Positions 1-64,000 of a stretch of 64,000 nucleotides of DNA are shown here, one piece after another. A model generated the notes under the pieces. That model did no database searches and was not told the DNA's origin. It saw nothing but the letters and a program-made list of their open reading frames with translations. This stretch comes from Naegleria gruberi (taxonomy: Eukaryota). Position numbers and translations under genes: made by a program. How positions within the stretch are numbered: the first letter of the stretch is position 1; every line of letters begins with the position of its first letter. The stretch is from NCBI GenBank assembly GCA_000004985.1, contig GG738883.1; one strand, written 5' to 3'.

Positions 1-293
1 ATCCATTGCTGTTTGGATGTTCAGTTTTTGGTAATATTCTCTACTCGTCATCAATTTTCCTCTTTAGTGTGAATGGTTCCTTTCTGTTGTACAAAATTCC
101 ATGGTTGACAAGTAGTTTGGTCAATATTTGTCTTGATTCTTTCATTATTGCACAATACATTTATTTCACATTCATTAAAAAGAAGCAACCACAACTAGAA
201 AACCAAAAAACCTTAGAAAATAGTGAAAAATCTAAATTGGAAATTCAAAATGAAGAAAGAATTGAGAACAAGTTGAAAGATTTAGAAGTTTAA
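1..293 (+). CDS. 3' end of a CDS that begins upstream of the window; hydrophobic C-terminal fragment, family unknown
   Basis: Frame is open from window position 1 to the TAA at 291-293 (track ORF 6..293). It has hydrophobic segments (IFLFSVNGSFLLY, LVNICLDSFIIAQYIYFTF) followed by a K/E-rich tail. No motif recognised. Confidence 0.3.
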   Translation, partial: PLLFGCSVFGNILYSSSIFLFSVNGSFLLYKIPWLTSSLVNICLDSFIIAQYIYFTFIKKKQPQLENQKTLENSEKSKLEIQNEERIENKLKDLEV

Positions 294-599
294 TGTTTCT
301 TCCTTATACTGCTTTCAAGTTTTGCAATTCCACAATACATGAACAATTCGAAATTAACATAGCATCATACCAATCATATATGCTTTGTTATCCAAAAAAA
401 CAATTCCCTCAATAAGATAATCTCTTTCAATAATAAATATGAGAAAGTGGGAAAGTTTAGTTTTTTCAAAATTCTAATTGTCTAAAGTTTTTAATGGGAG
501 TGTCTACTGTTCCAAAACCGATTCTAATATCTTCAAGTTGAGTTCATCATTTTGTTCTTCATCTCTCTTTTCTGGTATCTATTTTGACAAGAACAAAAA

Positions 600-2334
600 A
601 TGAAACAACAACGTTTATTCCTGTTTCTGATTGGTGCTATCGCTTTTATTTTACTTATTGTTTATCTACAATTTATCAACAACAAAACAACACCATCCAC
701 TTCTCACATTTCTTCTAACTCTCCTCCGACAACAACACACGAGAGAAAGAAAGTAGACGAAACTAGAAATACACAACAGGTTGTTGCAGCAGAAGAGAAA
801 GAAACTTCATCATTGCCAGGATCACACGTAAAGGAAATTAAAGTTCCAAAAATCAGAGACGATTCTTACTATGCAAGTGGTTTGAAATATTTCGATGCAT
901 TCGAAAAAACACAAAATGTTGAAGCTAAATTAGCCGACATGGACACATCCAACATGAAAGATTTAATCTTTACTACCCAATTCAATCAAAGAATGAACAA
1001 GGGACAATTTATTGATAGAAGATTCGACAAGACACTTTATACATTTTCTAATGGAAAGGTCAAGGTAAATCATCCGAATCTGAAGGTGCATGTAAAATTC
1101 TCACCTGATGAATACAAAGATGATCATCTTCACTATCCAATCTCAACAGATGCCACCATTGATAGGTATTGTATCAGAGATAGTTTCTGTCAAGGTGTCG
1201 GTCAAACAATGTGTCAATTGTGTGATTCTAAAAAACCAAAACTTGAAAGCAAATACTTTTATACTTCATGGTGTTACAAACCAAATATTGATTTTACATT
1301 GGTTTCAGTGGATAATGGTATTTTAGATTATGGAGCTCATCATGAAATTGTGAGATTTAATGTTTTTGATGCAAATGCAAATGTGTTTTCAATGCCTGGT
1401 GGAAGTCCAATTGAAATTCATAGTGGAGGATGGAGTGTTGAATATCATGCTCAATTGGGAACAATTGGTAATGTGTGGTATCCTGATGGTATGTTCTTTT
1501 CATAATCATTCTTTTTTTTAATTCATGTTTTGCATTTTGTAATCTTAATTTTTGTAAAATGTGAAAATTCAAGCTCTTGGACATTTTCCAAATGAAATTC
1601 TTTTGAGAATTGTCTTTTTACACATTCATCTCCCTCTCGACATTCCAATCATTTATCATGATGGTCCATTTGCAAACTCAATTATGGATTCTCTAATTGA
1701 GAAGGGTTTCTTCCCAAAGGAGAGAAAATTCATCAAAGCAAAGGGTTCAGTTTTTCATGTGGCCAAACGTCTCTATTTCTTCCATTCTAAAGATTATCAA
1801 CACGTTCCAATTACTCCAGATGTTGTGGTGAGAAAGAGTACCGACTATCTGAAACAATTCTTCTATGCCAATGATAATTTGATTCAAAATAATGTCCGAT
1901 TCGACAGGGAATATATTCTAATTGTCGATAGATTGGACGCTAGCTCTAGAGGTATCCTAAATCATGATGAAGTAGTATCAAAAGTCAAAGAATCAGTCAA
2001 AGGAAAGAATATTGACGTTATTTCTGCAAGATTATCCAAACGTCAATTCTTGGAAATTGGTAAAATCTTTTTTGATGCCAAGGCAATCATTGCTCCACAT
2101 GGTGCTGGTCTAGCCAACTTGGTATTTGTGAAATCTGATATTAAATTCATGTTAGAGGTTGGTTGGGTTGGTTCAGATGCTGGAGGTTACTTTGCTCACT
2201 TTTTCTGTGTGGCTAGAGCTATGGGAATTAAGTATTATGCTGTGGCTGCAACTTCTGGAACTTATGGATCACATTTTAGAGTGGATGCTGACGAAATTGG
2301 TGGAATTGTAAGAAAGGAATTTGAAAATTATTAG
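600..2334 (+). CDS. GT61-family (DUF563) glycosyltransferase, type II membrane topology; 2 exons (600..1488, 1574..2334; intron 1489..1573, GTATGT..AG, phase 1)
   Basis: N-terminal signal anchor (LFLFLIGAIAFILLIVYL), then a stem region. Exon 2 carries the GT61/DUF563 signature IIAPHGAGLANLVF followed by VGWVGSDAGGYFAHFF. The frame shifts between track ORFs 600..1505 and 1561..2334, and this is resolved by an 85-nt intron that gives ...WYPD-A-LGHFPNE. Confidence 0.6.
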
Positions 2335-2497
2335 ATTCGAATAAGATTTTAATTTTGGGGTGTTGATTTTTCATTGGATTTCAAGGTATTGTAATCGACA
2401 GAGACTTTCTAATCTCATCAAATTAGAAACGCAGTAACGAAATCTGGGTAAAACCACACATTTGTTAACTCACTCGAGTTCACAACCATTAAAAAAA

Positions 2498-3604
2498 ATG
2501 TCACCACTCAACACATCACTTTTTATTTTTTGCATCTTGGCAGTATTGACACCCACCATTTACTCTCAATATCTTGTTGTCTCCCCTTCCACCTACTTAC
2601 CAGGTCAATACTATGTTACCTTGTCCATGAACAGTAGTTCTCCAGTCAACTTGGGTCACAGCTCCAATACCCAAGCAGCATACACAACTTCAACTGGTTT
2701 CACACTGCTGAGAAGCAACATTTTGAATGGAACCTACTACTTTAGAATAGGTTCAGTTTCGTCCTCTACAGGAAATTACGTAATTTTCAATTCTGCTTCA
2801 ACATTCCAAATTTCTTACAGAATTGGTGAAAGTTTTAATAACTTTTATCCATCTAGCTCAAGCAATTCCTATTCGATTCCTGCCTATGGAACTGAGAGAT
2901 TATATGCTAGCTCTTCCTACAGATCAGGAGAAAGTTATACATTACAATTCAAATCATCCAGAACAACTTCAGTCAAGATTGCATACACTTTCAATATTGA
3001 AACTGAACCATCCTATAGTTCTTATCAAATTACTTCATCCAGATCTGCATCCATTTCCTTTACTGTTCCAACTACTTCCTCTATTTATCCAACTTTTTAT
3101 TTATATATTCAGTGTAATAATGGAATTTCAGATTGTGGAACCATTACAGTTGAGACACCAAGATCTGATGATGCTGGAATGATTATTGGAATTGTGATTG
3201 GAGTTTTCATTTTGTTTATTATCATTTCAGTTGCCATTTCAATTCCATCAGTTATTGCTGCTAAAAAGAGAAGAATGATGGCACTTGCTGCAGTCACAGC
3301 TGCTAGCAAACATGGCGATTTTGCCACCACAAATAATGCAATTGTGCAGCCAACCATGCCACCTGGAGCCTACCAACCAATGGTTCAACAAATTCCAACA
3401 ATGCCACCTGGAGCTTATTACAATCAACAACAACCATCAACCATGCCACCTGGAGCTTATCAACCAATAATGGTTCAAAATCAAATGACAGTTCAAAATT
3501 ATCAGCCCTATGTTGTGGATCCACAAGTTCAACCATATAGTGGTCAACTACAATATGGAAATCAACCAATGCCTGCATTCAATCCTAATGTAGATCGTGT
3601 ATAA
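2498..3604 (+). CDS. Type I membrane glycoprotein, paralog A: signal peptide, S/T/Y-rich ectodomain, CxxxxxC juxtamembrane loop, TM, P/Q/Y-rich tail ending PAFNPNVDRV
   Basis: Track ORF 2462..3604. The likely start is the ATG at 2498 in an aaaaaaaATG context (MSPLNTSLFIFCILAVL signal peptide). TM is IIGIVIGVFILFIIISVAISIPSVIAA followed by KKRRMMALAAVTAAS. The tail carries three TMPPGAY repeats. Confidence 0.6.
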   Translation: MSPLNTSLFIFCILAVLTPTIYSQYLVVSPSTYLPGQYYVTLSMNSSSPVNLGHSSNTQAAYTTSTGFTLLRSNILNGTYYFRIGSVSSSTGNYVIFNSASTFQISYRIGESFNNFYPSSSSNSYSIPAYGTERLYASSSYRSGESYTLQFKSSRTTSVKIAYTFNIETEPSYSSYQITSSRSASISFTVPTTSSIYPTFYLYIQCNNGISDCGTITVETPRSDDAGMIIGIVIGVFILFIIISVAISIPSVIAAKKRRMMALAAVTAASKHGDFATTNNAIVQPTMPPGAYQPMVQQIPTMPPGAYYNQQQPSTMPPGAYQPIMVQNQMTVQNYQPYVVDPQVQPYSGQLQYGNQPMPAFNPNVDRV

Positions 3605-4608
3605 TACGATATACTTGTTAAACTAGATTTATAATACTTTGAAAGTTTTTTTCATTCCACTTGATTTGAAACTTTTTCCCGCCTCATTAATAAATAAGGG
3701 ACAAAAAAAATGTCTCAAAATCCATCCGCCGAAACACTGCTATACATTAGACAGTGTGCTTCAGTGACATCCATGTTAAATCATTTTCCTTTCTTGAATT
3801 TTATGATTGAATTCTTTCACTCCTTGGGAGTTGAAGTTAAGGTAGACGACTATTTGAGATGAGAATGGACAAATTCTTGTTAATCAATTGCTGGCTATTA
3901 GTTTGGAAAATTTCAACATGTGTGGAATAGTTTCAAGTGACCTATCCAGAGAAAGTGAAGAGGAATGGAGAAGCTGTATTTTTATTTCGCAATTATGCAA
4001 CGAAGAAATAGGAGGCATAGAAAATTCTCACTTTGTTTTATCATACACGGCAGAAAAGTTACTTTCTGTTATTCTACCAAAAATTTGATTGTAGACCATT
4101 TCGTATTCAATAAGATTCAAACTTGGGACATTTGTAATGTGGATCATTTCATTGAAATAGTTGGATGTCTTTTTAAATTTACCAATTTTTCTTGGTGCCA
4201 TTTACCTAATCCATTTGGATACAAATCTAGTGCTATTCGTTGTTCTTCCCTAGCTGTTGGTTATTATGAAGAAGAGTTGAAAGAAAAGATAAGATCCAAA
4301 GAGAGAAGGGAGCTAATGAAAGAAACATTGCATAGAATTGAAAAGAAGTACAAACTAGGGCATACTCCAAAAACAAAGAAACAATTAGATTTGTGACTGA
4401 TAACGTAATTGAAAAATTGTTGAATTGTGCAATTAATAAATAACGTTTACAATGACTTCATCATGCAGAACCATTATTTGAATATCATCAAATTGTCAAA
4501 TGGAACCTTATAAAAGTTTACAAACAAGAAAACTCTAGAATGGTATTGGATTTTCAAAACAGCTCATTCAAATTCGAATCCTACTTTCCAATAACTTATT
4601 TTTAAAAA

Positions 4609-5874
4609 ATGTCCACTCGAGTCAACCAACACCACTCTCTAATTTTTTACTTCCTTGTTGCTGCTGGTGTTCTTACTCTCATCCACTCACAACTTGTTGC
4701 TGCAGTAAATGCAGCCTCTGGCTACGTCTATCCGAAAAATTATCTGACTCTCAATGTGAATAGTGGTGTTTATTCCGTTTCCTTCTCATCGAGTTGTTCA
4801 CTCGTGTTGGGTTATATTTCGTACAGTAATTATAACGATCTGGACAAATTGGCAACCTCTGTTCCTTCTACTTTCACTGTAATTTCAAAGGGTACAACCT
4901 ACTATTCAAACTCGTACAGTTATTATTCCTTAGATTCGAATTATTATTTTGTACTATTTAATAATGGATCATCCAACAGTTGTTATGCTAGCACATTTAG
5001 TGTGGCTTTGGAAATGAATACTTTATCATCCTCCACTCGTTCATTTACACTTCCCTATGGAATTACAAAAACCTTTTCCAATATTTATAGTTATAATAGA
5101 TTGGTTGTTACTTCCTCCAGTAGTTCTTCAATGAGTTTGTACTACAAGTCAGACTATTCATATTCTACACCAACAACAACACCAAATAGTTTGAGTCTTT
5201 ATAGTATTTCTAGATATGGAACTGCAAATATTCCATTGAGTACTTCTCGAAGTTCTTCGTATACCTCATATGTGTATCTTTCATGTGGTAATATTGGTGG
5301 TTGTCCTGTTACTTTATCTCTTGATTCAGATGGTAGTGATTCAGGTGCATCAACTATTATTGGAGCTATTGTTGGACCAATTGCATTTGTTGTAATTTTC
5401 ACATTCATTGTAATCATTTCAGTTGTTTCAACATGTGTGGCAAGAAGAAGAAGAATGCTGATGTTGGCAGCTGCCACTTCAGCTGTTGCAACTACAACCA
5501 CTTACTCAACTCAACCAACCTATGTTCCTGTCCCAACACCAGTTTCAACCACAACAACCACAACTGAAAACACAACTGTTTATGTTCCACCACCAGTTAC
5601 AACGACAGCTCAACAACCTTATAATCCAAATCAAGGTTACATTCCTCAACCTGGTGTTCCACAACCTTATAATCCAAATCAAGCTTACTACTCACAACCA
5701 CCAACTAGTCAACCGTATCAATCATATCAACCATATCAACAATATCAACAACAACAACCAAATACTCAACCTCCACCTTATTACAATCCTGGAGTTGGTG
5801 TCTACCCAACAAACAATGTTCCAGCACAACAAGAACCAAGGCCAGCTTTCAATCCAAATGTCGATAGTGTTTAA
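4609..5874 (+). CDS. Type I membrane glycoprotein, paralog B: same architecture as 2498..3604; tail ends PAFNPNVDSV
   Basis: Signal peptide LIFYFLVAAGVLTLIHS, S/T/Y-rich ectodomain, a CGNIGGCP loop, and TM IIGAIVGPIAFVVIFTFIVIISVV followed by ARRRRMLMLAAATSAVA. The tail is rich in PYNPNQ/QPY repeats and contains a PPPYY (PPxY) motif. The C-terminal 10 residues are near-identical to paralog A. Confidence 0.6.
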   Translation: MSTRVNQHHSLIFYFLVAAGVLTLIHSQLVAAVNAASGYVYPKNYLTLNVNSGVYSVSFSSSCSLVLGYISYSNYNDLDKLATSVPSTFTVISKGTTYYSNSYSYYSLDSNYYFVLFNNGSSNSCYASTFSVALEMNTLSSSTRSFTLPYGITKTFSNIYSYNRLVVTSSSSSSMSLYYKSDYSYSTPTTTPNSLSLYSISRYGTANIPLSTSRSSSYTSYVYLSCGNIGGCPVTLSLDSDGSDSGASTIIGAIVGPIAFVVIFTFIVIISVVSTCVARRRRMLMLAAATSAVATTTTYSTQPTYVPVPTPVSTTTTTTENTTVYVPPPVTTTAQQPYNPNQGYIPQPGVPQPYNPNQAYYSQPPTSQPYQSYQPYQQYQQQQPNTQPPPYYNPGVGVYPTNNVPAQQEPRPAFNPNVDSV

Positions 5875-6163
5875 AATTATTTCTAATTGAATCAATACAT
5901 GAATAGGATCAGTTCTTAATATTGGACTCGGTCAATTAACAAAACAACATTAAAATTCTTTCAATTTTCTATTCTGGACCAGAATATTAACACAAACCTT
6001 ATCCTCTTATCCACCTTCCAAATCTCATCTTTGAAATGTCTTTTGAATTGACCATTAAGTTATGGCTTACACAACCCTTAGGACATTGTAAGAATCTAGC
6101 TTGCTACGGACAATTCAAAAAATGCTAAAAATAAAAAAATTAATCAAATTCTTTTAAAAAAAA

Positions 6164-7861
6164 ATGGCTTCCACTGCACTCCGTGTTGTTTATAACAATT
6201 TGATTGAACATGTCAGAAAGTACAAGATTCTCCAATCGGTGAATGCTCTTGCTGATTGGGATGAGTTAGTCATGATGCCTCCAAAGGGTGCTGAATCAAG
6301 AGGATTGCAAAAGACTGTCTTGGCTTCTTTGACTCACGATTTGCAAACTTCTCCACTCATTGAAAAGTATCTTTCGGAATTGGTAACTACTCAAGATGAT
6401 CAAAAGATTGTAGTGAAGAATGATTCCGAATTTGATGAATATGAAATTTCCAATATTATTCTCATCCATAAGGAATTTATAAGAAATACTAAAATTACAA
6501 AGGAATTGGTTGAGAGAGCTTCTGAATTATCTAGTCGTGGATATCATCAATGGGTTGAAGCTAGAAAGAAAAGTGATTGGACCTTGTTCCAAGACACTCT
6601 CCAAGAATGGGTTAACATTCGTAAGGAAATGAGTTTGTTGATTGAACCAAATCAAAATATTGCTGATACTTTGCTTGACGAATATGATCCTGGAATGACA
6701 TGTGAACAAGTTGCTCAAGTTTTTGAAGATGTCAAGAAGGAATTGATTCCACTCATTCAAGCCATTAGAAAGAAGGTTGAAGAAAATCCAGAAAAATACA
6801 GTGATGCTTCCTTGCTTGCCAAGATTCAAGCTGGTGCAGATGAATTGTTTGATCAAAAGGAACCGTTCCCAGTTGAAAAGCAAACTGAACTCTCCAAGCA
6901 AGTAGCTCAAGAATTAGGTTTCGATTTTGAAATGGGTAGATTGGATGTCAGTGTTCACCCATTCAGTACTTCATTCTCAACCAATGATGTCAGAATTACT
7001 ACCAGATATAATACTAAGGAATTCGTTAATGGTTTGGGTATGTTTTTTTGATGAATTATTGAAATTTATTTACCACATCATTTGGATAATTTGATTATCA
7101 TCATATAATTTACATTATCTTATTCTTGAATAATTACAGCTGGTACTGTACACGAAACAGGACACTCACTCTATGAAGCTGGTCTCAATCCACTCTATGC
7201 CTATCAACCAGTTCAATCTGCTCTTGGTACTACCATCCACGAAAGTCAATCCTTGTTCTGGGAAAGACATGTTGGTTTGAGTAAGGGATTCTGGAGAAAG
7301 TGGTTGCCAGTTGCTGAAGAATTGTTCCCATACTTGAAGCAAAAGAAATTGAGCGTTGATGACATTTACAGATCTGCCAATACTGTCACCCTCAATAACT
7401 TTATCAGAATTGAAGCTGATGAATTGACCTATCCAATGCACGTAATTCTTAGATTTGAAATAGAAAAGGGATTATTGGATGGATCAATCAGTGTTGCTGA
7501 TGTTCCAAAAGTTTGGAATGCCAAAGTTAAGGAATATTTGGGACTTGATGTTCCAAATGATGCTAAGGGTGCTCTCCAAGATGTCCACTGGAGTTCAGGC
7601 GCTTTTGCCTATTTCCCAACATATCTTCTTGGTGCTATGGCCTCTGCTCAAATCTCTGCATCCATTCCAGATTTTGAAAAACACATTGAAGAAAATAACT
7701 ATGCCTTCTTGAAGAATTGGTTGAATGAAAACATCCACAAGAGAGGTACTGTTACATTGACCTCTAACAAGTTGCTTAAGGAAGCTACTGGTTCTGAATT
7801 GAATCCAAAGATCTTTGTTAACTATCTCAAGACTAAATACAGTGCTCTCTATGATCTTTAA
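6164..7861 (+). CDS. Metallocarboxypeptidase, peptidase family M32 (carboxypeptidase Taq-like); 2 exons (6164..7037, 7140..7861; intron 7038..7139)
   Basis: M32 N-terminal region (LADWDELVMMPPKGAESRGLQKTVLASLTHDL). The HEXXH zinc motif HETGHSLYE and the downstream IHESQSLFWE motif sit just after the splice junction (...NGL-A-GTVHETGH...). Distal conserved block DVHWSSGAFAYFPTYLLGAM. Confidence 0.8.
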
Positions 7862-8027
7862 AATAAAATTATCATTACTTTCAAATGAAAATTAGTTTGA
7901 AAATTAGAGAATCTATTTTGATCTTGTTCAATCAATATTGATTTCTATTTTCAATCAACAAAGATTACATCAAAATGATTATCTTAAATTTTACAAAATT
8001 AGATAATCTAATTTAATTAATAAAAAA

Positions 8028-8696
8028 ATGATTAGAAGAGCTTGCTCCATTTGTGCCGGTGTCAAACCTGTCAAATTTACAAGCTTCTCCCTGATACCTC
8101 GTTTCATACATTCAGCATCGGAACGACATTTTCATGTAAATCTAAATGCACAAACAAAAGATACTTACCTTCATCTGATGCAACGAGATTATGAAAAACC
8201 AACCTTTTCCACACTCAATATTACTATCCAAGATTGCAAAGAATGGAAGGAATTGGAATTTTTCAAGGCCATGGGTAGAACCATTCCAAGAGGAGGAGCT
8301 GGTTTAGCAAGAGGCGAATTGGAGATACTCCTCAAATCTAGGGAGGTTATGAATCCTATTGATGGTGAATTTCTCATTAAAGTTTCACAAGTTTTGGAGA
8401 AGAAAGGTTCATATGCAGCTAGAAAATATGTGGAATATGAATTGAGAACTGATCCAACAATTGCTAAAAAGATTGTTGATTGGGTAGAAGAGAAATCGAA
8501 AAGAGATGATACAAGTGGAGGTGGTGGAGAAGTAATTACCGATACTAGCTCACCAAATATTCCTCCCAGAGAACGAAAGGAAAAGGAACAAGAAACTTAT
8601 GACGATGAGCAGGAATGGATTGATGATTTTGGTGGAGGATTGGATGGTGGTGATGGTGGTGGTGATGGAGGGGGTGATGGTGGAGGAGGTGATTAG
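8028..8696 (+). CDS. Hypothetical protein with a basic N-terminus resembling an organellar presequence and a C-terminal (GGGD)n low-complexity tail
   Basis: Single 222-aa ORF starting in an aaaaaaaATG context. No family recognised. The C-terminus is GGGLDGGDGGGDGGGDGGGGD. Confidence 0.4.
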   Translation: MIRRACSICAGVKPVKFTSFSLIPRFIHSASERHFHVNLNAQTKDTYLHLMQRDYEKPTFSTLNITIQDCKEWKELEFFKAMGRTIPRGGAGLARGELEILLKSREVMNPIDGEFLIKVSQVLEKKGSYAARKYVEYELRTDPTIAKKIVDWVEEKSKRDDTSGGGGEVITDTSSPNIPPRERKEKEQETYDDEQEWIDDFGGGLDGGDGGGDGGGDGGGGD

Positions 8697-8846
8697 TTCT
8701 CATTCGTTTTTTGATCTAACAATTATCCAAAATTACTCTTTTTTTCCTTTTATATTCATAGGCTGTAGATTTCAAAAAAACAAACTGTAATTTGTGTTCG
8801 TTACGTTTTTTGATGGAATTATAAATATTATAAATATAAAAAAAAG

Positions 8847-9687
8847 ATGCCAAAGAACAATGCACCTTTCATGATTAAGGTGCAGTTAGGAAATAAAAAG
8901 TCAGGAGTGGTTGTGGATCCTAGTCATGAATTTTCTAGTTTTGCTCTTCATCAGGTTTTACATTTTACTTCAGAGCAACGTTTGTTTGTCAAGGTTTGTT
9001 GTTATTGTAGTAACGAGTTGATTCATCAAGTTTATCATCATTTCACCTTATTTCATATTGAAAATTGTTGTATGGAATTGATGATTTGATTTAAATGTGG
9101 ACCATTCAATAATATATTTAGGTTTTGGCTCTTGAGGATGAGGAAAATAAATTGAGGATTTGTTTTCATCATGATCCGAACATTAGAATGGGAACTTACT
9201 TGATGAAGGAACAATTGATTAATGATTTAAAGCCGAACAAGGTTTATACACTGATTATTCAGGATACTAGAGATGTAAAAGTGGAAGATCTAACAACAGA
9301 GGAATTGGATGAAATCAAACGACTGTTCGATGAAATGGATAAAGGTAGAGTAGTTATTAATAACAACTCTTAAGGAAAACTCTAATGTTTGAAAATGTAG
9401 ATAAATCTGGATGTATTTCACTATTGGAAGTCAAGAACTTTTACAAAAATGAAATGGAAATCAATATGAGAGTGAGTCGTAAAGTTGCCGATAGAAAGAT
9501 TCAAAAACATGTAATATTTAGAGAAAGATATGAAAAGGACTATGAAAATGATTGTAAATTTTTCAAATCCATCATGGACAGTAACATTTCTCATTTTATG
9601 CAACAGGATACAGATAATAATTCACGAGTTACATGGGATGAATTTTTGAAACATCAAGCAAAGGTTAAAATTTCACAACGAAGATAA
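8847..9687 (+). CDS. EF-hand calcium-binding protein; 3 exons (8847..8993, 9122..9344, 9401..9687)
   Basis: Three track ORFs in different frames join through GTTTGT..AG (phase 0) and GTAGAG..AG (phase 1) introns. The second junction reconstitutes a canonical EF-hand loop, DKDKSGCISLLE. A second canonical loop, DTDNNSRVTWDE, lies in exon 3. Confidence 0.5.
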
Positions 9688-9795
9688 TCAATATGTATAT
9701 TAATGTTAGATGGTTACATCATCAACACTTCAACACTAAGCAAACACTAAAACATCATCTTTCCAATAAATTTGATTCATTCCTTTGTGATTGTA

Positions 9796-10002
9796 TTAGC
9801 AATAACGTTTCCTTCCACTAAGCAACACAAACCTCAAAGAACGGATTAAGAAGCCACTCAATAATTCAACGCCACCATAAACAGCCTCCTTAATACGAGA
9901 ACTATCAATTAATGAATAATTTCCAGAACAATTTTTCGCTTTGTAGACTTGTATGTTCCCCATTTTCTCCAAATATGAACCTTCCATGAATAAAGAAGGC
10001 AT
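9796..10002 (-). CDS. Small hypothetical ORF (68 aa) between two plus-strand genes; possibly part of a short spliced gene
   Basis: Track ORF only. Upstream on the minus strand there is an acceptor-like ...aattcag and a second ATG-initiated segment (MKMKAKERVDVATYDVVVEMQ). No family recognised. Confidence 0.2.
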   Translation of the reverse strand: MPSLFMEGSYLEKMGNIQVYKAKNCSGNYSLIDSSRIKEAVYGGVELLSGFLIRSLRFVLLSGRKRYC

Positions 10003-10200
10003 TTCTTCTGAATTGGGTATTAATTGTGTTAGACACTAGTCCTGCATTTCAACAACAACATCATAGGTGGCGACATCCACTCTCTCTTTTGCTTTCATTT
10101 TCATTACCTGGGCAATTATTCATCCTGATTCATCCAAACTAAGAACCAAATTAAAGGCTAAATAATAATACTTCAAAAACTCATAAAAAAACATACAACA

Positions 10201-11950
10201 ATGATGCGTTCCTCTTTACAACAATCTGTTCAAAAGATTTCATCCTTTTCCAAACTCATGGGAAGAAACAATATTTCTGCCTGTTCGTATGGTATTAACA
10301 ATATTCCATTCGAAAAGAAGGTTATGGATGCCAAGACTGCTCTCACTTCGTTCATCAAGGGAGGAAACAGAGTTTTCGTTCAAACTGGTAAGTGTTTTTG
10401 AAGCATTGTATGGAGTTTGTATAATTTTGAATTGTTTTACTGTACTATTATTGCCACTTGTTTGTATTCCGGAACTGATGATTCAATTCCAATATATATT
10501 TACATATTCGTCATCTTCATTATCCACTTTTTGATTTTCATCATCAATTCATTACTGTTTATATGAATATAATTATTATATTAAAATTCAAAAGGTTGCA
10601 ACGTTCCAAAGCACCTTATCAAGAGTTTGGATACACTCATCGATGAAAAGGAAAAGACCTTTGCCGATAATAAGAAGAGAATTGAATTCGTAGGTCTCCA
10701 TATTAACTATTATCCAGGAGAACAACCACCACACATGAGTGGTAAAAATAGAGAATACTTCCACACAAATGCCATCTTTAACGGTGCTTCGGAAAGAGCT
10801 GGTATGAAAGATAGAAGTGGTGAAGAATTACCACTTGTCGATTACTTGCCAATCTTTTTGAGTGAAGCTCCAATTTTGTTCAAGAGTGGTAAATTCCCAC
10901 TTGATGTTGCTTTGATTCAAGTTTCCCCACCAGATAGCCACGGTTATTGGTAAGTACTAGTATAATTTGAATTTTGTGAAATAATTATTACCTTAATTAG
11001 TTCACTTGGTGTCTCTGTCGATATTTCCTTGTCTGGTGTTCAATCTGCTAAATATGTCATTGCTCAAATTAACAAGAATGTCCCAAGAACTCACGGTGAT
11101 GGTTTCATTCACATTTCTCAAATTGATGCTTTCGTTAAGCATGACGAACCACTTTCTGAAATTCCATGTAATATTCATGAACTTGATGAAGTTGACAGAA
11201 AGATTGGTGAAAATGTTGCTCAATTGATTCCAGATAGAGCTTGTTTGCAATTGGGTGTCGGAAGTTTGCCAAATGCTGTTTGTGCTGCATTGACAAATCA
11301 CAAGGATATTGGTATCCACACTGAATTGATGTCTGATGGTGTTTTGGAATTATTCAAGAAGGGAGTTGTCACTAACAAGTATAAGGGAGTTCACCCTAAT
11401 GAAATTTTGTGTACTTTCGTCATGGGTTCAAGAAACATTTACGATTTCGTTGATGACAATCCACAAGTCATTTTCAGAGGAGCTGACTTTGTCAATGATA
11501 TTAACAATATTAAGCAAAATAAGAATATGATTGCTGTCAACAGTGCTATTGAAATTGATTTTACTGGTCAAGTTTGTGCTGACTCTATTGGTACCAGAAT
11601 GTACTCTGGTGTTGGTGGTCAAGTAAGTATTTAAATAGTTCAATAATAATTTATGCAATATTTAGATGGACTTTATGGTAGGTTCAGCAAAGAGTGAAGG
11701 TGGTAAGCCAATTATGGCCATTCCATCCCTTACATCAAATGGTGAATCAAAGATTGTCAATACTCTCAAGGAAGGTGCTGGTGTCGTTACTACAAGAGCT
11801 CACGTTCACTATGTCTGTACTGAATATGGTATTGCTGAATTGTATGGTAAGAACGTTGTTCAAAGAGCTAAGGCCTTGATCAGTATTGCTCACCCAATGC
11901 ATCGTGAAAGATTGACTTTTGAAGCTAAGAAACGTTTCGGTTATTTCTAA
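10201..11950 (+). CDS. ACH1: Acetyl-CoA hydrolase/transferase family protein (ACH1-like succinyl-CoA:acetate CoA-transferase) with an N-terminal organellar targeting presequence; 4 exons (10201..10387, 10595..10949, 11001..11622, 11666..11950)
   Basis: Four track ORFs are linked by GTAAGT introns in phases 1, 2 and 0. The junctions give conserved family blocks: ...HGY-C-SLGVSVD..., GVGGQ|MDFMVGSAKSEGGKPIMAIPS. The presequence is MMRSSLQQSVQKISSFSKLMGRNNISAC. Confidence 0.85.
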
Positions 11951-12075
11951 ACCTTATAGAGAGAATGCATCTCTTTTCCACAACATGATAAGAAAGAATT
12001 TATGTTGATTTTGCTCACAACTAACTTGCAACATGTTCAAAATTTTCTAACCAAATTTCCAATAAAAATTAAAAA

Positions 12076-13089
12076 ATGTCTGAAGAAGAAATACAACAAA
12101 TATCATCATCGGAGGAAAATATTACAACAGATGAAGAAGAAAAATCCTTGGAAGAATTAGAACAACAACTTGCTCAATTTAATGAACAATTACAACAATG
12201 TATTTTACTTTCCGAACAAGAACCAGAATCAACTGAATATTCATCACTGATTGAAGATTTACAAAATGCCATCAATTTGACAACGGAATTAATTAATATT
12301 AAATTATCGGAACAACAACAGACTCATAGTAATACAATTGTGGAATCTGCAGTACCATTATATCAAGAGGGAGATTATTGTTATGGTCTTTATGAAGGTT
12401 TATGGTATGTGGCTGTTGTTACTAAAATCATAGATAACACCAAAAAGCTTGCCGAGTCAAGCATCAAGAAACCTTCTTTTGAATATTTAGTTAGATATGT
12501 TGGATATGGAAATTCTGAATTTATTTCAAAAGAAAGATATACCATTAAGGATTATTCACACCCTCCAACTGAATATTTACAATCAGGATCTAAATGTCTT
12601 GCTGTCAATGCCAATGATCCTGATGGACTCTATGAAGATGCCGTTGTTGATAAATTGACAGAAAAAGAAACGGTTTGGGTCACATTTAAGGAGAGAGGAA
12701 TCATGCAAGAAGTTCCATTAAGACTGATAAGACTTGCCTCTGATCATTTCTATGATCCAAAATTCAAACCAAAGAAATTCAAAAAACCAGAAACCACAAG
12801 CAATACTACCACTGTTGCTTCTACTGCTGCTGCAACAGCCATCACCCAAGAAAAGAAGGAGCAAGCTGAAATTATTGCCAAAAAGAAAAAGAAGCAAGAA
12901 AAGAGACAAGCCAAACAAAAGGAAGAGGAAAAAAACATTAATGAAAGAAAACAAAGTTGGCAATCCTTCAAGAATAAGAACTCTGGTAATTACAAGAATA
13001 CTGGAAAGACATTACAATCCTCAGAAAAGACCTTCACTCCCGCCCAAAAGAAAACCAAACATTCACACCCAACTAGTTCTCAACAATAA
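12076..13089 (+). CDS. SPF30/SMNDC1-like Tudor-domain splicing factor
   Basis: N-terminal coiled coil (LEELEQQLAQFNEQLQQ). Tudor-like core YQEGDYCYGLYEGLWYVAVVTKI ... YLVRYVGYGNSEFISKERY. The K-rich C-terminal tail (KKKKKQEKRQAKQKEEEKNINERKQSWQSFKNKNSGNYKN) follows the SPF30 pattern. Confidence 0.55.
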   Translation: MSEEEIQQISSSEENITTDEEEKSLEELEQQLAQFNEQLQQCILLSEQEPESTEYSSLIEDLQNAINLTTELINIKLSEQQQTHSNTIVESAVPLYQEGDYCYGLYEGLWYVAVVTKIIDNTKKLAESSIKKPSFEYLVRYVGYGNSEFISKERYTIKDYSHPPTEYLQSGSKCLAVNANDPDGLYEDAVVDKLTEKETVWVTFKERGIMQEVPLRLIRLASDHFYDPKFKPKKFKKPETTSNTTTVASTAAATAITQEKKEQAEIIAKKKKKQEKRQAKQKEEEKNINERKQSWQSFKNKNSGNYKNTGKTLQSSEKTFTPAQKKTKHSHPTSSQQ

Positions 13090-13364
13090 ATTATTCATCA
13101 TCATCGCCTAAGAAGAAGTTTAAAACTGCATTAGAAAAATTGAAACTCTTCTCGTTAGCTAGCTCCCTAACTCATTCACACAACGATGTGATTGGAGAGT
13201 TGTGATTACTTGAAAAATTGAAGCGAAACGGTTTTGTAAGCATCTCCAAATCAGCAAAATATTTTAAAAATAAAAAATCAAATTTAAAAAAAAATCGAAC
13301 CAAGTGCTAGGCTGCCCTACATTTCTTCGAGAAAAATAAACTCCTAGATTTATACATCATCACC

Positions 13365-16109
13365 ATGCAAAACGAAGGTAAAGAACAACAAAAAGCCGGA
13401 GGTTTCTTCTCCTCACAAAACAAGAGAAGTGAAATCAACGAATGGAGATTGGGCTTGGGAAATGAAAAGGAATCCGTCAGAAAGGATACAGTCAAGAAGG
13501 TTATTGCTGCCATGACTGTCGGTAAAGACGTTTCCATGTTGTTCACTGATGTCATCAAGTGTGTTGCTACCAACAATATCGAACTTAAGAAGTTGGTCTA
13601 TCTTTATATTATGAATTATGCTAAGACTCAACCAGATTTGGCTATCATGGCTGTCAATCAATTCGAAAGAGACTCTAACCATCCAAATCCTTTGATCAGA
13701 GGTTTGGCTGTCAGAACTATGGGTTGTATCAGAGTTAACAAGATTGTCGAATATTTGGCTGAACCAATTAGAAAGACAATCAAGGATAAGGATCCATACG
13801 TCAGAAAGACAGCTGCTGTTGCCATTGCTAAATTGTTCGATATTAATGCTGAAATGGCTATTGAGCAAGGATTTGTTGAAGCTTTGGAAGAATTGTTGAC
13901 TGATGACAACCCTATGGTTGTTGCTAACGCTGTTAAAGCTTTGGATGAAATTTCATCAACATCAAGTGAAGTTATTCTTGATTTCACAGAAAAGACTGTC
14001 AAGACTCTCTTGGCTGCTTTGAACCAATGTACAGAATGGGGTCAAGTTTTTATTTTGGATGCTCTCTCAAATTATCAACCAAAATCTGATAAGGAAACTA
14101 CTGAAATTGCTGAAAGAGTTGCTCCACGTTTGCAACATGCCAACTCTGCTGTCGTCCTTTCTGCTGTCAGAGTTATTAACAAGATGATTGATTTGATTAG
14201 CAATGAAAATGAAAAGAATGAATTGATCCAAAAGATCTCTGCTCCTCTTGTCACATTGTTGAGTGGTAACCCAGAAATTCAATATGTTGCTTTGCGTAAT
14301 ATTGACTTGATTGTCCAAAGTAGACCAGGTATTCTTGCTAACAATATCAAGATGTTCTTCTGTAAATATAACGATCCTATTTATGTCAAGTTGGAAAAGT
14401 TGGATATTATGGTTAAATTGGCTTCTGAACGTAACGTTGATACTGTTTTGATGGAATTCAAGGAATATGCCACTGAAGTTGACGTTGAATTTGTCAGAAG
14501 AAGTGTCCGTGCTATTGGTAGATGTGCCATTAAGCTTGAAAGAGCTGCCCAAAGATGTGTTGATGTTTTGCTTGATTTGATTCAAACTAAGGTTAACTAT
14601 GTCGTCCAAGAAGCTATCATTGTCATTAAGGATATTTTCAGAAGATATCCAAACAAGTATGAAGGTATTATTGGTAAGCTCTGTGAAAACCTCGATACTT
14701 TGGATGAACCAGAAGCTAAGGCTTCTATGATTTGGATTATCGGTGAATATTCCAACAAGATTGAAAATGCTGACGAATTGTTGCAAATCTTTATTGATAC
14801 TTTCCACGATGAAACTTCTCTTGTTCAATTGCAAGCCCTTACTGCTGTCATGAAGCTCTTCTTGAGAAGACCAAACGACACTAGAGATTTGATCAAGAAG
14901 GTTCTCCATTTGTCTACTGAAGAATCTGATAACCCAGATTTGCGTGACAGAGGTTACATTTATTGGCGTTTGCTCAATGAAGACCCAGAAGCTGCTAAGG
15001 CTGTCGTCTTGTCTGAAAAGCCAGTCATTAGAGATGACTCTACCAACATTCCAAAGACCTTGTTGAACGAATTGGTCAAGCATATTGGTACTTTGTCATC
15101 AGTCTATCATAAGCCTCCAGAATTGTTCGTTGCTGGTTACAAGAAGAAGAAGAGTGAATCTGGTGAAGATAAGGAAGTTGAAGATTACCTCAGAGAACAA
15201 CAACACCAAGATGCTGCTGACAGAACTACCACCCAAGATATTCTTGGTTTGGATGACGTTTTGGGAATGGGTACTGGTGCTCCAGCTCAAGATTCTGGTG
15301 ATCTTGATTTGGATGATGTTTTGGGTGTTGGTTCATCTCAACCTCAATTACAATTCTCTGCATCAACATCTGCCAATGCCAACGTTACTTCTCTCGTTCG
15401 TCCAGCTCCACAAAAGAAGTTGTTGCTCACTGCTGATAAGAGCAAGGGTCTCCAAATTTATGGTGCCATCAATAGAAATGCCAGAGGTGGACTCGAATTC
15501 TTGGTCACTTTTGAAAATCTTTCACAACAACCAATCACTGGTTATGCTTGTAAATTCAACACAAACACTTTCGGTTTCGTCCCAGGACAAGTTCAAGCTA
15601 ATGGTATTATGCCTGGTCAAAAGACTGATGGTATTGTTCCAATCCTCCCTGGTAACAATGAATCTGATAAGGTTTCTCCACTTATCCAAGTTGCCATCAA
15701 GACTGATTTGGGTGTTGCTTACTTTGCTGATAGCATTCCATTCAGTGCCTTGTTCATTGAAAATGGTTCTTGTGATAGAGATACTTACCTCACTCTCTTC
15801 CAAAGCATTCCAGATGAAACTGAAAGCACTACTGATGCTCCAAACGCTTCTGCTGGTAATGCTAGCGCTCTCATTTCTAGATTGCAAGCTCACAACATTT
15901 TCTTCGTTGCTGACCATCAAGATGCTGGTTTGACCAACTATTACTTCTCTGCCAAATTCAACTATGGTACTGAAGAAGTTATTGCTCTCTTGGAAATTGT
16001 TGTTAGTGCCAACTCACCACAATGCAAGATTAATACCAGATGTGCTGAAACTCAATTCATCCCATTCATTGAACAAGATGTTGCCAGAATTGTTTCCCTC
16101 ACTTTCTAA
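13365..16109 (+). CDS. AP-1/AP-2 adaptor complex beta subunit (beta-adaptin), single exon, 914 aa
   Basis: Near-invariant trunk motifs VKKVIAAMTVGKDVSMLF, LKKLVYLYIMNYAKTQPDLAIMAVN, NPLIRGLAVRTMGCIRV and DPYVRKTAAVAIAKL. A hinge and an appendage domain follow. Confidence 0.9.
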   Translation: MQNEGKEQQKAGGFFSSQNKRSEINEWRLGLGNEKESVRKDTVKKVIAAMTVGKDVSMLFTDVIKCVATNNIELKKLVYLYIMNYAKTQPDLAIMAVNQFERDSNHPNPLIRGLAVRTMGCIRVNKIVEYLAEPIRKTIKDKDPYVRKTAAVAIAKLFDINAEMAIEQGFVEALEELLTDDNPMVVANAVKALDEISSTSSEVILDFTEKTVKTLLAALNQCTEWGQVFILDALSNYQPKSDKETTEIAERVAPRLQHANSAVVLSAVRVINKMIDLISNENEKNELIQKISAPLVTLLSGNPEIQYVALRNIDLIVQSRPGILANNIKMFFCKYNDPIYVKLEKLDIMVKLASERNVDTVLMEFKEYATEVDVEFVRRSVRAIGRCAIKLERAAQRCVDVLLDLIQTKVNYVVQEAIIVIKDIFRRYPNKYEGIIGKLCENLDTLDEPEAKASMIWIIGEYSNKIENADELLQIFIDTFHDETSLVQLQALTAVMKLFLRRPNDTRDLIKKVLHLSTEESDNPDLRDRGYIYWRLLNEDPEAAKAVVLSEKPVIRDDSTNIPKTLLNELVKHIGTLSSVYHKPPELFVAGYKKKKSESGEDKEVEDYLREQQHQDAADRTTTQDILGLDDVLGMGTGAPAQDSGDLDLDDVLGVGSSQPQLQFSASTSANANVTSLVRPAPQKKLLLTADKSKGLQIYGAINRNARGGLEFLVTFENLSQQPITGYACKFNTNTFGFVPGQVQANGIMPGQKTDGIVPILPGNNESDKVSPLIQVAIKTDLGVAYFADSIPFSALFIENGSCDRDTYLTLFQSIPDETESTTDAPNASAGNASALISRLQAHNIFFVADHQDAGLTNYYFSAKFNYGTEEVIALLEIVVSANSPQCKINTRCAETQFIPFIEQDVARIVSLTF

Positions 16110-16283
16110 ATAAATTAAACATTTATTCTCTGAAAACAATTGCCTCAATACTATTCTTTTGTAAACTAAATTTCAATACGAGCAGTCTACTATTACAGTA
16201 CTGAATATTCAACGTATTTCCCTCCAATAGGCCACTTAAAGCGACAAGAAAAAAATCAACCCAACAGACATCCTTTTTTCATC

Positions 16284-18200
16284 ATGTCTTCGTCGATAAA
16301 CCATGATGAGAGCCAATCATTACTCTCCTCACCGCCTCCTCCCCAAACACAACAAGAAGATGATGACCAAGAATTCGACTTGCATCCAATAGAGAAGATT
16401 AAAAAACGTTCTTCCGGAACCATTTCTACAATCTTTTCCATCGTCAATACTATGGTTGTAAGTTTTTCATCATCCGAATTGTTCTTCAATACTAATTATC
16501 TATTTTCTAATTTCTTCTAATTTTCTAATGAATTAAAATTGATATCTATTTAAATAGGGTTCAACCATTCTATCACTTGCTTGGGGATTTACTCAAAGGT
16601 TTGTTTTCTTCTTTAATTTATTATTGAATATTTTATTGAATATATTTAATTATTATTATTATTCTAATTAATTGCAACAAATAGTGGTTTATACTTGGGT
16701 ATAATAGTATTTATTCTCGTCGGATTTATTAGTTATTACACTTGTAATTTGGTTGTTAAACATTCATTATTTAAAGTGAGATATGATGCCAGTAGTGAAG
16801 AAAGCAATACTAATACTGAATCAATTAATAGTGAAAGTCCAAATTATAATTCAATAGGAGGAGAATCAAAGACTCAATCATTCAAGATTGGAAAAGTTTC
16901 ATATACTAAAAAAACAAAGAGGCAAATCAAATCAATTTTTGATATTAAGGATTTTTCACAAGTTTGTGTTGAACATTTAGGAAAGTGGAGTGAAATTTTG
17001 TGTATTCTTACAAGTATTGTAATTTTGGTTGGAGCTTCAATTGCCTATCACATATTTATGAAAGATTGTCTTGTTAGTATTATTGATGGTATTGCAAATA
17101 TTGAATATGATCAATCAGTTATTTATCCATGGGAAAATAATGGTCCTCCATGGTATTGGAATGGAATTTTTGCATCATTGATTATTGTTGTGGTTTTATA
17201 TCCAATTACATTGTTTAAGAATTTGAATTTCCTTGTCAAGTTTAACTCATTTGGTATTTTCTTTGTGTTATTCTTGCTGGTTTTTATTATTTATGCATCA
17301 ATTGAAGCTTTGGTTTCACCTTTTGAAATGTCAGCTAATGTTGCAAGTGTGTCAAGTTTGACCATTTCAGCATTGGGATTATTTGGAAGTAATTCAGCTA
17401 CTCCTCCTGCTTCATCTTCACAGGATTCTTATAATATTGCTGATGATGTTATTAGAAAAGGAGACGAAGTTCTTGTCAATCACCTTAAATTATTCGATAT
17501 TCACTTTAGTCACCTTTTGGCAATTTTGTCTTTGAGTTTCTTTATTCACAACGTTATTGGACCAATTTTGAAAAACCAAAAGTCTTTGAAACATACCCAA
17601 AGAGATACAGGTGTAGCTTTCATTGTTGCTGGTATGATTTATGCTGTTCCTGGAATTTTGGGAGCTTTTGCGTATGTTTTTTTTAAATTTATTGGATTTT
17701 TATTGACCTATTATATCACAAGTTTCCGTTTTGCCTCAATTGATCAAAACTTTTTGAATCAATTCTCATCTAAGAGTATTTATGCTAATATTTCTCGTGG
17801 TGCAGTTTTGTTCCAATTAATGTCAATTTATCCTCTCTTGTTGAGTGTTATTAGAGTTCAATTTTTCAGTTTTGTGTACAGAAATAATCCAAACAAGGAG
17901 AAGCAACAATATCCTGGAATTATTCAAGTTGGCGCTTTGAACTTTTTTGTTTGTTTGATTACCACAGCAATGGCTGCTTTTTATCCAATGGTTGGTACTG
18001 TTTTGAGATTTACAGGTGCCATTTGTGGTTTAATTTACATGTACTTGTTACCTGTTTCAATTCACTTGGTTGTGCAATACAAGAAGAAGCAACTCACCAT
18101 TCTCTCAGTTCTATTCCATGTAGTATTGGTGCTATTTGGTTTATCAATTTTGGTATTACAATTTATTGATTTTGATCAATTCACACAGAAAGGCAATTAA
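16284..18200 (+). CDS. Amino-acid transporter, Aa_trans family (AVT/SLC38-like); 3 exons (16284..16457, 16558..16598, 16685..18200)
   Basis: GTAAGT and GTTTGT donors. The junctions rebuild the family N-terminal motif SSGTISTIFSIVNTMV|GSTILSLAWGFTQ-S-GLYLGIIVFILVGFISYYTC. About 10 predicted TM segments follow. Confidence 0.75.
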
Positions 18201-18222
18201 ATAAAAATAATATTATATAATC

Positions 18223-21186
18223 TTATTCCATCTTTGTTGGTGGTGGCAATTCAGTTGACTCTCCCTTTTGACTAGTAGGTGAAGCAAATGTAGCAGCTGG
18301 TGGAGTTTGTTGCATTTTCATATTAGGAGAAGAGAATTGAGCAAGAAGAGGCTTTCCAAATGGAGAAGGAGTGAAAGGACCACCAACTCCAAGTTTTGGA
18401 GTGCTTGCAAAAGGAGTTGGAGTGCTTGGAATAGCTTCCTTCTTTTCCTTCTTTGCTTTTTCCAAAGCTTCTTGTTCTTGTTGAAGTAATAACAATGACT
18501 TGGATTCTGTTTGGAGAGCTTTCCATTCCTTTGCAAGTTGAGTTTCAATAGCTTGGAAAATCTTAGTGAGTTGAGTATCAGATAAGGTGACACTCTTGAG
18601 TTGTTGCAAGGTGGTTTGGCAAAAGTTCTTCAAAGACATAATACTTTCCTTATATTCATCAAAGCTATGGATACACTTCTTATTTTCATCATCAATATCT
18701 TCATTATCCTTCTTTTCCTTCATCAAGAAAACTTCTTTTGGAACTGTGAGTAAGATGGAACCTAACAAGTGACTAACATATGAAATGTCCTTAATACATG
18801 TACTAACACTGATTTGGAAAGATAAGCTCTCTTGTTTGGTGAAACAAATGTATGGAATAATAAAATGTTCAAAGAGAAGAGAGTATGTTTGAACAAGCTC
18901 TGCAAGTTGAGTAGTGAGGAACCACTTAATATTACCAGACAAGAGAACTGGAATGGCATATTGTTGAATATCCTTGATAACTCTACAGCAATCAGAAATA
19001 AAAGAGTCAACAAAGTTGAATTCACGTTGAATGACAGATTTGCCAAATAATGATAATTCAGTAGTTTCACCTTCAAGGAAGAGTGTTCTGAAAACAAAGT
19101 TCAACTTGTGAAGGTTTTGAGAGTAGTAATGAGCATCACTTGGAATTTCAATATTTCTAAACTTTTCAATATCGTCATCCTTCTTTCTTTCAGTGGCAAA
19201 CTTTCCAATACCTTCATTGTCATTTGGAGTTTCATATCCTGAAATATTTCTGTGCGAATTAAAGGCAGCAATCTTGGCATTTTGGTGGAATCTCAAAATG
19301 GAGAAGATGAGTAACTTTCTTTCAAGGGAGTGCTTCTTGAGTTGTTCTTGTAAAGCATCCATTTCAATTGTAATCTTTGAAGATGAGGAAGCATCAGTAC
19401 TGAACAAGAGTCTTTGAATGAATGGATAAAATTCAAAAGCCAAGAACTCTGGGAGAGGAGGCAATTGATAAGGAATCTTGATTTTAAGCATGGCTTGAGC
19501 CTTATCTCCAGCATAGTATAACCTAGTGAGAGTTTCAATATATTCAACAAAATCATGTACATTGTGTACCTCCTCGAGGAATGACAAGTAAGTTGGCAAA
19601 ATACCAGCAGTATTTACAGGGACAACTGGTGAATTGGATTCAGCAACATTGATAGGGGCTGTTGGAACAGGTGTAGGTACATGGGCTTCATCAGTCATTT
19701 GTTGATCTTGATCTGATGATTTAAAACTAATCTTGATGGTTGTTCCCTTAGTGTTGGTATTAACAAGAGTGGTACCTTCTTTTTGTGGCTTAACTTTGAC
19801 CTTTTTCTTTGCTGATGCATTGGATTCTTCAGGTTCAGTGGCCTTTCTCTTATTCTTTTGCTTCAACATTGGCATGGATAAGAGAACTTGTTCAACGGAC
19901 TCTACAGGCATATTAGGGTGTTGAGAATAAATTAATTCCAATAAATAGAAGATTTCTTGAAGGAGTGTGTTAGAAATGAATGGAGATCTACAAATGACAG
20001 CAATATCTCCCCAAGCTTCACTATCAGAAGGGATATTGTCGAAAAAGTGTCTCAATTCTTTCATTCTTCTAACATCGAAAAAGTCTTTCAAATTGATAGT
20101 GTCAGAACTATCAACTTGTTTGTTTTCACCTTGTTGATTAATTCCTTCGATGGTTTCTTCCTTCTTGACAACAGGCTTTGCCTTAGCTTTGGAGCCCTTC
20201 TTTGGTTTGGCTTTTTTGGTTGCTCCTGTTGAAGATCCCAAAGAACCACTAGAACTGGCATGTGAAAGGGAAGCTTGATTTCTGGTGCAAGTAATCTCAG
20301 TCTTGGCATCTTCTGAATGTTCAGAATAGACATAATTCAATAAATTGGCATGTACAGTTCTAATCCAAGCGTCCAACCACCAACAAAAGTAATGGCACAT
20401 ATCCATTTGGTGAAGTTGTTGAACTTGATTGTCGTGAAGAGCCATCAAAAGATCATATCTGAATGTACACAAATGTCTACTTCCTGTTGCAAGGAGTTGA
20501 CTTCTACAATAGCCTAGAACTCTATGATATAACTTAGGGTCTTTTCCTAAAATATTGATCATGCTTGTCAATGTTTGATTTTTCTCTCTCTTCTTCTTTG
20601 GATCAATTTTATAGGTTGAAAGGAGGTCAATCTTGTAAATTTGAGGAAGGTCATACTTCTTCAGAAGAGTTGAAATGTGTTTGATAAACAAGTTTTCATC
20701 ATTTACCCATACTTGTCTCTTCACTTCAATAGGGAGATTTTTAAAAATCTCATTATTACCTTGAAGTTGTTGTAAAAAGTTGACAGGAATTTCATCCATT
20801 CTCTTCAAAAGAGAGTATACAATCGGACGTAATTCCTCAAATCCAATATATGGGAAAATTTGTTCCAATAGTTCCTTTTCTTGAGTTAATTCACTTTCAT
20901 TTTCAATTTTATCAAGAAGAATTTTCTTCAAATGGTTCATCAAACCAAAAAATAAATTGTTTCTTTGTACATTCAATAGATCGGTTAACTCCAAAATAGG
21001 CGGAATGCTTGGAGACACTGCATTACTAGATAATGATGAAAACTGTTTTTGAAAAGTAGTAATGGCAACCTTTGGATCACCAGAACTCAGCTTGGTAAGA
21101 ATATATTCTTGCCCTTCGGCTCCTAACAGCGCTCTTGAGTGATCAGAATTTGGCGGTTGATAACCTCCTTCACCACTTCCACTCAT
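18223..21186 (-). CDS. NELF-B (COBRA1)-like negative elongation factor subunit, single exon, 987 aa, with low-complexity insert and a coiled-coil C-terminal extension
   Basis: Conserved NELF-B blocks: PIEVKRQVWVNDENLF, KLYHRVLGYCRSQLLATGSRHLCTFRYDLLMALHD and DMCHYFCWWLDAWIR. An S/K-rich insert (ATKKAKPKKGSKAKAKP) and a C-terminal KEWKALQTESKSLLLLQQEQEALEKAKKEKK coiled coil are not part of the remembered family pattern. Confidence 0.65.
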   Translation of the reverse strand: MSGSGEGGYQPPNSDHSRALLGAEGQEYILTKLSSGDPKVAITTFQKQFSSLSSNAVSPSIPPILELTDLLNVQRNNLFFGLMNHLKKILLDKIENESELTQEKELLEQIFPYIGFEELRPIVYSLLKRMDEIPVNFLQQLQGNNEIFKNLPIEVKRQVWVNDENLFIKHISTLLKKYDLPQIYKIDLLSTYKIDPKKKREKNQTLTSMINILGKDPKLYHRVLGYCRSQLLATGSRHLCTFRYDLLMALHDNQVQQLHQMDMCHYFCWWLDAWIRTVHANLLNYVYSEHSEDAKTEITCTRNQASLSHASSSGSLGSSTGATKKAKPKKGSKAKAKPVVKKEETIEGINQQGENKQVDSSDTINLKDFFDVRRMKELRHFFDNIPSDSEAWGDIAVICRSPFISNTLLQEIFYLLELIYSQHPNMPVESVEQVLLSMPMLKQKNKRKATEPEESNASAKKKVKVKPQKEGTTLVNTNTKGTTIKISFKSSDQDQQMTDEAHVPTPVPTAPINVAESNSPVVPVNTAGILPTYLSFLEEVHNVHDFVEYIETLTRLYYAGDKAQAMLKIKIPYQLPPLPEFLAFEFYPFIQRLLFSTDASSSSKITIEMDALQEQLKKHSLERKLLIFSILRFHQNAKIAAFNSHRNISGYETPNDNEGIGKFATERKKDDDIEKFRNIEIPSDAHYYSQNLHKLNFVFRTLFLEGETTELSLFGKSVIQREFNFVDSFISDCCRVIKDIQQYAIPVLLSGNIKWFLTTQLAELVQTYSLLFEHFIIPYICFTKQESLSFQISVSTCIKDISYVSHLLGSILLTVPKEVFLMKEKKDNEDIDDENKKCIHSFDEYKESIMSLKNFCQTTLQQLKSVTLSDTQLTKIFQAIETQLAKEWKALQTESKSLLLLQQEQEALEKAKKEKKEAIPSTPTPFASTPKLGVGGPFTPSPFGKPLLAQFSSPNMKMQQTPPAATFASPTSQKGESTELPPPTKME

Positions 21187-21411
21187 TTTTTTTGATTAAA
21201 AAATTCTTAAAAAAATATTAAAAAATCCAAACGGTTTTTTCATCACACCAGAAAATAATACAAAACATCACTATTAAGTAAGCCTTTGCAATTAATATCA
21301 ATGAGGTCTTAAAGCACAAAATAATAGAGTTACTCTTTTATCACCCTTTCCGAACGAAAGGAATTTTAATATTAATATGCACTAGAAATTAAACTCAAAG
21401 CAGATTTAATT

Positions 21412-22817
21412 TTACAAATTCTTATGGTAAAAAGTCACCAATAATTCCTTAAACTTATTCAGATTATTGAATTGGAATGCAATGTGATTATTACAAAAGT
21501 GTCGAGTTCTGGTGGATTCTTGAAAGCTCTCTGGGTATACAATGGTGCCCATATAGGATTGGACACTCTCTGGATTGTACTTATTCTTTGAGACTGATTC
21601 CATGGTTGCTTTGAGACAATCTTCTTGATTAGAGCTTGGAACTATCGAATCACCAACTGTTTGCAAGAAGAAAATTGTTCGATTATTGGAAAGGTTTACA
21701 TTTTTTAAGAGCTCAATTGGATCGTTGTGAAATGGGGGAAAACCAAAGTGAGAAACTTTGAGAGGTGAGACGCTCTTGATAGTTTCCAATCCAAGACTTG
21801 CAATAGGATCACTGGAGACCATTGCCTTAGCTCCAAACAAAAGTGTCTGATAGACGTTACAAGGAGGTGAATCAAGGAATGCAATTTTAATTCGATTCTC
21901 TTTGGCAAATGCAATTGCTGAAGTGGCAGCTCCCTACAATTATTTCAACAATTATTTAAATAGTCTAACAAATTTCACACTTACCATTGAGCTACCAAAG
22001 AGTCCAACATTATTAGTCTCATTGAGAAATGTAAATCTTTCCAATAAATAATCAAAAGCTCCTAAAACATCCAAATGTTCAAAATTTCCAAAGCTCACAA
22101 ACTTGATTGGCTCAAATAATGATGAATCACCATGATTTCTCAAATCAATTGATAATACATTATATCCTGCATGATATAAAATTCCAGCAGGTAATAAGCT
22201 ATCATATTTTAATCGACAAACTCTGTATCCATGAACAACAATTGCAAACTTAGAAGTTGAATTGATGATATCCTGTTTGTATAATGTTCCAACAATATTT
22301 GCAGTTCCTATTTCAATTATTCCAACATTCATTCGAACAATTTGAAATTAAACTTACCTAATCCTTGAACCCAATCCACAGGTCGACTCTTAAATTTTAC
22401 AATCTCAGTCTTTTCTGAATTAACATAGAAAGGAGCCAATTTCTCATACCATTGACTCTCTGGTTCAGTCAACGGAGGACAATCATATAACAGTGTGAAA
22501 TTTTGAGGAGAATTTTCTCTGAAATATTTACAATTCTCAGGCGCAATTTCAAAAGCAACATCAAATAAATAATTACCCAAACAGAACCATCCAACCACAA
22601 ACAAAGCACCAAAGAATAATAATCCAGTAATGCACAAAATGGAAAGTGTTGAGATGGCCACAATAATTTTACGTTTTCTGGTGGATGTTGTTGATGATTG
22701 TTGATGATAGTAGGTCTCCAATGTTGCAGGATCATCATGAGTGTGGTCATCCTCTAACTTATCAAAGGATGAATATGAATGATGATGAGGTCGAGTAACA
22801 AGTGAGCTTCCTGACAT
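21412..22817 (-). CDS. Membrane-anchored alpha/beta-hydrolase fold protein; 3 exons (22817..22358, 22307..21985, 21933..21412)
   Basis: N-terminal TM (IIVAISTLSILCITGLLFFGALFVVGWF). Two GTAAGT introns of about 50 nt (phases 1 and 0) join the three track ORFs. The joined sequence has the nucleophile elbow GLFGSSMGAATSAIAFA and an upstream FAIVVHGY block. Confidence 0.65.
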
Positions 22818-22866
22818 TTTTTATTTGATGTGACATTTCCAGTATTCGTTCGTCCGGATAACACAA

Positions 22867-23648
22867 TGAGAGCATTTTATCTCTAAACACAAATAAAAAA
22901 TTAATTACACAAATTTTTTGTGAATATTTGTGCTGAATTGTGTTAAAATATTTTCACAAATTTGTGTTTGAGTTTGTGAAGACAGGCCATTTTATCTTGC
23001 ACAAATACATATTTTTATTAAAATTATTCCAACTAATGTCTATCTCAATAGAAGGTATAAGTTGAAATCAGAAAGAATTTCTACAATATGTTGATTCGAA
23101 TGTAATGTATCCTAATTTAATTAGTGATGATGGAGTTGGTTCTGGTGGTGCGGAATCAATGAAAGCATGCTCCAAAAACAAACTGTTTTGTTCCAAATAT
23201 TTAATTATTCCATCTGTTACTGCTTTCCCTCTTTATTTCACTTGAATCTTGGGTTGTTGGTGGTGTTGGTGTTGGTTTATCTGATGAAGGTGTTCTTCTT
23301 ACATTTTTTAATATTTAATTAATAAAAAATGTATTAAACTTCTCCTTCATCAAACGGGAGAAGAAATCAGCAACCATTAGAACCCGATTCATGTCCAATT
23401 CTTGCAACAACAATATTGATATCGGATCACATATTTCAAGATCAACGACGAATGAACTTTTACTACTAGATTCAAAGAAAACAACCTAAGATTCAAGACC
23501 ACAATAATTTATTATTTTAATAAAATACTTTTGTGTTTTCACAAATATTTGTGCAAGATAAAATGGTCTGTCTACACAAACACAAATCACAAATTTTTAA
23601 ATCTGTGTAATTAATTTTTATTTGTGTTTAGAGATAAAATGCTCTCAA
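22867..23648. repeat. Imperfect inverted repeat (left arm ~22867-23027, right arm ~23511-23648) flanking a ~480-bp ORF-free core; MITE-like/foldback element or palindromic bidirectional-promoter module
   Basis: The termini are reverse complements: tgagagcattttatctctaaacacaaataaaaaattaattacacaa against ttgtgtaattaatttttatttgtgtttagagataaaatgctctca. A second matched block is gacaggccattttatcttgcacaaata against tatttgtgcaagataaaatggtctgtc. TTTGTG/CACAAA motifs recur in both arms. It sits between divergent genes whose ATGs are at 22817 (minus) and 23741 (plus). Confidence 0.55.
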
Positions 23649-23740
23649 TAAGAATCTTTTTCAATAATTATAATAAAAGTGTTAATTCTCGATTGTGGCA
23701 TAGTTTTTTGTAAATTCTGATATTTAACAACTAAATAAAA

Positions 23741-24460
23741 ATGCAACAACTTGACGAAGGAATTGACGAAGAAATCAACAGCAATTATCAACAAACAGAA
23801 ATATCCAACTCGGAATTGAATGAAAATTCCAATTCACCACAATTATCTATCAAGATTATCACATTCGGAGTATTGCATGGTAAAATTCCAAAGAATAGTT
23901 ATGATGTCTTGTACAATTTACAAGAACTTCCAAATCCTCTGACTGCACAAGCTAGAAAGAAGATGACTGGACTTTCAAAAGAGTTGAGAGAGGATTTCAT
24001 TTCCAATACAATGGTTAAATCTCATTTTGAAACATCGTATAGAGAAATTGTTGGAAAGTTGAATGAAAAATTAAAAGAATTGAGAAATATTGCTGTAGAA
24101 TTGGAGGATAAACCAGAGGAAGAGAAGGAAACCAAAGAAGATGAGGAAGAAAGTGAAGAAAATGAGGAAGACGAAGATGATGAGGAAGAAATTGAAGATG
24201 AAGACGAAGAAGAAGATGAAGAGGATGATGAGGAAGAAGATACTGATGAAAATACCTTTGTTATTGCTGTATGTTGTCACAAGGGAAAGCACAGATCTGT
24301 TTCATTTGCAGAAATTCTCAAAGAAAAGCTCACCTCAGATTCAACACTTCGTTCCTCAATTAGTTCCCTAAATGTTGTCCACAGGGATGTTCATAAGAAG
24401 GGTGCTTCCAACAATAACTCACGAGGCTCCCACAAGAGCAAATTCTTCAATGACTACTAA
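23741..24460 (+). CDS. Stand-alone RapZ (YhbJ) C-terminal-domain-like protein with a long acidic (D/E) insertion
   Basis: [46 protein letters not shown] aligns with the RapZ C-domain block ...[59 protein letters not shown] aligns with ...[22 protein letters not shown]. There is no N-terminal P-loop domain. About 55 residues of E/D separate the two blocks. Confidence 0.6.
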   Translation: [239 protein letters not shown]

Positions 24461-24531
24461 CCAATCTCATTCAAACTTTACAATAATATATTCCAATTTA
24501 AATAATCTTTACAATTTTCCAATAGGAAAAA

Positions 24532-24837
24532 ATGTCTCAAAGTCAACAATGGCTTCGTAAAATTCTCTACTATATGCTCCATCTGATATTCGGAGGCAAT
24601 CAAGCCTACACATTCAAGCCAGGAGATTCTGTTCTTGTGATTGAAATTGGAAAGGATTTCGTCAAGTATTTTAAATTGACAAAACCAGAAGAACATGTGA
24701 CGAATGGAAAATCAATAACAAATGGAAAACAACTTGAAAATTATCAAAAACAATCTAATTATGGAGGAACCTTTTTGAATGTAAAGAGTTTGATGCCACC
24801 TTCTTCATCTTCCGATCATTCCATTCAAATTATTTGA
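24532..24837 (+). CDS. Hypothetical small protein (101 aa)
   Basis: ORF with an aaaaaATGtc start context in an otherwise gene-free 550-bp gap. No family recognised. Confidence 0.3.
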   Translation: MSQSQQWLRKILYYMLHLIFGGNQAYTFKPGDSVLVIEIGKDFVKYFKLTKPEEHVTNGKSITNGKQLENYQKQSNYGGTFLNVKSLMPPSSSSDHSIQII

Positions 24838-25010
24838 ATTATTAATAATATGAAAAAAGGCTTTTTTGTTGAAATTTGATGATAGAATAATCCAATAAGA
24901 GATAGAAAAATTGATAATATTATCACCCCAATGATGCTAATGATAATAAGAATTATTAAAGTATCAAATAACAATTAAATTTATTTAATTATTAAAATTA
25001 TATTAAAAAA

Positions 25011-25586
25011 ATGTCTTTTGATCGTTGGATTCGTACAGGATCAATCACTTCAACAAATTTACCAACTCAACCTCACTTTGGATTGGATAATCCAAGAATT
25101 TCCTTGGGTTTGGAAAAGGACCTTCCAGAAATTACAAACAAGATTTTCGATCGATTATTAAATTATCACGTCTGTGCTGAGAATCAAGTCAATGAATTAC
25201 TTCAACAATTTGAATATAATAAGGTATTGGAAAAATCAGAAAAATCTCTGAATGAAGTGGACAAACATGTTGAGCAATCCACACAAAAGATTGTACAATC
25301 AATTGCTACTTTTGATGAAATTAATCCCGAAATTCAGAAAACTATTTCAGTCTCTCTGGCCTATGCACAAGATTGGATGAATAAGAAGACGAAGAGTCAA
25401 CAACCTCAGAAACCATCCTATCCAATTCATTCCCAATCATCTCTTCCTCCAACTGTTAATACTACAACACAACAATCAACAACAACTCCAACTACTTCAT
25501 CATCATCAACAACAACCCCTGTACAGCAAACAACTCCTTCCAATGAAGATCAATCTACAACAACAGCTTCCTCGGATAATAATTAA
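25011..25586 (+). CDS. Hypothetical protein (191 aa), helical N-terminal half and S/T/Q-rich C-terminus
   Basis: ORF with an aaaaaaATGtc context. No motif recognised. Confidence 0.4.
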   Translation: MSFDRWIRTGSITSTNLPTQPHFGLDNPRISLGLEKDLPEITNKIFDRLLNYHVCAENQVNELLQQFEYNKVLEKSEKSLNEVDKHVEQSTQKIVQSIATFDEINPEIQKTISVSLAYAQDWMNKKTKSQQPQKPSYPIHSQSSLPPTVNTTTQQSTTTPTTSSSSTTTPVQQTTPSNEDQSTTTASSDNN

Positions 25587-25652
25587 ATAAATTATCATGA
25601 TCCAATATATTAATACATTAATAATATTGAATTAATAATACAAACTTGGAAC

Positions 25653-26813
25653 ATGAACATTTCAAAACATAAAAAAATGGGAAACAAGTCGTCATTGGCT
25701 AAACGTGAAGGAGAACATGATTTGGATTTTTGTGAAAAATTGCAAGTAAAGAAACAAGATTCACTATCAAATGTTGATGAAGATGATGAGGATGAAGAAA
25801 AGAAAATTGAAAAATTGGATCCGATCTTGTCATCGTTAAATTATGATGTCATTTCTGAAGTTATTAGCTTTTTGGATGTAAAAAATCAACTTTTGGTGTG
25901 TTCTAGCTCGAAAGCATTGTTTAATGAATTTATTGGAACGGATTCGTATAACAAGTATTTCTATTCATGTGCTACGAAACATGCAATACCATCAATTAAT
26001 GACATGTCACTGCTAGATCACTTATTTAAAACAGCTAAGAGGGAATTTAAATCGTCACTCAATGAGGAGGAAATAATTGTTAAATTTAATAGAATATGGA
26101 GGAAACTGTTGAATATTTTGATTGAAACTCAATCATTTAAATTTAATTCATCACTTCCCAACATTGCATGCGAGGAGGATAGCCATTTATTAAGCTACCA
26201 AGGACAATCATTTGGAAATTTCACCTTCTCAATGGAAGCTCCATCAAACCTTAGCGAATTGTACGATAGTTCACAAAGTTTCTCTTCAGAAGAGCACCAG
26301 TTCCTTTTTAATTTTGAAATTGTAACAAAAGATCAAACCAGAAATATTTCTATTGGAATGGGTGACAAGGAAGTGAAGGATTTGAATTGTTCATCTCGAT
26401 TTCTTGGATTTCCAGACAATTCTCTATCCTATTCAAGTGATGGCTCAATAAGATTTAAAATAGTCGAGTCACTTAGGTATGAAATATCGCTGCTTCCCTA
26501 TAAACCAGGTGATCTAATTTCCATGCATGTCAAATCAAAACCCTACACAAAAGGCAAAGAGGTCTTTTACTCTTATCAAGTGAATTTCTTCTGTAATGGA
26601 CATTTTCTTCCTTACCTTGAAGGAGAGGAACAAAAACCATGCCCTCAATTTGATTGTCTGTGTCCTTTGTATCCTTCCTTTACATTGCATTCACCTGGTG
26701 ATTCTGTGAGGATGCTCTTCTCTAGGTCTTCACATAACAATCCTGCTGTTCATCACAAAAAGGCATTGGAACGTATTTTTGCCTTCATGTTGGAATATAA
26801 TTTGTTAAGTTAA
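25653..26813 (+). CDS. F-box/SPRY-domain protein (FBXO45/Fsn-like)
   Basis: F-box-like segment LNYDVISEVISFLDVKNQLLVCSSSKAL. C-terminal SPRY/B30.2-like region (ISIGMGDKEVKDLNCSSRFLGFPDNSLSYSSDGSIRFKI...YKPGDLISMHV). Confidence 0.55.
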   Translation: MNISKHKKMGNKSSLAKREGEHDLDFCEKLQVKKQDSLSNVDEDDEDEEKKIEKLDPILSSLNYDVISEVISFLDVKNQLLVCSSSKALFNEFIGTDSYNKYFYSCATKHAIPSINDMSLLDHLFKTAKREFKSSLNEEEIIVKFNRIWRKLLNILIETQSFKFNSSLPNIACEEDSHLLSYQGQSFGNFTFSMEAPSNLSELYDSSQSFSSEEHQFLFNFEIVTKDQTRNISIGMGDKEVKDLNCSSRFLGFPDNSLSYSSDGSIRFKIVESLRYEISLLPYKPGDLISMHVKSKPYTKGKEVFYSYQVNFFCNGHFLPYLEGEEQKPCPQFDCLCPLYPSFTLHSPGDSVRMLFSRSSHNNPAVHHKKALERIFAFMLEYNLLS

Positions 26814-26998
26814 AAGATATATATCAAGTGTAGTAATAAATAGTATTTACACTGATATAATCAAACACCAACTCGGTACAACAGTCTGGTCTTCGGAATG
26901 GCTTTCAATGTTATTATCTTTGTATTTTGCAGTAGGCATCAAACTTCTGGGAAGCAAAAAAAAATATTAAAAATTTAATTTTTTCAAATAAATAAAAA

Positions 26999-27376
26999 AT
27001 GTCTTGGAGAGGAAAGGTATCAAAGAACATTCATCAAGTCGTGTTTTACTTTTGCAACAAGAATACCCAAAGCAAGGGTGTTAGAGATTTTTTAACAACA
27101 AATTATAGTGATATTAAAGCTTTGAACCCATCTACTGGTTTGCTCATCAGAGAAACTCCCGATGCCGAACCATTCATGATGATCGAACGTCATTATGGTG
27201 CCAGAGAAAAGAAGGATTTGAAGGATTTATCACAAAACGATATTGAAAATATTTTAAAGGAAGTGACGTTGGAAGCTGAAAAGCCAAAGGACACTAGACC
27301 TGTACATGAAAAGATTGCTGATGTTGTTACTGAAGAATTTGTTCGTTTCCATCCAGAAATGCCATACAGATTGTAA
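26999..27376 (+). CDS. L51_S25_CI-B8 (thioredoxin-like) domain protein: mitochondrial ribosomal protein L43/MRPL51-like or NDUFA2-like
   Basis: IHQVVFYFCNKNTQSKGVRDFLTTNYSDIKALNPSTGLLIRETPDAEPFMMIERHYGAREK matches the remembered family pattern (xFCxxxxxSxGxRdFl...lKxxNPxxxxxiRE). Confidence 0.55.
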   Translation: MSWRGKVSKNIHQVVFYFCNKNTQSKGVRDFLTTNYSDIKALNPSTGLLIRETPDAEPFMMIERHYGAREKKDLKDLSQNDIENILKEVTLEAEKPKDTRPVHEKIADVVTEEFVRFHPEMPYRL

Positions 27377-27629
27377 ATTGAAAATAAAGATAAGCCATAG
27401 CGTGGGCCTTTTTTAATGTATTTAATTGATTCAATGAATTTCCGATTTAAACACAAGAAAAACATGCCAATTTTTAAAATTATTAGTATGAATGCTTTTT
27501 TCGTATTATGCTCTTTTTGTTTAGTTTATTTGGGTTTTGGTCATTGTTTACTTGACCATACCCTTGATAATTGAATAATGTTAAATAGATAGGGGTAATT
27601 ATTATATATGGGAAAGAGAAGATTTGGAA

Positions 27630-29435
27630 TTATTGTTTACTGTAGAAATGATTAATGGTTACATTAAATTGAATTTTTAAAAAACTTACCTCTTGTTGTG
27701 GAGCAGACTGTGAACTTTCAGACTGTTGTGCCTTATCTTCCTTCCACATAAACTTTAAAGATTTTCCGTCCATATCAGTTCCTTGTTGGGTTGCCTTAGT
27801 GGCATCAGCTCTAGTGGAATACTTTACAAGACAGGCGCCATCAGTGAGTACATCAACTTTGTCAACTGAACCAAACTTGGAAAAGTGGGATTGAATAGAT
27901 TCTGGATTCATCTTGTCCTCTGGTAAACCAGTAACATAGAGAGTTGAGGTTCTATTATCCTTAGAAAGAGTTCTTCCTGCAAAAGCTCCTCCTCTACCTC
28001 TTCCTCTGGCATAACCTCCTCTACCTCTGTAGGAACCAAAGTTTGGACTCTTTGTTGTTGATTCTGAACCTTCAGTGATTTGCTTGAGATCATCATCAAG
28101 GCTCTTTTCTTTCAATTCTTCTTGCTTCTTCTTGAAGAATTCTAATTGTTGTTGTTGCTTTGGTTTGGAAGCTTCAGAAACCTTTCCAATGATTGTCTTT
28201 TGAGTTTGCAAAGAGGATTCAATAGTTTCAGACAAACTCTTCATAATTGTAGCAAGTTCCTTTCTCTTTTCACTACCTTCTGGTAAACTTTCCAATTTCT
28301 TTTCCAAACTTTGATACATGGAAAGTTGTTGTGTGAGAATGTCTTCATTCTTCTTGGTAATTTCACTAGTTTTTTGGAGAGTAACAGTCTTTTGTACAAC
28401 TTCTTCAGCAACATTGTCTGAAGAGTGGTCAACCTTCATTTCACTTGCAACTCTCTTAGACCAAGCAGCTTGAATGAATCTATTTCCTAGAATGGCATCT
28501 GGTGTCTGCAATGCATTTTGAGCATCTTCCTTATTTTCAAATTGAACAAATGCCATGTGATTGTGTGATTTGACCATGATATTGACAATTGGACCAAACT
28601 TCTTGAAATAATAGAAAATCTTGTGCAAACGATTCAACTCTGGTGGAATTCCTGTCAACATTATAGTATTAGTAGATGGCAATCTAGCAGCTGTTGGATC
28701 TGACAAAATATCCTTATTCAAAACAAGAATATTATTTCCATAACTATCCTTGATAATTTCTCCTTCAATTCTCTTATTTTCCTTTCTCTTATCATTCTTA
28801 TCGTACTTGCTATCCCTCTCATATTTGGAATCCTTTCTATCATTCTTATCATATTTGCTATCTCTATCGTTATATTTCGAATCCCTATCATATTTACTGT
28901 CTCTATCATATTTTGAATCCTTTCGTTTGTCTCTAGTGTCTCTTCTTTCGTTATCGTAATCATCCTTTGATTTGGATTTTTCATAACCTTTAGTTTGTCT
29001 ATCCTGTTGTTTGTTATTTGGTGTTGGTTTAGTCTTTTTTGTATCCCTAGAGTATTCTTGATCGGTTTCATCTTTTCTTTTCCTTTTCGTTGAGTCGTTT
29101 TGTTGTGTTGAAGATGAAGAGGATGAAGAAGCAGCTGTAGAAGAAGTTGATGTTGTTGTTGTTGATGGAGGAGTTGTTGATTTTGGTTTCTCTTTAAATA
29201 ATCCTCTATCCAAAGCAGACATAAATTCTGATACAAAACTAGTAACTTGATCACCTAAAAATTCGTTCAATTGATCCTTCAATGTTCCTCCAATAGTTTC
29301 CTTGTCTGTGTCTCTCAACAAGGCCAACACATAGTCAGCAAGCAGAGTCGGATCAGCAGGACACTTGTCTCTCAAATGATCAATGAGCCATTGTTTAAGT
29401 TCTTGTTCTGCTGAAGCATCAAAAAGGGACGACAT
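27630..29435 (-). CDS. RBM26/RBM27-family RNA-binding protein (PWI-like N-terminal domain, two RRMs, RGG box)
   Basis: The N-terminus ELKQWLIDHLRDKCPADPTLLADYVLALLRD matches the RBM26 PWI-like region (LKSWLSKTLEPICDADPSALANYVVALVKKD). RRM segments (TIMLTGIPPELN...HMAFVQFENKEDAQNAL; STLYVTGLPEDKMNPESIQSHFSKFGSVDKVDV) and an RGG stretch are present. A possible terminal GTAAGT..AG intron (27640..27689) would move the stop to 27637-27639. Confidence 0.65.
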   Translation of the reverse strand: MSSLFDASAEQELKQWLIDHLRDKCPADPTLLADYVLALLRDTDKETIGGTLKDQLNEFLGDQVTSFVSEFMSALDRGLFKEKPKSTTPPSTTTTSTSSTAASSSSSSSTQQNDSTKRKRKDETDQEYSRDTKKTKPTPNNKQQDRQTKGYEKSKSKDDYDNERRDTRDKRKDSKYDRDSKYDRDSKYNDRDSKYDKNDRKDSKYERDSKYDKNDKRKENKRIEGEIIKDSYGNNILVLNKDILSDPTAARLPSTNTIMLTGIPPELNRLHKIFYYFKKFGPIVNIMVKSHNHMAFVQFENKEDAQNALQTPDAILGNRFIQAAWSKRVASEMKVDHSSDNVAEEVVQKTVTLQKTSEITKKNEDILTQQLSMYQSLEKKLESLPEGSEKRKELATIMKSLSETIESSLQTQKTIIGKVSEASKPKQQQQLEFFKKKQEELKEKSLDDDLKQITEGSESTTKSPNFGSYRGRGGYARGRGRGGAFAGRTLSKDNRTSTLYVTGLPEDKMNPESIQSHFSKFGSVDKVDVLTDGACLVKYSTRADATKATQQGTDMDGKSLKFMWKEDKAQQSESSQSAPQQEVSFLKIQFNVTINHFYSKQ

Positions 29436-30104
29436 GTTTTAAATAATTCACGAGTATAAAGAAGCGTGCAATTGAATATTTTTTTGAAATGAAAAATTCT
29501 TTTTTTAATTTTGAGTTTTGTGGTTGAACAGGCATTGAAGATTGTTATTCGGTATTTGAAGATTAAGCAATGATTCAATTAATATTAGTGCAAAATGTTG
29601 AAAGAGGTGTGATGGATAAAATGATTTGTATAAACGAATCCAAACTATCCTCAACTAAAATCAAACTGTTAATGTTCACGAAAAGGAATTGGCTCATGAA
29701 ACAATTGTCGTCAAGAAAAAATAAGCAAAATAGTCTTTGCAATGTCGGCACACGTTATTCCGCAATAAAATTGACAATAACTTTGATTAATATTGTTTAG
29801 ATTTTGTTGTTGTGTGAAAAGAGGAATAATATCTTTTGGTCATCACGGATTTCTAATCGATATGAATAATGATTTGTGTTAATCGCTGACTAATACTAGA
29901 TTTAAAAGGTACTGATGATGATTATTCCATTCCTTGTTGTCCTTCATGAAAATGTTATTTGTGTGTGATAAAGAGCCATGTTTATTGGTTTTATTTTTTA
30001 TTTCTCTGCTCTGGTTCTGTGGGCTGCGTACTCATTGTAAAAAACTCATGGTCAAGACAACCTGAAAATATTTAAAAAATTTGTTGAAAAAAATACACTA
30101 AAAT

Positions 30105-30174
30105 GTAAGTTGCTATTTTATCCCTCAAATCTCACTTAAACTTTCTGTCTTTGCCATTCATCCAACAATAAAAG
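30105..30174 (+). other. Probable 5'-UTR intron of the uS8/RPS22 gene
   Basis: aaaat|GTAAGTtg...caacaataaaAG|ATGactcgt. The donor lies immediately 5' of the start codon, and the spliced leader keeps the A-rich ATG context. Confidence 0.45.
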
Positions 30175-30567
30175 ATGACTCGTGCTTCAATTTTGAACGA
30201 CGCCCTTACCACTCTCAGAAACGCCGAAAAGGACGGTAAGAGACAAGTCTTGCTCAGACCAGCCTCAAAGACTATTACCAAATTCTTGGAAGTCATGCAA
30301 AAGCACGGTTACATTGGTGAATTCGAAGAAGTCGATGACCATAGATCTGGAAAGATTGTTGTTGAATTGACTGGTAGAATCAACAAGTGTGGTATCATCT
30401 CCCCAAGATACGACGTTAATGTTGAAGAAATTGAAAAGTGGGTTACTAACTTGCTCCCATCTAGACAATTCGGTTATGTTGTTTTGACCACCTCAAAGGG
30501 TATCATGGATCACGAAGAAGCCAGACAAAAGCACACTGGTGGTAAGGTTCTCGGATTCTTCTATTAA
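30175..30567 (+). CDS. RPS22: 40S ribosomal protein uS8 (S15a; yeast RPS22), 130 aa
   Basis: [32 protein letters not shown]...[38 protein letters not shown]...[34 protein letters not shown] is near-identical to eukaryotic S15a over its full length. Confidence 0.92.
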
Positions 30568-30743
30568 ATAAATTATAAAATTATCTTAAAATTATCTCAA
30601 ATTTCATTGTTTACTTTTATTAATACATTATTCACTTTTAACATCCAACTTCCATTGATGATGTAATCTTTATAATTGGTTCTTGTCTTGTAATAGAATG
30701 TGTCTCTTTTGACGTGTCTTATACGTGGAAACAACTTTAAAAA

Positions 30744-31541
30744 ATGGATCAACATGATAAGCTTCTCAAGGAAGCAAAGAATCTCATCCAACAAATTAAT
30801 AGACAATTGGATGATTTGGAAAATCAGTACTCAAATTCTGTTTCTCATCAAATACATAACAGTAATACACGAACATACAAGAGGAGAGTATCGAATGGTG
30901 AAAAGCTTTCCTATGAGGAGAGTTTGGAAGGAGGTTATTCATACAATTCGGACGCCTCTCGTGATCGTCACTCAATCAATCTAACAAAGGAATCTCTTTT
31001 TGAGAATGTTAAAACACTCTCCAGCTATGAAAAAACTTTAAAGAATTACTTTTCGGACATGCCAAGAGGAAAGCAAAAAGACAAGTGGCAAATTCAAATA
31101 ACAACACTTTCTCATGATGTACAAAATATTACAAACACAATGAACAAGCTTAATAGAAAACATACAAATTTTGAAAATGAAAGAAAACTACTTGAATTGG
31201 ATGGTGAAGATGAACGAAGATCATTCAATAATAATGATAATGAATTGGAAAGTGCTCTCACAGAATATGGAGTTCAAGGAAAATCAATGGACAATTCAAT
31301 TAGATTAATCGAGCAAATGAAACAAGTGGGAATTGACTCTTTAGGAATGTTATCGGACCAAAGGTCAACTTTGAAAATAATTCATGAAAAACTCATTGGG
31401 ATGGGATCAACATTAGGAATTTCTCAATCTACAATGAGATCTATTGAAAGAAGATATGTAAGAGACAAGTACATTATCATGGCTGGAATGATTTTTATAA
31501 CTTTACTCTTGATATTTGTCTATTACTATTTTAAAAAGTAG
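30744..31541 (+). CDS. Golgi Qb-SNARE, Gos1/GS28 (GOSR1)-like, C-terminal TM anchor
   Basis: The SNARE motif NSIRLIEQMKQVGIDSLGMLSDQRSTLKIIHEKLIGMGSTLGISQSTMRSIERR is followed by TM IIMAGMIFITLLLIFVYYYF. The N-terminus LLKEAKNLIQQINRQLDDLENQ resembles the GS28 N-terminus. Confidence 0.6.
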   Translation: MDQHDKLLKEAKNLIQQINRQLDDLENQYSNSVSHQIHNSNTRTYKRRVSNGEKLSYEESLEGGYSYNSDASRDRHSINLTKESLFENVKTLSSYEKTLKNYFSDMPRGKQKDKWQIQITTLSHDVQNITNTMNKLNRKHTNFENERKLLELDGEDERRSFNNNDNELESALTEYGVQGKSMDNSIRLIEQMKQVGIDSLGMLSDQRSTLKIIHEKLIGMGSTLGISQSTMRSIERRYVRDKYIIMAGMIFITLLLIFVYYYFKK

Positions 31542-31600
31542 TTCATTTATTTGTCGATTTTTGAGCTCCTTTTTTAAGACTTTCAATAATTTTCATGTTA

Positions 31601-34512
31601 TTAGCTGATGCATGAATTGTAAATAAAATCATGTGATGAAATATCCAGATACTTACGATTTTTGGCGAGAGATTGTATTGTTAGGGCGCATACTTTCTTT
31701 AAATTTTCATTCTTTGATATATTGATTGTGTGAAGGAGCATTTCAAGTCCTTTCATCTTTCCAACCTTGGTACTTGTATCTTCATGGGATGACATATTCT
31801 TTATGCATAACACTGCTTCCTTAACAATGTTATCATTCTTATTGGTGAGTAATTTAAGGATTATTGGAATGTACTTCTGGTCGTTTGATACAACTTTCAC
31901 GTTCATTTCTTATTTAAAATTGAATATACAATTAATTCAATATGTTGAAACTTACTTTCTGATGTATAGTTCTTAATGATTGTTAGGATATTCTCTAAAA
32001 TATATTCATTATTAGAAGTATCCAATAGGTTAAAAAGAGGCCCAAGAGCCTCAAAAATCTTATCCCTTATTTCTAAATCAACAGTTAAAAGAGATAAAGC
32101 ACCAGTTATATTCTCTAACACATTCTCAGAAGTCTCGTAAAGAAGTGACAATAATATTGGCAAGCCTCTATTGTTTCTAAATTGAGTTTTGACAGTATCC
32201 AACCTTGCACAATTCCAAATAGTGGCAGCTGCATACTCTTTTATGGTTGGTGAATTTACATTTAATAGCTCCACAAGTTTTGTAAGACAATTGGTTTCCA
32301 TCAACTCAGGAATTGTTTCAACTTGATGAAGATTAGACAATTAAAACTATCAAAACATACCAACAGTGGAAGAATTTCTTAAAATGCCCAGAATTTTTTC
32401 AACAACTGATAACGAAGAGTTCTCTAACATGCCAACTAATAATGGGAATCCATGACATTCTCTAATGAGTTTCTTGTTCATATTGTCAATGCTACAGATC
32501 CACATAGTACTTGCTAGCTTTTCAATGATTGATTGTTTAGTTTCCTTCTCCAAAATTGCAAGCATTAATTCCAGACCTCCAATTTCACCAATAGTTTGTT
32601 TGTTTTGGTCATTGATGGCACAATTTCTCAAAGCACCAATAGCATTTTCTCTAATATTTTCATTGTCAGATTGAAGACAATGCAAAAGTGGCTCAAGACC
32701 ATTTGTCTTTCTGATAATCACCTTGACCTCTGCTTGGGATGCACAATTCCAAAGAGTTCCAGTAATATTTTCAATCACTGCTTCATTTTCATATGTCAAT
32801 AGTTGTACAAGTTTTGGAATTCCTCCCTTTTCATAAATCTCCTTCTTGTTGTCGTTATCAACAGCAAGGTTCCACAAGCATCCAGTAACATTTTCAAGGA
32901 CCCCAGGATTATTTGAGGCCAACAAATCAAGCAATATTGAAATAGCTCCCAACTCACGAAGTGTCATCTTATTCTCTGTGTTCGAAGCACAATTCCAGAG
33001 AGCTCCTGCAGCCTTACTCTGCAAACCTTCATTTGGGAATTTGAGAACATCTAAAAGAAGAGAAAGACCTTGTGACTCTCGTACTGTAATTTTGTTGTCG
33101 TCATCTCTAGTAAGATAGCCTAACGCAATAGTTGTATTTTCCAAAACGCTTATATTGTTTGTTTTCAAAAGAGAACATATAGTTGGTATTCCTTGATTAT
33201 TCCTAATCAGAACCTTATTTTCATCATCAATAGATAGATGCCAAATAGCTGTGATGGCTTTATCCATTACTTCTTCATTTTGGGTTCTCCATATCAGCTC
33301 CAGTAAGTTTTGGATAACTCCTATTTGACCTAGATGTCTTCTATTCTCGGCAGTGACAGAAAATGCTGTAATTGTTGAGCATGCTGAACAAAATGTTAGA
33401 TAAGTTAACAATGAACTAAAACATACCTTCCCCGTTCACATTTTCATTAATAGATTTGAGCAGTCTGGCTACTTGATCGAATCCATTTCTTTCTTTAACA
33501 ATTTGACAATATTCTTCTTTTCTACAAAGTTCGGAAATGATTCCCAATTGCAAGAATTGAATATCTGGTCTTGACACTTTAAGAGAGTCTAGGAGAAGCT
33601 CAGTGATTGTTATCCAATATTTTTCGTAATGATAAAACTCCTCTTCAAGAGTGGAACATAATTTGTAAAATTCAGTCAAGGCTTCCTTAGCAACTGATTC
33701 GCTAGGAGCATTATTATTCTGCAGGAACCACACAAAAGTTTCCAATCTCTTCTCAAGAGGAGATACTGTGAGAGTGGCCAACTTTTGTCCAGAAACATTC
33801 TCACAAAGATAAGAGTGAGCAGCCTTTACGCATTTCGATGCAATAGAGATTGATTTCATCTGATTATGTCAATAGTAAAATCCTAACAAAATACACACCT
33901 TCTTTCTAGTTTCCTCAATTGAGTCCTCTAATTTTTGTAGTTCCATTTTCAGCATCTTTTTAGCATGTTCTTTTACCTCCACTAATGATCCAAAGTCACC
34001 CTATCCAAAATCCGATAACACTTACCTAGATCCATTGTTTGTTTTTCCTCTTGTTTTAATTTTTCCATTTGTTCCTCCAGTAACGATTTCAAATGTGTTT
34101 GATTAACTGAACATTCTCCATTCAATTTTGTAAAAATTCTATCGATAATCAATAATTCCAATCATCATCATTTCAACTTACTCTGCAGCAGGTATCATTG
34201 ATTCATCTACTCCAGATATAACATTTAAAACATTGAAAAACGAGAACACTATTGTCTTTGTTATCATCTTTTAAAAGGCTTGTTTAAAAAACATACAAGT
34301 TGTTTGTACATCATCCGGATGATCCGATGCAATACCATTCTGTTCCGTTGTTTTGGAAACAGTATTATTCTCCCTACATTACACAGTAGCAAATCATATT
34401 AAGGATGATGATTAGCTAATTGAAAGGGTGGTATTGTTTTACTTACATTTTTTTTGAATATTACTTGATTGGCCAATGGAAAAGCGTTAAAGTTCGGAAT
34501 CGCTTTTTGCAT
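31601..34512 (-). CDS. Armadillo (ARM)-repeat protein, possibly axonemal (ARMC3/ARMC4-like), about 838 aa. Nine exons on the minus strand: 34512..34447, 34369..34297, 34248..34182, 34138..34026, 33981..33899, 33859..33427, 33383..32361, 32321..31956, 31893..31601. The four 5'-most exons are the least certain.
   Basis: Four track ORFs (33416..33859, 32350..33411, 31903..32340, 31601..31906) are linked by GTATGT/GTAAGT introns of 39-62 nt with matching phases. There are 10 or more ARM repeats (e.g. VLENTTIALGYLTRDDDNKITVRESQGLSLLLDVL, NPGVLENVTGCLWNLAVDNDNKKEI). Upstream small exons were inferred from acttac/acatac donor signatures and open frames. Confidence 0.55.
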
Positions 34513-34668
34513 CGGCAAATTATTAATAATTTCATCACCTACATCAGTATGGTCGCTTAGTTCAGTCAAACAAGTCAATGAAACACCTACTCAATTTTAT
34601 TGAGACAAATTACTAAAATCACTAAGGTTTCGTTCATGCTCAAGTGACTTATTAAGGAAATAATTGAT

Positions 34669-34759
34669 GGTGAGATGGTCGAGTGGTCTAAGACGACACG
34701 TTAAGGTATGATTGATACCGTGTTCCGCAAGGGCGTGGGTTCAAATCCCACTCTCATCA
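34669..34759 (+). tRNA. tRNA-Leu (anticodon AAG), type II with long variable arm, with 11-nt intron at 34707..34717
   Basis: Acceptor GGTGAGA/TCTCATC plus discriminator A. D-arm GTC-GAGTGGTCTAA-GAC. Anticodon stem ACACG/CGTGT with loop TTAAGG[intron tatgattgata]C. Variable arm TCCGCAAGGGC. T-arm GTGGG-TTCAAAT-CCCAC. A downstream T-run gttttacattgacatttt follows. Confidence 0.8.
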
Positions 34760-34945
34760 GTTTTACATTGACATTTTAAATTCTTAGAGATTAAGCGTAA
34801 CACGACCGTTTAATTTTGATAAACCATTAAAAAATGAACGCAAACAACAGAAACGATCCACTTACTAAATTGTACGTTAGTGATAAGTGATAAGTTTTTC
34901 CTTAGTGCAATTATGAATTAATAAAACAAACTCTATAGACAAAAT

Positions 34946-36227
34946 ATGGCCAAGACTGAGAGTATCAGAAGGCTTCAATCAATAGTAAGTAAACTCGTAG
35001 AGACTATGTGATCTTCAACTTAACAGCAATTAGGAAAATCAAATTTTGAAAGTCCTTCCATGATGAGTGTCGGTTCTCCAAATAATATTCATTCGTCTCC
35101 AGTCTCTCAAGATTGTAAGTGTTTCCGAATATTAATAAGGGTTGTTGATAATTGTATTAGTTGCTATTAATCCTGCTGTTGAACAACTTACGGATTGGAA
35201 GAATCAATTCAATGACAGACTATCTCAGGTTCAAGAAGAATTGTTAATGTTCCTGACACAAAAACATGTATCACAGGAGGAATTGGCAATTTTGATCAAA
35301 AACACATTTTCGGATTTTAAAATTTCAATTTCAGAATTATTGAATACTCTCACATTGTTAATGAAAAAGTTTTTAAAGAAATCTAAAAAGCTTGTTCAAA
35401 CAGCAGATAGTCAGTGGGAAGTTATTGTATTGGATCTTAACAATCAACTCGAGCATGTTTCTAGAGCTAGAGCAGTTGAGGAAGAAAAGAGAAAGGAATT
35501 GGAAAAGGAAGTTAAAATGTTAAGACAAAAGATGAAGTCAATGAAGATTGAAATGGTAAAACCAAAAGAAGATCAATATCAACAATTGGTAAATTCAATT
35601 CAATCAAACCCTTCCTCTCCAGTAGCCAAGGCAAGAGGTGTTGCAACTCCAAAGGGCTCTCCAACAAGAACACCAAACAAGAGTCCAAGAACACCAGCAG
35701 GAGGAAAGAAACCATTAACTTCTCCAAAAACAAAGACTCCAGCTAAACCTGCCGAAGAACCAGTCGTCACAGTTGAACCAGTTCCAGTTGTGACTGAATC
35801 ACCTAAAGTTGAAGAATCTGTTCCAGAAGTTAACGAACCAGAAGTTGTTGAACCACCTAAGGAAGAACCCCCAAAAGAGGAACCACCTAAGGAAGAAACT
35901 ACTCAAGTCGAGCCAAAGAAGGATGAAGAAGAGGAAGTAGACGAAAAGGATAGTAGACGAGACAGAAGAGGAAGAAGAGGAAAGAAAGACGATGAAGAGG
36001 AAGAAGAAGAGAAACCTACATCAAGAAGAGACAGAGGAAGAGGAAGAAGAGGTAAAAAGGATGATGAAGAAGAGGAAGAAAAAGAAGAGGAAAAGGAAGA
36101 AAGAGGCCGTGGCAGACCTTCACGAAGAAACAAGAAGAAGGACGAAGATGAAGAGGAAGAAGAGGAAGAGGAGAAACCTACAAGAAGAGTACGTGACAGA
36201 GGAGACAGAAGAAAGAGAAATGAATGA
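34946..36227 (+). CDS. Hypothetical coiled-coil protein with P/E/K-rich and RG/acidic-repeat C-terminal tail; 3 exons (34946..34984, 35027..35114, 35161..36227)
   Basis: MAKTESIRRLQSI|GTAAGT...cag|QLGKSNFESPSMMSVGSPNNIHSSPVSQD-F-AINPAVEQLTDWKNQF... The tail has EEPPKEE units and three RRDRGRGRRGKKDDEEEEE-like modules. Confidence 0.45.
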
Positions 36228-36410
36228 TTCAAATGAATTTCTTCTACTTCACTTGTAATCTATGTAATAATAAAAGAGAACTAATAATTCTAATTTCTTC
36301 CGAAACTTGCACGATTCAAACATTCCAATTTCCTTTGTTAATATTTAAATCCAATAATATGTTAGAACATAATTTTTGAAATTTTATATTTTAAATTTAT
36401 TGGAGTCGAT

Positions 36411-36779
36411 TTACTTGGTTTCAGTAGCCTTATCCTTTTGAGCCTTGATCTTCTTGACTTGCTTGACGATCTTCTTTTCTTCCATCAAGAAAGCACGGAC
36501 AATTCTTTCCTTAAGGTGGTTGTGATTCAAAACACCTCCATAAGCTCTGGAGATAGTTCTGGTGGATCTGGAAGCTCTCTTATTTTCAGATGGTCTCAAT
36601 CTCTTCAAACCTCTAACAGCTTCACCGCCCAAGTACTTTGGAACAGTTGGAGCCTTGACCTTTTTCTTGGTGAATTGGACAACCAACTTGCCAGATGGAG
36701 TCTTGACGAGCTTTTGCAAGTTAGATCTAGTATTGTAGGTCTTGGTTCTTCTGATGGTAACTCTTTTATCGAGAGACAT
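36411..36779 (-). CDS. RPL34: 60S ribosomal protein eL34, 122 aa
   Basis: RVTIRRTKTYNTRSNLQKLVKTPSGKLV...TISRAYGGVLNHNHLKERIVRAFLMEEKKIVKQ matches the conserved eL34 pattern. Confidence 0.9.
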   Translation of the reverse strand: MSLDKRVTIRRTKTYNTRSNLQKLVKTPSGKLVVQFTKKKVKAPTVPKYLGGEAVRGLKRLRPSENKRASRSTRTISRAYGGVLNHNHLKERIVRAFLMEEKKIVKQVKKIKAQKDKATETK

Positions 36780-36847
36780 CTATGTAGAATAATGATGTAA
36801 AGACAAAGAAGTTGGTAAAAAATGGACTGGCAGGAACTAACACTTAC
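36780..36847 (-). other. Probable 5'-UTR intron of the eL34 gene
   Basis: Minus-strand ...gtcgtaaaac|GTAAGTgttag...ctacatAG|ATGtctctc. The plus strand has a 'cacttac' donor signature at ~36842-36847. No in-frame ATG lies upstream. Confidence 0.4.
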
Positions 36848-37162
36848 GTTTTACGACTTTTTTTTTTCAACAAATTTTTGGTTGAGAAGGTACCTATGAT
36901 TTTTACAATGGAAAATTTTTACCAAGAACATCACAAAGAAAAATAAATCATTACTTCATCACTCTCAATTTTACTGGGTCTTTTTCTTACCAACATCGCT
37001 AATCATAGAATCCATCAGATGTTTCAATATATTATATATTAATATATTTCTGGAGCTATTATTCTTGTCGTACGATCGTTCATAAAGCATAACATTGCAA
37101 ATAGTAGCAGTATTGATATAACGAGGAATACAAAGTTATCTGAAGATGAAAAGGAGATTTAT

Positions 37163-40020
37163 TTAAAGTCCAGAAATATCAGCTCTGAGTACTTTTCTCA
37201 TCATGTTTGCTCTCGATTTGATGATGTTTTCTTGTTCTTTCATCCACTCCTTGTCTCCCTTCTTGGTAATATCCTTAAGAGCCAACAAGTCATAAATAAA
37301 ACCTCTTCTAAATTCCTTCTTGACAAATTGGTAGAGGAAAAGGATGAGACTCTCTTTGAGGGAATCATGTTCCTCCACTTTGGCCAATCTAAAGAAGCAT
37401 CGAGTAATTTCCACCTCACTAAAATCTAACAATAAATTAAGGAATAACAATCTGAAAAAGACCACATCCAACTGTTGAAGACTATTAAAGTCAATAATCT
37501 TGAGCATGGAGAGTGAGAGACATCCTTTACCAATCAATTCTGAGAGAAGCTTACTGATATTGATCAGCTTTCTGACAGTATTCTTTGATAAATCATCAAA
37601 ATATTCGTAAAAAGTGAATTGGAATGCTCTGTTGGTATTTTCAATACTGCATAGCTTTTCTGCTAATTTGCTGTAGTATGGATTAAATCCCTTCTCTTGA
37701 CAACAACAGTGTAATAAAACTCTTGCAATTTCTCTATTGTTCTTTTGAATACCCAATTTGACTAATCTTTGGAATGCATCAATGAAATCGTCACTTCCCA
37801 TTAGAATACAGAAAACAGCCCTTCTCAAATCTGTTGTCATTCTCTGTTCCTTGGCAAGTTTTTCAAGTTTTCTGAGAGTCTTTGGATCCATGTCATGGAG
37901 GGCTACACTGATATTATCTCTATTCTTCATAGAAGACAATGCAGTAGCATTTGAATTATCAATTGAAGAACCAACTTGATTGCCAGTCCATGCTGAACCG
38001 ACAAGCCACCATCTACCCTTCTTTTCAGCTTCAATCAAATCAATATATGGAATTCTCAACGTGTTTTCTCCAGTCTTCTTCTCCTGTTTTTGTAAATCCT
38101 TGACGCTTTGTTTCAATTGTTTGTATTGTTCAGAAATGTCTTCTTGATATTGTCTCTTTCTATTATTTCTCAAATCATAAATCATTTCAACGAGGAATTT
38201 CATACGTTTAGCAACAGCTGAACCTTCGTCCTTCACGGTATCTTCGTATTTTTCAAAGCTTGACTTGATAACCTCGATAATGTCCTTCATGGCAGCAGGA
38301 TCGTCAATCTTGAGTTGGAAACCACAAGCTGAAATTAAATTTTAATATTGACTGATTCAAAACTGAATACACATACCTTGAAGTAATTTGAAAAGATATT
38401 CCACATTCAGTTCATTAATATTGAGGCAGAACATTCTAATAATATCATAGATGAGTCCACAATAAATTAACTATTGTAATAAAAGCTTTAAGAGAGCTAT
38501 TCAAATAAAAACTTACACCCAAATTGTAGACGTGACAAATTAATGTCAACAAGTTGGAAGCTTGATGTCTTTGATCGACAATTGAATCGAATTTTTGGAT
38601 CAATTTCTCCATAAAGTGAGCACCAATGTTGGTTCCTCCAATATTGTGCATTGCAACCATGTAGGCAGCATACACCAAAATGAAATTACTTTGAAGGTCA
38701 ACAGTGTCACAAACGCTTTCAATAATAGAATTTGAAAGAATATCATGGAAATCTTTGTATAAATAGTTAAAATCGTCATCAGACAAAAAAGAAACACTTA
38801 CCATTCTTACTACTCTTTTCATAGAGAGCTAATGATTCCTTTGTGATTGAAGAAATATTGGCAAGAGAAAGCTTGTTCAATAAATTTCTAATGCTCTTTT
38901 GAAGGGCAATATAGGATTCAGATTTTCTACCACTTTCCAAAATTTGTTGTTTTCTCATATGAGGAGGAACATATTTTCCACTTGTATTTTCTTCTGTTTC
39001 TCCTTCTGCTGGTTCTGAAGATCGCTCAGGTTTCTTTCCTTTTTGTAAAAGGGTGGCAAGGGTTGGTACTTCACTCTTTAAAAATTCAGAATAATCAACT
39101 CCTTGTTGCTCAGATTCAAGCATGGCGTCAATTTCTGCGTCAAGATTGATCATATCTTCTGGGTCAATATCACCAAACATTCCTTCATAATCTTCTGCAA
39201 ATTCTCCAAGATCTTCTTCATCAATTTTTGGTTCTATGTATCCAGGAACGATATCCTCTCCATCACTTTCTTCCTGCTCTTCTACAACCTTTTGTTTTTT
39301 CTTTTCTTGCTTTTTCAACCTCTTTTCCTTTACAAAGTTTTCCAAATTAGAGGAGCCAGGGTCTGTATCCAATTCGTCAATTGCCTTATTCTTTTTAATT
39401 TTCAATTTCTTTTCGAGATAGGCAATAACCTTATCATCTAGATCTTCATCACCCTTTGACATACCTTCTAACATGTCCTTTGTAATAAATATAGCTGTAG
39501 AGTCCTTATTATTTTTCAATTCTTCTTCATCCAAGTCGTCGATAATTTCCGATTCATCAGAATTGTAATCATTTCTAGAACTACCTCCATATCCATCATC
39601 AGAAAAATCATCATCTTCATCTTCAGCCATTAAATCATCCTCAAACAATAAATCCTCACTTTCTTCTTGCTTTCGTTTCTTGGCTTTCACTTCGGCTTTT
39701 TGAGATTCTTGCTTTCTCTTATTTGCTTGTTGTGGATTAGATTCTGTCTTCTTTGTTGGTTGAACTTTTTGGCTTCCCTTCTTATTAATCTCTTTTGGTT
39801 GTTTATCATGGTTTTTAGCTTTACTCAATTGTTTTTGCTTCTTTTTCTGTTTATTCTTTTTCTTTGATTTTGCCAACATGAAGCTCATTTGTTCAATATG
39901 TCCATCACCAAATTGTTTTGATCCGCCACCAATAGCAGCAGCATTTGTTTCCGCAAGATCATCATCTTCACCACCTCCTCTTCCTCTCTTTTTCCTAAAC
40001 GATTTTCCTCTGTTCATCAT
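37163..40020 (-). CDS. NOM1: Nucleolar MIF4G/MA3-domain protein NOM1/Sgd1 homolog, about 904 aa; 4 exons (40020..38802, 38752..~38517, 38470..38377, 38328..37163)
   Basis: Basic/acidic N-terminal region, a MIF4G segment (...LVYAAYMVAMHNIGGTNIGAHFMEKL...LICHVYNLG|LIYCGLIYDIIRMFCLNINELNVEYLFKLLQ-A-CGFQLKIDDP) and an MA3 segment (LRRAVFCILMGSDDFIDAFQRLVKLGIQ...). Three introns of about 46-49 nt link the track ORFs 38779..40020, 38445..38822 and 37163..38290. Confidence 0.7.
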
Positions 40021-40188
40021 ATTTTTTTAATTCAATTTTTTTGTCTATTAATAATTTCACAACAACTAAAATTTTCAAATATTTAATTGAATTCTATTTC
40101 AAAATTTAGTTGTATAATTTAATAATATTATTGCATTAATTCAATTATTCATCTAATAACAACTAATATTGTCCAACAGATTGATTAC

Positions 40189-40923
40189 ATGGCTGTTAAC
40201 AATAATTTCAAAATTAAAAAAATGAGTGATAACAACACTAGTGGAAACAATACATCATCAACCAATCAAAATCACTCACAAGCAAAGGAGGCACTATTGC
40301 AATCCCATAAAAATTGTATTTCATTTGTGAAGAAACAATTATCGGATCCTGTCATTACATTTGTTTTGCGAGAAATAGAGAACATGGGATGTCCTTTGCC
40401 AAATCCATTTTTTCGATGTGAAAGATGTTTGCACAGCTCGTTGGATAAACCAAAATTCAGTGCTGCTTATGTTTTGGGTTCTTTTGATAAATTTGATAAA
40501 GATGAACAAGAGACTGATAGTGACACTATTGATACAGATAATTTCTTTGGTAAACCTGGAGTATTATTATGTGAGGATGTTATGGAAAGGTATTCCAAAT
40601 CAGATGACAAGACTGTCATTTTACACGAACTTATTCATGCCTATGATGACTGTAGAGCAATGATTAACTGGAAGAGTTGTGAACAATTAGCTTGTGCTGA
40701 AATTAGAGCTTCCTCACTGAGTGGAGAATGTGATTTTTTGCATGAAACTAGGAGAGGAAAATTGTCAGGTCTTAGAGGACAATTCATGAATTGTGTCAAG
40801 AGAAGAGCAACTTTGTCACTCAATTCCAGTGCTATTTGTGGAGGTCAAGATAATGCTAAGCATGTAGAAGATGTTTTCAAGACTTGTTTCAATGATACAG
40901 AACCATTCATCAAGAGAATTTAA
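40189..40923 (+). CDS. ATP23: Mitochondrial inner-membrane metalloprotease ATP23 (peptidase M76) homolog
   Basis: HEXXH motif in VILHELIHAYDDCRAMINW, plus conserved cysteines (CERCLHSS...CEQLACAEIRASSLSGEC). An alternative start lies at 40222 (aaaaaaATGagt). Confidence 0.75.
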   Translation: MAVNNNFKIKKMSDNNTSGNNTSSTNQNHSQAKEALLQSHKNCISFVKKQLSDPVITFVLREIENMGCPLPNPFFRCERCLHSSLDKPKFSAAYVLGSFDKFDKDEQETDSDTIDTDNFFGKPGVLLCEDVMERYSKSDDKTVILHELIHAYDDCRAMINWKSCEQLACAEIRASSLSGECDFLHETRRGKLSGLRGQFMNCVKRRATLSLNSSAICGGQDNAKHVEDVFKTCFNDTEPFIKRI

Positions 40924-41133
40924 ATCCATACATAGTATACTACAATGTTGGTTGTGGGTAAAATAGAATTCCTGATTTCTGTTGTCATTGAATATTATAT
41001 GGAGGAGGAATTTAAAGTTTTCATCATGGAATATGGATAACCAAAATAATGGCCAAAGATGAAGTTGTAATTTTGTTTGGCGCCAAAAATTATAAAGCCT
41101 ACTGAAATGTTGGCGCCCAATCTACAATAAAAA

Positions 41134-43929
41134 ATGGCTCAACGTACTATCAGTTTGGGTAAGTAATTATTGTTATTGTGTTTGAAGGTATATGAAAATC
41201 ATTCCGAACTTTAATAGGGGTTAAATTTGTTGAGGGACAACATTGGCCAAAACCAAAGAATGCTAAAACTCCTTCAAAGTATCATTTTTCGATCTGCTTG
41301 TTGAATGGAGACATTGAAAAAACTAGAGTAATAACCGATGCAGAAATGGGAGCTATCAATATTGAGAAGTCATTTGCTAACATTCCAGTGGAAGTATGTA
41401 CACTTTTCTTCAGATTGTATTTATAATAATTAAGGATCTTTTGAATTTAGTAATTAATAACTCAACAGTGGATGTTCTCCATATAAAGATGATCAAGGGA
41501 GAAGATGACAAAAATGCTGTAGAATTTGGATTTTTGGATTTCAATATTTCAGGATTATTTACTAAAAACGAGGTGGAAGTAGTTGGAAATGTCACAATTA
41601 CTGAGGAAGGAGCAACACAGGAAGAAATTCCAACTGTAAAGCTACAGTTGAGTGTAAGTGAAGCTTTACTTCCAAAAAATGAAATATTGGAGGGAAATTT
41701 GCTTAGTATCAAACTGGGTCCAATAGTAAATTTACCAAGAAGTTGGCTTCCTAAAGATGCTCAAAATATTGCAGATATTCCATTAGATTTTACTGTAATG
41801 TGTAATTTACCTATTGGATCAGGCCAAAGAACCTACTTTTTCAGAAATGGTAGAATGGTAATGAGACCATCAACGGATGATCCAGAACGGAATGAGGCAG
41901 TAGTTCAATGGCCAAAGGATAAGAAAACTTTCTTTATAGATTCAGAAGCAATGAAGGCTTTCGAGAAGTCATGCGTAAATTGTGAATGCTTGAATTTCAA
42001 GCTGTATAGAGGAATAGTAAAGGAAATGATGATGGATGGATGGGTTGACCAAAATGAAAAACGATATAGAGCTGTTTTTGGAAAAACTCTGAGAGAATTA
42101 TTAGAACCAGGTACTAAATCATCCAAACAAGATATACAGTTGGGACACGCCTCTGCAGATGAAGAATTCCCTGCTGATCCAAGGCCAAAGAGTGCAAATA
42201 AGAAAAAGAAAAAGTCAAAGGATCCAACTCCAGCTCAATTATTACCTGATGCTGATCATGATTCAAAACCTTATGTTGAAAATGGATCGGCAATATCTAT
42301 CGAAATTTCATTTGAGAAACCTCTTATTCCAAAACCTGAGGACAGAACAAGAACCAACATGAGACCTTCTGATATTATAACAAAGAGACAAAAAGTAGAG
42401 AAGAAAAAGTAAGTTTTATTCAAGAATTGATTAGAATTTCAATCTTCAATTTATACAGGGACATTGTGGAAAAATACCAAGAAGAAATATCAGGTGTTGT
42501 GGACATTCTAGTTGAAGAATATAGAGCTCTAATTGAAAGAGAGTCTAACTTTGATAAGGAACATTTTATCTTTGAACTTAACCATACAGGAAAATACTTT
42601 GCTTTCAAGGAGAGACTGAAGGCTTGTGTTGTTAATCTTGTAAAAGAAAAGTTTAGTCATGAACTCAAGTCAAAGAAGGAACACGAGGTCAAGGCGTTCT
42701 ACAATGATATCTATGTTTACTTGGTAAAACAAATGCACGTTGCTATCAACAAGATATTCAACAAGGCAAAGGAACAAGATCGTAAAGAATCACCAATACA
42801 AGAAGAAAACAAGCAAGCAGACAAGTGGAAGAGACTTGCTGATGAGGCTGAATTCGAGTTTAATTATATTGCAGCTGCTAAATATCACCAAGAGAGAATA
42901 ACTGGTACAGATGAAGAGCTTACAGCAGAAATGTGGTATGAATACGGAATTTTCAGTTTGAGAGTAAAGGATTTGACTAAGGCTGAACAATCATTCAGAG
43001 AAACTCTTTCTCGAAACATGGCTCACTTAGAGTGTTTGAGAATGTATGGTGTTTTACTGTGTATCAAAGGTCAATTGAAGGAGGCAGAAGTATTCCTTCA
43101 GTCGTCAGTTGACTTGGATAACAATAACTTTATTTCATGGGGAGTTCTTGGAATGCTCTTCTCCTTAACAGGAAATGAGAAACAGGCATCTCAATCATTT
43201 TTATATGGTGATTTAGCAATGGAAAAGTCTGGTGTAGACAAAACTCTTCCACTCAAATTAAGAGTTGCTAACTTTTTATTGGAAGTTAATGCTGATTCTC
43301 TTGCTGAAAAGTTACTTATTGATTGTACACAACACTTTGGAGAGTCTGCTGATACATTATATGCTTTTGCCAAGATGTATTCTATTAGAGAGGATTATGA
43401 TTTGGCAAATGAACAATTACAAAAGAGTCTGAAGATTGTTTACAAATCCGGAAGAACATGGGAGTTGTTGGGTATGATTCATCTAAAGCTTGGTAATGTA
43501 ACTGAGGCTGAGAAGGATCTTGAGTCAGCTCTTAGTGTCTCTACGGCCCCAACAGCTCACATGTTATTGAGACTTGCCAATATTTATTTATCATTGGAGA
43601 AGTATGAAAAATCAAAAGACACTTATTTGAATGCAGCAAACTTGTGGTCTTCTTGTACAGCATGGTTAGGAGCAGGTATTTCCTATTATCGTTTGGGTGA
43701 CTATAATTTAGCAGAGCAAGCTCTTAATGAGGCCAACATTCAAAATAACAGAAATGCTGATGTTTGGGGATATCTTTCATTGATTGCTCTTCAAAACAGA
43801 AGAGAAAAAGAAGGAGAGAAATGTTTAAGAGAGGCACTCAAACATGGTTTAAAGGCTTCTAATCCAAGTCTTATTAATGAGATTTCTGCCTCCATTTCTC
43901 AATTCAAAACACTTAAAATAAATATTTAA
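41134..43929 (+). CDS. CFAP70: Cilia- and flagella-associated protein 70 (CFAP70/TTC18) ortholog, about 881 aa; 4 exons (41134..41158, 41218..41393, 41435..42408, 42459..43929)
   Basis: [30 protein letters not shown]...FYNDIYVYLVKQMHVAINKIF matches human CFAP70 ([28 protein letters not shown]...LYVFLVDQMHVALNQT). The TPR C-terminus SCTAWLGAGISYYRLGDYNLAEQALNEANIQNNRNADVWGYLSLIAL matches [47 protein letters not shown]. Donors are GTAAGT/GTATGT; the introns are 59, 41 and 50 nt. Confidence 0.75.
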
Positions 43930-43944
43930 TCACCCATTACTTTA

Positions 43945-46267
43945 TTAACTCAATTGGTGATCATTTAGAATATCTTCACAAAATATAAGTTGGTGGATCA
44001 GTGGAATGTATCCTTGTTTTTGTCCAATAACAAGTGATACTTGTGAATCAATAATTCCTTCATTTAGGTCTTCTCTTCTCAATAGCTTGTAAACTCTCAA
44101 TAAGATGTCATCTCCAAGCGATTCCTCCAAATACTTTCTTAACGCTTCTATTCTAAAGTTGAGAGAATCATTGTCCTTTGTCCCTTCTAACATTAAAGTT
44201 TTACCCATAATCTTGAACTTGTTTGGGAGTGCTGGTGATTCCTCCTCTTGTTCGTTTTCACTTGTAAAAATGTCATCGTCATCATTTCTTGACAAATTCT
44301 TAATATCTCCAACTACGTTTTTCATTGTTTTTAGAATTGAATTGTTCAAATTTCCTCCTGATTTTTGATTATATTGATTTTGGTGATCTTGAATTAAAAT
44401 ATTTGATCTATACCCATTATTGTTATTGTCATCTTGCTTTGGGATGACATTGTTTGCTTTCATTTTTGATAACCTTTCTTGCCTCCTCCTCTCCTCTGCA
44501 TATACTTGTTTTTCAGCTACTGAATCATCTATGGGACGCCCTGATTTTGGGGGCTGTGAAGAATCTGTCCCATCATACAATTGAGATTCCACTCGCCTAC
44601 GATTCATTTCAGCTTGCTTTCTCATTTCCCAGTATTGTTGCTTTCTGAACTCGGCTAATTTTTCTTCCTCCTTTTTTTTAATATCCTCCTCTCTCCTCCT
44701 TCCATCGTCTTTCGGAACAGCACTTGGTAGAGGTCTATTGCTTCCAATGTCTTTACTTAAAATAGAGTACTTGTCTTCCTCTTGCTTTACTCTCATTTTG
44801 TTCCTCAGAGCATTTACTCTGCAGAAATTCAACACAAAATTGGTCCTTAAGAACTTACCTTGCTTCTTCATAGATTGACTTTCTTTCTCGTTCTAACTTT
44901 TCTTCGGCATACTGCTTTTGCCTTAGCTCGTATTCTCTTTTTCTGTCGGCAATGTCTTTCATTCTCTGCTCTTCCTCAAACATTTTTTGTTCCTTCTCTT
45001 TTTGTAATTTTAAAAGTCTTTCCTTTTCTCTTTCTCTCTGCTCTTGGAGTTGTTTCCTCCTCTTCTCTTCCATCATCTTATCATTGATGAAACTTGCCTT
45101 TGGAGCGACTGAGGGTGTCACCAATTTAGGTGTTGGCTTTACAATATCTCTCTCGTATTTCGCAAGGACTGGAGCATTATTATTGTTATTGGAAATTAGA
45201 GGCATTCCTCCAACATTAGAGAACTTTCTATTATCCTTAAACGCAGAAGGTGGTACTTTAACTTCTGGGACTGGACTAGAAACTCCGCTTGGACTCTTTT
45301 CTTGTACTTTTTCTCCACTTGTTTCAGGCTCTCCTTTTGATAACAAGAATTCCATTCTCTTTTGAATGAATGGTATTTTCAAAACAGAGTTTATACTTGG
45401 CCTGTCTCTAGGATCCTTTTGTAACATTTTGCCAATCATATCCCTTAGATCAGACGAGTAAGTTGAACTAATTGGGGGATAGGTTCCTCTCAGAATTTTT
45501 CCAACCAGAGCTTTCATGTTATTAGCCTCAAAGGCATGTTTCAACGTCACCAATTCGTATAGAATGCACCCTAAAGACCATACATCGGATTTGTTGTTAT
45601 ATCTATTATTATGTTTAGCACATTTGTAATAAGCAGAAACTTACGGTTTTTCTTGACAAATTTCAGGTGACAAGTAGTAAGGAGTACCAACAAGGGTCTT
45701 GGCACATTCCATTGTCGATTGCAACACTTTGCTGATACCAAAATCTCCCAATTTCAAAGTTCCATCTTGTGCAATAAATATATTTTGTGTCTATGAAAGA
45801 GTTATCATGAAATGAAATAATTGGTGCATACCTTCAAGTCTCTGTGTAAAATTCTTCGGTCGTGAATATATTTTACAGCCATTGATATCTGTATGAACCA
45901 ATCCACAAGTTTTTCCTCTGGAAATAATTTTGATTTTTGTTGTTTAATCTTTTCATATAAATCTCCTTGACTCGCATATTCCATAACTATATTCAATTTT
46001 CCTCCATCCTGAAATGAATCAACATATTTTACAATATTGGGATGTTGAAGAGAACTTAATACTTTCACTTCATTAAGTGCTTCCTTTCTTTCCTTCTCCG
46101 GTATTCCTGATATTTCTATTTGTTTGATTATATACATGTTATTGTCAATTTTTGACTGAACAAGCACAGCTTGTCCGAAGGTTCCTTTTCCCACAACCTA
46201 TAACAGACTTGTTCAAATATTTCATCTTGAAATTACTCCTTACCTTGACCTTCTTGTAGTTTTGCAT
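43945..46267 (-). CDS. NIMA-related (NEK) serine/threonine kinase with long charged coiled-coil C-terminal region, about 717 aa; 5 exons (46267..46244, 46197..45832, 45790..45645, 45602..44859, 44818..43945)
   Basis: MQNYKKVK|[16 protein letters not shown]...[11 protein letters not shown]...HRDLK|[23 protein letters not shown]...[15 protein letters not shown]|[26 protein letters not shown] are NEK hallmark segments. Four introns of 40-46 nt have GTAAGG/GTATGC/GTAAGT donors. Confidence 0.75.
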
Positions 46268-46444
46268 TTTTTTTGGGTTAATCAAAAACTTGGCTGTAGA
46301 TTTTTGATAACCGTTACATGCCGTTTTTGTTCGTATTCCCGCCTTTTTATTAATAATAAATAGAACAGTTTTGAACATTAAGTGTTGAGTCAATGTAAAG
46401 TAGCTGTTTGAAAATTTTTATATATTATGATACAATTAAGGTTT

Positions 46445-48614
46445 TCATTCTTTAAGCATGCATGAATTGGTTTTCAAGTGGAAATCCCATTGCTTTTCAG
46501 TTCTGGTAATTGCATTGCCCAAAATTGTTTTAGTTTGAGTTTGAAGTGCTGCAATATACTTGTCCTTAACTTCCTTCTCGGAGGTGTTGGCATTTGCCTT
46601 CTTTGCTGCTTCTGAGCTGATCATTGATTCATCTAAAAAGCCAGCTGTATCAAGGAACTCAGTCATTGCTCCCATTAATTGATCGTACATAATGGATCTT
46701 CTAATCTTGGTTTCAAGTTTGGCAGTTTCTCTTTCAATATATTCAACCTGTTCCTTATCTAAAACTCTCATTAATTCTAACAAGACCACGAGGAGAGTGT
46801 GTCTCTTCTCATCCTCTGTAATTTGTTGCACAAGTGCCCTCAATGAGAAGAGAGAATAATCCCAAACAGTATTCGATTGTTGTAAAATGGTTGCTGCGTT
46901 TGTGTACAAACAATGGAAAGCATGTAGTAAATCTTCAGAAATGGAGAATGTTGTTACTTCATGATACAAGTGCTTGTTTCTTTCCACAAACTTTTCTCTC
47001 AGTAGATCAACCTTTATCTTTCTCATTTCGTCTCTATTGTCTTTTGGTGGGGCTGGTTCAGGTAAGTTATCAATCACTCTTTCTACTATATCATGCATTA
47101 CAATGTAAACTCCATTCTCCTCCTCCTTCTCTACAAAAGGTTCCAAATCCTGTTGTTCCTCTGAAATTACTACTCCTTTCAATTTTACCTCATCACAATC
47201 ACAATAAGCCTTTGGAATAGTTTCCAATTTAAATCCATCAGTAAAAATTCCTTCCATATCAGACTCGAATGAAAAGACAAACTTTTTGGTTTTTTGAGGA
47301 AGCAATATTCCCTTTCCTTCTGTAGAAAGCATAAATTTGGATTCAGCCCTCTTCTTTTGAAGTGATGTAATTGGCTCAACCTTAACCCATTTGTATTGGA
47401 TTGAGCAGCATCCTGTATTTTCAAGAACAACCTCCTTTTGAACCAATTCTCCTGGAATGGCATCAAAAAGAATATCATTTTCCGATAATTGAAAAGCAGG
47501 AGCTTCCATCTCTTCTTTTGCTTCCTCTTCCTTAATTTCGTATGGAAGATGAGAAGCAGAATATGTTTCCTCTTCGTCATATGTATTGTACTTTTCCTCA
47601 ATCTTTTGACCAATAACCTTCAGTTCTTCAATAAGAGAAGAGGGATCATGGGTTAGTTCCTTAGCTAATAGTTTTCCATATTTCTTTCTGAAATAGATTT
47701 AGAAATTTCGATTCAACCAGGGTACTTACTTTACATAGTCTGATTTCATTGACCTAATTCCCAAAGGTGTGTTATCCCTAATTAAACGTTCCAGTACATC
47801 TCAAAAACAATAGACAACTTACTCTGCAATAAATCTATCAGGATTTCTCACAGTAGCTGGCTTTCTAATTTTTTTCTCAATAATAGGACAAAACAAAGGA
47901 TATGGATAATTTCCAATTTTAACATATCTCACTCCATCGTCCTCAGGTACATCTACAATAACTTAAGTAAATGAAAAACATTAATACTAACTTCTAAGAG
48001 ATAATTCCCAACTCCATTCGTTGTGACGTTTTTCTACTGGAATGGAAGCTTCCAAAATATCTATTTCCTCTCTTTTTGCTCTGAATGCATCTTGACTTTC
48101 CATCACCAAAGAAGTTTTTGGCTATTATCCTCAATAAAACATTCAATCCCCAACCTACCTTTCCTGTTTTATTTGCCAACCGTTCTCCAATATCCCCCCA
48201 AGTTTGCAAATATTCTTCATACTTTCTGAGGGCCTTCTCTTGCATAAATTGTCTTCCTACTGCCTTATCGTCATGAATTGTTTTTTCCAACTTTTCCGAA
48301 AATTTTGGTTTTGTATTTCTAGAACTTTCCAAATTTTGCTTCATTCTCTTAAACGATTCATTATTAGCCTCCACATTTGAACACAATGATCCAGAACTCT
48401 GCAGTGTTGATTGAAGTTGTGATCGACTCATTGCAGTCATGTACTGATCCAATGATCCTAAAATTTCAATCTCCGATTTTGGAAGACGAGAAGCATCAAA
48501 TAAATTCGGAACCATACTAGGCTCCATTCCTGGTTCAACATTAGATAAATTCATCTCCATTGGAACCTCAACCCTTGGAGGTAATTGAGGAGCAGACTCT
48601 GGTTGTGGTGTCAT
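46445..48614 (-). CDS. ASH (MSP-like) domain protein, possibly MYCBP-associated protein (MYCBPAP/AMAP-1)-like, about 668 aa; 5 exons (48614..48159, 48121..47992, 47952..47823, 47777..47730, 47687..46445)
   Basis: Track ORFs 47994..48614 and 46445..47509 are linked through three micro-exons by introns of 37-45 nt (donors GTAGGT, GTTAGT, GTAAGT x2). The ASH-type beta-sandwich signature is FQLSENDILFDAIPGELVQKEVVLENTGCCSIQYKWVKVEP. The family call is tentative. Confidence 0.45.
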
Positions 48615-48736
48615 TTTTTTAAATGAAAAACACTGTAAATTTTTAATAAGAAATTGAGTTGTAATGATGTATTATAATAAACACAATAGAAATTCTTATT
48701 AAAAAGTTTAATAATTTGTATGTACAATTTTAAGGC

Positions 48737-49744
48737 TTAGATTGTAATGACAAGTCTTTTACCTGGGTCAATATTTTCTTGCCATGCTGCAGCAACATTT
48801 TCCAAAGGCTCAACATGAGTTTCAATCTTGAGCTTTCCCTCAGCAACCCATTTGAATGTTTGAGGAAGAATTGAAGAGAAGAATTCCTTCATTCCACTTT
48901 CAGAAATACTGCCCAATCCACTTCCAAGTATTTCAATTGCTGTTGAACGTAATAAACTTGAAGGAATTGCAACATTTTCGCCTGCCATTGATCCAACTGT
49001 TACTACCTTAACTGGGTGAGAGAATCCGTGAAGATTTCCTGAACCTTTCAATGATTTGAAAATTAATTCAATTGGATGACCCCACAAGTAATCAATGACA
49101 ATATCAATTGGTGTCTCTTGATGAATTTGAGAGATTTGCTTGGTAATTTCTTCATCTGATTCTCCAAGAGAAATTACTTGATCAACTCCATATTCATTCT
49201 TTAAAATCTTTAAAGACTCTTGATTTCTACCTGTTGCAATTACCTTACTAGCTCCGTATAACTTTGCCAATTGAACTGCAACTCTTCCAGTAACTCCAGT
49301 AGCCCCATTCACCAAAACTACTTGACCACTCTTCAAGTGTGCCCTATCTGTCAATGCCAAACTTGCACCCATCACAGCATTTGGTAAAGCAGCAGCAGAA
49401 ACATCATCAATTTCATCAGGGAGAGGCACAACCTTACTCTTATCAACAATGGCCTTCTCTGCAATCATACCACTGATGCCAAATGCATAGACTCTCTGAT
49501 TAGTTGTCTCCAAATGTCCAACACCATCCACTCCAACAACTGTAGGCAATTCTGAATAATTGGTATAATGTTTGCCAGATGCTCTTATCTTATCTAAATT
49601 CTTAACAGAAGCTGCCTTGACAGAAATCACAACATGTTGATCCACATTCAATAGTTTCGGAAGAGGAAAATCCTTTTCAAATATTGGTACATCGCCGAGT
49701 TTATGTAAAACTGCTGCTCTCATTTTTTTGATTGTTGTTTTCAT
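48737..49744 (-). CDS. Medium-chain dehydrogenase/reductase (quinone oxidoreductase-like, NAD(P)H-dependent), 335 aa
   Basis: Rossmann motif VLVNGATGVTGRVAVQLAKLYGASKVIATGR. An N-terminal GroES-like region is present (AAVLHKLGDVPIFEKDFPLP). Confidence 0.7.
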   Translation of the reverse strand: MKTTIKKMRAAVLHKLGDVPIFEKDFPLPKLLNVDQHVVISVKAASVKNLDKIRASGKHYTNYSELPTVVGVDGVGHLETTNQRVYAFGISGMIAEKAIVDKSKVVPLPDEIDDVSAAALPNAVMGASLALTDRAHLKSGQVVLVNGATGVTGRVAVQLAKLYGASKVIATGRNQESLKILKNEYGVDQVISLGESDEEITKQISQIHQETPIDIVIDYLWGHPIELIFKSLKGSGNLHGFSHPVKVVTVGSMAGENVAIPSSLLRSTAIEILGSGLGSISESGMKEFFSSILPQTFKWVAEGKLKIETHVEPLENVAAAWQENIDPGKRLVITI

Positions 49745-49899
49745 ATTATTGGAACGAATACGTATTTGTCAATAGTAGTTTAAATAGTATTTACAATTTG
49801 TCCACTGCGCACCAATAGGGTGCACTATTAGTGAATCCTGTCTAATGGATTGTAGCGATGATGCAAGAAAGAGCTAAAGCAGTCAATTAAACAACAACT

Positions 49900-52800
49900 T
49901 TATGAATAAACTTTTAGTTTGCCTGTATCAGTAGAAACAAGCAGTAATTTGTGAAGAGGTAAATATTTAACGTCAGTGTAGTTTCCATTATTGGAATCGC
50001 TTGAAATATTGTTAAATGCTTGCCCTTCACAATATAAAACCTCTCTATTGTCTGAATCGATTGGAATTTCTCTCTTCTTTTTAGAAAGCTTTCTTTGTTT
50101 GTTCTTGAAGTCGTTCGAGGATTTAGAGTTCAATCTGTCAATTACATTTCTTGTAGAAACAAAACTGGAAGATTTACAGTAGAGAATTCTATCAGGTTGC
50201 AATGCAAATAATTGATCACATTCTGGTCTACTATAAAAATCGAACGAAATGATTGGAGCATTCGAAACTAAATCTTGATTGGTATTGTTGGAAACCTGGA
50301 ATGCCTTGATACACTTGGATGGTACAGAGTTTCTTGTATCCCAAACACGAATTAAGTCATTCTTATAGTCAGCTGCATCTTCTACTGGTCCTGTAATTGT
50401 GGAGGGGCTATTATCAAATGAAACAGTCTTACGGCAGCATGTGATAAAGTGTCCAGGTTTGGTTCCATCGTATGGCAATATTTTAGTAAGCTCTCCATTT
50501 TCGTGTGAACAGAATGAATCCAAAATCAATCCACTATGTTGTTCCATTAAAAATATCACGCCATTAGATAGTCCAATAGTTAAAAAGTTATCTCTTGGAT
50601 GACACTTGGAAATGCATTTGATGTTATGTTCTCCAATCACAGCAGAAGAGGTTGATGACATCATGTTTGGTACATAATTTGATGATTGGGATGTGAATAA
50701 CTTCCACTCAAAGGCACAAGACTTGGAAGGTTGTCTTAGATCATAAAATTGCACATTAGGAACAGACGAATAACTACTAGCCACAAGAATGTTAGGATTA
50801 TTTGTCAATGTTTCAAAAGTAATGAAATTCATAGTACCATTCAATTCTTGATTAATAGATGGAGATCCTGCACCAACAGTATACAAATATTTAGTTGTCT
50901 CAACATCAAATAAGTGAATATTTCCTCCACTATCCTTACACAGAAACTTGTTATCTGAAATGAACTTTACCTTGTCAACTTGAGATCTAAATAATTGCTT
51001 GTTAGTAGTTCCAGTATTTTGATAGCACAAATAGGTGCTCTCCATAGAAGAAGATTCCAAATTCCACAAACGTACAACAGGATTTGAGTGATGTCGCAAT
51101 AAACCTCCACCAGTTAATATAATTCTCTCATCTGATGGACAAACATCAATACATCTAAGTGATAAGTCATTAAATTTCAAATCTGAAAGCTCATACTCCA
51201 AAATTCCCTTAAATTTAACATCAGAAGTTTCTCTATCAAAACTATTGAATGCAAATGATTTTTCAAATATTTTTCCACTTGATAGTTGGTTATGAATGTA
51301 CCAAGAATTCTTTTCTGAGGTAACCTTTTTTGCTTTGGAGTATTGAATTTTAGGCTCCTTTGACTTGAGCTCATCTGCATCATTCTCTGAAAAATCAACA
51401 GTATCTTTTGTAAGACTGTCTTCGAGCATCTTACTATTCAATACAGCCTCTCTCATTGTAGAATTTCCAAAAACGCAACAGAGCTCTCTATACAAGGTGC
51501 AACCCATCTTGAAATGTCTATTATTTTTGAATCCACAATTTTCATCGTCATTACTCTCCTTGGTAGATTCATCCTCGACGGGACTATCATTGGTCGAAAT
51601 ATCCAAATTCTTATCATCAGATGCTGTAGAATCTCCACGTTTGAATCTCTCAAAGAATGATCGAATACCCTTTTTCTTTGTAACCTCATTATTTGTAGAA
51701 TTAGCTTGAATGGTCTGGGCCTGAATCGCTTCTTCATCAACTAAATCGCTGGCTAATGGTTGGCTATTTACTATAGGATTCTTGGAAAGATTTGCAAAAG
51801 ATGGTGCCACAGCAAGTTGTTGTGAAAAGTATCCATCCAAGTAAACGGCAGAGCACAAGATTTTTCTAAATGTAGATTTAGAGTTTTGGAATATTTGAAT
51901 TCTAACTTTAAGGTCACAAATATGGAAGAGTCTACACAAAAAGTGAGTAATTCTCTCAAAAATGTCCAAAATGTAAACAAATTGATTATTGGAATCATCA
52001 TTTTGAATAGCTAAATTATAGGTTGCCTCCATAATATTATTAATCAAGACTTGATTTGTTTGTAAAATATTATTCACAACAAGAGTTTGATTTGTGGTTC
52101 TTTCGAGAATATTCTCTAACAAGTCAATAATATTAGTTGCATTCCTCTTTAAATTTTCAAGATTTGTTATAGAACTAGAGGTTAGATCGTATGTCTTGAT
52201 TTCTTGTAAAATGATAGAAAAGAATTTAGATGCATAGTAACTAACAATTGTTCCATATCCCAAATTGGAGCTCAAATTATTCAATAGTAAAAAGATACTC
52301 TCATCGAATTGATAATGTCTAATCTTTTTTCTCAGTTTGAATAGTAATGGATCCAAAATGTATTGTATCGAAACAATAATTCCAAAATCGTTACATAATT
52401 TACACAGTGTAGCACATATCTTTTTGGAAATTTCTGGAAACTTGACACAATTAGTGAATAATCCTTCAATAAAGAATGGTAATAATTGTTCTAAGAATAA
52501 ACGCTTTTGATCCTTAGTTGTTGGATTAGTGATACCCTCAGAGTATGTGGTTGATGATGTTTGAGAAGCCTTACTATAAGGTTTGTGTGTAACATCAGAC
52601 AATATTACATTATAAATTAATGAAGAAAATGAATATGAATACAAGTTGAGAGGTAGTAACAACAAGTCTGATCTTTCTGGAATGGTATTGTTTGGTGATG
52701 AAGATTCATTATCTGAGGAAGATGTGCTATTTAAAATGGACTCTACTCTTTCATTTTCCATATACAATTGATAGAGTCTCAATTTAAGTATCTTTTTGGC

Positions 52801-55479
52801 CGAGTCACACTCTTTGAATTTGGAAAGGAATTTCTCTCTCGAATATCTTACCATTCCTCTCAAAATTTCAATACCATAAGTCCATGGTTGGATGTGAACA
52901 AAATGATTTGGTGAATTTTTTTCCATCTTTTTCACAAAGAACATGTGGAGAATGTGAGGAAGAACTAAATCGAGAGCATCAGGTGGAAGAGCCATAATAC
53001 TCTCTTGGAATTCTTGTGAATTATTTGGTGGTTTGATTTGTCTCAATACAAAATTATATCTTTCCAAATGACTCTGAAAGAGGTATAAATTTGAGAGAAC
53101 CCAATGACAATACTTGAAATATTCTGGAAAATATTTTTTGGATTGGTTAATAAAGAGTGCCTTCTTTCCTTTTGAAAGATTGATATCAATTAACTTTTCA
53201 ACAATGGAACGAGCAGGTTGACTGATCTTTTTCAATGCAGGTACTTCTGGTTGATGGTTCAACATTCCAGTCTCCCTAATATACTTTTCAAGAGACCTCG
53301 TATTAAATAATGGCTCAAAAGTATAGAGAGAGGCTAGCAAACATCCAACAGCAAACATGTCATCATTATAAAGCTCGCCTTTGGATTGAACTCGAGAACG
53401 ATTAATCTTTTCAATGAATGGTACAACATGATAGGCAGAGCTGGTAAAGTACTTGCTACTGAATTTGACAGAATTTTCATACAAGTGCATTCTCTCCATA
53501 ATAGAATTTGATGTGGAATATCTAGGGGGGTGTGGTTCGAAGAATAATTGAACAAATCCAAAACGTGAAGGATACAAGTCGTTATTTTCCTTTCTCAACA
53601 TGACATTTTTAGCTTCAATGGCATGGTGTCCACTAAGCTTGTATCCAAAAATCAAATCAATCCAATGATGAATATTCTGACTCACATAGTCACTCTCCAG
53701 GGCAGCTTTATGCTTTTGAATAAATTCTTCAGGTGTAGAAGCCCACGGCGGCAATACTAAATCAGTCATGTCTGTATGAATGGAAGTGAACATGTTCGGA
53801 TCAGTGAAAAATTCTGGAATGCATTCATCTGGAGTCCACTGATAGAGACGAACAATGGAATTTGGATATTCTTTTGGTTCATAGTTTTGTCTGACAAATT
53901 TCCTCAATGCACTAATAGAAACTCTTCTTGCCTTGTAGATAAAGTAGGTAATTTCAGAAAGTGGCTCTGTAACGTGATGAGGATTATCTGGTGATTGATA
54001 GGTAAAATCCAACATTTCATCTCCCTTATTGAGTCTGAATTTAGTTTTGGTTAAATCTCTCCATTCAACACGTGAGTTTGGATCGGTTGGGTCACTCTCA
54101 AAATCAATAATCCATGGCAATACAGGATGATACTGTTGATCACCAAGTCTCCTCCCAGCAAGAGCATTAAGTTTCATCAAGTAGTCAAAATTTGAAATTT
54201 TACCCTCCTGCCATAAGAGAACTAGATCTTTGGTTCTATTCTCGGAAATGTTCTGTGGTGACAATAGGGTACTATTATTTCCAGCTGTACCAGTATTGGA
54301 TGTTTTTGAGGGTGATTTAAATTCTGCCATTGGTGTTTGTAAAACGTGATGATGATGATCAGAGATGTGTTCTGGAGTATAGAGTATATCCTGTCCAATA
54401 ATTGAAATCCACAACATTTCATTGATTAGAATATTATTGGGTATTAATTTTCCATGAGCAATATTATTCTTGTGACAATGTGAAACTGCCTGTAATAATT
54501 GATAGAATAAAAATCTTCTACGAATGTCATCTAAATTAATTGAATAAAAAGTTAATGAAATAATGAAACAATTATTAAAAAAAAACAATATAAAAACAAA
54601 CCTGTTTCAAGAAGAACCTTATTGAATTGAATCAATTCTTCCCAAGTATAATTGTACATTTCCAAAACAATAAACCAAGCATTTTTACTTTCATAAACAT
54701 CGTATAATAATGGTATATTAGCGTGCTATAAATAATAGTATTTCAATAATTATCATTTCCAAATGAATAAATAATTGATAATAAACAAATTTTAATAATG
54801 TTGATAAGTTAAATATTTAAAAATAATTATAACATACCTTTGGAATAAAAGGACCGTCAAATAATATAAAAGTTTCATCCAAATCCCCATGTGAAGGATT
54901 ATAAAAAGTATAATCATCCAAAATTAATTGATTTAAATGATAAATTTGTGATAATGAATGATGTATGGCCTTTCTAATTGAATGATTAGATTTTCCATCT
55001 CCCATTTCAAATTGTTTCGGAATGACTCGTACCACTACATTTACTTCATCGGGTAATAATGAAAGTGGAATACTATTATTTGAAATGATATTATGATGAT
55101 TAGAATTGTTATTATTGTTACTATTATTAACATTGTTATTATCCAAATTATTATTATTCAAATTATTCACATTATTTTCTTCATGTAATTGATCCTGTTG
55201 ATCTTGTTGATTCATTGTTGGAGATATTGATGATGAAATTGATGGTGATGAATTTAATTCATCTTGTTGTGATAAATTTTCATCATCTGTTAACACATGA
55301 TTATCAAAAGTAGGCCTCTTTTTATAAATCTTGGATCGTTTACTATTATACATTTTGCAACAAGCATAGGAACATTTTCTCGTATATTCGGGACTCAACA
55401 TGTACTGATACTCGATGAGAGTCGGCGAGAGATCCTGTTCAATATATTCTCTCACTTGACTCGCATTTAAATTTCCCAT
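49900..55479 (-). CDS. WDR81: WDR81 ortholog (N-terminal pseudokinase-like region, BEACH domain, C-terminal WD40 repeats), about 1798 aa; 3 exons (55479..54838, 54725..54602, 54530..49900)
   Basis: The BEACH domain WQEGKISNFDYLMKLNALAGRRLGDQQYHPVLPWIIDF...FRLNKGDEMLDFTY...ITYFIYKARR...YQWTPDECIPEFFTDPNMFTSIH...HHWIDLIFGYKL aligns closely with human WDR81 ([38 protein letters not shown]...). C-terminal WD40 repeats are present (IRVWDTRNS...). Exon 1 (track ORF 54817..55479) joins through GTATGT and GTTTGT introns of 112 and 71 nt. Confidence 0.8.
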
Positions 55480-56224
55480 TTTTTAATAATATTTATTTTA
55501 ATATTAAGATATTGTTATTATTATTAATATGTTAATCTGTTAGGAAATGCATTCTTTCAATATGAATTAATTGAAGTGTTTACAATTAAACAATTGGTCA
55601 TGACTCTTTACAATTTACAGTTTTTACATTTGTCAATAGTCCCCACCTTCATCTTGCCATTCACCCTCTAAAAATTTAGTTCTAAATTATTCATGTTGTT
55701 ATTCTTATTATTCCTATTAGACCTTCGGTTGTATAAAAACTGTAGTTGGTCAATTAATCGCTTCTCATTCAAATTGAACAATAAAATAAAGGTTCATTTT
55801 CAAAATTGCCTTCAAGTTGGAGGTTCAAATTCAACCGTGACCGCGGTTCGTTTTTGATTTTGAAGTGAATATTTTCAAAAAGCTCTTTTTTGGTACCACC
55901 CAGTATTAGACACTTTTTATCTAGTAAGCCATTCTTGTTCTTTCTAACATTCATCACCTTCTTAACTCCCTTTAATCTATTCAATCACAACAAAGTACAA
56001 GTATGTTCTTTCCACTGATGATTTCCATCAATCACAGTTAAGCCAAGTACAATTCGAAAAAGCTCTTTTTGTGAAGTGTTCAACTTGTTGTTGAGGTTTC
56101 TTCTTCACCGCATCATCGCATATTCTCTTGCTCACCATCAACAAGTGTTGTGAATCTTTCCAGAGAGGGAGAATCGAAAAAACAACGCATTGTAATAATT
56201 TTACACCGTTACAAGCCACTTCGA

Positions 56225-56232
56225 CCAATCAG
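56225..56232 (+). promoter_or_regulatory. CCAAT box (NF-Y-type, gaCCAATCAGcg) about 115 bp upstream of the EF-2 start codon
   Basis: Exact match to the extended NF-Y consensus RRCCAATCAG in the EF-2 / WDR81 divergent promoter. Confidence 0.3.
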
Positions 56233-56344
56233 CGCGGTGCACCTCTTTCATGATTTTTATTGAGCACGAGTAGCATAAATTATTCTCTGCTGTTGAAAAA
56301 AAAAACACCAAACTACCAAACTTCACAATTTTGATAACACGAAA

Positions 56345-58858
56345 ATGGTCAAATTCAGTATTGATGAAATCCGTAATATTATGGACAAGCAACCACAAAT
56401 CCGTAATATGTCTGTCATTGCTCACGTCGATCACGGTAAATCCACCTTGACTGACTCCTTGGTTGCTGCTGCCGGTATTATTGCTCAAGCTAATGCTGGT
56501 CAACAACGTTTCATGGATACCAGAGATGACGAACAAGATAGATGTATCACCATTAAGTCTACTTCTATCTCCCTCTACTATAAGAAGCCAGCTGAAGATG
56601 GTACTGAAACTGAATATTTGATTAACTTGATCGATTGTCCAGGTCACGTTGACTTTTCATCTGAAGTTACTGCTGCTTTGAGAGTTACTGACGGTGCTTT
56701 GGTCGTCGTTGATGCCGTTTCTGGTGTCTGTGTCCAAACTGAAACTGTCTTGAGACAAGCTTTGCAAGAAAGAATTAGACCTGTCCTCATGATGAACAAG
56801 TTGGACAGAGCTTTCCTCGAACTCCAATTGCAACCTGAAGATGCTTATACCAACTTTAACAAGGCTATTGAATCTGTTAACGTTGTCATTTCCACTTATG
56901 ATGATGGTGGTTTCGGTGATCCACAAGTTTACCCAGAAAAGGGTACCGTTGCTTTCGGTTCTGGTCTCCATTGTTGGGGTTTCACTTTGAAGAGATTCGC
57001 CAAGATGTACGCCAAGAAATTCGGTGTTGCTGAAGAAAAGTTGATGAAGAAATTCTGGGGTGATAACTTCTTTGATGCTGCTAACAAGAAATGGGTTAAG
57101 GACTCTCAAGGTGGTAAATTGGTCAGAGGTTTCTGTCAATTCGTCTTGGATCCTATTTACAAGGTTTTCCACTCTTGTATCAATGATGATAAGCCTCTCC
57201 TCGAAAAGGTCTTGCCAGTTTTGGGTATTACATTGTCTGCTGATGAAAAACAACAAAAGGATAAGAAGTTGATGAAGTGTGTTATGGCTAAATGGTTGCC
57301 AGCTGCTGAAGCTCTCTTGGAAATGATTGTCACTCACTTGCCTTCACCAAAGGTTGCTCAAGGTTACAGATATGAACATTTGTACAACGGTCCACTCGAT
57401 GATAAGTATTGTCAAGCTGTTAAGAATTGTGATCCTAATGGTCCATTGATGATGTACGTCTCTAAGATGGTTCCTACTAACGATAAGGGTAGATTCTATG
57501 CTTTCGGTAGAGTTTTCGCTGGTAAGGTTAGAACTGGTCAAAAGGCTAGACTTATGGGTCCTAACTTTGAACATGGTAAGAATACTGACTTGTTCGATGA
57601 TAAGACTATCCAAAGAACTGTCGTTATGATGGGTCGTTATACTGAATCTGTTGATGATATTCCTTGTGGTAACGTTGCTGGTTTGGTCGGTGTTGATCAA
57701 TTCTTGATCAAGACTGGTACTATCACTGATTCTGATTGTAAGGATGCTTGTCCATTCAGAGATATGAAGTACTCTGTTTCCCCTGTCGTCAGAGTTGCCG
57801 TCGAACCAAAGAATCAAGCTGATTTGCCAAAGGTTATTGAAGGTATGAAGAGATTGGCTAAGTCTGATCCTTTGGTCGTCTGTACTATCAATGAAGAATC
57901 TGGTGAAAAGATTATTGCTGGTGCCGGTGAATTGCACTTGGAAATTTGTTTGAAGGATTTGAGAGACGATTTCTGTGGTGGTATTGAATTGAAGATTTCC
58001 GACCCAGTCGTTGCTTTCAGAGAAACTGTTTCTGAAGCTTCCCCATGTGATACTTTGACTAAGTCTCCAAACAAGCACAACAGATTGTACATGAATGCTG
58101 AACCACTCCCAGAAGAAATGCAAGATGATATTGAACAAGGTAAAATTACTGCTAACGATGAAGCCAAGAAGAGAGCTAAGTACTTGCAAGACCAATACGG
58201 TTGGGATCAAGACCAAGCCAGAAAGATTTGGTCATTCGGTCCAGACCAAACTGGTCCAAACTTGATGGTTGACGTTACCAAGGCTGTCCAATATTTGAAC
58301 GAAATTAAGGACTCTGTCAACTCTGGTTTCCAAATTGCTGCTAAGGAAGGTCCACTCTGTAATGAAACATGTCGTGGTGTTAGATACAACTTGACTGATG
58401 TTACTTTGCACACTGATGCTATCCACAGAGGTGCTGGTCAAATCTTGCACACTGCCAGAAGAGGTTGTCAAGCTGCTCACTGTAACTCTGCTCCAAGAAT
58501 TTTGGAACCAATCTTTTTGGTTGAAATCCAATGTCCTGACTCTGTTTTGGGTTCAGTCTACTCTGTCATGAACAGAAGAAGAGGTACAATTGATCAAGCT
58601 ATCCAAAGACCAGGTACTCCAATGTTCAACGTTAAGGCTTACCTCCCTGTCTTGGAATCATTCAACTTCTCCACCTTCTTGAGATCTGAAACTGGTGGTG
58701 AAGCTTTCCCACAATGCGTTTTCCACCATTGGCAAATTGTTGGTGGTGATCCTTGGGATAAGACTTCAAAGATCAGAGAATTGGTTGTTGATACTCGTAA
58801 GCGTAAGGGTTTGAAGGAAGAAATTCCAACCGTCGAAGAACTCTCCGACAAGTTGTAA
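56345..58858 (+). CDS. EFT2: Translation elongation factor 2 (eEF2), single exon, 837 aa
   Basis: G-domain motifs [17 protein letters not shown] and NKLD. The diphthamide-region is [18 protein letters not shown]. Codon usage is highly biased (GGT, GCT, AAG, TTC, TTG). Confidence 0.95.
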
Positions 58859-59498
58859 ATCAACTACTCTTAATAAATAATAATTTCTTAAAATCAATGA
58901 CAAACATTTAACGATTGAAAAGTTTAAAACGCACTCATCATGTCAACTTGTTAGCGTTATCTTTACGCAGAGCATTACACTTTTTTACCAAAGACATTTT
59001 ATTGCACTCCTCAATTAATGGTATTTGTATCTTGCAATTGGTTTATTTATTTATTACAAACTAACAGATTATTCCTAATTGAATTAAGCTTTCGAATTGT
59101 TAATAAGTTAAATTTTCCTTCTCCATTGAATTATCGCCAATCTTGAAAATGTTCTGTAATATTAACTACATTTCTCGTGGTAATTCAGGGAACATGTTTT
59201 AATTCTTTCGTCATCTACCAACGATAAGCAGTCTCGAACATCAATTTTTTTACCCAATTGATTTGCCTCACTAAGAATGGACCGATACAGTAAAATGCTC
59301 AGCTAATTCAAGAGTATACTTGGAGTTGTTGAGTATGTGGATAATAAATCCAACTCTTCTTATAATCTTTGTTCGAAAGATTGAAATCTTGAAATAAGAA
59401 ATCAGTCAAGCTATGATAGACTTGAGAAATCAAAATAATTAATTACCACTTAGATTGATAATAAAACTGCACAAAAAAACTGTTAAAATCAAAATGGT

Positions 59499-59572
59499 TA
59501 CAGCGAGCGGGGCTTGAACCCGCGACCTTAAGCGTGTTAGGCTTACGATCTAACCAACTGATCTATCGCTGC
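59499..59572 (-). tRNA. tRNA-Val (anticodon AAC)
   Basis: Minus-strand GCAGCGATAGATCAGTTGGTTAGATCGTAAGCCTAACACGCTTAAGGTCGCGGGTTCAAGCCCCGCTCGCTGTA. Anticodon stem TAAGC/GCTTA with loop CTAACAC. T-arm GCGGG-TTCAAGC-CCCGC. There is a G1-U72 wobble in the acceptor stem and a 3' T-run. Confidence 0.75.
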
Positions 59573-59763
59573 TTATTTATTAAAAATAACTTCACCTTAA
59601 TCGAGCTAGTATTTGTGAGGTTTCCGTTTTATTTTATTCTATTAAATCCTAACTGAAAGAATACTTTGCGATTTATTAAGAATCAATCTGTAAAAGTAAC
59701 TCCATTTCAACACAAACATATTTCCAGAAAGAATTCTTTATCTCTTTCTCTTATTAAAAAAAA

Positions 59764-62480
59764 ATGTCGACAACAAGTCACTTCAGTGATGAAAGTCTGC
59801 ATGATGATAATTTATTTGCAGAACATCCGATGGGAATTTATGATCAAGAAGAAAATCTTTACAAACACCAGCAACAAATCTATCGACCACTGAAGAAACT
59901 TTCCTCCACACAATTATCCACAGTTTACCTTTGTGAGAATTCTAATGGAAAACTTGTTGTATTAAAAGTTGCATCCTATGAAAATGAACAAGATACCATC
60001 GAGTGGAATCCGAAATTAGTTGAAGAATCGAATAGACTACATACACAATATCTACTTTATATTCTGGATGTTTTTACAGTGGAAAAAACCAATGGGAAAT
60101 ATTTGTGTGTAGTTTCCGAATATTGTGAGAATGGGAGTTTAGCAACAAGTATTGATGCTTTGCGTAAATCAATGAATGTTTCGTTATTCCTTCAGATATT
60201 ATTTCAAATGTTGCGTGCTTTGGATGCTCTTCATTTTGGTCTGTTTGTTCATGCTGATGTGAAGTTGGATAATATATTTGTGAGGAAATTTGATAGAAAT
60301 AGAGTATTTGTGGTATTGGGAGATTTGGGTTTAAGTTCCAAGATGGATTTTACTGAGGAGGAATTGTCTCAAAATTGTATTGATGTAGATAATGAACTGA
60401 CAACAGTCACTACAGGAGAAATTGGAACCTTTTCGTATAGAGATCCAATAATAATGAAACGAAGAAAAGTGTATTTCAAAAGTGATATTTGGAGTTTAGG
60501 TATGTTTCTCTTTTTTCTATTTGAGAATTGAACCTAATTTCTAAAGGAATAACTTTATTGAAATTGATATCAAGAGACGAAATGCCCAATTTTGAATCGA
60601 CAACAACAGAAGAAAGACTCAACACCATTCGACAAATATTTTCCCATTTTGAGACTGAAAAAAAAGAATGGGAAGTTTGTCAGAATATTATTGAACGAAT
60701 GTTAGTGGAAGATGTTACAGAGAGAGCAACTATTTCAGAAATTCGTTTAATGATTTATTCTACAACTATTGATGACTCATCATTTGAAAACAATTACCAA
60801 CATTTAAGGGAGGAATTCAAATACAACAGATCTGTAATTATTAGCTGTCTAAATGCAAAGGGAAGCATTTTACAACATGTACCTGATGCATTTCATTTCA
60901 ACAGAAAAATTGTAATGGAAGCAATTCACAATAATCCAAGCGCTTACCAATACATCAAAGGATACTTGAAATACCAACCATATATTGTAAACGCAGTTAT
61001 AGAAAGAGATCCATCTGTTCAAGTACCAGTTCATTTGGTAAAAGCTCCTTCACATTACGTTGCTAATAGCATTATCATTGAGCTTTCGGAACAAGAGAAG
61101 AATGACAAAGGGTTATTTATGGAAATTCTTGAAAGAGATGGTACGAGTTTAAAAGATGCCTCTTGGGAATTGAAAAATGATAGAGATTGTGTTATAAAAA
61201 GCGTAACACAGAGAGGAATTTCATTACAGTTTGCCTCAACTGATTTACGAAATGATGGAGAAATTGTGAGAATAGCTATTTCACAAAATGGAATGGCCTT
61301 AGAGTACGCTCATCCATTATTAAGACAAAGAGAAGATATTGTGATGAAAGCTGTTTCACAAAATGGATTGGCACTTCAATTTGCTTCAATAGAAATGAGA
61401 AATAATCAAAGAGTTGTGGAAAGGGCTGTATTGTCTGAATATACAGGCCAATTATTGTTTCTGATTGGTGAGGAATTGAGAAGTGACGTATCGTTCATGG
61501 TAAGATTGCTTAGTCTTAATCAGTTATTGTTTTTTCAATATTTGTTTTCTTTTGGAGAAGAATCTTTCAGAAATCTATGTGATGAGTATCAACATGAGGA
61601 TCAGTTTATTTGGTGTCTCAATGGATTGTTCGGCATTTTCGAAGATAACATTAATGGAGCACTGAAATATTTTCAACTTGCTGCAGAAAAAGACAATGCG
61701 TCTGCTGAACACTTCCTCGGTATAATGTACCATAAAGGACAAGTTGTGGAACAGGATTTTTGTAAGGCTTTTGAATGGTTTGGTAAATCAGCTGAAAAAG
61801 GATATCCAGAAGCTCAATTCTCGATTGGGTTAATGTATTATCACGGAGAATATGTTTCAAAAAATAAGGAAAGAGAATTTTATTGGATTTATAGAGCTGC
61901 TGAGCAAGGACATGTTAAGGCTGAAAGTTCTATTGCTTGTCTTTATTATGCTCAGGAAGAATATTCCAAATCATTTGAGTGGTATTTGAAAGCAGCTGAA
62001 AAAGGAGATTCAGATTCTCAATTTGAAATAGGTTCACTGTATCACAAAGGATTGGGAATACCAAAAGATTTTACAAATGCCTTTAGTTGGTATTCGAAAG
62101 CTGCAGAACATGGTCATTCGAAAGCTCAAAATAATATTGGAGTATTGTATCAAACAGGACAAGGTATTCCACAAAATTATTCCAAAGCACTTGAATGGTT
62201 CATGAAATCAGCTGAGAATAATGATACAGATGCCATGAATTTTATTGGACTGATATATCAAGAAGGCCAAGGAGTTCCACAAGACAACATCACAGCATTC
62301 GAATGGTTTCTAAAAGCAGCCGAATGTGGCAATGTACAATCTCAAATACTTGTCGCTACCATGTATCATCATGGTATTGGAGTGGAGCAAAACTTGTATG
62401 ATGCACTGAAATGGTATGAAAAAGCTGCAGGAGGAACTCAGAATAATTCAAAAGCTGATTCCAAAGAAATTGAGAATTGA
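59764..62480 (+). CDS. Degenerate protein-kinase (likely pseudokinase) domain fused to DUF4116 repeats and C-terminal Sel1 (TPR-like) repeats, about 890 aa; 2 exons (59764..60499, 60547..62480)
   Basis: The kinase-like region has a degenerate Gly loop, VLKVA in place of the VAIK lysine motif, HAD in place of HRD (LFVHADVKLDNIFV), and DLG in place of DFG. A GTATGT..AG 47-nt intron (phase 1) joins to DUF4116 repeats (DREIVLKAV/QNGxALQFAS pattern). About 8 Sel1 repeats follow (AQxxLGxxYxxGxGVxQDxxxAxxWxxKAAExG). Confidence 0.7.
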
Positions 62481-62929
62481 GAATTGATTACAACAAATAC
62501 TTCATTCAGAATAATTATATTTTAATTGTTCAAAGATTTATTGAATATAATTATCACAGTAGTTGGTTTTTACTCTTGTAGTATGGCGTGTAATTATCAA
62601 TCAGAATTATTTCCTCAATTACATTGTTGCAACTCCACCACACCCAATGCTCTTCCTCCAATGTTGTTGATCCATTTGTCAATTACAGAACATGCACCCT
62701 TATTTTCTCGAGAAAACTTCAATAATTTAAGGATTCTTTGCCAATGTTGTGTTAGAAGTACCACCTGCTGGAGCACATGATAACTGAAATTAAGTAATGG
62801 ATCATGTTAAGAGAAATTATTGATTATCAAACATAAACTTGAAATATTCAAATTCCAATAACAGTTTATTAAAAATCTTGCAATTAAATATCTGTGAAAT
62901 AAATATTGCTGACAGGACCTAATATTGGC

Positions 62930-62937
62930 TGACGTCA
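62930..62937 (+). promoter_or_regulatory. Perfect CRE/ATF palindrome TGACGTCA about 90 bp upstream of the GT13 gene start
   Basis: ggcTGACGTCAaaagtcacc. Only one occurrence was noticed in the window. Confidence 0.2.
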
Positions 62938-63026
62938 AAAGTCACCACACAAAATTCGCTTCAAAAAAAATTAACCATCAACTCAACGACGATATCATCT
63001 CTGGCTACTAGTAGTAATATAATTAA

Positions 63027-64000
63027 ATGATATCAAAATTTAGTATTCGAAATATAGCCATATTTATCTGTGGTGCATTATTATATGGTTTAATAACTGT
63101 ATTTTTATATCGTGCTGTATTTAATTCTAATAGTATTAGTGGAAATAAACTTTCTAATAGTGAAACTTCATCAGGTAGTGGAAAACATCATCATACAAAT
63201 AATAATCAACATAAACAACAAGAACAAACAACAATTAATGAAATTAAAAATCCTTTCGAATACTTTTTACCCACCAAAGATTCTATTAAAATGATGTCAA
63301 TTCCGCACAAGGATTCACAACCAAGTCTTGAAGAAATGAAATCAACACAATCAAATCAATGTGGTTCAACAGTTGGTAATACAGTTCCTGGAAGAGGGAA
63401 GAGAAGTGAAAATTTTGATTGGCCAAATTTTTCACCATCAAGTTTTAATATTGAAACTGATTTTAGAAAGTGGAAGAATGAAAGTATTGAATATTGGAAG
63501 AAGGTTTCTAGTAATTTGAATGGAGATTTATTGAATGATGAAAAATTAAAGATGAATGAAATGGGATTAACTTTAAATTCTCATTTGAAACCTAAAGATG
63601 GACATTTACCTATTTGGTTGAGAGTATTTAAGAGAAGAACACCACTTGATATTTCACTAGCAGCCATTTGTAAGATTGATGATATTTCTGATACAATTTT
63701 ATATGTTACTGTTGATGGTGGTGATTTTGATCCAGTTTTTGAAGAATTGGAGAAGGTTACTTGCGTGAAAGTTAAAATTTATTTCCATCCAATTTTGAGT
63801 GATTTGAAAAATTTAGGTTTAGGTGAAAGAAATTTAGACAATTCACTCACTCTAAATTCACATTACGTTTATGGAATGTATCTACTCACTCAGAAACTTA
63901 ATTATCCCTATGTGATTACAATTGAAGATGATTTGGAAGCTAGTCCTGATTTTTACAGATATCACTACAGTTTATATCATTTAGTTTATGGAAAGAATGC
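63027..64000 (+). CDS. GT13-family N-acetylglucosaminyltransferase (GnT-I/MGAT1- or POMGNT1-like), type II membrane protein; 5' portion only, CDS runs off the window end
   Basis: Open frame from the ATG at 63027 to position 64000 with no stop (absent from the track because it is unterminated). N-terminal signal anchor IAIFICGALLYGLITVFLY. The catalytic block YPYVITIEDDLEASPDFYRYH matches the GT13 EDD motif (VVVEDDLEVAPDFFEYF). Confidence 0.55.
   Translation, partial: MISKFSIRNIAIFICGALLYGLITVFLYRAVFNSNSISGNKLSNSETSSGSGKHHHTNNNQHKQQEQTTINEIKNPFEYFLPTKDSIKMMSIPHKDSQPSLEEMKSTQSNQCGSTVGNTVPGRGKRSENFDWPNFSPSSFNIETDFRKWKNESIEYWKKVSSNLNGDLLNDEKLKMNEMGLTLNSHLKPKDGHLPIWLRVFKRRTPLDISLAAICKIDDISDTILYVTVDGGDFDPVFEELEKVTCVKVKIYFHPILSDLKNLGLGERNLDNSLTLNSHYVYGMYLLTQKLNYPYVITIEDDLEASPDFYRYHYSLYHLVYGKN

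Follow-up and report, generated by a model that had tools for sequence, protein, structure and literature searches.

The 64,000-nucleotide stretch of DNA analysed here, referred to as the window, raises the question of which organism it comes from, and how far its composition and gene content alone can answer this. A preliminary description took it to be part of the compact, AT-rich genome of a flagellated, mitochondriate microbial eukaryote, and left two candidates, a heterolobosean-like amoeboflagellate and an early-diverging zoosporic lineage. That general claim is correct and the first candidate is the right one, as the window encodes 15 exact Naegleria gruberi proteins; from its sequence it is almost certainly a 64-kb piece of the nuclear genome of N. 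gruberi strain NEG-M (Discoba, Heterolobosea). The NEG-M genome was published in 2010 and is already annotated in GenBank, RefSeq and UniProt, and the window brings no biological discovery. A reader without tools was nevertheless right to see a heterolobosean amoeboflagellate in the composition and gene content, and the corrections made below (common introns, expression-dependent codon bias, over-specific names and a WDR81 family that is not lineage-restricted) may help to calibrate such inferences.

Genes in the window

Approximately 34 protein-coding genes, a count that includes two cut by the window ends, and two tRNA genes were located. Five introns were determined directly, as were source identity, gene families and composition statistics, and the other intron positions are predictions. 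The features are as follows, with the evidence in brackets and '=' marking identity to a deposited protein.

3..290, +, open frame that extends beyond the window start, probably a gene's 3' end, uncertain (ORF; no Pfam match)
600..2334, +, GT61 glycosyltransferase, exons 600-1488 and 1574-2334, 85-nt intron GTATGT..AG (Pfam Glyco_transf_61 7e-16; spliced product = EFC41790/D2VMT2)
2498..3604, +, Ser-rich single-pass membrane protein, C-terminus PAFNPNVDRV (= EFC41791/D2VMT3)
4609..5874, +, Ser-rich single-pass membrane protein, weak paralogue of the preceding one, C-terminus PAFNPNVDSV (= EFC41792/D2VMT4)
6164..7861, +, M32 (Taq-type) carboxypeptidase, exons 6164-7037 and 7140-7861, 102-nt intron (Pfam Peptidase_M32 3e-59, 1e-70; spliced product = EFC41793)
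8028..8696, +, ORF with Gly/Asp-rich tail (no Pfam match; exact sequence not among deposited proteins)
9122..9687, +, EF-hand protein, multi-exon, 5' limit uncertain (Pfam EF-hand_7 7.6e-05)
10201..11950, +, acetyl-CoA hydrolase/transferase family, acetate:succinate CoA-transferase-like, four predicted exons (Pfam AcetylCoA_hyd_C 5.7e-24, AcetylCoA_hydro; spliced model matches no deposited protein exactly)
12076..13089, +, double Tudor-like protein, previously named SPF30 (heterolobosean homologues; weak Tudor match)
13365..16109, +, AP-1 beta-adaptin, intronless (= EFC41797/XP_002674541; Pfam Adaptin_N 3e-156)
16284..18200, +, amino-acid transporter (Aa_trans), at least two exons (Pfam 6.8e-13; syntenic in N. 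fowleri)
18223..21186, -, NELF-B/COBRA1, single 987-aa ORF (Pfam COBRA1 3.7e-37)
21412..22817, -, three-exon gene, N-terminal TM segment, GSSMG motif (ORFs and GTAAGT..AG junctions; no Pfam match)
23741..24460, +, RapZ C-terminal-domain-only protein, acidic insert (Pfam PF22740 2.1e-15; = EFC41799)
25011..25586, +, predicted protein, Thr/Ser-rich tail (= EFC41801)
25677..26813, +, F-box and SPRY-like protein, previously named FBXO45-like (100% identical to NAEGRDRAFT_70264, 378 aa)
26999..27376, +, L51_S25_CI-B8 domain protein, mitochondrial type (Pfam 1.7e-06; = EFC41803)
27630..29435, -, PWI and 2xRRM RNA-binding protein; splicing near the 3' end is possible, with a candidate donor at 27689 (Pfam RRM_1 3.6e-21, PWI)
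30175..30567, +, ribosomal protein uS8 (S15a), intronless (Pfam Ribosomal_S8 1.2e-23; = EFC41804)
30744..31541, +, SNARE, V-SNARE_C (Pfam 1.3e-11; = EFC41805)
31601..33859, -, Armadillo-repeat protein, four predicted exons (Pfam Arm 1.8e-56; model not identical to deposited protein)
34668..34760, +, tRNA with long variable arm and 11-nt intron, read as Leu(AAG), with an alternative reading given by ARAGORN (ARAGORN; Rfam 48.3 bits)
35142..36227, +, Lys/Glu-rich coiled-coil ORF, 5' exons likely (no Pfam match)
36411..36779, -, ribosomal protein eL34, intronless (Pfam 2.7e-29; = EFC41887)
37163..40020, -, MIF4G and MA3 protein, NOM1/Sgd1-like, at least three exons (Pfam MA3 4.9e-20, MIF4G 5e-05)
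40222..40923, +, ATP23 (M76) mitochondrial inner-membrane protease (Pfam 1.8e-46; = EFC41807)
41396..43929, +, CFAP70 (flagellar), at least two exons, with possible further 5' exon(s) upstream (PDB 9ijj 5.9e-66)
43945..46267, -, NEK-family kinase, five predicted exons (PDB NEK1 1.3e-103)
46445..48614, -, MYCBP-associated protein (MYCBPAP) family, multi-exon (Pfam PF14646 2.6e-18)
48737..49723, -, zinc-type alcohol dehydrogenase/quinone oxidoreductase-like (Pfam ADH_zinc_N 1.3e-12; = EFC41891)
49900..55479, -, kinase-like, BEACH and WD40 protein (WDR81/GFS12/LvsG family), 1798 aa, three exons mapped by tblastn (Pfam; 100% identical to NAEGRDRAFT_80587)
56345..58858, +, elongation factor 2, intronless (= EFC41809/XP_002674553; Pfam)
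59499..59572, -, tRNA-Val(AAC) (ARAGORN; Rfam 66.9 bits)
59764..62480, +, kinase, 4xDUF4116 and 6xSel1 protein, exons 59764-60499 and 60547-62480 (Pfam; spliced product = EFC41810/D2VMW1)
63027..64000, +, GT13 (GNT-I-like) glycosyltransferase, truncated at the window end (Pfam GNT-I 4.6e-06)

Source organism and strain

Comparison with the protein database showed that 15 proteins encoded in the window are identical, full-length and residue for residue, to deposited NEG-M proteins: EF-2, AP-1 beta, uS8, eL34, M32, GT61, the ADH-like protein, ATP23, the L51/CI-B8 protein, the SNARE, the RapZ_C-like protein, the kinase-DUF4116-Sel1 protein, both Ser-rich proteins and EFC41801. Two further ORFs (WDR81-like and F-box/SPRY) have 100% identity to NEG-M entries over 98-99% of the ORF. 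The strain assignment is based on this protein identity, with approximately 8,300 residues compared. A single contig of 371,401 bp carries every exactly matching protein, and their UniProt accessions (D2VMT2..D2VMW1) increase monotonically along the window. Taking accession numbers to be sequential along the scaffold, the window would lie within this 371,401-bp scaffold, which belongs to the published assembly, and would comprise the annotated genes D2VMT2 to D2VMW1 and one partial gene at each end. In the same database comparison, eight of our own ORFs or spliced models were without an exact deposited counterpart. Two of these (ADH-like and ATP23) matched exactly once a shorter start was taken, and a mismatch between our own and the deposited gene models is the likely cause for the remainder.

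Close relatives do exist in public data, which would fit a source in another Naegleria species or in a divergent strain of the N. gruberi complex. A 3.8-kb ENA metagenome contig (L001) has 99.26% DNA identity to 12802-16583 and encodes an identical AP-1 beta, and one identical protein is therefore insufficient to assign the strain, whereas 15 are sufficient. A DNA divergence of 0.74% would not leave approximately 8,300 residues all unchanged, and even low-complexity proteins that evolve fast (both Ser-rich proteins and EFC41801) show 100% identity to NEG-M entries; the orthologues in N. fowleri and N. lovaniensis are just 64-70% identical. A source other than NEG-M is thus very improbable.

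The assignment to N. gruberi agrees with the four proteins proposed as a check in the preliminary description, as EF-2, beta-adaptin, uS8 and eL34 are all exact N. gruberi proteins and none is nearest to Dikarya, Metazoa or Viridiplantae. Only Naegleria species are named in the 90% cluster of EF-2, and only Naegleria species and one Spironema transcriptome entry in that of uS8; N. gruberi is the sole organism named in the eL34 cluster and the single member of the AP-1 beta cluster. Next in similarity come N. lovaniensis and N. fowleri (64-70% identity), Willaertia (50%) and Acrasis (38%), all of them Heterolobosea, and the top matches of the WDR81-like protein are to Naegleria species and Willaertia. 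The second candidate, an early-diverging zoosporic fungus or other flagellated opisthokont, is excluded by these results, and we give it no weight. Zoosporic fungi (Chytridiomycota, Blastocladiomycota) are likewise flagellated, mitochondriate and possibly AT-rich, with flagellar gene sets, and a chytrid-like organism could equally have CFAP70, MYCBPAP, NEK and a compact genome rich in AT; Mortierellomycota are, in addition, among the WDR81-family matches. However, the exact and nearest matches are all heterolobosean, the housekeeping proteins cluster with Naegleria and not with fungi, and the best fungal protein matches the conserved BEACH core only, being approximately 50% identical across 22% of the query.

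A ciliate or other stop-reassigning lineage was also rejected. The standard code described previously is in use, with TAA (25), TAG (3) and TGA (3) all ending ORFs, and the ends of the GT61 and SNARE genes (TAG) and of the kinase-Sel1 gene (TGA) coincide with the deposited protein ends.

Composition, introns and gene families

The window is AT-rich, as described, with a GC content of 34.2% for the whole and 31-38% when divided into 4-kb bins. It is also compact, although the figure of one gene per 1.7 kb was slightly too dense; we find about one per 1.8-2.0 kb, and positions 600-62480 carry 30 consecutive accessions of UniProt (D2VMT2..D2VMW1) in the deposited annotation, or one per ~2.06 kb. 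The A-rich start context (AAAAA-ATG) was confirmed, with A in 19-23 of 25 starts at -5 to -2 compared to 32.5% A in the window, and so were the N/Q tracts, for example N/Q at 20 of 30 residues in the WDR81-like N-terminus. EF-2, AP-1 beta and the ribosomal proteins show a strong codon bias towards GGT/GCT/AAG/TTC/TTG, but this does not extend to all ORFs, where GGA is about as frequent as GGT and TTT exceeds TTC. This bias, sharper in highly expressed genes, may be caused by translational selection. The 34% GC, tight packing, short spacers, very short introns in a minority of genes, AAAAA-ATG context, TAA-preferring standard code and this pattern of codon bias are all normal for N. gruberi, and the gene set mixes flagellar, mitochondrial and 'ancestral eukaryote' functions.

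Short introns (~40-210 nt, GTAAGT/GTATGT...AG) are present in roughly a third of the genes. The earlier statement that big genes are intronless is true of EF-2 and AP-1 beta, whose ORFs are the same as the deposited proteins, and of the single ORF of NELF-B, but the largest gene (WDR81-like, 1798 aa) has two introns. Further exceptions are the 889-aa kinase-DUF4116-Sel1 gene, which has a confirmed 47-nt intron, and probably the CFAP70 (50 nt) and MIF4G/MA3 genes, where introns are predicted.

Most of the named families were recovered. GT61, M32, DUF4116, Sel1, EF-2, beta-adaptin, uS8 and eL34 were detected with Pfam. CFAP70 matches PDB 9ijj (9ijj_k, 5.9e-66) and FAP70 in 7n61 (2e-30), the best-matching stretch being query residues 46-258, upstream of the TPRs; the NEK matches NEK1 in the PDB (1.3e-103) and the COBRA1 domain of NELF-B scores 128.6 bits against a Pfam cut-off of 22. 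The WDR81-like protein has Pfam Pkinase, Beach and WD40 family domains and homologues named WDR81, GFS12 and lvsG. GT13/GNT-I is present but marginal (26.1 bits compared to a cut-off of 25.4) in a gene cut by the window end. The term 'pseudokinase' for the Sel1 protein is not upheld, as the catalytic Lys (in VLKV, by direct reading), HxD Asp, Asn and DxG Asp are kept and just the Gly-rich loop (GxGxxG) is missing; when aligned to the NEK of the window, HAD-VKLDN and DLG are in register with HRD-LKTQN and DFG.

Two names were over-specific and are supported only at the level of domain architecture. The 'SPF30' protein (12076-13089) has two Tudor-like blocks and no Pfam match, and its match to the SPF30 Tudor domain 4a4f is weak (E 1.4 with a single sequence, 0.44 with a profile). 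Homologues were found only in N. fowleri, N. lovaniensis, Willaertia, Acrasis (labelled 'splicing factor') and one ENA sequence; the gene is syntenic with N. fowleri FDP41_012832, and the searched collection held no N. gruberi protein for this ORF. For the 'FBXO45-like' protein the F-box is weak (E 0.004-0.05), and the SPRY domain is indicated indirectly, by a significant match in one of four homologues (4.9e-11) and weak PDB matches (E ~0.1).

The RapZ_C-like protein is conserved across Naegleria species and matches PDB RapZ 5o5s (8e-4). The RapZ C-terminal domain binds a small RNA in E. coli. That this protein is a true homologue of the bacterial domain, and that the Tudor gene is missing from the NEG-M protein set, are put forward together as a tentative and rather doubtful pair of suggestions. 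The homology, if true, would place an otherwise bacterial RNA-adaptor domain standing alone in a eukaryote.

It is unlikely that gene content alone, taken without database identity, puts the organism outside animals, plants and fungi. CFAP70, NELF-B, GT13/GNT-I and M32 were confirmed by Pfam or PDB searches, and M32 is rare among eukaryotes; to our knowledge CFAP70 and NELF-B are not present in Dikarya and GT13/GNT-I is missing from most fungi. However, each family is widespread by itself, NEK, SNARE, adaptin and EF-2 are universal, and the repeats DUF4116 and Sel1 give no taxonomic resolution. Some of the listed markers are non-discriminating alone; members of the WDR81 family are also known from land plants (GFS12), from Amoebozoa (LvsG) and from Mortierellomycota. 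The argument works in combination only, and could not split the two candidates.

Comparison with Naegleria genomes

On N. fowleri contig VFQX01000016.1 (GCA_008403515.1), gene order and orientation match the window in two blocks, the first comprising Tudor, AP-1 beta, Aa_trans, NELF-B (-) and RapZ_C, and the second EF-2, WDR81-like, NEK, CFAP70, ATP23 and MIF4G/MA3. The NELF-B orthologue is uninterrupted in N. fowleri too. The three-exon gene (21412-22817), the ADH-like gene and MYCBPAP are missing at the corresponding positions, and synteny ends upstream of the Tudor gene, where COQ7 and an Ank protein in N. fowleri stand in place of the CoA-transferase and EF-hand genes of the window. N. fowleri and N. 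lovaniensis share the 90% clusters of EF-2 and uS8 with the window, whereas non-housekeeping proteins are 64-70% identical.

The published values for NEG-M (ATCC 30224) are a GC content of 35%, genes averaging 1,677 bp in length and 57.8% coding (PMC9928731, Table 1). The window, with 34% GC, is close to this genome and shares its short introns and standard code. It is, however, denser than the NEG-M mean, with ~1.9 kb per gene compared to 2.5 kb (40.9 Mb / 16,620 genes), and long ORFs cover ~69% of its bases compared to the 57.8% coding in the whole genome (PMC9928731).

Source organism and protein identity

Proteins encoded in the window were compared by exact sequence with a collection of 15 billion proteins. 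The EF-2 ORF (837 aa) equals XP_002674553/EFC41809 and the AP-1 beta-adaptin ORF (914 aa) equals XP_002674541/EFC41797 at every residue, both proteins being from N. gruberi strain NEG-M and both deposited genes lying on the same 371,401-bp contig. The look-up returned 13 further exact matches on this contig: uS8, eL34, the M32 carboxypeptidase, the GT61 transferase, the ADH-like protein, ATP23, the L51/S25/CI-B8 protein, a SNARE, the RapZ_C-like protein, the kinase-DUF4116-Sel1 protein, two Ser-rich membrane proteins and EFC41801. Furthermore, the WDR81-like and F-box/SPRY ORFs are 100% identical to NAEGRDRAFT_80587 and NAEGRDRAFT_70264, respectively. In total, about 8,300 residues match deposited proteins without a mismatch, fast-evolving low-complexity proteins included, and along the window the exactly matching proteins have monotonically increasing UniProt accessions (D2VMT2 ... 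D2VMW1).

Genes discussed individually (position, strand, identification)
2498-3604 and 4609-5874, plus: Ser-rich membrane proteins
6164-7861, plus: M32 metallocarboxypeptidase
12076-13089, plus: double Tudor-like ORF
13365-16109, plus: AP-1 beta-adaptin
18223-21186, minus: NELF-B
21412-22817, minus: three-exon gene
23741-24460, plus: EFC41799, RapZ C-terminal-like protein
25677-26813, plus: F-box/SPRY ORF
34668-34760, plus: tRNA gene
46445-49723, minus: ADH-like and MYCBPAP genes
49900-55479, minus: WDR81-like gene
56345-58858, plus: EF-2
59764-62480, plus: kinase-DUF4116-Sel1 gene (kinase domain 59764-60499)

Identity to the next closest sequences, all of them heterolobosean, is 64-70% for N. 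lovaniensis and N. fowleri, 50% for Willaertia magna and 38% for Acrasis kona. NCBI places the organism in Eukaryota; Discoba; Heterolobosea; Naegleriidae. The preliminary description had left the choice between a heterolobosean-like amoeboflagellate and an early-diverging zoosporic lineage to a BLASTP test of EF-2, beta-adaptin, uS8 and eL34. As all four are N. gruberi proteins, the answer to that test is N. gruberi itself, and the heterolobosean candidate is borne out. The interpretation is supported, the window being a known, published and annotated genome segment, and most of the accompanying observations are confirmed, with the corrections given below.

Gene content had been the basis for calling the organism flagellated, mitochondriate and non-fungal. 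The first two terms fit the flagellar genes (CFAP70, MYCBPAP, NEK1-like) and mitochondrial genes (ATP23, L51/S25/CI-B8 protein, acetyl-CoA hydrolase/transferase) taken together. For the third, single markers are weaker than was implied; members of the WDR81 family also occur in land plants, Amoebozoa and Mortierellomycota. The combination points in the right direction, yet it cannot tell Heterolobosea from zoosporic fungi, whereas database identity can.

Window positions 12802-16583 align with 99.26% DNA identity (17 mismatches, 3 gaps) to a 3,773-bp contig from an ENA 'metagenome' (ERZ929261, run ERR1078381), which encodes an identical AP-1 beta-adaptin. The contig represents a closely related N. 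gruberi-type strain or haplotype present in public metagenome data.

Composition and gene structure

The window is AT-rich as described (GC 34.2%) and uniformly so, with 4-kb bins of 31-38%. Long ORFs are densely packed on both strands, and most fall in ordinary eukaryotic families in Pfam, PDB and homology searches. The count came to approximately 34 protein-coding genes, two of which are truncated at the window ends, plus two tRNA genes. The genome segment is therefore compact, but the quoted 1.7 kb per gene is slightly too dense, the count giving 1.8-1.9 kb with tRNAs included; in the deposited annotation, 61.9 kb holds 30 consecutive accessions, or one per ~2.06 kb. The N. gruberi genome comprises 40.9 Mb and 16,620 genes and is 57.8% coding (PMC9928731 Table 1), and the window is denser than the resulting average of ~2.5 kb per gene (40.9 Mb / 16,620; PMC9928731).

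The A-rich start context was recovered: each position from -5 to -2 is A in 19-23 of 25 starts, compared with 32.5% A over the whole window. Stop codons (TAA 25, TAG 3, TGA 3) agree with the standard code, and the TAG of the GT61 and SNARE genes and the TGA of the kinase-DUF4116-Sel1 gene coincide exactly with deposited C-termini. Asn/Gln tracts are present, for example 20 of 30 residues at the WDR81-like N-terminus. The reported GGT/GCT/AAG/TTC/TTG bias holds for EF-2 (fractions of 1.00, 0.84, 0.86, 0.85 and 0.78, respectively), and AP-1 beta and two ribosomal proteins are similar. It does not hold over all ORFs, where GGA (0.47) is about as frequent as GGT (0.45), TTT (0.57) exceeds TTC (0.43) and AAG reaches only 0.57; the WDR81-like gene has little bias. 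Codon bias is therefore tied to expression level and is not general.

The statement that big genes are intronless is correct for EF-2 and AP-1 beta, whose ORFs equal the deposited proteins, and for NELF-B, a single 987-aa ORF as in its N. fowleri orthologue, but not for the WDR81-like and kinase-DUF4116-Sel1 genes. Short introns with a GTAAGT or GTATGT donor and an AG acceptor are common and interrupt roughly one in three of the window's genes. Five introns were confirmed, either because splicing gives exactly the deposited protein or because that protein aligns to the DNA in separate segments.

Confirmed introns
GT61: 85 nt
M32: 102 nt; removal restores the HETGH zinc motif
Kinase-DUF4116-Sel1: 47 nt
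WDR81-like (1798 aa): two, in the 5' part of the gene

A model of the WDR81-like gene with a single 348-nt intron proved wrong, as tblastn with the deposited protein placed a small exon between two short introns. ORF breaks suggest further introns of 39-207 nt in the CoA-transferase, NEK, Arm protein, three-exon, CFAP70, MIF4G/MA3 and MYCBPAP genes. Exact look-up of hand-built spliced models of the CoA-transferase, three-exon gene, NEK, Arm protein and CFAP70 returned no identical deposited protein, so these introns are still putative. The first-ATG ORFs of NELF-B, ADH, Tudor, F-box/SPRY, ATP23 and RRM likewise had no exact deposited match; ADH and ATP23 match exactly once started at the second Met, and for F-box/SPRY the deposited start is Met9.

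The tRNA gene at 34668-34760, with its long variable arm and 11-nt intron, was left unnamed by ARAGORN in default mode. Ile(AAT), proposed in intron mode, was rejected as its intron position is non-canonical. The gene is probably Leu(AAG), which is preferred because of the long variable arm and because the intron is then at the canonical 37/38 position.

The adjacent plus-strand genes at 2498-3604 and 4609-5874 encode lineage-specific Ser/Thr/Tyr-rich single-pass membrane proteins with Pro/Gln-rich tails and no Pfam family. They have a common C-terminal motif, PAFNPNVD(R/S)V, and weak similarity in the TM region (BLASTP 2e-06), and are probably a tandem duplicate.

Gene-family assignments

Pfam confirmed GT61, M32, NELF-B/COBRA1, DUF4116 (4 repeats), Sel1 (6 repeats), EF-2, adaptin, uS8 and eL34 at family level. 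CFAP70 matched the cryo-EM CFAP70 chain 9ijj_k at 5.9e-66 and Chlamydomonas FAP70 at 2e-30, and NEK matched NEK1 at 1.3e-103. The WDR81-like protein combines kinase-like, BEACH and WD40 regions, and its homologues carry the names WDR81, GFS12 or LvsG. GT13 was also matched, but marginally (GNT-I 26.1 bits, cut-off 25.4), as the window end truncates the gene. The M32 (Taq-type) enzyme has an intact HETGH motif once spliced; this family is mostly prokaryotic and patchy among eukaryotes.

Three names required revision. 'FBXO45-like' was not confirmed as a name: the F-box signal is weak, and the SPRY-like C-terminal half has indirect support, with Pfam SPRY at 4.9e-11 in one of four distant homologues and top PDB matches that are all SPRY proteins (E ~0.1). 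These matches favour the architecture, but not orthology to FBXO45. 'SPF30' was not confirmed for the double Tudor-like ORF, which has two Tudor-like blocks, no Pfam match and the SPF30 Tudor structure 4a4f only at E 0.44-1.4, the name's sole support being an Acrasis homologue labelled 'splicing factor'. Neither SPF30 nor FBXO45 gained significant PDB or Pfam support from single sequences or small family profiles.

The third name, 'Sel1-pseudokinase', is contradicted by the kinase domain, which retains the VLKV lysine, the HAD Asp, the Asn and the DLG Asp and lacks the glycine-rich loop alone. By alignment and direct reading, HAD-VKLDN is in register with HRD-LKTQN of the window's NEK, and DLG replaces DFG. 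With these catalytic residues retained the label is unwarranted without a test, and the domain may well be active.

Annotated orthologues of the Tudor-like ORF (337 aa, AAAAA-ATG start, TAA stop) exist in N. fowleri (65%), N. lovaniensis, Willaertia and Acrasis, but a search of 5.8 billion proteins gave no match from N. gruberi. The NEG-M annotation may therefore lack this conserved and syntenic gene or model it wrongly.

A RapZ C-terminal-like domain, split by a long acidic insert, makes up the whole of EFC41799 (Pfam PF22740 2.1e-15; E. coli RapZ CTD 5o5s 8e-4). Its motif CCHKGKHRSV resembles GCTGGKHRSV, and the P-loop N-terminal domain is absent. RapZ is a bacterial sRNA adaptor according to the literature.

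Comparison with N. fowleri

The window's gene order and orientation recur in two blocks of N. fowleri contig VFQX01000016.1: Tudor, AP-1 beta, Aa_trans, NELF-B and RapZ_C; and EF-2, WDR81-like, NEK, CFAP70, ATP23 and MIF4G/MA3. The Tudor gene adjoins AP-1 beta in both species, and EFC41799 is conserved in N. fowleri, where a PapZ_C gene occupies the syntenic position. Microsynteny is nevertheless broken at several places. Between NELF-B and RapZ_C, N. fowleri lacks the three-exon gene, and where the window carries the ADH-like and MYCBPAP genes, between WDR81-like and NEK, it has just one gene, of 214 aa. Upstream of the Tudor gene, N. fowleri has COQ7 and an Ank protein, whereas the window has CoA-transferase and EF-hand genes.

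What the first reader, a model, noticed from the sequence alone, without database searches (positions are those of the whole stretch)
6164..7861. M32 (carboxypeptidase Taq-type) metallopeptidase gene in a eukaryote
The HETGHSLYE and IHESQSLFWE motifs split by a 102-nt spliceosomal intron, together with the DVHWSSGAFAYFPTY block, identify an M32 carboxypeptidase. M32 enzymes are mainly prokaryotic and among eukaryotes are known chiefly from kinetoplastids and a few other protists; they are absent from animals, plants and classical fungi. The intron and host-like codon usage show it is a resident nuclear gene, not contamination. It is a useful phylogenetic marker or a candidate for ancient lateral transfer.
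Basis: partly seen in the sequence, partly recalled or inferred. Interest (0 to 1): 0.55.

Follow-up and report, generated by a model that had tools for sequence, protein, structure and literature searches.

The report
Ordinary M32 carboxypeptidase gene in Naegleria
This is an intact zinc carboxypeptidase gene of the M32 (carboxypeptidase Taq) family with one intron, sitting in the nuclear genome of a Naegleria-type amoeba; the same type of gene occurs in many other eukaryotes, so it is an ordinary housekeeping gene and not a rare bacterial import.

Summary
Window 6164..7861 (+) is a two-exon gene (6164-7037 and 7140-7861) with a 102-nt GT-AG intron. It encodes a 531-aa protein that matches Pfam Peptidase_M32 end to end (E 2.6e-154). 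All six family motifs are present, and the predicted fold overlays solved M32 structures (TM 0.85-0.88).

One detail is wrong. The intron lies 4 codons upstream of HETGH. It does not lie between HETGH and HESQS.

The host is a Naegleria: 73% identity to N. lovaniensis, 59% to Willaertia, 48% to Acrasis. The flanking genes are eukaryotic and codon usage matches the host.

The "rare in eukaryotes, lateral-transfer candidate" reading is not supported.
- Close homologues (40-48% identity) occur in green algae, early-diverging fungi, Amoebozoa, a red alga, an ochrophyte and a jakobid.
- All 34 named non-kinetoplastid eukaryote sequences, and the window protein, share a one-residue insertion. It is absent from 92 of the 94 prokaryote sequences sampled; the other two have aberrant lengths.
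- In distance trees these eukaryotes plus a Nitrospina/Nitrosomonas group form one clade with 81-99% bootstrap support.
- Exclusive eukaryote monophyly is unresolved (6-35%).
- Kinetoplastid M32s belong to a different subfamily that groups with beta/gamma-proteobacteria.

Verdict: an ordinary, already known kind of gene. Interest is low.

The parts
6164..7037 (+). Exon 1 of the M32 carboxypeptidase gene (codons 1-291 plus the first base of codon 292). It carries the HPF motif (6956-6964) and the DVRIT motif (6986-7000).
   Evidence: ORF listing and sequence. There is an in-frame TAA three codons upstream of the ATG. The N-termini of the N. lovaniensis and Willaertia orthologues align with this start.
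7038..7139 (+). Spliceosomal intron: 102 nt, GTATGT...ACAG, phase 1, inside codon A292.
   Evidence: Removing it restores one 531-codon frame, and the junction region aligns without gaps to orthologues and to solved M32 structures. GC is 19.6% against 38% for the CDS. No transcript data were available to confirm the junction.
7140..7861 (+). Exon 2 (rest of codon 292 to codon 531, plus the TAA stop at 7859-7861).
7151..7165 (+). HETGH = the HEXXH zinc-binding and catalytic motif (H296, E297, H300).
   Evidence: Regex on the spliced protein. The columns are invariant in the 18-sequence alignment. The roles of the residues are taken from the family description in PMC7918520.
7238..7249 (+). HESQ motif (H325-Q328). 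E326 is the presumed third zinc ligand, 26 residues after H300.
   Evidence: The ligand role is inferred from homology with solved M32 structures (established knowledge, not tested here).
7403..7420 (+). IRIEAD = the IRXXAD family motif (aa 380-385).
   Evidence: motif list from PMC7918520.
7568..7591 (+). GALQDVHW = the GXXQDXHW family motif (aa 435-442). It is followed by GAFAYFPTY.
7745..7774 (+). Segment G494..L503. It holds the one-residue insertion (8 residues between the two invariant anchors instead of 7) that marks the non-kinetoplastid eukaryote type of M32.
   Evidence: Residue counts between the invariant anchors in the 224-sequence alignment.

Best explanation
Window 6164-7861 (+) is a functional, resident nuclear gene of a Naegleria-type heterolobosean amoeba. 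It encodes a zinc-dependent M32 (carboxypeptidase Taq-type) metallocarboxypeptidase.

Inferred mechanism:
- H296 and H300 of HETGH, and E326 of HESQ, hold the metal ion.
- E297 activates the water molecule.
- The enzyme removes C-terminal residues one at a time from short peptides that fit its deep helical groove.
- It has no N-terminal extension beyond the catalytic domain, so it most likely works in the cytosol. There it would finish peptide breakdown and recycle amino acids.

Evolution:
- The gene is the orthologue of genes in N. lovaniensis, Willaertia and Acrasis.
- It belongs to a eukaryote-type M32 lineage also present in jakobids, green algae, early-diverging fungi, Amoebozoa, a red alga and an ochrophyte. 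The nearest bacterial relatives of that lineage are Nitrospina/Nitrosomonas enzymes.
- It is not the same lineage as the kinetoplastid M32 enzymes.

Shown here: gene structure, family membership, motifs, predicted fold, host residency, orthology within Heterolobosea, and separation from the kinetoplastid type. Inferred only: activity, metal, substrate range, cytosolic location, and vertical descent from an early eukaryote.
For: Family membership:
- Pfam PF02074 end to end, E 2.6e-154.
- Eight solved M32 sequences hit at E 3e-96 to 1e-75 over the full length.
- All six motifs are present: HPF265, DVRIT275, HETGH296, HESQ325, IRIEAD380, GALQDVHW435 (list from PMC7918520).
- The AlphaFold model has pLDDT 91.5 and pTM 0.91. 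It overlays every solved M32 structure at TM 0.83-0.88 and rmsd 2.3-3.2 A. ACE and neurolysin follow only at E ~1e-9.

Residency:
- GT-AG intron.
- RSCU r = 0.916 against the other ORFs of the window; GC3 is 0.33 against 0.29 +/- 0.04.
- Even composition across the window.
- Neighbours are beta-adaptin, COBRA1/NELF-B and an RRM protein.

Orthology: 73% identity to N. lovaniensis, 59% to Willaertia, 48% to Acrasis. Heterolobosean monophyly has 82-100% bootstrap support.

No presequence: invariant Y10 aligns with the start of bacterial enzymes, and an in-frame stop lies 3 codons upstream of the ATG.

Eukaryote-type lineage:
- The G494..L503 segment has 8 residues in 34 of 34 named non-kinetoplastid eukaryotes. 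It has 7 in the 6 nitrifiers, L009, 69 of 70 other bacteria, 6 of 7 archaea, 9 of 9 kinetoplastid-like proteobacteria and 10 of 10 kinetoplastids.
- The clade of eukaryotes + nitrifiers + L009 has 81% and 99% support.
- An intron at phase 0 after W130 is shared by both Acrasis genes and Planoprotostelium. Another at phase 0 after F255 is shared by Gonapodya and Planoprotostelium.
- The window protein scores 658 bits against a profile of the other eukaryotes, 503 against nitrifiers and 380 against kinetoplastids.
Against: - No transcript, activity or localisation data exist for this gene. The splice junction, metal, substrate range and compartment are all inferred.
- Exclusive monophyly of the eukaryote sequences gets only 6-35% bootstrap support in neighbour-joining trees. 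No maximum-likelihood analysis could be run.
- The insertion marker is not perfectly clean. A subgroup from eukaryote sources lacks it, yet it groups with the heterolobosean core at 63%. This subgroup is Heterolobosea sp. BB2 (P0006) plus P0011, P0013, P0018, P0024 and P0043.
- One sequence from a MAG labelled only 'uncultured bacterium' (L009) falls inside the clade.
- Gene order around the gene is not conserved with N. lovaniensis or Willaertia within +/-10 kb.
Confidence: 0.85

Rival explanations
1. The heterolobosean lineage acquired the gene on its own from a bacterium, for example a Nitrospina/Nitrosomonas-like one. In that case its resemblance to other eukaryote M32 genes reflects several parallel transfers from related donors and not common eukaryotic descent.
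For: - The backbone inside the eukaryote + nitrifier clade is unresolved. Exclusive eukaryote monophyly has only 6-35% bootstrap support.
- Heterolobosea + nitrifiers is recovered in 19-20% of replicates.
- The best bacterial identities (about 40-43%) are close to those with other eukaryotes (42-47%).
Against: - The window protein carries the one-residue insertion found in 34 of 34 named non-kinetoplastid eukaryotes. None of the 92 normal-length prokaryote sequences sampled has it, including all 6 named nitrifiers.
- The two Acrasis paralogues share an exact intron position with the amoebozoan Planoprotostelium.
- A jakobid sequence (Stygiella) groups near the heteroloboseans.
- Any transfer must predate the split of Naegleria, Willaertia and Acrasis.
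- Codon usage is fully host-like.
Confidence: 0.1
2. The gene descends vertically from the same ancestor as the kinetoplastid M32 enzymes (TcMCP-1/2), as a shared trait of Discoba.
For: No tool result here favours this reading.
Against: - Heterolobosea + kinetoplastids is recovered in 0 of 200 bootstrap replicates under either distance correction.
- Kinetoplastid enzymes are 50-54% identical to Chromobacterium, Hafnia and Pantoea enzymes. They average only 34.6% identity to the window protein.
- Kinetoplastids and those proteobacteria alone share two length changes: F267..D275 has 6 residues (most others have 7) and G426..G435 has 9 (nearly all others have 8). Both groups lack the eukaryote-type insertion.
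Confidence: 0.02
3. The region is bacterial contamination or an assembly chimera and not a gene of the host.
For: M32 is mostly a prokaryotic family (PMC6675120).
Against: - It has a GT-AG intron of 19.6% GC.
- It lies in a 64-kb stretch of even composition, between eukaryotic genes.
- Its codon usage matches the host.
- Orthologues with introns lie on 0.5-0.6 Mb contigs of N. lovaniensis and Willaertia.
- A 97.8%-identical copy with the same structure occurs on an independent metagenome contig.
Confidence: 0.01
4. The gene is real, but its product is sent to an organelle (mitochondrion) or secreted, and does not act in the cytosol.
For: Several homologues in other eukaryotes have N-terminal extensions of 20-50 residues that look like targeting sequences. 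Examples are Planoprotostelium, Chlamydomonas, Ochromonadaceae, Acrasis copy 2 and Mortierella. One Leptomonas homologue is annotated 'putative mitochondrial carboxypeptidase'.
Against: - The window protein has only 9 residues before invariant Y10. That is fewer than the bacterial Nitrospina enzyme has.
- An in-frame stop lies 3 codons upstream of the ATG.
- The N. lovaniensis and Willaertia orthologues start at the same point.
- No targeting predictor was available.
Confidence: 0.07

Closest known systems
Naegleria lovaniensis 'Carboxypeptidase Taq' (hypothetical protein C9374_005563; P0001), with the Willaertia magna and Acrasis kona orthologues
   Same: - 73%, 59% and 48% identity over the full length.
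- The same family-wide motifs.
- The same heterolobosean 4-5-residue deletion between G456 and G494.
- In Naegleria and Willaertia, the same long insertion between L197 and Q240.
- One intron in the same part of the gene in Naegleria and Willaertia.
   Different: - The intron positions differ. In the window it is in codon A292 at phase 1. In N. lovaniensis it lies 32 nt upstream at phase 2. In Willaertia it lies 87 nt downstream at phase 1.
- The flanking genes are not conserved.
Solved bacterial M32 enzymes: B. subtilis BsuCP (3hq2), Chitinophaga ChtCP (7a03), Thermus (3hoa/5wvu), Pyrococcus PfuCP (1k9x)
   Same: Same fold (TM 0.83-0.88, rmsd 2.3-3.2 A), the same six motifs, and full-length alignment at E 1e-75 to 3e-96.
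   Different: - 31-35% identity.
- The window protein is about 30 residues longer. This is due to lineage-specific insertions at aa ~74-86 and ~205-235 and the one-residue eukaryote-type insertion.
- It is not expected to be thermostable (inference).
Trypanosomatid M32 enzymes (TcMCP-1, PDB 3dwc; TcMCP-2; TbMCP-1; Leishmania)
   Same: Same family and fold, from a eukaryotic host, and no N-terminal presequence.
   Different: - A different subfamily, about 35% identical.
- Kinetoplastid enzymes group with beta/gamma-proteobacteria at 67-74% bootstrap support and share two length changes with them.
- They lack the eukaryote-type insertion.
Nitrospina / Nitrosomonas M32 carboxypeptidases (e.g. Nitrospina watsonii, P0093)
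   Same: They are the closest prokaryotic relatives (40-43% identity). With the eukaryote-type sequences they form a clade with 81-99% support.
   Different: They are bacterial and have no introns. They lack the one-residue insertion and the heterolobosean deletion.

Membership tests
MEROPS M32 / Pfam PF02074 (carboxypeptidase Taq family) | Full-length match to the family profile above the curated threshold | tested here: met
   514.9 bits against a cut-off of 25.1, E 2.6e-154; residues 13-525 cover profile positions 2-489 of 489.
MEROPS M32 / Pfam PF02074 (carboxypeptidase Taq family) | HEXXH motif: two zinc-binding histidines and the catalytic glutamate | tested here: met
   HETGH at aa 296-300. 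H296, E297 and H300 are invariant in the 18-sequence alignment. The feature is as described in PMC7918520.
MEROPS M32 / Pfam PF02074 (carboxypeptidase Taq family) | The five further conserved motifs: DXRXT, HPF, HESQ, IRXXAD, GXXQDXHW | tested here: met
   DVRIT275, HPF265, HESQ325, IRIEAD380 and GALQDVHW435. The motif list is from PMC7918520.
MEROPS M32 / Pfam PF02074 (carboxypeptidase Taq family) | Mostly helical two-subdomain fold with a deep substrate groove, as in PfuCP, TaqCP and BsuCP | tested here: met
   The AlphaFold2 model (pLDDT 91.5, pTM 0.91) matches all solved M32 structures at TM 0.83-0.88 and rmsd 2.3-3.2 A. This is a prediction, not a solved structure.
MEROPS M32 / Pfam PF02074 (carboxypeptidase Taq family) | Metal-dependent carboxypeptidase activity on short peptides | not testable with these tools
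   This needs recombinant enzyme assays.
Eukaryote-type M32 lineage (working name; non-kinetoplastid eukaryotes) | One extra residue between invariant G494 and L503 (8 instead of 7) | tested here: met
   The window has 8, as do 34 of 34 named non-kinetoplastid eukaryotes. Of the 94 prokaryote sequences, 92 have 7 and two have aberrant lengths. All 10 kinetoplastids have 7. Exception: the Heterolobosea sp. BB2 subgroup has 7.
Eukaryote-type M32 lineage (working name; non-kinetoplastid eukaryotes) | Tree placement among eukaryote sequences to the exclusion of all bacteria | tested here: inconclusive
   The clade of eukaryotes + nitrifiers + L009 has 78-99% support. The eukaryote-only clade has 6-35%. 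These are neighbour-joining trees only.
Kinetoplastid-type M32 (TcMCP-1/2 subfamily) | Groups with kinetoplastid and beta/gamma-proteobacterial enzymes, and shares their two length changes (F267..D275 = 6 residues; G426..G435 = 9) | tested here: not met
   The window has 7 and 8 residues in those segments. Heterolobosea + kinetoplastids is recovered in 0 of 200 bootstrap replicates. Identity is about 35%.
Other clan MA(E) oligopeptidases (M2 ACE, M3 thimet oligopeptidase/neurolysin) | Profile match to those families, or a close structural match | tested here: not met
   No Pfam hit other than PF02074 at E <= 0.001. The structural matches are distant: E ~1e-9, TM ~0.6, 12-15% identity.

The most novel reading that the evidence does not exclude
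The M32 genes of non-kinetoplastid eukaryotes form one old, intron-bearing eukaryotic lineage. This covers Heterolobosea, Jakobida, green and red algae, ochrophytes, Amoebozoa and early-diverging fungi. The lineage is marked by a one-residue insertion and is sister to Nitrospina/Nitrosomonas enzymes. Kinetoplastids carry an unrelated proteobacterial xenologue. If so, the common statement that M32 occurs in 'just a few eukaryotes' is out of date. The open question of horizontal transfer versus lineage sorting for the trypanosomatid enzymes (raised in PMC4413820) would be settled in favour of a separate transfer. Because a fellow discoban (Naegleria) holds the eukaryote type, it is a useful test case.
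Probability: 0.5. Interest if true: 0.35.

Novelty: already known. Interest (0 to 1): 0.15.

Why it matters
It matters little for the gene itself. It is a standard member of a well-characterised peptidase family, and its orthologues in related amoebae are already labelled 'Carboxypeptidase Taq' in public databases.

The modest wider value is evolutionary.
- The window gene and its relatives show that eukaryotes hold two unrelated M32 lineages. One is widespread and of the eukaryote type. The other is a kinetoplastid type that resembles proteobacterial enzymes.
- This bears on the long-standing claim that trypanosomatid M32 enzymes arose by horizontal transfer.
- It also bears on their promotion as drug targets on the ground that they are absent from the host.
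- The one-residue insertion is a simple marker for telling the two lineages apart.

If Naegleria fowleri holds the same enzyme, its absence from humans could be noted for target surveys. That was not examined here.

Tried and rejected
- Synteny. tblastx of +/-10 kb around the N. lovaniensis and Willaertia orthologues against the window found no shared neighbours. Gene order therefore gives no support for or against orthology.
- Intron homology. Global alignment of the window intron with the N. lovaniensis and Willaertia introns gave z = 2.4 and 2.0 against shuffles. This is too weak to tell sliding from loss followed by gain.
- Literature. Searches for M32 + carboxypeptidase + Naegleria found only a MEROPS paper that does not discuss this gene. 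The primary paper Niemirowicz 2007 (PMC1820797) is not held. Its claims are cited only through PMC4413820 and PMC6675120.
- Chlamydomonas introns. The look-up of the C. reinhardtii gene found no record, so no green-algal intron map was made.
- The insertion as a clean synapomorphy of all eukaryote M32. This was rejected in its strict form, because the Heterolobosea sp. BB2 subgroup lacks the insertion.
- Exclusive eukaryote monophyly from distance trees. This was not obtained (6-35%), and no maximum-likelihood program was available.
- Rfam and tRNA scans of the window showed nothing related to the gene.
- Absence of M32 from land plants, animals and Dikarya was not tested. Only the best 120 of more than 7,900 hits are listed.
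Full report
**1. The observation**

- Two open frames, 6164-7051 and 7253-7861, are joined by removing 7038-7139. This is a 102-nt intron (GTATGT...ACAG, phase 1). It has 19.6% GC, against 38% for the coding sequence.
- The spliced frame is 531 codons long. HETGHSLYE is at aa 296, IHESQSLFWE at aa 324 and DVHWSSGAFAYFPTY at aa 439.
The intron does not separate the two zinc motifs. It interrupts codon A292 in ...EFVNGL|AGTVHETGH..., so both motifs lie in exon 2.

**2. What the protein is**

- Pfam gives a single hit, Peptidase_M32 (PF02074). It covers residues 13-525 against profile positions 2-489 of 489, at E 2.6e-154.
- Eight solved M32 sequences are matched over their full length at E 3e-96 to 1e-75. 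They include Chitinophaga 7a03, B. subtilis 3hq2, T. cruzi 3dwc, Thermus and Pyrococcus.
- All six conserved motifs listed for the family in PMC7918520 are present: HPF265, DVRIT275, HETGH296, HESQ325, IRIEAD380 and GALQDVHW435.
- An AlphaFold2 model built on an 18-sequence alignment has pLDDT 91.5 and pTM 0.91. It overlays every solved M32 structure at TM 0.83-0.88 and rmsd 2.3-3.2 A. ACE, ACE2, neurolysin and thimet oligopeptidase come next, at E ~1e-9 and TM ~0.6.
- Membership of M32 is therefore met on every feature that can be tested by computation. Enzyme activity cannot be tested here.

**3. Host and residency**

- The best full-length relatives are Naegleria lovaniensis (73% identity), Willaertia magna (59%) and Acrasis kona (48% and 43%). 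The window therefore comes from a Naegleria. Its 34% GC fits the N. gruberi group, but that point rests on my own recollection.
- A metagenome contig (ENA ERZ929261) is 97.8% identical in DNA over 2.8 kb and has the same gene structure.
- The window has even composition, 0.29-0.40 GC per 2 kb.
- The gene's RSCU correlates with the other long ORFs at r = 0.916. Among those ORFs the value is 0.862 +/- 0.086. GC3 is 0.33 against 0.29 +/- 0.04.
- Nearby genes are plainly eukaryotic: beta-adaptin (13365-16109), COBRA1/NELF-B (18223-21186, minus strand), an RRM protein and an amino-acid transporter.
- Contamination is excluded.
- An in-frame stop lies three codons upstream of the ATG. Invariant Y10 aligns with the very start of bacterial enzymes. 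The N. lovaniensis and Willaertia proteins begin at the same point. There is no room for a presequence, so a cytosolic location is the best inference. No targeting predictor was available.

**4. Distribution and phylogeny**

[quoted passage not shown] A review left open whether the T. cruzi enzymes reflect horizontal transfer or lineage sorting, pending wider sampling of eukaryotes (PMC4413820).

The search with the window protein gives a wider picture. It returned named homologues at 40-48% identity from:
- many green algae;
- fungi: Mortierellomycota, Calcarisporiella, Gonapodya and an aphelid (Amoeboaphelidium);
- Amoebozoa: Planoprotostelium, Protostelium and Pyxidicula;
- the red alga Porphyridium and an ochrophyte;
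- the jakobid Stygiella and Heterolobosea sp. BB2.

The closest prokaryotes are Nitrosomonas and Nitrospina, at about 40%.

A search with T. cruzi MCP-1 shows a different pattern. Trypanosomatid enzymes are 50-54% identical to Chromobacterium, Hafnia and Pantoea enzymes. They are only about 35% identical to the window protein.

Neighbour-joining trees, 224 sequences and 493 columns:
- window + N. lovaniensis: 100% bootstrap;
- adding Willaertia: 100%;
- adding Acrasis and two environmental sequences: 82%;
- a cluster of all non-kinetoplastid eukaryotes: only 35%;
- that cluster plus the nitrifier clade: 78%;
- kinetoplastids: 98%;
- kinetoplastids together with the proteobacterial enzymes most like them, on the far side of a split with 74% support.

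Named sequences only, 137 sequences and 200 replicates:
- Heterolobosea: 100%;
- eukaryotes + L009 + nitrifiers: 81%;
- eukaryotes alone: 6%;
- Heterolobosea + nitrifiers: 19-20%;
- Heterolobosea + kinetoplastids: 0%.

Focused, re-aligned set of 77 sequences and 300 replicates:
- eukaryotes + L009 + nitrifiers: 99%;
- nitrifiers: 100%;
- eukaryotes alone: 31%;
- heterolobosean core + BB2 group: 63%;
- adding the Stygiella/aphelid pair: 64%.

**5. Rare changes**

Residues were counted between invariant anchor columns, which does not depend on where gaps are placed.
- G494..L503 holds 8 residues in the window protein and in 34 of 34 named non-kinetoplastid eukaryotes. It also holds 8 in Stygiella and in the aphelid cluster.
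- It holds 7 in all 6 named nitrifiers, in L009, in 69 of 70 other bacteria, in 6 of 7 archaea, in all 9 kinetoplastid-like proteobacteria and in all 10 kinetoplastids.
- Exception: the BB2 subgroup (P0006, P0011, P0013, P0018, P0024, P0043) has 7. It comes from eukaryotic sources; the P0018 contig also carries a WD40-HECT gene. It groups with the heterolobosean core. This is most simply read as a secondary loss.
- Kinetoplastids and their proteobacterial relatives share 6 residues in F267..D275, where most others have 7. They alone have 9 residues in G426..G435, where nearly all others have 8.
- The heterolobosean core shares a 4-5-residue deletion between G456 and G494.

**6. Introns**

Introns were mapped by exact reconstruction of the annotated proteins.
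- A phase-0 intron after the residue aligned with W130 is shared by both Acrasis paralogues and by the amoebozoan Planoprotostelium.
- A phase-0 intron after the residue aligned with F255 is shared by Gonapodya and Planoprotostelium.
- The window intron (phase 1, codon A292) lies exactly 3 nt from a phase-1 intron of Planoprotostelium, in an ungapped stretch of the alignment.
- Given 7-11 introns per gene and about 1,500 possible sites, each exact coincidence has a chance of roughly 5-7% by my rough estimate. The sharing is therefore suggestive, not decisive.
- Together with the insertion, it favours common descent of the eukaryote-type genes over several recent bacterial imports.

**7. Mechanism (inferred)**

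- The protein is a gluzincin. H296, H300 and E326 bind Zn (or Co), and E297 acts as the general base.
- The HPF, DXRXT, IRXXAD and GXXQDXHW motifs line the groove. They are said to take part in metal and substrate binding (PMC7918520).
- The enzyme should remove C-terminal residues from short peptides in the cytosol.
- The cellular role of M32 enzymes is still unknown, even in trypanosomatids (PMC6675120).

**8. Verdict**

- The gene is real, intact and correctly identified as M32.
- It is an ordinary resident gene of a Naegleria, orthologous to genes already labelled 'Carboxypeptidase Taq' in related species.
- It belongs to a widespread eukaryote-type lineage. It is not an isolated or kinetoplastid-like occurrence.
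The caveat is that eukaryote-only monophyly is not resolved by the distance trees available here.
- Interest is low.
- The most novel reading left open is that eukaryotes hold two unrelated M32 lineages, with kinetoplastids carrying a proteobacterial xenologue. That concerns the family as a whole more than this locus.

Noticed in passing
window 7038-7139; L002 10834-10942; L003 10968-11037: Three related heteroloboseans each have exactly one intron in this gene, but at three different places within about 120 nt of coding sequence. In the window it is in codon A292 at phase 1. In N. lovaniensis it lies 32 nt upstream at phase 2. In Willaertia it lies 87 nt downstream at phase 1, between HEXXH and HE(S/G)QS. 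The coding sequence is contiguous across each of the other species' sites, so these are real differences. They could reflect intron sliding or repeated loss and gain.
   Followed up: partly
window 6164-7861, protein aa ~74-86 and ~205-235: Naegleria and Willaertia carry lineage-specific insertions. L197..Q240 holds 36-48 residues, against 24 in most M32 enzymes. R46..W130 holds about 9 extra residues, modelled as a small beta-hairpin. The longer insert is the least confident part of the model (pLDDT about 66-86).
   Followed up: partly
L009 (CAZIKF010000007.1, 132-kb MAG contig labelled 'uncultured bacterium'): This intronless M32 gene falls inside the clade of eukaryote-type and nitrifier sequences, apart from the nitrifier clade. 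It lacks the eukaryote insertion. Only 200 nt of flank was fetched, so its bacterial origin could not be checked.
   Followed up: no
P0006 (Heterolobosea sp. BB2), P0011, P0013, P0018 (L089 3353-4867), P0024, P0043: This second group of M32 sequences from eukaryote sources sits next to the heterolobosean core. It lacks both the one-residue eukaryote insertion and the heterolobosean deletion. The P0018 gene is intronless and lies on a contig with a WD40-HECT gene.
   Followed up: partly
L001 (ENA ERZ929261, contig k127_457174) against window 5084-7860: An environmental metagenome contig is 97.8% identical to the window over 2.8 kb. Its exon-1 product is identical to the window's. A very close relative of the source organism is therefore present in that sample.
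   Followed up: no
window 4609-5874 (+): The upstream neighbour encodes a 421-aa protein with no Pfam hit. It has a hydrophobic stretch near the N-terminus, a long Ser/Tyr/Thr-rich region, a hydrophobic stretch followed by RRRR, and a Pro/Gln/Tyr-rich tail with repeated QPYNPNQ units. It looks like a surface glycoprotein.
   Followed up: no
window 8028-8696 (+): The downstream neighbour encodes a 222-aa protein with no Pfam hit. It ends in a Gly/Asp repeat (GGGLDGGDGGGDGGGDGGGGD).
   Followed up: no
window 34668-34760 (+) and 59499-59572 (-): There are two tRNA genes. The first is 93 nt long, and ARAGORN could not assign its anticodon (Rfam tRNA, 48 bits); it may contain an intron. The second is tRNA-Val(AAC).
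   Followed up: no
L084 and L088 (Acrasis kona M32 paralogues): The annotated introns are very short (36-46 nt). In the second paralogue all three are in phase 0 and their lengths are multiples of three (36, 36, 39). They might be annotation artefacts and not true introns. That would weaken one of the shared-position arguments.
   Followed up: no

What the first reader, a model, noticed from the sequence alone, without database searches (positions are those of the whole stretch)
18223..21186. NELF-B (COBRA1) homolog, intronless and expanded to 987 aa
Several conserved NELF-B blocks are present, so the organism probably has NELF-mediated promoter-proximal pausing. NELF is absent from yeasts, plants and nematodes. 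The protein is about 400 residues longer than the human one, owing to an S/K-rich insert and a long C-terminal coiled coil.
Basis: partly seen in the sequence, partly recalled or inferred. Interest (0 to 1): 0.55.

Follow-up and report, generated by a model that had tools for sequence, protein, structure and literature searches.

The report
Naegleria NELF-B gene, expanded form
This is a real single-exon gene in the amoeba Naegleria gruberi for NELF-B, a scaffold protein that helps hold RNA polymerase II near gene starts; the family was already known to be widespread, so the find is ordinary apart from lineage-specific extra segments and its apparent absence from the reference gene catalogue.

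The parts
18223..21186 (-). Complete single-exon NELF-B (COBRA1) gene, 987 codons plus stop. The start ATG at 21186-21184 lies in an A-rich context.
   Evidence: coordinate mapping checked.
20353..21129 (-). Residues 20-278: NELF-B N-terminal module (human ~8-272). It includes residues 93-160, which correspond to the human region that crosslinks to NELF-C (K85-K146).
   Evidence: phmmer alignment to PDB NELF-B; hhalign; 92% identical to N. fowleri; AF2 pLDDT 70-90; crosslink data in PMC4940160.
20086..20352 (-). Residues 279-367: insert 1, S/K-rich and predicted disordered, lying between human residues 272 and 273.
   Evidence: gapped in canonical profiles; pLDDT below 35; 46% identity with many gaps to N. 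fowleri; absent from Neovahlkampfia and BB2 NELF-B.
19876..20085 (-). Residues 368-437: first part of the NELF-B middle ('hinge') module (human 273-341), with the invariant RR and W-GD motifs.
19597..19875 (-). Residues 438-530: insert 2, K/T/P-rich and predicted disordered. It carries two embedded motifs that are invariant in the four orthologues.
19792..19863 (-). Residues 442-465, KQKNKRKATEPEESNASAKKKVKV: the only match in the protein to the classical bipartite nuclear-localisation pattern.
   Evidence: Pattern scan: same site in N. fowleri and P0002; in Willaertia the pattern sits in insert 1. The function is inferred.
19720..19764 (-). Residues 475-489, VNTNTKGTTIKISFK: a short linear motif invariant in the four orthologues. 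Its core is kept as TTIKISIK in the distant relative P0008.
19264..19596 (-). Residues 531-641: second part of the middle module (human ~340-439), with the invariant F-Y-P.
   Evidence: pLDDT 70-87.
19060..19263 (-). Residues 642-709: insert 3, a disordered stretch (~646-680) plus an extra helix, at the middle/C-terminal module boundary.
18724..19059 (-). Residues 710-821: C-terminal helical region, the presumed counterpart of the human C-terminal module.
   Evidence: Confident helices in AF2; 78% identical to N. fowleri; collinear with P0008 up to residue 744. Sequence-profile homology to canonical NELF-B is not significant.
18664..18723 (-). Residues 822-841: charged K/D/E linker, predicted disordered.
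18442..18663 (-). Residues 842-915: two conserved C-terminal helices (842-867 and 870-915).
   Evidence: AF2 helices; 82% and 75% identity to N. fowleri and Willaertia; heptad test weak; no match outside the clade among 1.84 billion representatives.
18226..18441 (-). Residues 916-987: Pro/Ser/Thr-rich disordered tail holding 8 of the protein's 13 S/T-P sites.
   Evidence: 0.9 expected if uniform; the enrichment recurs in all four orthologues; pLDDT about 30.

Best explanation
The ORF is the Naegleria gruberi orthologue of NELF-B (COBRA1), the alpha-helical scaffold subunit of the negative elongation factor. Shown: family membership, fold, orthology, single-exon structure, purifying selection on the core and on the C-terminal helices, and presence of the partner NELF-C/D in the same species. 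Inferred: the N-terminal module (the best-conserved part, covering the region that contacts NELF-C in human NELF) binds NELF-C/D to form the ancestral two-subunit 'core NELF', which associates with early-elongating RNA polymerase II and slows or stabilises it near promoters. The roughly 400 extra residues are lineage-specific. Three disordered loops are inserted at or within the flexible hinge between the rigid modules, where they should not disturb the fold. One carries a bipartite-NLS-like basic cluster and a conserved short peptide motif. The C-terminus adds a conserved helix pair and an S/T-P-rich tail. These most likely supply nuclear import, extra protein or nucleic-acid contacts, and possibly proline-directed phosphoregulation. 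All of those roles are inferred.
Against: There are no expression, interaction or nascent-transcript data for Naegleria. No NELF-A-like protein was found in Naegleria or Willaertia (a weak search). The last third (residues 631-987) shows no significant sequence-profile similarity to canonical NELF-B (probability 1%, E=0.054). Modelled alone it is low-confidence and matches nothing, so conservation of the NELF-E-type cradle is unproven. Human NELF-B also has a reported pausing-independent cytoplasmic role (PMC10591015, title and abstract), so family membership does not fix the function.
Confidence: 0.8

Rival explanations
1. It is a true NELF-B homologue by descent that has been repurposed in the Naegleria clade. 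The large additions (inserts, C-terminal helices, tail) reflect a role other than Pol II pausing, for example a cytoplasmic or signalling scaffold, or a different nuclear complex.
For: About 40% of the protein is lineage-specific, and parts of it are strongly conserved. No NELF-A-like protein was found. The C-terminal third is not recognisably canonical. A pausing-independent NELF-B function exists in mammals (PMC10591015).
Against: NELF-C/D is retained in the same genome. The best-conserved block is the one that contacts NELF-C in human NELF. A basic bipartite-NLS-like element points to the nucleus. Additions sit in hinge loops and at the terminus and leave the core intact.
Confidence: 0.15
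2. It is a chance ORF or decaying pseudogene that gene callers missed because it is not a real gene.
For: The exact protein is not in the 15-billion-sequence collection, and no N. gruberi protein matched it.
Against: The probability of no stop in 987 codons is about 9e-33. Intact full-length orthologues exist in three other genomes or contigs, with conserved synteny. Conservation is strongly uneven in the way purifying selection produces. Half of the other long ORFs tested also lacked exact matches, so absence from the collection says little by itself.
Confidence: 0.01
3. It is a generic HEAT/ARM alpha-solenoid (karyopherin-like or cohesin-regulator-like) that only superficially resembles NELF-B.
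Confidence: 0.01

Closest known systems
Human and Drosophila NELF-B (COBRA1), Pfam PF06209; PDB 6GML, 7PKS, 8JJ6, 8UHA chain V or A
   Same: Same family and fold. Collinear N-terminal and middle modules, with conserved motifs (FPY-G, EVKRQ-W, LY--VL, C-LR--LLM-LHD, W-LDA-IR, RR--EL, GD). Partner NELF-C/D is present.
   Different: 407 aa longer. Three disordered inserts at or within the hinge, an extra conserved C-terminal helix pair and an S/T-P-rich tail. About 16% structural-alignment identity. The C-terminal module is not recognisable by sequence. NELF-E is not expected and NELF-A was not found in this lineage.
Heterolobosean NELF-B reported by Chivu et al. (Neovahlkampfia damariscottae P004741, 544 aa; Heterolobosea sp. 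BB2 P017877, 592 aa as listed, N-terminally truncated)
   Same: Same phylum, same core blocks, 29% identity in the alignment.
   Different: They are of canonical length and lack inserts 1-3, the TTIKISFK motif and the extended C-terminus, so the expansion arose within a heterolobosean subclade.
Stramenopile-type bromodomain-containing NELF-B (P0128, 1002 aa; noted in Table S1 of Chivu et al.)
   Same: Also about 1000 aa. Its extra domain sits right after the W-LDA helix, the same loop as Naegleria insert 1.
   Different: Its insertion is a folded bromodomain plus a K/E-rich stretch, not a disordered S/K-rich loop. It is an independent event.
Dictyostelium discoideum NELF, the unicellular reference for core NELF
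   Same: A unicellular eukaryote with NELF-B and NELF-C/D but no NELF-E.
   Different: Dictyostelium has a NELF-A homologue listed. None was found for Naegleria here.

Membership tests
NELF-B / COBRA1 (Pfam PF06209) | Match to the COBRA1 profile above the curated gathering score | tested here: met
   128.6 bits against a cutoff of 22, E=3.7e-37, two stretches.
NELF-B / COBRA1 (Pfam PF06209) | NELF-B is the specific best relative among solved structures, by sequence and by fold | tested here: met
NELF-B / COBRA1 (Pfam PF06209) | Collinear N-terminal (human 85-291) and middle (291-438) modules | tested here: met
   hhalign probability 100%, E=3.3e-67, reaching template column 418 of 596. Second stretch to human 340-439.
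NELF-B / COBRA1 (Pfam PF06209) | Canonical C-terminal module (human ~438-580) that cradles NELF-E together with the N-terminal module | tested here: inconclusive
   Full-length Foldseek alignments span 830-890 columns. The C-terminal part alone gives hhalign probability 1%, and its model (pLDDT 49.5) matches nothing.
NELF-B / COBRA1 (Pfam PF06209) | Co-occurrence with the partner NELF-C/D (TH1 family) in the same genome | tested here: met
   N. gruberi XP_002673439.1 is listed by Chivu et al. and scores Pfam TH1 E=2.5e-111. It is encoded outside this window.
NELF-B / COBRA1 (Pfam PF06209) | Physical association with Pol II/DSIF and an effect on promoter-proximal elongation | not testable with these tools
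   No Naegleria pausing or interaction data in the searched literature.
Four-subunit (metazoan-type) NELF | NELF-A subunit (NELF-A_N domain, HDAg-like region) | tested here: inconclusive
   A profile of 14 NELF-A-like N-domains found no Naegleria or Willaertia protein, but only 988 candidates were scored. There is no Naegleria entry in Chivu et al.'s NELF-A-like set. The whole genome could not be searched.
Four-subunit (metazoan-type) NELF | NELF-E subunit (N-terminal helix, RD repeats, RRM) | not tested
   Chivu et al. describe NELF-E as recently derived and their candidate file is very small. The two-RRM ORF at 27630-29435 shows nothing linking it to NELF-E.
   For residues 870-915, 505/2000 shuffles reach the observed a/d hydrophobic fraction; for 842-915 it is 48/2000. 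AF2 predicts helices but with pLDDT 43-57.

The most novel reading that the evidence does not exclude
In the Naegleria/Willaertia clade, NELF may work as a minimal two-subunit factor. On this reading NELF-B itself has taken over jobs done in animals by NELF-E and by the flexible extensions of NELF-A/E. The basic disordered inserts would act as built-in nucleic-acid or Pol II contacts. The conserved C-terminal helix would fill, in cis, the cradle that holds the NELF-E N-terminus in human NELF. The S/T-P-rich tail would be the CDK9-type phosphorylation switch that releases the factor.
Probability: 0.1. Interest if true: 0.6.

Novelty: new member of a known kind. Interest (0 to 1): 0.3.

Why it matters
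The gene closes a small gap. A published survey of pausing factors across eukaryotes lists NELF-C/D but no NELF-B for N. gruberi. This window shows that NELF-B is encoded there and was probably just not annotated, so the B + C/D core is intact in a well-studied discoban model. That agrees with, but does not newly establish, the view that core NELF dates back to the eukaryotic ancestor. The conserved additions (a short peptide motif, C-terminal helices, an S/T-P tail) and the repeated use of one hinge loop for insertions in unrelated lineages give concrete handles for asking how a NELF without NELF-E works. N. gruberi is culturable and already has chromatin and transcriptome data.

Tried and rejected
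1. I tried to read the public gene table at this locus through the neighbouring gene. It returned only a 3.8-kb metagenome contig, so 'unannotated' rests on indirect evidence: plus the absence of any Naegleria entry in file 92 of Chivu et al..
2. The exact-sequence lookup is a weak test. Five of ten other long window ORFs also lack exact matches, presumably because of introns or different starts.
3. The profile search with A1 to deepen the alignment returned only 7 proteins because of the word prefilter. The AF2 alignment therefore had 9 rows and the mean pLDDT was only 58.6.
4. The C-terminal third was tested on its own. hhalign was not significant, the AF2 model was poor and Foldseek returned only generic helical bundles. 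I do not claim demonstrated homology there.
5. The coiled-coil claim was tested with a heptad-versus-shuffle test and is not supported for the last helix.
6. Inserts arising from microsatellite expansion is rejected. Only one 9-nt x2 repeat (18436-18454) lies within the gene.
7. I looked for other NELF subunits in the window and found none among 20 large ORFs.
8. The NELF-A-like search found nothing in Naegleria. I treat this as inconclusive.
9. Literature searches for NELF or COBRA1 in Naegleria or Heterolobosea found nothing relevant.

Full report
NUMBERING. Residue numbers below refer to the 987-aa ORF. Alignments A1-A3 and the AF2 model were built from a reference that lacks Met1, so their printed positions are ORF numbering minus 1. 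The mapping of residues to window coordinates was checked by translation.

1. THE OBSERVATION. An ORF of 987 codons runs on the minus strand from the ATG at 21186-21184 to the stop at 18225-18223. The window is AT-rich (about 34% G+C). At that composition a stop is expected every ~14 codons, and the chance of 987 stop-free codons is about 9e-33. The start lies in an A-rich context (aaaaaaaATGagt), 225 bp downstream of the stop of the preceding minus-strand ORF. The stop is 22 bp from the stop of a convergent amino-acid-transporter gene.

2. THE ORGANISM. The neighbouring 914-aa ORF (13365-16109) is identical to AP-1 beta of Naegleria gruberi NEG-M (XP_002674541.1, on a 371,401-bp contig). Four more window ORFs are exact N. 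gruberi RefSeq proteins, and a fifth shares a 90%-identity cluster with a longer one. The window is therefore N. gruberi, a heterolobosean (Discoba), not an animal or an amoebozoan.

3. FAMILY ASSIGNMENT.
- Pfam finds only COBRA1/NELF-B: 128.6 bits against a cutoff of 22, E=3.7e-37.
- Against all PDB sequences, the only hits are human NELF-B chains, E about 1e-34. ORF 25-277 aligns to human 13-272 and ORF 368-436 to human 273-341.
- A seven-sequence profile raises this to E=5e-77 and adds a collinear stretch to human 340-439.
- hhalign against 30 canonical-length homologues gives probability 100%, E=3.3e-67 over 401 columns, reaching template column 418 of 596.
- An AF2 model (9-row alignment, mean pLDDT 58.6, core blocks 70-90) is all-helical.
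- Foldseek's only significant PDB matches are NELF-B chains: E 1e-11 to 1e-13, probability 1.00, TM 0.51-0.59 on target length, 830-890 alignment columns. The next family is a karyopherin at E=0.018.
- An exhaustive HMMER scan of 1.84 billion representatives finds 574 relatives at E<=1e-3. The listed best 150, apart from the query's own cluster, match only part of the profile, nearly all through positions ~10-290.

4. ORTHOLOGUES, EXON STRUCTURE AND SYNTENY.
- The closest proteins are N. fowleri FDP41_012835 (1026 aa, 66% identity, 98% coverage), an unnamed 986-aa ENA protein (64%) and Willaertia magna ABK040_004890 (1127 aa, 48%). The two named proteins are annotated 'hypothetical'.
- The N. 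fowleri gene spans 3081 nt and the Willaertia gene 3384 nt. These are exactly the codons plus a stop, so both are single exons.
- The N. fowleri gene order (PapZ_C, COBRA1, Aa_trans, adaptin) and orientations match the window.
- A more distant relative, P0008, lies on a 122-kb JGI contig. It aligns collinearly with ORF 270-744 (E=3e-16). Its N-terminal core sits in three upstream ORFs. It is therefore an intron-containing gene of roughly 1000 aa with the same insert architecture.

5. IS THE GENE ANNOTATED IN N. GRUBERI? The exact protein is not in the 15-billion-sequence collection. Two homology searches returned no N. gruberi protein at all, although other N. gruberi proteins from this contig are present. 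Independently, the final NELF-B candidate file of Chivu et al., built from EukProt proteomes and stored uncut, contains heterolobosean entries but no Naegleria. Their NELF-C/D file does contain N. gruberi XP_002673439.1. I conclude that the gene is probably missing from the reference proteome. I could not view the record's gene table to confirm this.

6. OTHER SUBUNITS. XP_002673439.1 scores Pfam TH1 (NELF-C/D) at E=2.5e-111, so the core partner exists in the same species. No NELF subunit lies in the window. A profile of 14 NELF-A-like N-terminal domains, including that of Neovahlkampfia, found only six proteins and none from Naegleria or Willaertia. Only 988 candidates passed the word filter, so this result is inconclusive. 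Chivu et al. describe NELF-A's HDAg-like domain and NELF-E as later additions.

7. ARCHITECTURE. Comparison with canonical heterolobosean NELF-B (Neovahlkampfia, 544 aa; BB2), with P0004 and with the canonical profile gives the following layout, supported by AF2 confidence and per-segment conservation.
- N-terminal module, 20-278: 92% identical to N. fowleri.
- Insert 1, 279-367: S/K-rich, disordered, 46% identical with many gaps.
- Middle module part 1, 368-437.
- Insert 2, 438-530: K/T/P-rich, disordered.
- Middle module part 2, 531-641: carries the invariant F-Y-P.
- Insert 3, 642-709.
- C-terminal helical region, 710-821: 78% identical.
- Charged linker, 822-841.
- Two helices, 842-867 and 870-915: 82% identical to N. 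fowleri and 75% to Willaertia, as conserved as the core.
- Pro/Ser/Thr tail, 916-987.

Vos et al. divide human NELF-B into an N-terminal region (85-291), a middle region that may act as a hinge (291-438) and a C-terminal region (438-519). [quoted passage not shown] On that map all three inserts lie at the hinge boundaries or inside the hinge. The NELF-C contact region corresponds to the best-conserved part of the ORF (about 93-160).

The same loop as insert 1 carries a bromodomain in a 1002-aa homologue, P0128. This matches the stramenopile bromodomain noted in Table S1 of Chivu et al.. That loop has therefore accepted insertions independently.

Among 83 likely complete homologues the median length is 613 aa (IQR 578-684), and 4.8% are at least 987 aa. 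The length is unusual but not unique.

8. FEATURES INSIDE THE ADDITIONS.
- Insert 2 contains KQKNKRKATEPEESNASAKKKVKV (442-465). This is the only match in the protein to the classical bipartite NLS pattern (K/R)(K/R)-X10-12-(3 of 5 K/R). The pattern is from my own knowledge; the scan is. It recurs at the same site in N. fowleri and P0002, and in insert 1 in Willaertia.
- VNTNTKGTTIKISFK (475-489) is invariant in the four orthologues. Its core survives as TTIKISIK in P0008 at 22% overall identity. That pattern is typical of a short partner-binding motif in a disordered region.
- The tail holds 8 of the 13 S/T-P sites, against 0.9 expected if they were uniform. The enrichment recurs in all four orthologues. 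Proline-directed phosphorylation is a plausible but untested reading.
- The inserts are not microsatellite expansions.

9. WHAT IS NOT ESTABLISHED.
- The last third (631-987) shows no significant profile-profile similarity to canonical NELF-B: probability 1%, E=0.054, although the weak match is collinear. Modelled alone it is low-confidence (pLDDT 49.5) and matches only generic helical bundles. Its equivalence to the human C-terminal module rests on position and on the span of the full-length structural alignments.
- The 'long coiled coil' is not demonstrated. The heptad signal of residues 870-915 is matched by 505 of 2000 shuffles, and that of 842-915 by 48 of 2000. AF2 confidence for the last helix is 43-57.
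- I found no data on expression, localisation, partners or pausing in Naegleria.

10. MECHANISM. Most likely (about 0.8 overall), this is the scaffold of an ancestral two-subunit core NELF. The N-terminal module binds NELF-C/D, and the complex rides on early-elongating Pol II. [quoted passage not shown] The hinge inserts and C-terminal additions probably provide nuclear import and extra contacts. The main rival (about 0.15) is a repurposed NELF-B-fold scaffold. The pseudogene reading and the generic-solenoid reading are each at about 0.01.

11. COMPARISON AND NOVELTY. NELF-B in Heterolobosea and a eukaryote-wide NELF-B/C-D core are already published. Automated Pfam annotation already tags the N. 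fowleri and Willaertia proteins as COBRA1. Three things are new here: the N. gruberi gene itself, apparently unannotated; the description of the clade-specific expanded architecture and its conserved motifs; and the shared insertion hot spot. This is a new member of a known kind, of modest interest (0.3).

Noticed in passing
window 18200-18223: The stop codons of the convergent amino-acid-transporter gene (+ strand, ends 18200) and the NELF-B gene (- strand, stop at 18223-18225) are only 22 bp apart. The gap is 61 bp in N. fowleri. Their 3' UTRs must therefore overlap or be extremely short.
   Followed up: partly
window 34668-34760 (+) and 59499-59572 (-): Two tRNA genes. One is tRNA-Val(AAC). 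The other is 91-93 nt long with an undetermined anticodon, probably intron-containing (ARAGORN; Rfam 48.3 bits).
   Followed up: no
window 23741-24460 (+): A 239-aa protein (XP_002674543.1) has a domain similar to the bacterial RapZ C-terminal domain (PapZ_C, E=2e-15) interrupted by a long acidic D/E tract. A PapZ_C gene also lies next to NELF-B in N. fowleri and close upstream of it in Willaertia.
   Followed up: partly
window 21412-22817 (-): Three collinear minus-strand ORFs (142, 126 and 162 aa) directly upstream of NELF-B have no Pfam match. They are probably exons of one gene. The equivalent N. fowleri interval is only 195 bp, so this gene is absent or relocated there.
   Followed up: partly
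window 27630-29435 (-): A 601-aa ORF with two RRM domains. It is not an exact match to any catalogued protein. Nothing links it to NELF-E, the RRM-bearing NELF subunit of animals.
   Followed up: no
window 49900-54588 (-): A 1562-aa ORF (TTG-initiated in the ORF list, so probably part of a larger spliced gene) combines a protein-kinase fragment and a BEACH domain.
   Followed up: no
window 60528-62480 (+): A 650-aa ORF combines DUF4116 repeats (4 stretches) and Sel1 repeats (6 stretches), an unusual pairing.
   Followed up: no
L005 3045-6241 (JGI sample 3300062135, contig Ga0606108_0025): A distant NELF-B orthologue was called as two separate genes (155 aa and 746 aa), with two uncalled exon-like ORFs between them. 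Together they would encode roughly 1000 aa with the same inserts as Naegleria, but the gene has introns.
   Followed up: partly
P0128 residues 386-469 (protein): A 1002-aa NELF-B homologue carries a bromodomain in the same inter-module loop as Naegleria insert 1. P0004 has a K-rich insertion a few residues further on. This loop is a recurrent insertion site in NELF-B evolution.
   Followed up: partly
Supplement of Chivu et al. (10.1101/2023.02.19.529146), files 92 and 99: N. gruberi appears in the final NELF-C/D candidate set but not in the final NELF-B set. This is most simply explained by the missing gene model at this locus rather than by gene loss.
   Followed up: yes

What the first reader, a model, noticed from the sequence alone, without database searches (positions are those of the whole stretch)
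22867..23648. A ~780-bp imperfect inverted-repeat element in the divergent promoter between the hydrolase and RapZ-like genes
The two ends of the interval are reverse complements over about 45 nt (tgagagcattttatctctaaacacaaataaaaaattaattacacaa against ...ttgtgtaattaatttttatttgtgtttagagataaaatgctctca). A second matched block lies deeper in each arm (gacaggccattttatcttgcacaaata). The arms are about 140-160 bp, rich in TTTGTG/CACAAA motifs, and contain nested sub-palindromes. The core is about 480 bp with no convincing ORF. The left terminus lies 50 bp from the hydrolase ATG and the right terminus 93 bp from the RapZ-like ATG. Two readings are possible. One is a non-autonomous DNA transposon (MITE or foldback element) inserted into a bidirectional promoter. 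The other is a large palindromic regulatory module coordinating the two divergent genes. Either is unusual in such a compact genome.
Basis: seen in the sequence. Interest (0 to 1): 0.7.

Follow-up and report, generated by a model that had tools for sequence, protein, structure and literature searches.

The report
Strain-polymorphic inverted-repeat transposon in Naegleria promoter
The 780-bp inverted-repeat block is real and is most likely a small non-coding DNA transposon that inserted between two divergent genes of the amoeba Naegleria gruberi; a nearly identical strain has the same gene pair without it, so it is an ordinary mobile element, not a regulatory module.

Summary
Window 22867-23647 (781 bp) has inverted arms of about 161 and 137 bp around a 483-bp non-coding core. 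The outer 33 nt are perfectly complementary. A single-strand DNA fold gives z = -16 against shuffles. The window is Naegleria gruberi NEG-M, by exact protein matches.

The decisive result is an empty site. An ENA metagenome contig from a near-identical strain (95-98% nt identity in the flanks) carries the same hydrolase / RapZ-like gene pair but lacks exactly this block. The junction shares up to 4 bp (CAAT). The only symmetric readings are a 3-bp duplication AAT around GAGAG...CTCTC, or 1 bp (A) around TG...CA. N. lovaniensis has only a 130-bp spacer upstream of its RapZ-like gene.

Each arm carries an outer and an inner copy of a CATTTTATCT...CACAAATA motif. The arms also hold 15 CACAAA/TTTGTG hexamers, 36 times the window density, and the core holds none. 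This looks like transposase binding sites.

Best reading: a non-autonomous terminal-inverted-repeat (MITE-like) DNA transposon, recently inserted or polymorphic. The regulatory-palindrome reading is not supported.

Not established: genome copy number, a consensus target-site duplication, the superfamily and the autonomous partner. The N. gruberi genome could not be reached with these tools. This is an ordinary kind of feature of modest interest.

The parts
22867..23647 (.). Whole inverted-repeat element (781 bp counting the T...A pair; 779 bp, 22868-23646, if the duplication is AAT)
   Evidence: Inverted repeats. Absent as a block from L001. Fold z = -16.
22865..22867 (.). Left copy of the candidate 3-bp target-site duplication AAT (largest shared junction sequence is CAAT, 22864-22867)
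   Evidence: Junction comparison with the empty site in L001...aacacAATaagaatc....
23647..23649 (.). Right copy of the candidate 3-bp target-site duplication AAT (largest shared junction sequence is CAAT, 23646-23649)
22867..23027 (+). Left arm (about 161 bp, 23% GC), with 8 CACAAA/TTTGTG hexamers including the palindromic sites CACAAATTTGTG (22955-22966) and CACAAATTTTTTGTG (22908-22922)
23511..23647 (-). Right arm (about 137 bp, 23% GC), with 7 hexamers including the palindromic site CACAAATATTTGTG (23540-23553)
22867..22899 (+). Left outer repeat (terminal 33-mer TGAGAGCATTTTATCTCTAAACACAAATAAAAA); inferred outer transposase site
23615..23647 (-). Right outer repeat, identical to the left one
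22981..23007 (+). Left inner repeat GACAGGCCATTTTATCTTGCACAAATA. It shares CATTTTATCT...CACAAATA with the outer repeat, in the same orientation within the arm.
   Evidence: (D9, I11).
23546..23572 (-). Right inner repeat GACAGACCATTTTATCTTGCACAAATA
23028..23510 (.). Non-coding core (483 bp, 32% GC). It has no hexamer motif, no ORF above 51 aa, and no protein or Rfam match.
23300..23333 (.). AT-rich palindrome inside the core (TACATTTTTTAATATTT/AATTAATAAAAAATGTA). It weakly resembles AT-rich sequence just upstream of several start codons in the window.
   Evidence: I7, where the hits have E of only 0.01-0.5, so this is not significant.
23241..23497 (.). Inner 18-nt inverted repeat pair within the core (23241-23258 / 23480-23497, 94%); meaning unknown
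   Evidence: I6.
22329..22817 (-). First exon of the flanking alpha/beta-hydrolase gene (the gene continues to about 21415 through frame changes that look like introns)
   Evidence: homologues carry PF12146/PF00561.
23741..24460 (+). Flanking gene for a RapZ C-terminal-domain protein (NAEGRDRAFT_70261, EFC41799)

Best explanation
The block is a non-autonomous class II (cut-and-paste type) transposable element of MITE size with long terminal inverted repeats. It lies in the nuclear genome of Naegleria gruberi NEG-M. It inserted into what was a 147-bp spacer between a divergent alpha/beta-hydrolase gene and a RapZ-C-domain gene, probably with a 3-bp duplication (AAT).

Inferred mechanism: a transposase encoded elsewhere binds the outer and inner CATTTTATCT...CACAAATA repeats, and perhaps the reiterated or palindromic CACAAA/TTTGTG sites. 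These give two or more sites per end, as in IR-DR-type or subterminal-repeat transposons. The transposase would pair the two ends, excise the element and integrate it.

Shown here: the inverted-repeat anatomy, the absence of coding capacity, and the presence/absence polymorphism with clean boundaries at the repeat tips.

Inferred, not shown: transposase binding, the cut-and-paste chemistry, the size of the duplication, and membership of a multi-copy family.

Consequence: each gene keeps only 49 or 93 bp of its native upstream DNA and now abuts a near-identical arm. Whether expression changed is unknown.
For: - Organism: exact matches to N. gruberi NEG-M proteins EFC41809, EFC41797, EFC41799 and EFC41792 on a 371,401-bp scaffold. 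tRNA-Val(AAC) fits a eukaryote.
- Empty site: L001, an ENA metagenome contig, aligns at 98.4% to the left flank and 95.2% to the right flank. It joins window 22871 directly to 23646, with no trace of the element.
- Boundaries: the limits of the indel coincide to the base with the tips of the inverted repeat. The shared junction sequence is at most 4 bp.
- Ends: the outer 33 nt are perfectly complementary. Each arm has an outer and an inner copy of the same motif. Hexamer density in the arms is 36-fold above the window and zero in the core.
- No coding or RNA function is detectable in the core.
- Not conserved: N. lovaniensis has 130 bp between its RapZ-like gene and the neighbouring COBRA1 gene, and its hydrolase orthologue is on another contig.
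- DNA transposons are reported in Naegleria: Kolobok (PMC9587614); CMC-EnSpm and PiggyBac in N. lovaniensis and 5.1% repeats in N. gruberi (PMC6125883); DNA transposons and retrotransposons in N. gruberi (PMC12344493).
Against: - No second copy was found in the 64-kb window.
- None was found in JGI metagenomes. The terminal 23-mer gave 0 hits. The inner 21-mer gave two chance hits in unrelated coding DNA.
- None was found in IMG/VR or in prokaryotic genomes.
- No called ORF anywhere resembles any frame of the element.
- These negatives are weak, because none of those collections holds the N. gruberi genome.
- The duplication is ambiguous and short. AAT does not fit the TA, TTAA or TWA targets of the superfamilies most often linked to MITEs.
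- No transposase domain occurs in any window ORF of 150 aa or more.
- Polarity is not proven. The outgroup lacks the gene pair, so a precise loss in the sibling strain cannot be excluded.
Confidence: 0.72

Rival explanations
1. The block is an older resident sequence, either a regulatory palindrome or ancient insert. It was lost precisely in the sibling strain by slipped-strand deletion between the short direct repeats (CAAT) that flank a hairpin-forming palindrome. On this reading the 'empty site' is derived, not ancestral.
For: Long inverted repeats fold very stably, and by established knowledge they are prone to deletion between flanking microhomologies. A 4-bp direct repeat CAAT flanks the block. 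The outgroup cannot polarise the event.
Against: The flanks differ by only 2-5% between the strains. The empty allele has a normal compact 147-bp spacer and both genes. No conservation of the block was seen outside NEG-M. The motif-rich ends with outer and inner repeats are typical of transposon termini. Even under this rival the flanking repeat would most simply be the duplication from an original insertion.
Confidence: 0.1
2. The block is a one-off palindromic duplication created by replication or repair (hairpin-primed or template-switch inverted duplication). It is not a mobile element and has no family elsewhere.
For: It is single-copy in everything that could be searched. There is no recognisable superfamily signature.
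Against: Neither the arms nor the core resemble any neighbouring sequence from which they could have been copied. The arms differ by 39-bp and 15-bp indels while the tips are identical, which is not what a fresh inverted duplication gives. The internal outer/inner repeat architecture and the hexamer enrichment are hard to obtain by a repair accident.
Confidence: 0.08
3. The block is a different class of mobile element: a solo LTR (TG...CA ends), or a non-autonomous derivative of a tyrosine-recombinase element (DIRS-like, with inverted terminal repeats and no true duplication).
For: The block begins with TG and ends with CA. DIRS, Gypsy and other LTR elements are reported in Naegleria (PMC6125883; PMC3266345 lists putative N. 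gruberi DIRS-like hits but leaves their presence unconfirmed). A junction sharing only 1-4 bp is compatible with recombinase-type integration.
Against: There is no 4-6-bp duplication of the kind LTR integrases make. Inverted repeats of 140-160 bp are not an LTR feature. No internal complementary region matching the joined ends exists.
Confidence: 0.06
4. The block is an assembly or cloning artefact in the NEG-M reference.
For: Inverted repeats can arise as chimeric clones. Only one assembly shows the block.
Against: The arms are imperfect and carry indels. The core is unique sequence. The boundaries fall cleanly within otherwise collinear sequence. Artefactual foldbacks are normally perfect.
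Confidence: 0.03

Closest known systems
MITEs / short non-autonomous TIR DNA transposons in general
   Same: Terminal inverted repeats, no coding capacity, AT-rich, a stable foldback, size under 1 kb, insertion next to genes, and presence/absence polymorphism between close strains.
   Different: At 781 bp it is at the upper size limit. The TIRs are unusually long (about 140-160 bp). Multi-copy status and a consistent duplication were not shown here.
IR-DR type Tc1/mariner elements (Sleeping Beauty, Minos, Tc3, Bari3 type ends)
   Same: Long inverted repeats, each with an outer and an inner copy of the same roughly 25-30-bp motif in the same orientation. This is the arrangement of two transposase binding sites per end.
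   Different: The TA target duplication is not met. The filled site reads ...ACAAT|GAGAG...CTCTC|AATAAG, and the base after the left T is G. The termini do not resemble CAGT-type ends. No transposase is available to compare.
CACTA / CMC-EnSpm elements (CMC-EnSpm reported in N. lovaniensis, PMC6125883)
   Same: A 3-bp duplication is compatible. There are many short subterminal repeats in both orientations within about 150 bp of each end.
   Different: The termini are (T)GAGAG, not CACTA/CACNG. The TIR is far longer than the usual 13-28 bp.
PIF/Harbinger-derived Tourist-like MITEs
   Same: The duplication could be 3 bp. The termini start with G-rich purines (GAGAG).
   Different: The duplicated triplet would be AAT, not the usual TWA (TAA/TTA). 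Placing TAA at the junction breaks the symmetry of the ends.
Kolobok (reported in Naegleria, PMC9587614)
   Same: 5'-RR...YY-3' termini (GA...TC).
   Different: Kolobok makes TTAA duplications. There is no TTAA on either side of the element or in the empty site.
Drosophila-type foldback (FB) elements
   Same: A large fraction of the element is inverted repeat, and it forms a strong hairpin.
   Different: FB arms are built of tandem subrepeats and make 9-bp duplications. Here TRF finds only one three-copy CACAAAT run, and there is no 9-bp duplication.

Membership tests
Non-autonomous TIR DNA transposon (MITE-like) | Terminal inverted repeats at both ends | tested here: met
   33 nt at 100% and about 50 nt near-identical; arms of 137-161 bp in total.
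Non-autonomous TIR DNA transposon (MITE-like) | No transposase or other coding capacity | tested here: met
   Longest ORF is 51 aa. The six-frame query found no homologue. No Rfam hit.
Non-autonomous TIR DNA transposon (MITE-like) | Empty site in a related genome, with boundaries at the TIR tips | tested here: met
   L001 lacks exactly 22868-23646 plus one copy of AAT.
Non-autonomous TIR DNA transposon (MITE-like) | Target-site duplication of fixed length | tested here: inconclusive
   The junction shares 1-4 bp. AAT (3 bp) or A (1 bp) are the symmetric options. One copy cannot fix the length.
Non-autonomous TIR DNA transposon (MITE-like) | Multiple dispersed copies in the genome | not testable with these tools
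   Single copy in the 64-kb window. The N. gruberi assembly is not in any searchable collection.
Non-autonomous TIR DNA transposon (MITE-like) | Autonomous partner with the same termini | not testable with these tools
   No transposase domain in window ORFs. The rest of the genome is unavailable.
Tc1/mariner (IR-DR subgroup / Stowaway-like) | TA target-site duplication | tested here: not met
   The left junction is ACAAT|G, not TA|element.
Tc1/mariner (IR-DR subgroup / Stowaway-like) | Two direct repeats (binding sites) per inverted repeat | tested here: met
   Outer and inner CATTTTATCT...CACAAATA copies in each arm.
PIF/Harbinger (Tourist-like) | 3-bp duplication, usually TWA | tested here: inconclusive
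   3 bp is possible, but the triplet is AAT, not TAA/TTA.
CACTA / CMC-EnSpm | CACTA (CACNG) termini | tested here: not met
   The termini are TGAGAG/GAGAG.
CACTA / CMC-EnSpm | Subterminal repeats in both orientations and a 3-bp duplication | tested here: inconclusive
   There are 15 CACAAA/TTTGTG hexamers in both orientations. The duplication length is unresolved.
Kolobok / piggyBac | TTAA target duplication | tested here: not met
   No TTAA at either junction or in the empty site.
hAT / Mutator / P / Merlin | 7-10-bp target duplication | tested here: not met
   The empty site contains both flanks contiguously, with an overlap of at most 4 bp.
Foldback (FB) elements | Arms made of tandem subrepeats | tested here: not met
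   TRF finds only a 3-copy CACAAAT run at 23574-23594.
Solo LTR | TG...CA ends with a 4-6-bp duplication | tested here: not met
   TG...CA is present, but there is no 4-6-bp duplication.
DIRS-like element | Internal complementary region matching the joined termini | tested here: not met
   No match to the joined ends with up to 3 mismatches.
Conserved cis-regulatory palindrome | Conservation in orthologous promoters | tested here: not met
   Absent in the sibling strain. N. lovaniensis has a 130-bp spacer and a different neighbour gene.

The most novel reading that the evidence does not exclude
The element may represent an uncatalogued family of DNA transposons in Heterolobosea that is still mobile or was mobile very recently. 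It would have IR-DR-like long ends and an atypical 3-bp AAT duplication that fits none of the superfamilies tested here. Its insertion may have rewired a 147-bp bidirectional promoter, so that both genes now read out from near-identical arms. Read-through transcripts would form a hairpin with a stem of about 140 bp that could feed RNAi.
Probability: 0.15. Interest if true: 0.45.

Novelty: new member of a known kind. Interest (0 to 1): 0.27.

Why it matters
The block gives a clean case of presence/absence of a DNA transposon between two very close Naegleria gruberi strains. That implies transposition, or precise loss, on a recent timescale in a lineage whose mobile elements are poorly described. 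The insertion sits inside a very short bidirectional promoter, so the filled and empty strains are a natural experiment on how little upstream DNA Naegleria genes need. The outer and inner repeat motifs are concrete candidates for transposase binding sites, which could help identify the autonomous element. None of this changes current views of transposon biology.

Tried and rejected
- Other copies in the window: searches for the terminal 33-mer, the inner 27-mer and a motif pattern found only the two arms. The window-wide inverted-repeat scan shows nothing comparable elsewhere.
- Public DNA scans. The terminal 23-mer gave 0 hits in JGI metagenomes, IMG/VR and GTDB genomes. The inner 21-mer gave two hits in JGI, both inside unrelated coding sequence and so chance. 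A degenerate motif in IMG/VR gave 25 single hits with no extended similarity.
- Six-frame 'polyprotein' of the element against 5.8 billion proteins, hoping that spurious ORF calls on other copies would reveal them: none.
- Reaching the N. gruberi assembly through exact protein look-ups: it is not indexed. Only the ENA sibling-strain contigs and N. lovaniensis are reachable.
- Rfam on the block: one sub-threshold chance hit, Yfr10 at 24 bits against a gathering score of 43.
- Transposase domains in window ORFs: none.
- Origin of the core from neighbouring DNA, as captured host sequence: blastn found only AT-rich 14-39-mers and tblastx found nothing.
- Rejected on the junction sequence: DIRS-like internal complementary region, tandem-repeat foldback arms, Kolobok/piggyBac TTAA, Tc1/mariner TA, and 7-10-bp duplications.
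- Literature: no paper in the library describes MITEs in Naegleria. The ENA project PRJEB11402 is not mentioned in any held paper.

Full report
**What is there**

Window 22867-23647 is a 781-bp block whose ends are inverted repeats.
- The outer 33 nt (22867-22899 / 23615-23647) are perfectly complementary. The match continues at 95% through 22896-22916 / 23599-23619.
- A second block of 56 nt (22952-23007 / 23546-23601) is 82% complementary. It contains the near-identical 27-mer GACAGRCCATTTTATCTTGCACAAATA.
- When the left arm is aligned with the reverse complement of the right arm, the outer 50 columns differ by one gap and one mismatch. The left arm then has 39 extra bases, the inner block follows, and the right arm has 15 extra bases. 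The similarity ends at TTTTATTAAAAT. This gives arms of about 161 bp (22867-23027) and 137 bp (23511-23647) around a 483-bp core.
- The terminal 33-mer and the inner 27-mer occur nowhere else in the 64-kb window, and none is expected by chance. No other inverted repeat of this quality exists in the window.
- As single-stranded DNA the block folds at -149.6 kcal/mol, against -70.1 +/- 4.9 for shuffles, z = -16.

The only correction is that the repeat ends at 23647, not 23648.

**Anatomy of the arms**

Within each arm the terminal sequence (GAGAGCATTTTATCTCTAAACACAAATA) and the inner sequence (GACAGGCCATTTTATCTTG-CACAAATA) are copies of one motif in the same orientation (rows D9 and I11). Each end therefore has an outer and an inner repeat.

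The hexamer CACAAA/TTTGTG occurs 15 times in the 298 bp of arms, which is 50 per kb. The window as a whole has 1.4 per kb, and the core has none. Some hexamers form short palindromic sites: CACAAATTTGTG at 22955, CACAAATTTTTTGTG at 22908 and CACAAATATTTGTG at 23540. The arms are not tandem arrays.

**The core**

The core has no ATG ORF above 51 aa. A concatenated six-frame translation of the element found no related protein among 5.8 billion. Rfam gives only one sub-threshold chance hit. The core has no significant similarity to the rest of the window.

**Organism and context**

Four window proteins are identical to Naegleria gruberi NEG-M entries: EF2 EFC41809, AP-1 beta EFC41797, EFC41799 and EFC41792, all on a 371,401-bp scaffold.
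- The right-hand gene (23741-24460) is EFC41799, a protein with a RapZ C-terminal domain (PF22740, 2e-15).
- The left-hand gene starts at 22817 on the minus strand. It is an intron-containing membrane-anchored alpha/beta hydrolase.
- 49 nt and 93 nt separate the element from the two start codons.

**The decisive result**

The closest relative of the RapZ-like protein in the protein collection lies on a 3,284-bp ENA metagenome contig (L001, sample ERZ929261). This contig carries the same divergent gene pair. It aligns to the window at 98.4% (left flank) and 95.2% (right flank). The alignment jumps from window 22871 to 23646.

L001 reads ...cgtccgtataacacAATaagaatcttttt..., while the window reads ...cgtccggataacacAAT[GAGAGC...GCTCTC]AATaagaatcttttt. 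The block is therefore an insertion/deletion polymorphism whose limits coincide with the tips of the inverted repeat.

In the empty allele the two start codons are only 147 bp apart. The junction shares at most 4 bp (CAAT). The two symmetric interpretations are a 3-bp duplication AAT around GAGAG...CTCTC, or a 1-bp duplication A around TGAGAG...CTCTCA.

The same sample encodes an AP-1 beta protein identical to that of NEG-M, so L001 comes from a very close strain.

In N. lovaniensis the RapZ-like gene lies 130 bp from the COBRA1/NELF-B gene. The best hydrolase homologue (52% identity) is on another contig. The gene pair, and any 'module' between the genes, is therefore not conserved in the genus.

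**Interpretation**

These features point to a non-autonomous terminal-inverted-repeat DNA transposon:
- precise presence/absence in near-identical strains;
- long TIRs with identical tips;
- repeated candidate binding sites confined to the ends;
- no coding capacity;
- a short direct repeat at the junction.

The likely mechanism is inferred from established knowledge of cut-and-paste elements. A transposase supplied in trans binds the outer and inner repeats, pairs the ends, excises the element and reintegrates it with a short staggered cut.

The outer/inner repeat layout works like the IR-DR ends of some Tc1/mariner elements. The many bidirectional subterminal hexamers resemble CACTA or hAT ends. 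Membership in those superfamilies fails on tested features:
- there is no TA duplication and there are no CACTA termini;
- there is no TTAA (Kolobok, which is reported in Naegleria, PMC9587614; piggyBac, reported in N. lovaniensis, PMC6125883);
- there is no 7-10-bp duplication (hAT, Mutator, P, Merlin);
- AAT is not the TWA usual for PIF/Harbinger.

The superfamily stays open. Families that I recall as making 3-bp duplications (PIF/Harbinger, CMC, Zator, Academ) are candidates.

**Rivals**

1. The block could be older and have been lost precisely in the sibling strain, by slippage between the flanking CAAT repeats across a hairpin. The outgroup cannot polarise the event, so this keeps about 10%. 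Even then the flanking repeat is most simply an old duplication.
2. A one-off inverted duplication made by repair is unlikely. No source sequence is nearby, and the arms differ by indels while the tips are identical.
3. A solo LTR or a DIRS-type derivative is unlikely. There is no 4-6-bp duplication and no internal complementary region.
4. An assembly artefact is unlikely, given imperfect arms and a unique core.

**Limits**

The N. gruberi assembly is not in any searchable collection. Scans of JGI metagenomes, IMG/VR and GTDB genomes found only chance matches. No transposase lies in the window. No paper in the library describes Naegleria MITEs. N. gruberi is reported to have 5.1% repeats, including DNA transposons (PMC6125883, PMC12344493), so a MITE-like element there is not surprising.

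**Verdict**

It is an ordinary kind of element, a new or uncatalogued member of a known kind, with a useful strain polymorphism. Interest is about 0.27. Confidence in the transposon reading is about 0.72.

Noticed in passing
L001 2240-2251 versus window 23741-24460: In the sibling strain that lacks the element, the RapZ-like gene carries a premature stop. TCA (Ser) in NEG-M is TAA in L001, which splits the gene into 83-aa and 149-aa ORFs. It also has an in-frame indel near the N-terminus (gattcatcacaatccacacaa). This could be a pseudogene, strain variation or a metagenome assembly error.
   Followed up: partly
window 23741-24460: A eukaryotic protein carries a bacterial-type RapZ C-terminal domain (PF22740, E = 2e-15), interrupted by a long acidic low-complexity stretch. 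The only other relative found is in N. lovaniensis (42% identity). This may be an old horizontal acquisition in Naegleria.
   Followed up: partly
window 21412-22817 and L005: The hydrolase / RapZ-like divergent arrangement is specific to N. gruberi. In N. lovaniensis the RapZ-like gene sits 130 bp from the COBRA1/NELF-B gene, and the hydrolase orthologue (P0017) is on a different contig. A N. gruberi paralogue (P0020, 47% identity) also exists.
   Followed up: partly
window 34668-34760: ARAGORN calls a 93-nt tRNA with an undetermined anticodon, probably an intron-containing tRNA gene. A normal tRNA-Val(AAC) lies at 59499-59572.
   Followed up: no
window 22842 versus L001 1873-1877: A 5-bp indel (gttaa, present in L001 and absent in NEG-M) lies 25 bp upstream of the hydrolase ATG, inside the short promoter and close to the insertion site.
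   Followed up: no
window 23293-23341: The AT-rich palindrome in the middle of the element's core weakly resembles sequence immediately upstream of several start codons in the window (near 8027, 12076, 21204, 25007, 25638 and 26999). With E values of 0.01-0.5 this may only reflect shared AT-rich composition. It could also hint at promoter-like sequence inside the element.
   Followed up: partly
window 60528-62480: A 650-aa ORF combines four DUF4116 repeats with six Sel1 repeats.
   Followed up: no
window 18223-21186: A 987-aa ORF has a COBRA1/NELF-B domain (E = 4e-37). It is conserved and syntenic with an amino-acid transporter gene in N. lovaniensis (L005).
   Followed up: no

What the first reader, a model, noticed from the sequence alone, without database searches (positions are those of the whole stretch)
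31601..48614. Neighbourhood enriched in cilium/flagellum-associated genes (ARM-repeat protein, CFAP70, NEK kinase, ASH-domain protein)
Within 17 kb lie a multi-exon ARM-repeat protein (31601..34512), a clear CFAP70 ortholog (41134..43929), a NEK kinase (43945..46267) and an ASH-domain MYCBPAP-like protein (46445..48614). These are all protein classes tied to axonemes or basal bodies, and the last three are directly adjacent. They are the most intron-rich genes in the window and share the ultra-short intron class. Their presence shows the organism builds flagella. Their adjacency may reflect co-regulation during flagellar assembly.
Basis: partly seen in the sequence, partly recalled or inferred. 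Interest (0 to 1): 0.6.

Follow-up and report, generated by a model that had tools for sequence, protein, structure and literature searches.

The report
Naegleria flagellar genes sitting side by side
In the amoeboflagellate Naegleria gruberi, two genes for partner proteins of one flagellar sub-structure (CFAP70 and MYCBPAP) flank a NEK kinase gene, but related species lack this arrangement, so it looks like a recent accident of gene order; any co-regulation more likely comes from a short E2F-like promoter motif.

Summary
The window is Naegleria gruberi NEG-M, which has an amoeba-to-flagellate transition. All four genes are real.

- **CFAP70 (41134-43929, +):** clear ortholog.
- **NEK (46267-43945, -):** NEK1-like kinase.
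- **MYCBPAP (48614-46445, -):** family member with a PapD/ASH-like beta-sandwich.
- **ARM protein:** about 14 repeats, and it ends at 31543, not 31601. It is not shown to be ciliary. ODAD2 is its best solved match, but a true ODAD2 ortholog ranks only about 117th against the family profile.

CFAP70 and MYCBPAP are direct partners in the C2a projection of the central apparatus.

**Adjacency is not conserved.** MYCBPAP lies beside MeaB in N. fowleri, N. lovaniensis and Willaertia. NEK is beside CFAP70 only within Naegleria. The ARM-to-CFAP70 linkage is ordinary synteny that includes housekeeping genes.

**New lead.** An E2F-like element (TTSSCGS) lies 24-75 bp upstream of the ATG of CFAP70 and NEK, of orthologous MYCBPAP, and of GAS8/DRC4. 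N. gruberi MYCBPAP lacks it.

**Verdict.** Real genes, with the interpretation only partly supported. Any co-regulation probably works through each promoter, not through adjacency. Expression data could not be retrieved.

The parts
31543..34512 (-). ARM-repeat gene, about 827 aa and 8-9 exons. It has an N-terminal disordered and coiled-coil region followed by about 14 armadillo repeats. The 5' exons are uncertain. A ciliary role is unproven.
   Evidence: Spliced model. Last exon 31604-31543 read from the sequence. It matches the family consensus. Pfam Arm 250.8 bits. Orthologs: N. lovaniensis 65% identity and Willaertia 58%. Structure model with pLDDT 86.5. ODAD2 orthology not supported.
34669..34759 (+). 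Intron-containing class II tRNA gene directly upstream of the ARM gene. It is a neighbour, not part of the cluster.
   Evidence: ARAGORN; Rfam tRNA 48.3 bits; sequence read.
41134..43929 (+). CFAP70/FAP70 ortholog, 881 aa in my model. Exons are 41134-41158, 41218-41393, 41435-42408 and 42459-43929. It has C-terminal TPRs. It is annotated as hypothetical protein NAEGRDRAFT_70274 / EFC41808.1 (868 aa).
   Evidence: model; TPR; 9ijj_k CFAP70 at 2.2e-72, FAP70 7n61/7som at 1.4e-30; animal proteins named CFAP70; annotation.
41077..41116 (.). Two E2F-like elements in the CFAP70 promoter: the palindrome TTTGGCGCCAAA at 41076-41087 and TTGGCGCC at 41110-41117. They lie 24-57 bp upstream of the ATG. 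An AATCTACA element follows at 41119-41126.
43945..46267 (-). NEK-family kinase gene, about 719 aa. The kinase domain (residues 4-258) is NEK1-like, and the long C-terminal region has coiled coils. It is convergent with CFAP70, with 15 bp between the stop codons. The last 34-nt intron near 44913-44878 is doubtful.
   Evidence: model; Pkinase 239.8 bits; NEK1 at 6.6e-106, 358.8 bits; NEK7 about 1e-58; orthologs and start codon.
46336..46342 (.). E2F-like element TTCCCGCC in the NEK promoter, 69-75 bp upstream of the NEK ATG and 103 bp downstream of the MYCBPAP stop codon. An AATCTACA element lies at 46295-46302.
   Evidence: The orthologous sites in N. lovaniensis (L005 3367-3376) and N. fowleri (L007 3075) are conserved.
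46445..48614 (-). MYCBPAP/FAP147 family gene, 671 aa. Exons are 48614-48159, 48121-47992, 47961-47823, 47777-47730 and 47687-46445. It has a PapD/ASH-like beta-sandwich. Its 122-bp promoter (48615-48736) has no E2F-like element.
   Evidence: model; PF14646 92.7 bits; mouse MYCBPAP 9ijj_v at 6.3e-07; FAP147 at 0.0019; orthologs 52-53% identical, named MYCBP-associated protein by UniProt; fold; no motif.
46268..49899 (.). About 3.6-kb segment (MYCBPAP plus a zinc-type alcohol dehydrogenase gene at 48737-49744) that lies between NEK and the BEACH gene only in N. gruberi. In N. lovaniensis the NEK start and the BEACH end are 83 bp apart. No flanking repeats were found.
   Evidence: synteny; ADH; no terminal repeats.

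Best explanation
This is a stretch of the Naegleria gruberi nuclear genome in which ordinary gene-order history has placed three flagellum-related genes next to each other.

**The genes**
- CFAP70 and MYCBPAP encode two subunits of one structure, the C2a arm of the axonemal central apparatus. MYCBPAP/FAP147 is the 'rachis' protein that organises FAP65 and FAP70.
- The NEK1-like kinase between them is probably part of the same flagellar or centriolar programme. This step is inferred.
- The ARM-repeat gene 6.6 kb away belongs to a separate ARM family found in Discoba and Metamonada. Its function is unknown, and it is linked to CFAP70 only by a generic conserved synteny block.

**How the arrangement arose**
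- ARM...CFAP70 linkage predates the Naegleria/Willaertia split.
- The convergent CFAP70/NEK pair is shared by three Naegleria species.
- MYCBPAP, together with an ADH gene, lies between NEK and the BEACH gene only in N. gruberi. Its position beside MeaB is most likely ancestral, because the outgroup Willaertia shares it.

**How co-expression would work.** It most likely comes from each gene's own short promoter. Each carries an E2F-like GC element (TTSSCGS, for example TTTGGCGCCAAA or CCCGCCAA) 24-75 bp upstream of the ATG. Adjacency itself is probably not the cause.

**Shown versus inferred.** Gene identities, synteny and motif distribution are shown here. Motif function, the ciliary role of NEK and the direction of the MYCBPAP move are inferred.
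For: **Organism.**

**Identities.**

**C2a partnership**
- FAP70 and FAP147 are in the same PDB entries, 7n61/7som, and CFAP70 and MYCBPAP are both in 9ijj.
- PMC9113940 describes the C2a arm as assembled around rachis FAP147 with FAP65 and FAP70.
- PMC13345628 reports mutual co-IP and mutual dependence of CCDC108, MYCBPAP and CFAP70.

**Synteny**
- N. lovaniensis gene order is SNARE-ARM-unknown-RPL34e-MIF4G-unknown-ATP23-CFAP70-NEK-BEACH-EF2, with no MYCBPAP or ADH.
- N. fowleri has CFAP70-NEK-BEACH-EF2.
- Willaertia has ARM-unknown-RPL34e-MIF4G-ATP23-unknown-CFAP70, followed by a pseudouridine synthase and no NEK.
- MYCBPAP lies next to MeaB in all three, with no CFAP70, NEK or ARM within 10 kb.

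**Geometry.** CFAP70 and NEK are convergent with 15 bp between stops. MYCBPAP and NEK are in tandem, 177 bp apart.

**Motif**
- The strict form TTSSCGC has 7 matches in 64 kb, and 4 of them fall in the 387 bp of CFAP70 and NEK promoters.
- It is conserved in orthologous promoters. It is also present upstream of N. lovaniensis GAS8/DRC4, which was not used to find the motif.
- 9 of 14 'ciliary' promoters carry it against 5 of 90 others (Fisher p = 1e-6). Per species the p-values are 0.02, 0.0035, 0.0065 and 0.31.
- Shuffled promoters give 0.46 expected, with a maximum of 4.
Against: - No expression data were obtained for these genes, so co-induction is untested. The stored copy of the RNA-seq table is truncated.
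- Two subunits of one five-member complex lying two genes apart is improbable by chance: about 0.0025 genome-wide for C2a alone.
- MYCBPAP appears to have moved next to its partner and, in N. gruberi, lacks the promoter element its orthologs carry. Both points fit a functional reading.
- The motif was found post hoc on a handful of genes, and orthologous promoters are not independent samples.
- E2F-type sites classically mark cell-cycle genes, so the element may say nothing about flagella.
- Only the window was available for N. gruberi. A second MYCBPAP copy beside MeaB cannot be excluded.
Confidence: 0.6

Rival explanations
1. This is a nascent functional gene cluster. In the N. gruberi lineage MYCBPAP was relocated next to NEK and its C2a partner CFAP70. 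It now depends on the neighbouring E2F-like elements or a shared chromatin domain, so the three genes are switched on together during flagellar assembly. Adjacency would then be selected.
For: - CFAP70 and MYCBPAP are direct partners whose proteins need each other for stability.
- The N. gruberi MYCBPAP promoter (122 bp, 17% GC) has no E2F-like element, whereas the N. fowleri and N. lovaniensis promoters have one 25-36 bp upstream of the ATG.
- The nearest element in N. gruberi is the NEK one, 103 bp beyond the MYCBPAP stop codon.
- The chance probability of such a partner pair is low.
Against: - The arrangement occurs in one species only.
- The inserted segment also carries an unrelated ADH gene.
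- The other Ng/Nl indel in this region moves GAS8 plus two unrelated genes, so small rearrangements are simply common here.
- CFAP70 and NEK are convergent, which does not suit promoter sharing.
- There are no expression or transcript data.
- The other MYCBPAP promoter lacking the motif, Willaertia's, is only 42 bp long. The motif is therefore not obligatory.
Confidence: 0.15
2. This is pure coincidence, with only two ciliary genes. The NEK kinase serves mitosis or some other process, the ARM protein is a generic scaffold, and the GC element is a general or cell-cycle promoter element. The apparent enrichment then reduces to one chance pair, CFAP70 and MYCBPAP.
For: - NEK kinases also act in mitosis (established knowledge), and no localisation or expression data exist for this one.
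- ARM orthology to ODAD2 failed.
- E2F consensus sites are classic cell-cycle elements.
- About 6,389 genes change more than 2-fold in differentiation, so 'induced' is a weak label.
- Kennard et al. note that central-pair genes such as CPC1 and PF16 also rise in mitosis.
Against: - The same element lies upstream of three bona fide axonemal genes (CFAP70, MYCBPAP orthologs, GAS8/DRC4). It is absent from all housekeeping promoters examined: EF2, RPL34e, RPS15a, ATP23, MIF4G, SNARE, MeaB and BEACH.
- NEK family size tracks cilia across eukaryotes (established knowledge).
Confidence: 0.25

Closest known systems
C2a projection of the ciliary central apparatus (Chlamydomonas FAP65-FAP70-FAP147; mouse CCDC108-CFAP70-MYCBPAP, plus ARMC3 and MYCBP)
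   Same: The window encodes orthologs of two of the three core subunits, CFAP70 and MYCBPAP. Their domain make-up is as expected: TPRs in CFAP70 and a PapD/ASH-like sandwich in MYCBPAP.
   Different: In no described organism are these genes reported as neighbours. Here they are two genes apart, and only in N. gruberi. The third core subunit, CFAP65, is not in the window. Whether the nearby ARM gene corresponds to ARMC3 could not be tested, because no ARMC3 sequence or structure was available to the tools.
NEK1/NEK3/NEK5-type NIMA-related kinases
   Same: The kinase domain matches human NEK1 at 358.8 bits (6.6e-106), far above NEK7 or NEK2 at about 200 bits. It has a long C-terminal coiled-coil region, as NEK1 does.
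   Different: The C-terminal region has no Pfam match. One-to-one orthology with NEK1 was not tested. No localisation or expression data exist.
ODAD2/ARMC4 (outer dynein arm docking complex subunit 2)
   Same: It is the best solved-structure match for the ARM protein by sequence (2.5e-58; profile 3.1e-65). It is also the best by fold (Foldseek 1.9e-22 over 605 columns). The layout is similar: a non-ARM N-terminus followed by about 14 ARM repeats.
   Different: The alignments are non-collinear and shifted by about 3 repeats. Identity is 21%, no better than beta-catenin. A true ODAD2 ortholog ranks about 117th at 257 bits, against more than 700 bits for family members. The family has its own conserved N-terminal coiled-coil region.
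E2F/DP binding sites (TTTSSCGC), including E2F4/5-MCIDAS control of multiciliogenesis in vertebrates
   Same: The promoter element matches the E2F consensus exactly, for example TTTGGCGCCAAA, TTTTCCCGCC and TTTGGCGGG. It sits close to the start of genes needed to build axonemes.
   Different: Binding by a Naegleria E2F has not been shown. In vertebrates E2F4/5 mainly drives centriole-amplification genes and upstream regulators, not axonemal structural genes (PMC12183034). No paper found here links E2F to Naegleria cilia genes.
Co-expressed neighbouring genes and functional gene clusters in eukaryotes (for example the Chlamydomonas 'uni' linkage group rich in flagellar loci; from my own knowledge)
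   Same: Functionally related flagellar genes lie close together on a chromosome.
   Different: This case involves three genes with no conservation across species, no shared promoter geometry, and no evidence that proximity matters.

Membership tests
CFAP70 / FAP70 | Full-length sequence similarity to known CFAP70 proteins, well above other TPR proteins | tested here: met
   Mouse CFAP70 (9ijj_k) scores 2.2e-72 and 248 bits in 2 stretches. Chlamydomonas FAP70 scores 1.4e-30. The next hits are designed TPR proteins matching only the C-terminal TPRs. Animal proteins named CFAP70 are the first hits outside Heterolobosea.
CFAP70 / FAP70 | C-terminal tetratricopeptide repeats | tested here: met
   Several Pfam TPR families match between residues 548 and 853.
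CFAP70 / FAP70 | Localisation to the C2a projection of the axoneme | not testable with these tools
   Known for Chlamydomonas and mouse. Not known for Naegleria.
MYCBPAP / FAP147 | Match to Pfam PF14646 above the gathering score | tested here: met
   92.7 bits against a cut-off of 24.5, covering profile positions 249-424 of 439. All orthologs carry PF14646.
MYCBPAP / FAP147 | Similarity to structurally placed MYCBPAP/FAP147 chains | tested here: met
   By sequence, mouse MYCBPAP (9ijj_v) scores 6.3e-07 and FAP147 (7n61_0I) scores 0.0019. By Foldseek the top hit is 7som_J, and 7n61_0I also appears, but the model has pLDDT 49.6. The support is weak but consistent.
   Strands at residues 300-396 of the N. 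fowleri ortholog have pLDDT of about 70. They match the HYDIN PapD-like domain (2e6j), OCRL ASH (3qbt), CEP192 ASH (6fvi) and MSP domains at E of 4e-5 to 1e-3. There is no hit to a separate Pfam ASH model.
NEK (NIMA-related) kinases | N-terminal protein kinase domain most similar to NEK kinases | tested here: met
   Pkinase 239.8 bits at residues 4-258. The top 16 PDB sequences are NEK1, NEK7 and NEK2 (one of them a PKR-kinase fusion construct). PLK and others score lower.
NEK (NIMA-related) kinases | Ciliary or basal-body function of this particular paralog | not tested
   The only evidence is indirect: it shares the E2F-like promoter element with axonemal genes.
ODAD2 / ARMC4 | Collinear, full-length similarity, with ODAD2 orthologs as the closest relatives outside the lineage | tested here: not met
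   Alignments are register-shifted and partial. The ODAD2 ortholog P0181 scores 923 bits against bovine ODAD2. It ranks about 117th at 257 bits in the family-profile search.
ODAD2 / ARMC4 | About 14 ARM repeats following a non-ARM N-terminal region | tested here: met
   Structure model and a Foldseek alignment of 605 columns to 8j07_m7. This architecture is not specific to ODAD2.
ARMC3 (mouse C2a component) | ARM repeats at the N-terminus plus a C-terminal EDR1-like domain (from my own knowledge), and sequence orthology | tested here: inconclusive
   The protein has no C-terminal extra domain. No EDR1 domain appeared in ten related representatives. No ARMC3 chain appeared among the listed PDB hits, and afdb50 was unavailable, so a direct comparison was impossible.
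Co-regulated eukaryotic gene cluster | Conservation of adjacency beyond background synteny | tested here: not met
   MYCBPAP is elsewhere in three other taxa. NEK is absent from the Willaertia locus. The conserved block includes housekeeping genes.
Co-regulated eukaryotic gene cluster | Co-expression of the members | not testable with these tools
   Kennard et al. Data S2 is truncated in the held copy. Fritz-Laylin and Cande 2010 is not held.
Co-regulated eukaryotic gene cluster | Shared cis-regulatory element | tested here: inconclusive
   The E2F-like element is present in the CFAP70 and NEK promoters but absent from the N. gruberi MYCBPAP and ARM promoters. Each element is gene-proximal, which argues for separate promoters.

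The most novel reading that the evidence does not exclude
Two linked ideas remain open.

1. An E2F-like element (TTSSCGS, about 25-75 bp upstream of the ATG) is part of the missing cis-regulatory code that switches on axonemal and central-pair genes during Naegleria's amoeba-to-flagellate differentiation. Naegleria lacks RFX, FOXJ1 and XAP5.
2. In N. gruberi the C2a 'rachis' gene MYCBPAP moved next to NEK and CFAP70, lost its own element, and now borrows theirs. This would be an early stage in the birth of a co-regulated cluster for one axonemal sub-complex.
Probability: 0.2. Interest if true: 0.6.

Novelty: new member of a known kind. Interest (0 to 1): 0.35.

Why it matters
**The gene neighbourhood** is mostly a curiosity. 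It shows that in a compact, rearranging protist genome two partner subunits of one axonemal arm can end up side by side without that order being conserved. Functional clustering should therefore not be read from a single window.

**The more useful product is a testable lead.** Naegleria assembles basal bodies and flagella from scratch in about an hour. The transcription factors behind this mass induction are unknown, because RFX, FOXJ1 and XAP5 are absent (PMC12183034). A conserved E2F-like element upstream of CFAP70, NEK, MYCBPAP and GAS8/DRC4 gives a concrete motif to test genome-wide against the published RNA-seq time courses. If it holds, it would link E2F-type regulation to ciliogenesis well outside animals.

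**Annotation gains.** A 'hypothetical protein' (NAEGRDRAFT_70274) can now be named CFAP70, and its neighbour can be named MYCBPAP.

Tried and rejected
- **Expression look-up.**
  - Fritz-Laylin and Cande 2010 and the genome paper are not held, and PMC11753955 is not held.
  - Kennard et al. Data S2 has per-gene log2FC with scaffold coordinates, but the stored copy stops at about jgi_447xx. No row for these genes was found.
  - A text search for locus tags and UniProt ids found nothing.
- **N. gruberi context beyond the window.** The look-up of encoding contigs has no N. gruberi record.
- **'These genes are unannotated in N. gruberi'.** I suspected this because no N. gruberi hit appeared. I rejected it: CFAP70 is EFC41808.1, hidden inside a cluster whose representative is a short ENA fragment.
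- **ARM = ODAD2.** Rejected as unproven after the profile, register and rank tests.
- **ARM = ARMC3.** Could not be tested.
  - afdb50 is not installed.
  - No EDR1 domain was found in related representatives.
  - Cluster names were uninformative.
- **GAS8/DRC4 as a fifth ciliary gene in the window.** It is present in the collinear N. lovaniensis region but absent from the N. gruberi window.
- **Transposon-like ends around the MYCBPAP+ADH segment.** None found.
- **Willaertia genes near MYCBPAP.** A TPR protein, a kinase and an ARM protein lie nearby, but they are not orthologs of the window's CFAP70, NEK or ARM.
- **L008 as an extra species.** It is N. fowleri again, 99.8% identical to L007.
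- **Unknown genes carrying the motif** (Nl unk271, Nl unk301, Wm unk198). None has a Pfam match, so they add nothing.

Full report
**What the window is.** Three single-exon ORFs match Naegleria gruberi NEG-M proteins exactly: EFC41805, AP-1 beta (EFC41797) and EF2 (EFC41809). All sit on a 371,401-bp scaffold. The sequence has 29-40% GC per 2-kb block (mostly 31-36%) and is gene-dense. The flagellate/non-flagellate transition he hoped for does exist.

**Checking the observation.** I built spliced models with a small dynamic-programming script.
- CFAP70: 41134..43929 (+), 4 exons, 881 aa.
- NEK: 46267..43945 (-), about 719 aa. The start MQNYKKVK and the first intron are identical in N. fowleri. 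The last 34-nt 'intron' is doubtful.
- MYCBPAP: 48614..46445 (-), 5 exons, 671 aa.
- ARM gene: starts near 34512 and ends at 31543 rather than 31601. A 52-nt intron is followed by a 20-aa exon, which fits the family consensus (LAKxPxN) and the ortholog's length.
- Introns are 30-59 nt with a median of 42.5, so they are short but not ultra-short.
- The four genes are among the most intron-rich here. ARM has 7-8 introns, MYCBPAP 4 and NEK 3-4. CFAP70's 3 are matched by two other genes, and the rest have 0-3.
- Only the last three genes are adjacent. Between ARM and CFAP70 lie a tRNA, an unknown gene, RPL34e, a MIF4G/MA3 gene and ATP23.

**Identities.**
- CFAP70 is secure. Mouse CFAP70 (9ijj_k) scores 2.2e-72 and Chlamydomonas FAP70 scores 1.4e-30. 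The remaining hits are generic TPR proteins. Named animal CFAP70 proteins are the first hits outside Heterolobosea. In GenBank it is 'hypothetical protein NAEGRDRAFT_70274'.
- MYCBPAP is secure at family level.
  - Pfam PF14646 scores 92.7 bits against a cut-off of 24.5.
  - Mouse MYCBPAP scores 6.3e-07 and FAP147 scores 0.0019.
  - Orthologs are named MYCBP-associated protein by UniProt.
- A low-confidence model (pLDDT 49.6) still shows a beta-sandwich. It matches HYDIN, OCRL and CEP192 PapD/ASH domains and MSP domains, and the top hit is a chain of the Chlamydomonas C2 structure.
- The kinase is a NEK. The NEK1 kinase domain scores 6.6e-106, against about 1e-58 for NEK7.
- The ARM protein has about 14 repeats after a disordered and coiled-coil N-terminus.

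**The ARM gene is not shown to be ciliary.** ODAD2/ARMC4 is the best solved match by sequence and by fold. Several tests argue against orthology.
- The alignments are in shifted registers: profile positions 368-694 align to ODAD2 703-1030, leaving about 3 repeats overhanging.
- Identity is 21%, the same as for beta-catenin.
- Designed consensus ARM proteins score higher per residue.
- In a search of 1.84 billion representatives with the family profile, about 20 proteins match full length at more than 700 bits. A euglenid is among them.
- A verified ODAD2 ortholog (923 bits to bovine ODAD2) ranks only about 117th, at 257 bits.

ARMC3, a C2a component recently reported in mouse, could not be compared. 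No ARMC3 chain appeared among the listed PDB hits, afdb50 is not installed, and no EDR1-type C-terminal domain appeared in related proteins. The ARM protein belongs to a distinct family of unknown function, with its full-length relatives in Discoba and Metamonada.

**A sharper link than 'cilium-associated'.** FAP70 and FAP147 (MYCBPAP) occur in the same Chlamydomonas C2 structures, 7n61 and 7som. CFAP70 and MYCBPAP both occur in the mouse sperm central-apparatus structure 9ijj. [quoted passage not shown] Lyu et al. show mutual co-IP and mutual dependence of CCDC108, MYCBPAP and CFAP70 in mouse (PMC13345628). Two of the three adjacent genes therefore encode direct partners.

**Synteny.**
- N. 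lovaniensis is collinear with the window from about 25.8 to 46.2 kb and from 50.1 to 58.9 kb. Its order is SNARE-ARM-unknown-RPL34e-MIF4G-unknown-ATP23-CFAP70-NEK-BEACH-EF2. NEK and BEACH are 83 bp apart, and MYCBPAP and the ADH gene are missing.
- N. fowleri has CFAP70, then 23 bp, then NEK, BEACH and EF2.
- Willaertia magna keeps ARM-unknown-RPL34e-MIF4G-ATP23-unknown-CFAP70. A pseudouridine synthase, not NEK, follows CFAP70.
- MYCBPAP orthologs in N. lovaniensis, N. fowleri and Willaertia all sit convergent with MeaB. No CFAP70, NEK or ARM lies within 10 kb of them.

The MeaB-adjacent position is therefore probably ancestral and the N. gruberi position derived. The ARM-to-CFAP70 linkage is background synteny that carries housekeeping genes. 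The CFAP70/NEK pairing is genus-wide but lies inside a generally collinear region. No repeats flank the 3.6-kb MYCBPAP+ADH segment. The other indel between the two species moves GAS8/DRC4 plus two unrelated genes, so small rearrangements are common here.

**Geometry.** CFAP70 and NEK are convergent, with 15 bp between their stop codons. They cannot share a promoter, and their 3' ends must overlap. MYCBPAP lies 177 bp upstream of NEK in tandem.

**A shared promoter element.** I compared the short upstream regions of the four genes and their orthologs. This revealed a GC element in otherwise AT-rich DNA.
- Examples:
  - N. gruberi CFAP70 has TTTGGCGCCAAA and TTGGCGCC.
  - N. gruberi NEK has TTCCCGCC.
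  - N. lovaniensis and N. fowleri NEK have CCCGCCAAC.
  - N. lovaniensis and N. fowleri MYCBPAP have CCCGCCAAAA.
  - N. lovaniensis CFAP70 has TTGCGCCAAAA.
- This matches the E2F consensus TTTSSCGC (established knowledge).
- The strict 7-mer occurs 7 times in the 64-kb window (3.0 expected). Four of these fall in the 387 bp upstream of CFAP70 and NEK.
- In 222 kb of window plus loci there are 29 matches to the looser TTSSCGS.
- It lies within 200 bp upstream of 9 of 14 'ciliary' starts against 5 of 90 others (Fisher p = 1e-6). Per species the p-values are 0.02, 0.0035, 0.0065 and 0.31. Composition-matched shuffles give 0.46 expected.
- N. lovaniensis GAS8/DRC4 provides an independent check (Pfam GAS 244.5 bits). 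It was not used to find the motif, and it carries GGCGCCAAA 37 bp upstream of its ATG.
- Housekeeping promoters lack it: EF2, RPL34e, RPS15a, ATP23, MIF4G, SNARE, MeaB and BEACH.
- N. gruberi MYCBPAP (122-bp promoter, 17% GC) and the Naegleria ARM genes also lack it.
- I found no paper connecting E2F to Naegleria cilia genes. A recent review states that the relevant factors in Naegleria are unknown.

Caveats apply. The motif was discovered post hoc on few genes, orthologous promoters are not independent, and the element may be a cell-cycle element. On that last point, Kennard et al. note that some central-pair genes also rise in mitosis.

**Is the clustering more than chance?** I assume that 2-5% of about 15,700 genes are ciliary.
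- Three adjacent ciliary genes are then expected 0.13-2.0 times per genome, and with probability 2e-4 to 3e-3 in a given 25-gene window.
- Two of five C2a genes lying within two positions has a genome-wide probability of about 0.0025.
- This is unusual for one window. The test is post hoc, the NEK assignment is unproven, and many possible 'themes' could have been noticed.
- Because 6,389 genes change more than 2-fold during differentiation, 'co-induced neighbours' alone would be weak evidence.

**Conclusion.** There is a real pair of C2a partner genes flanking a NEK gene, and CFAP70 and NEK share a conserved promoter element with other axonemal genes.
- Adjacency is evolutionarily labile and geometrically unsuited to promoter sharing.
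- The most likely explanation (about 0.6) is chance plus inherited synteny, with co-regulation through individual promoters.
- A nascent functional cluster, in which MYCBPAP lost its own element and borrows its neighbours', is not excluded (about 0.15).
- Expression data, which would be decisive, could not be retrieved with the tools.

Noticed in passing
window 41076-41117 and 46336-46342; L004 3942 and 19372; L005 3367-3376; L007 3075; L001 9965; L002 9976; L006 3462: A conserved E2F-like GC element (TTSSCGS, for example TTTGGCGCCAAA or CCCGCCAA) lies 24-75 bp upstream of the ATG of CFAP70 and NEK. It also lies upstream of MYCBPAP orthologs and of N. lovaniensis GAS8/DRC4. It is absent from the housekeeping promoters in the same loci. 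This is a candidate cis-element for Naegleria flagellar genes.
   Followed up: partly
window 48615-48736: The N. gruberi MYCBPAP promoter (122 bp, 17% GC) lacks the E2F-like element. The N. fowleri and N. lovaniensis MYCBPAP promoters carry it 25-36 bp upstream of the ATG.
   Followed up: partly
window 41119-41126, 46295-46302; also L001, L003 and L006 promoters: A second short motif, AATCTACA, lies 8-28 bp upstream of the ATG in several of the same promoters. It is possibly an initiator element. It is not enriched window-wide (6 matches against 4.2 expected).
   Followed up: partly
window 46268-49899 versus L005 3320-3403 and L007 3011-3950: N. gruberi has a 3.6-kb two-gene insertion (MYCBPAP plus a zinc-type alcohol dehydrogenase) between NEK and the BEACH gene, relative to N. 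lovaniensis and N. fowleri. No flanking repeats were found.
   Followed up: yes
L004 17935-21892 versus window about 26.6-27.0 kb: N. lovaniensis carries GAS8/DRC4, an unknown 271-aa gene and a DHHC gene at a spot where the collinear N. gruberi region has nothing. This is a second small rearrangement that involves an axonemal gene.
   Followed up: partly
window 31541/31543 and 43929/43945: Convergent gene pairs have only 1 bp (SNARE/ARM) and 15 bp (CFAP70/NEK) between their stop codons, so their 3' UTRs must overlap. The CFAP70/NEK spacing is conserved, at 15 bp in N. lovaniensis and 23 bp in N. fowleri.
   Followed up: partly
window 34669-34759 (+) and 59499-59572 (-): Two tRNA genes. The first is 91 nt, with a long variable arm and an apparent intron. 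ARAGORN could not name its anticodon, and it may be tRNA-Leu(UAA). It sits directly upstream of the ARM gene. The second is tRNA-Val(AAC).
   Followed up: partly
window 2462-3604 (+) and 4609-5874 (+): Two neighbouring ORFs encode similar Ser/Thr/Tyr-rich proteins. Each has one transmembrane stretch and the same C-terminal ending (PAFNPNVDRV and PAFNPNVDSV). They look like tandem paralogs. Neither has a Pfam match.
   Followed up: no
window 49900-55479 (-): A large gene of about 1,800 aa combines a degenerate kinase domain, a BEACH domain and WD40 repeats. The separate-looking ORF at 54817-55479 is its first exon, as shown by the N. fowleri ortholog.
   Followed up: partly
window 59764-62480 (+): One gene combines a protein kinase domain with DUF4116 repeats and six Sel1 repeats, which is an unusual architecture.
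   Followed up: no
N. gruberi's own annotated proteins did not appear in the homolog searches. They are hidden inside 90% clusters whose representatives are short ENA fragments. For example, CFAP70 (EFC41808.1, 868 aa) sits under a 487-aa representative. This can wrongly suggest that a gene is unannotated.
   Followed up: yes
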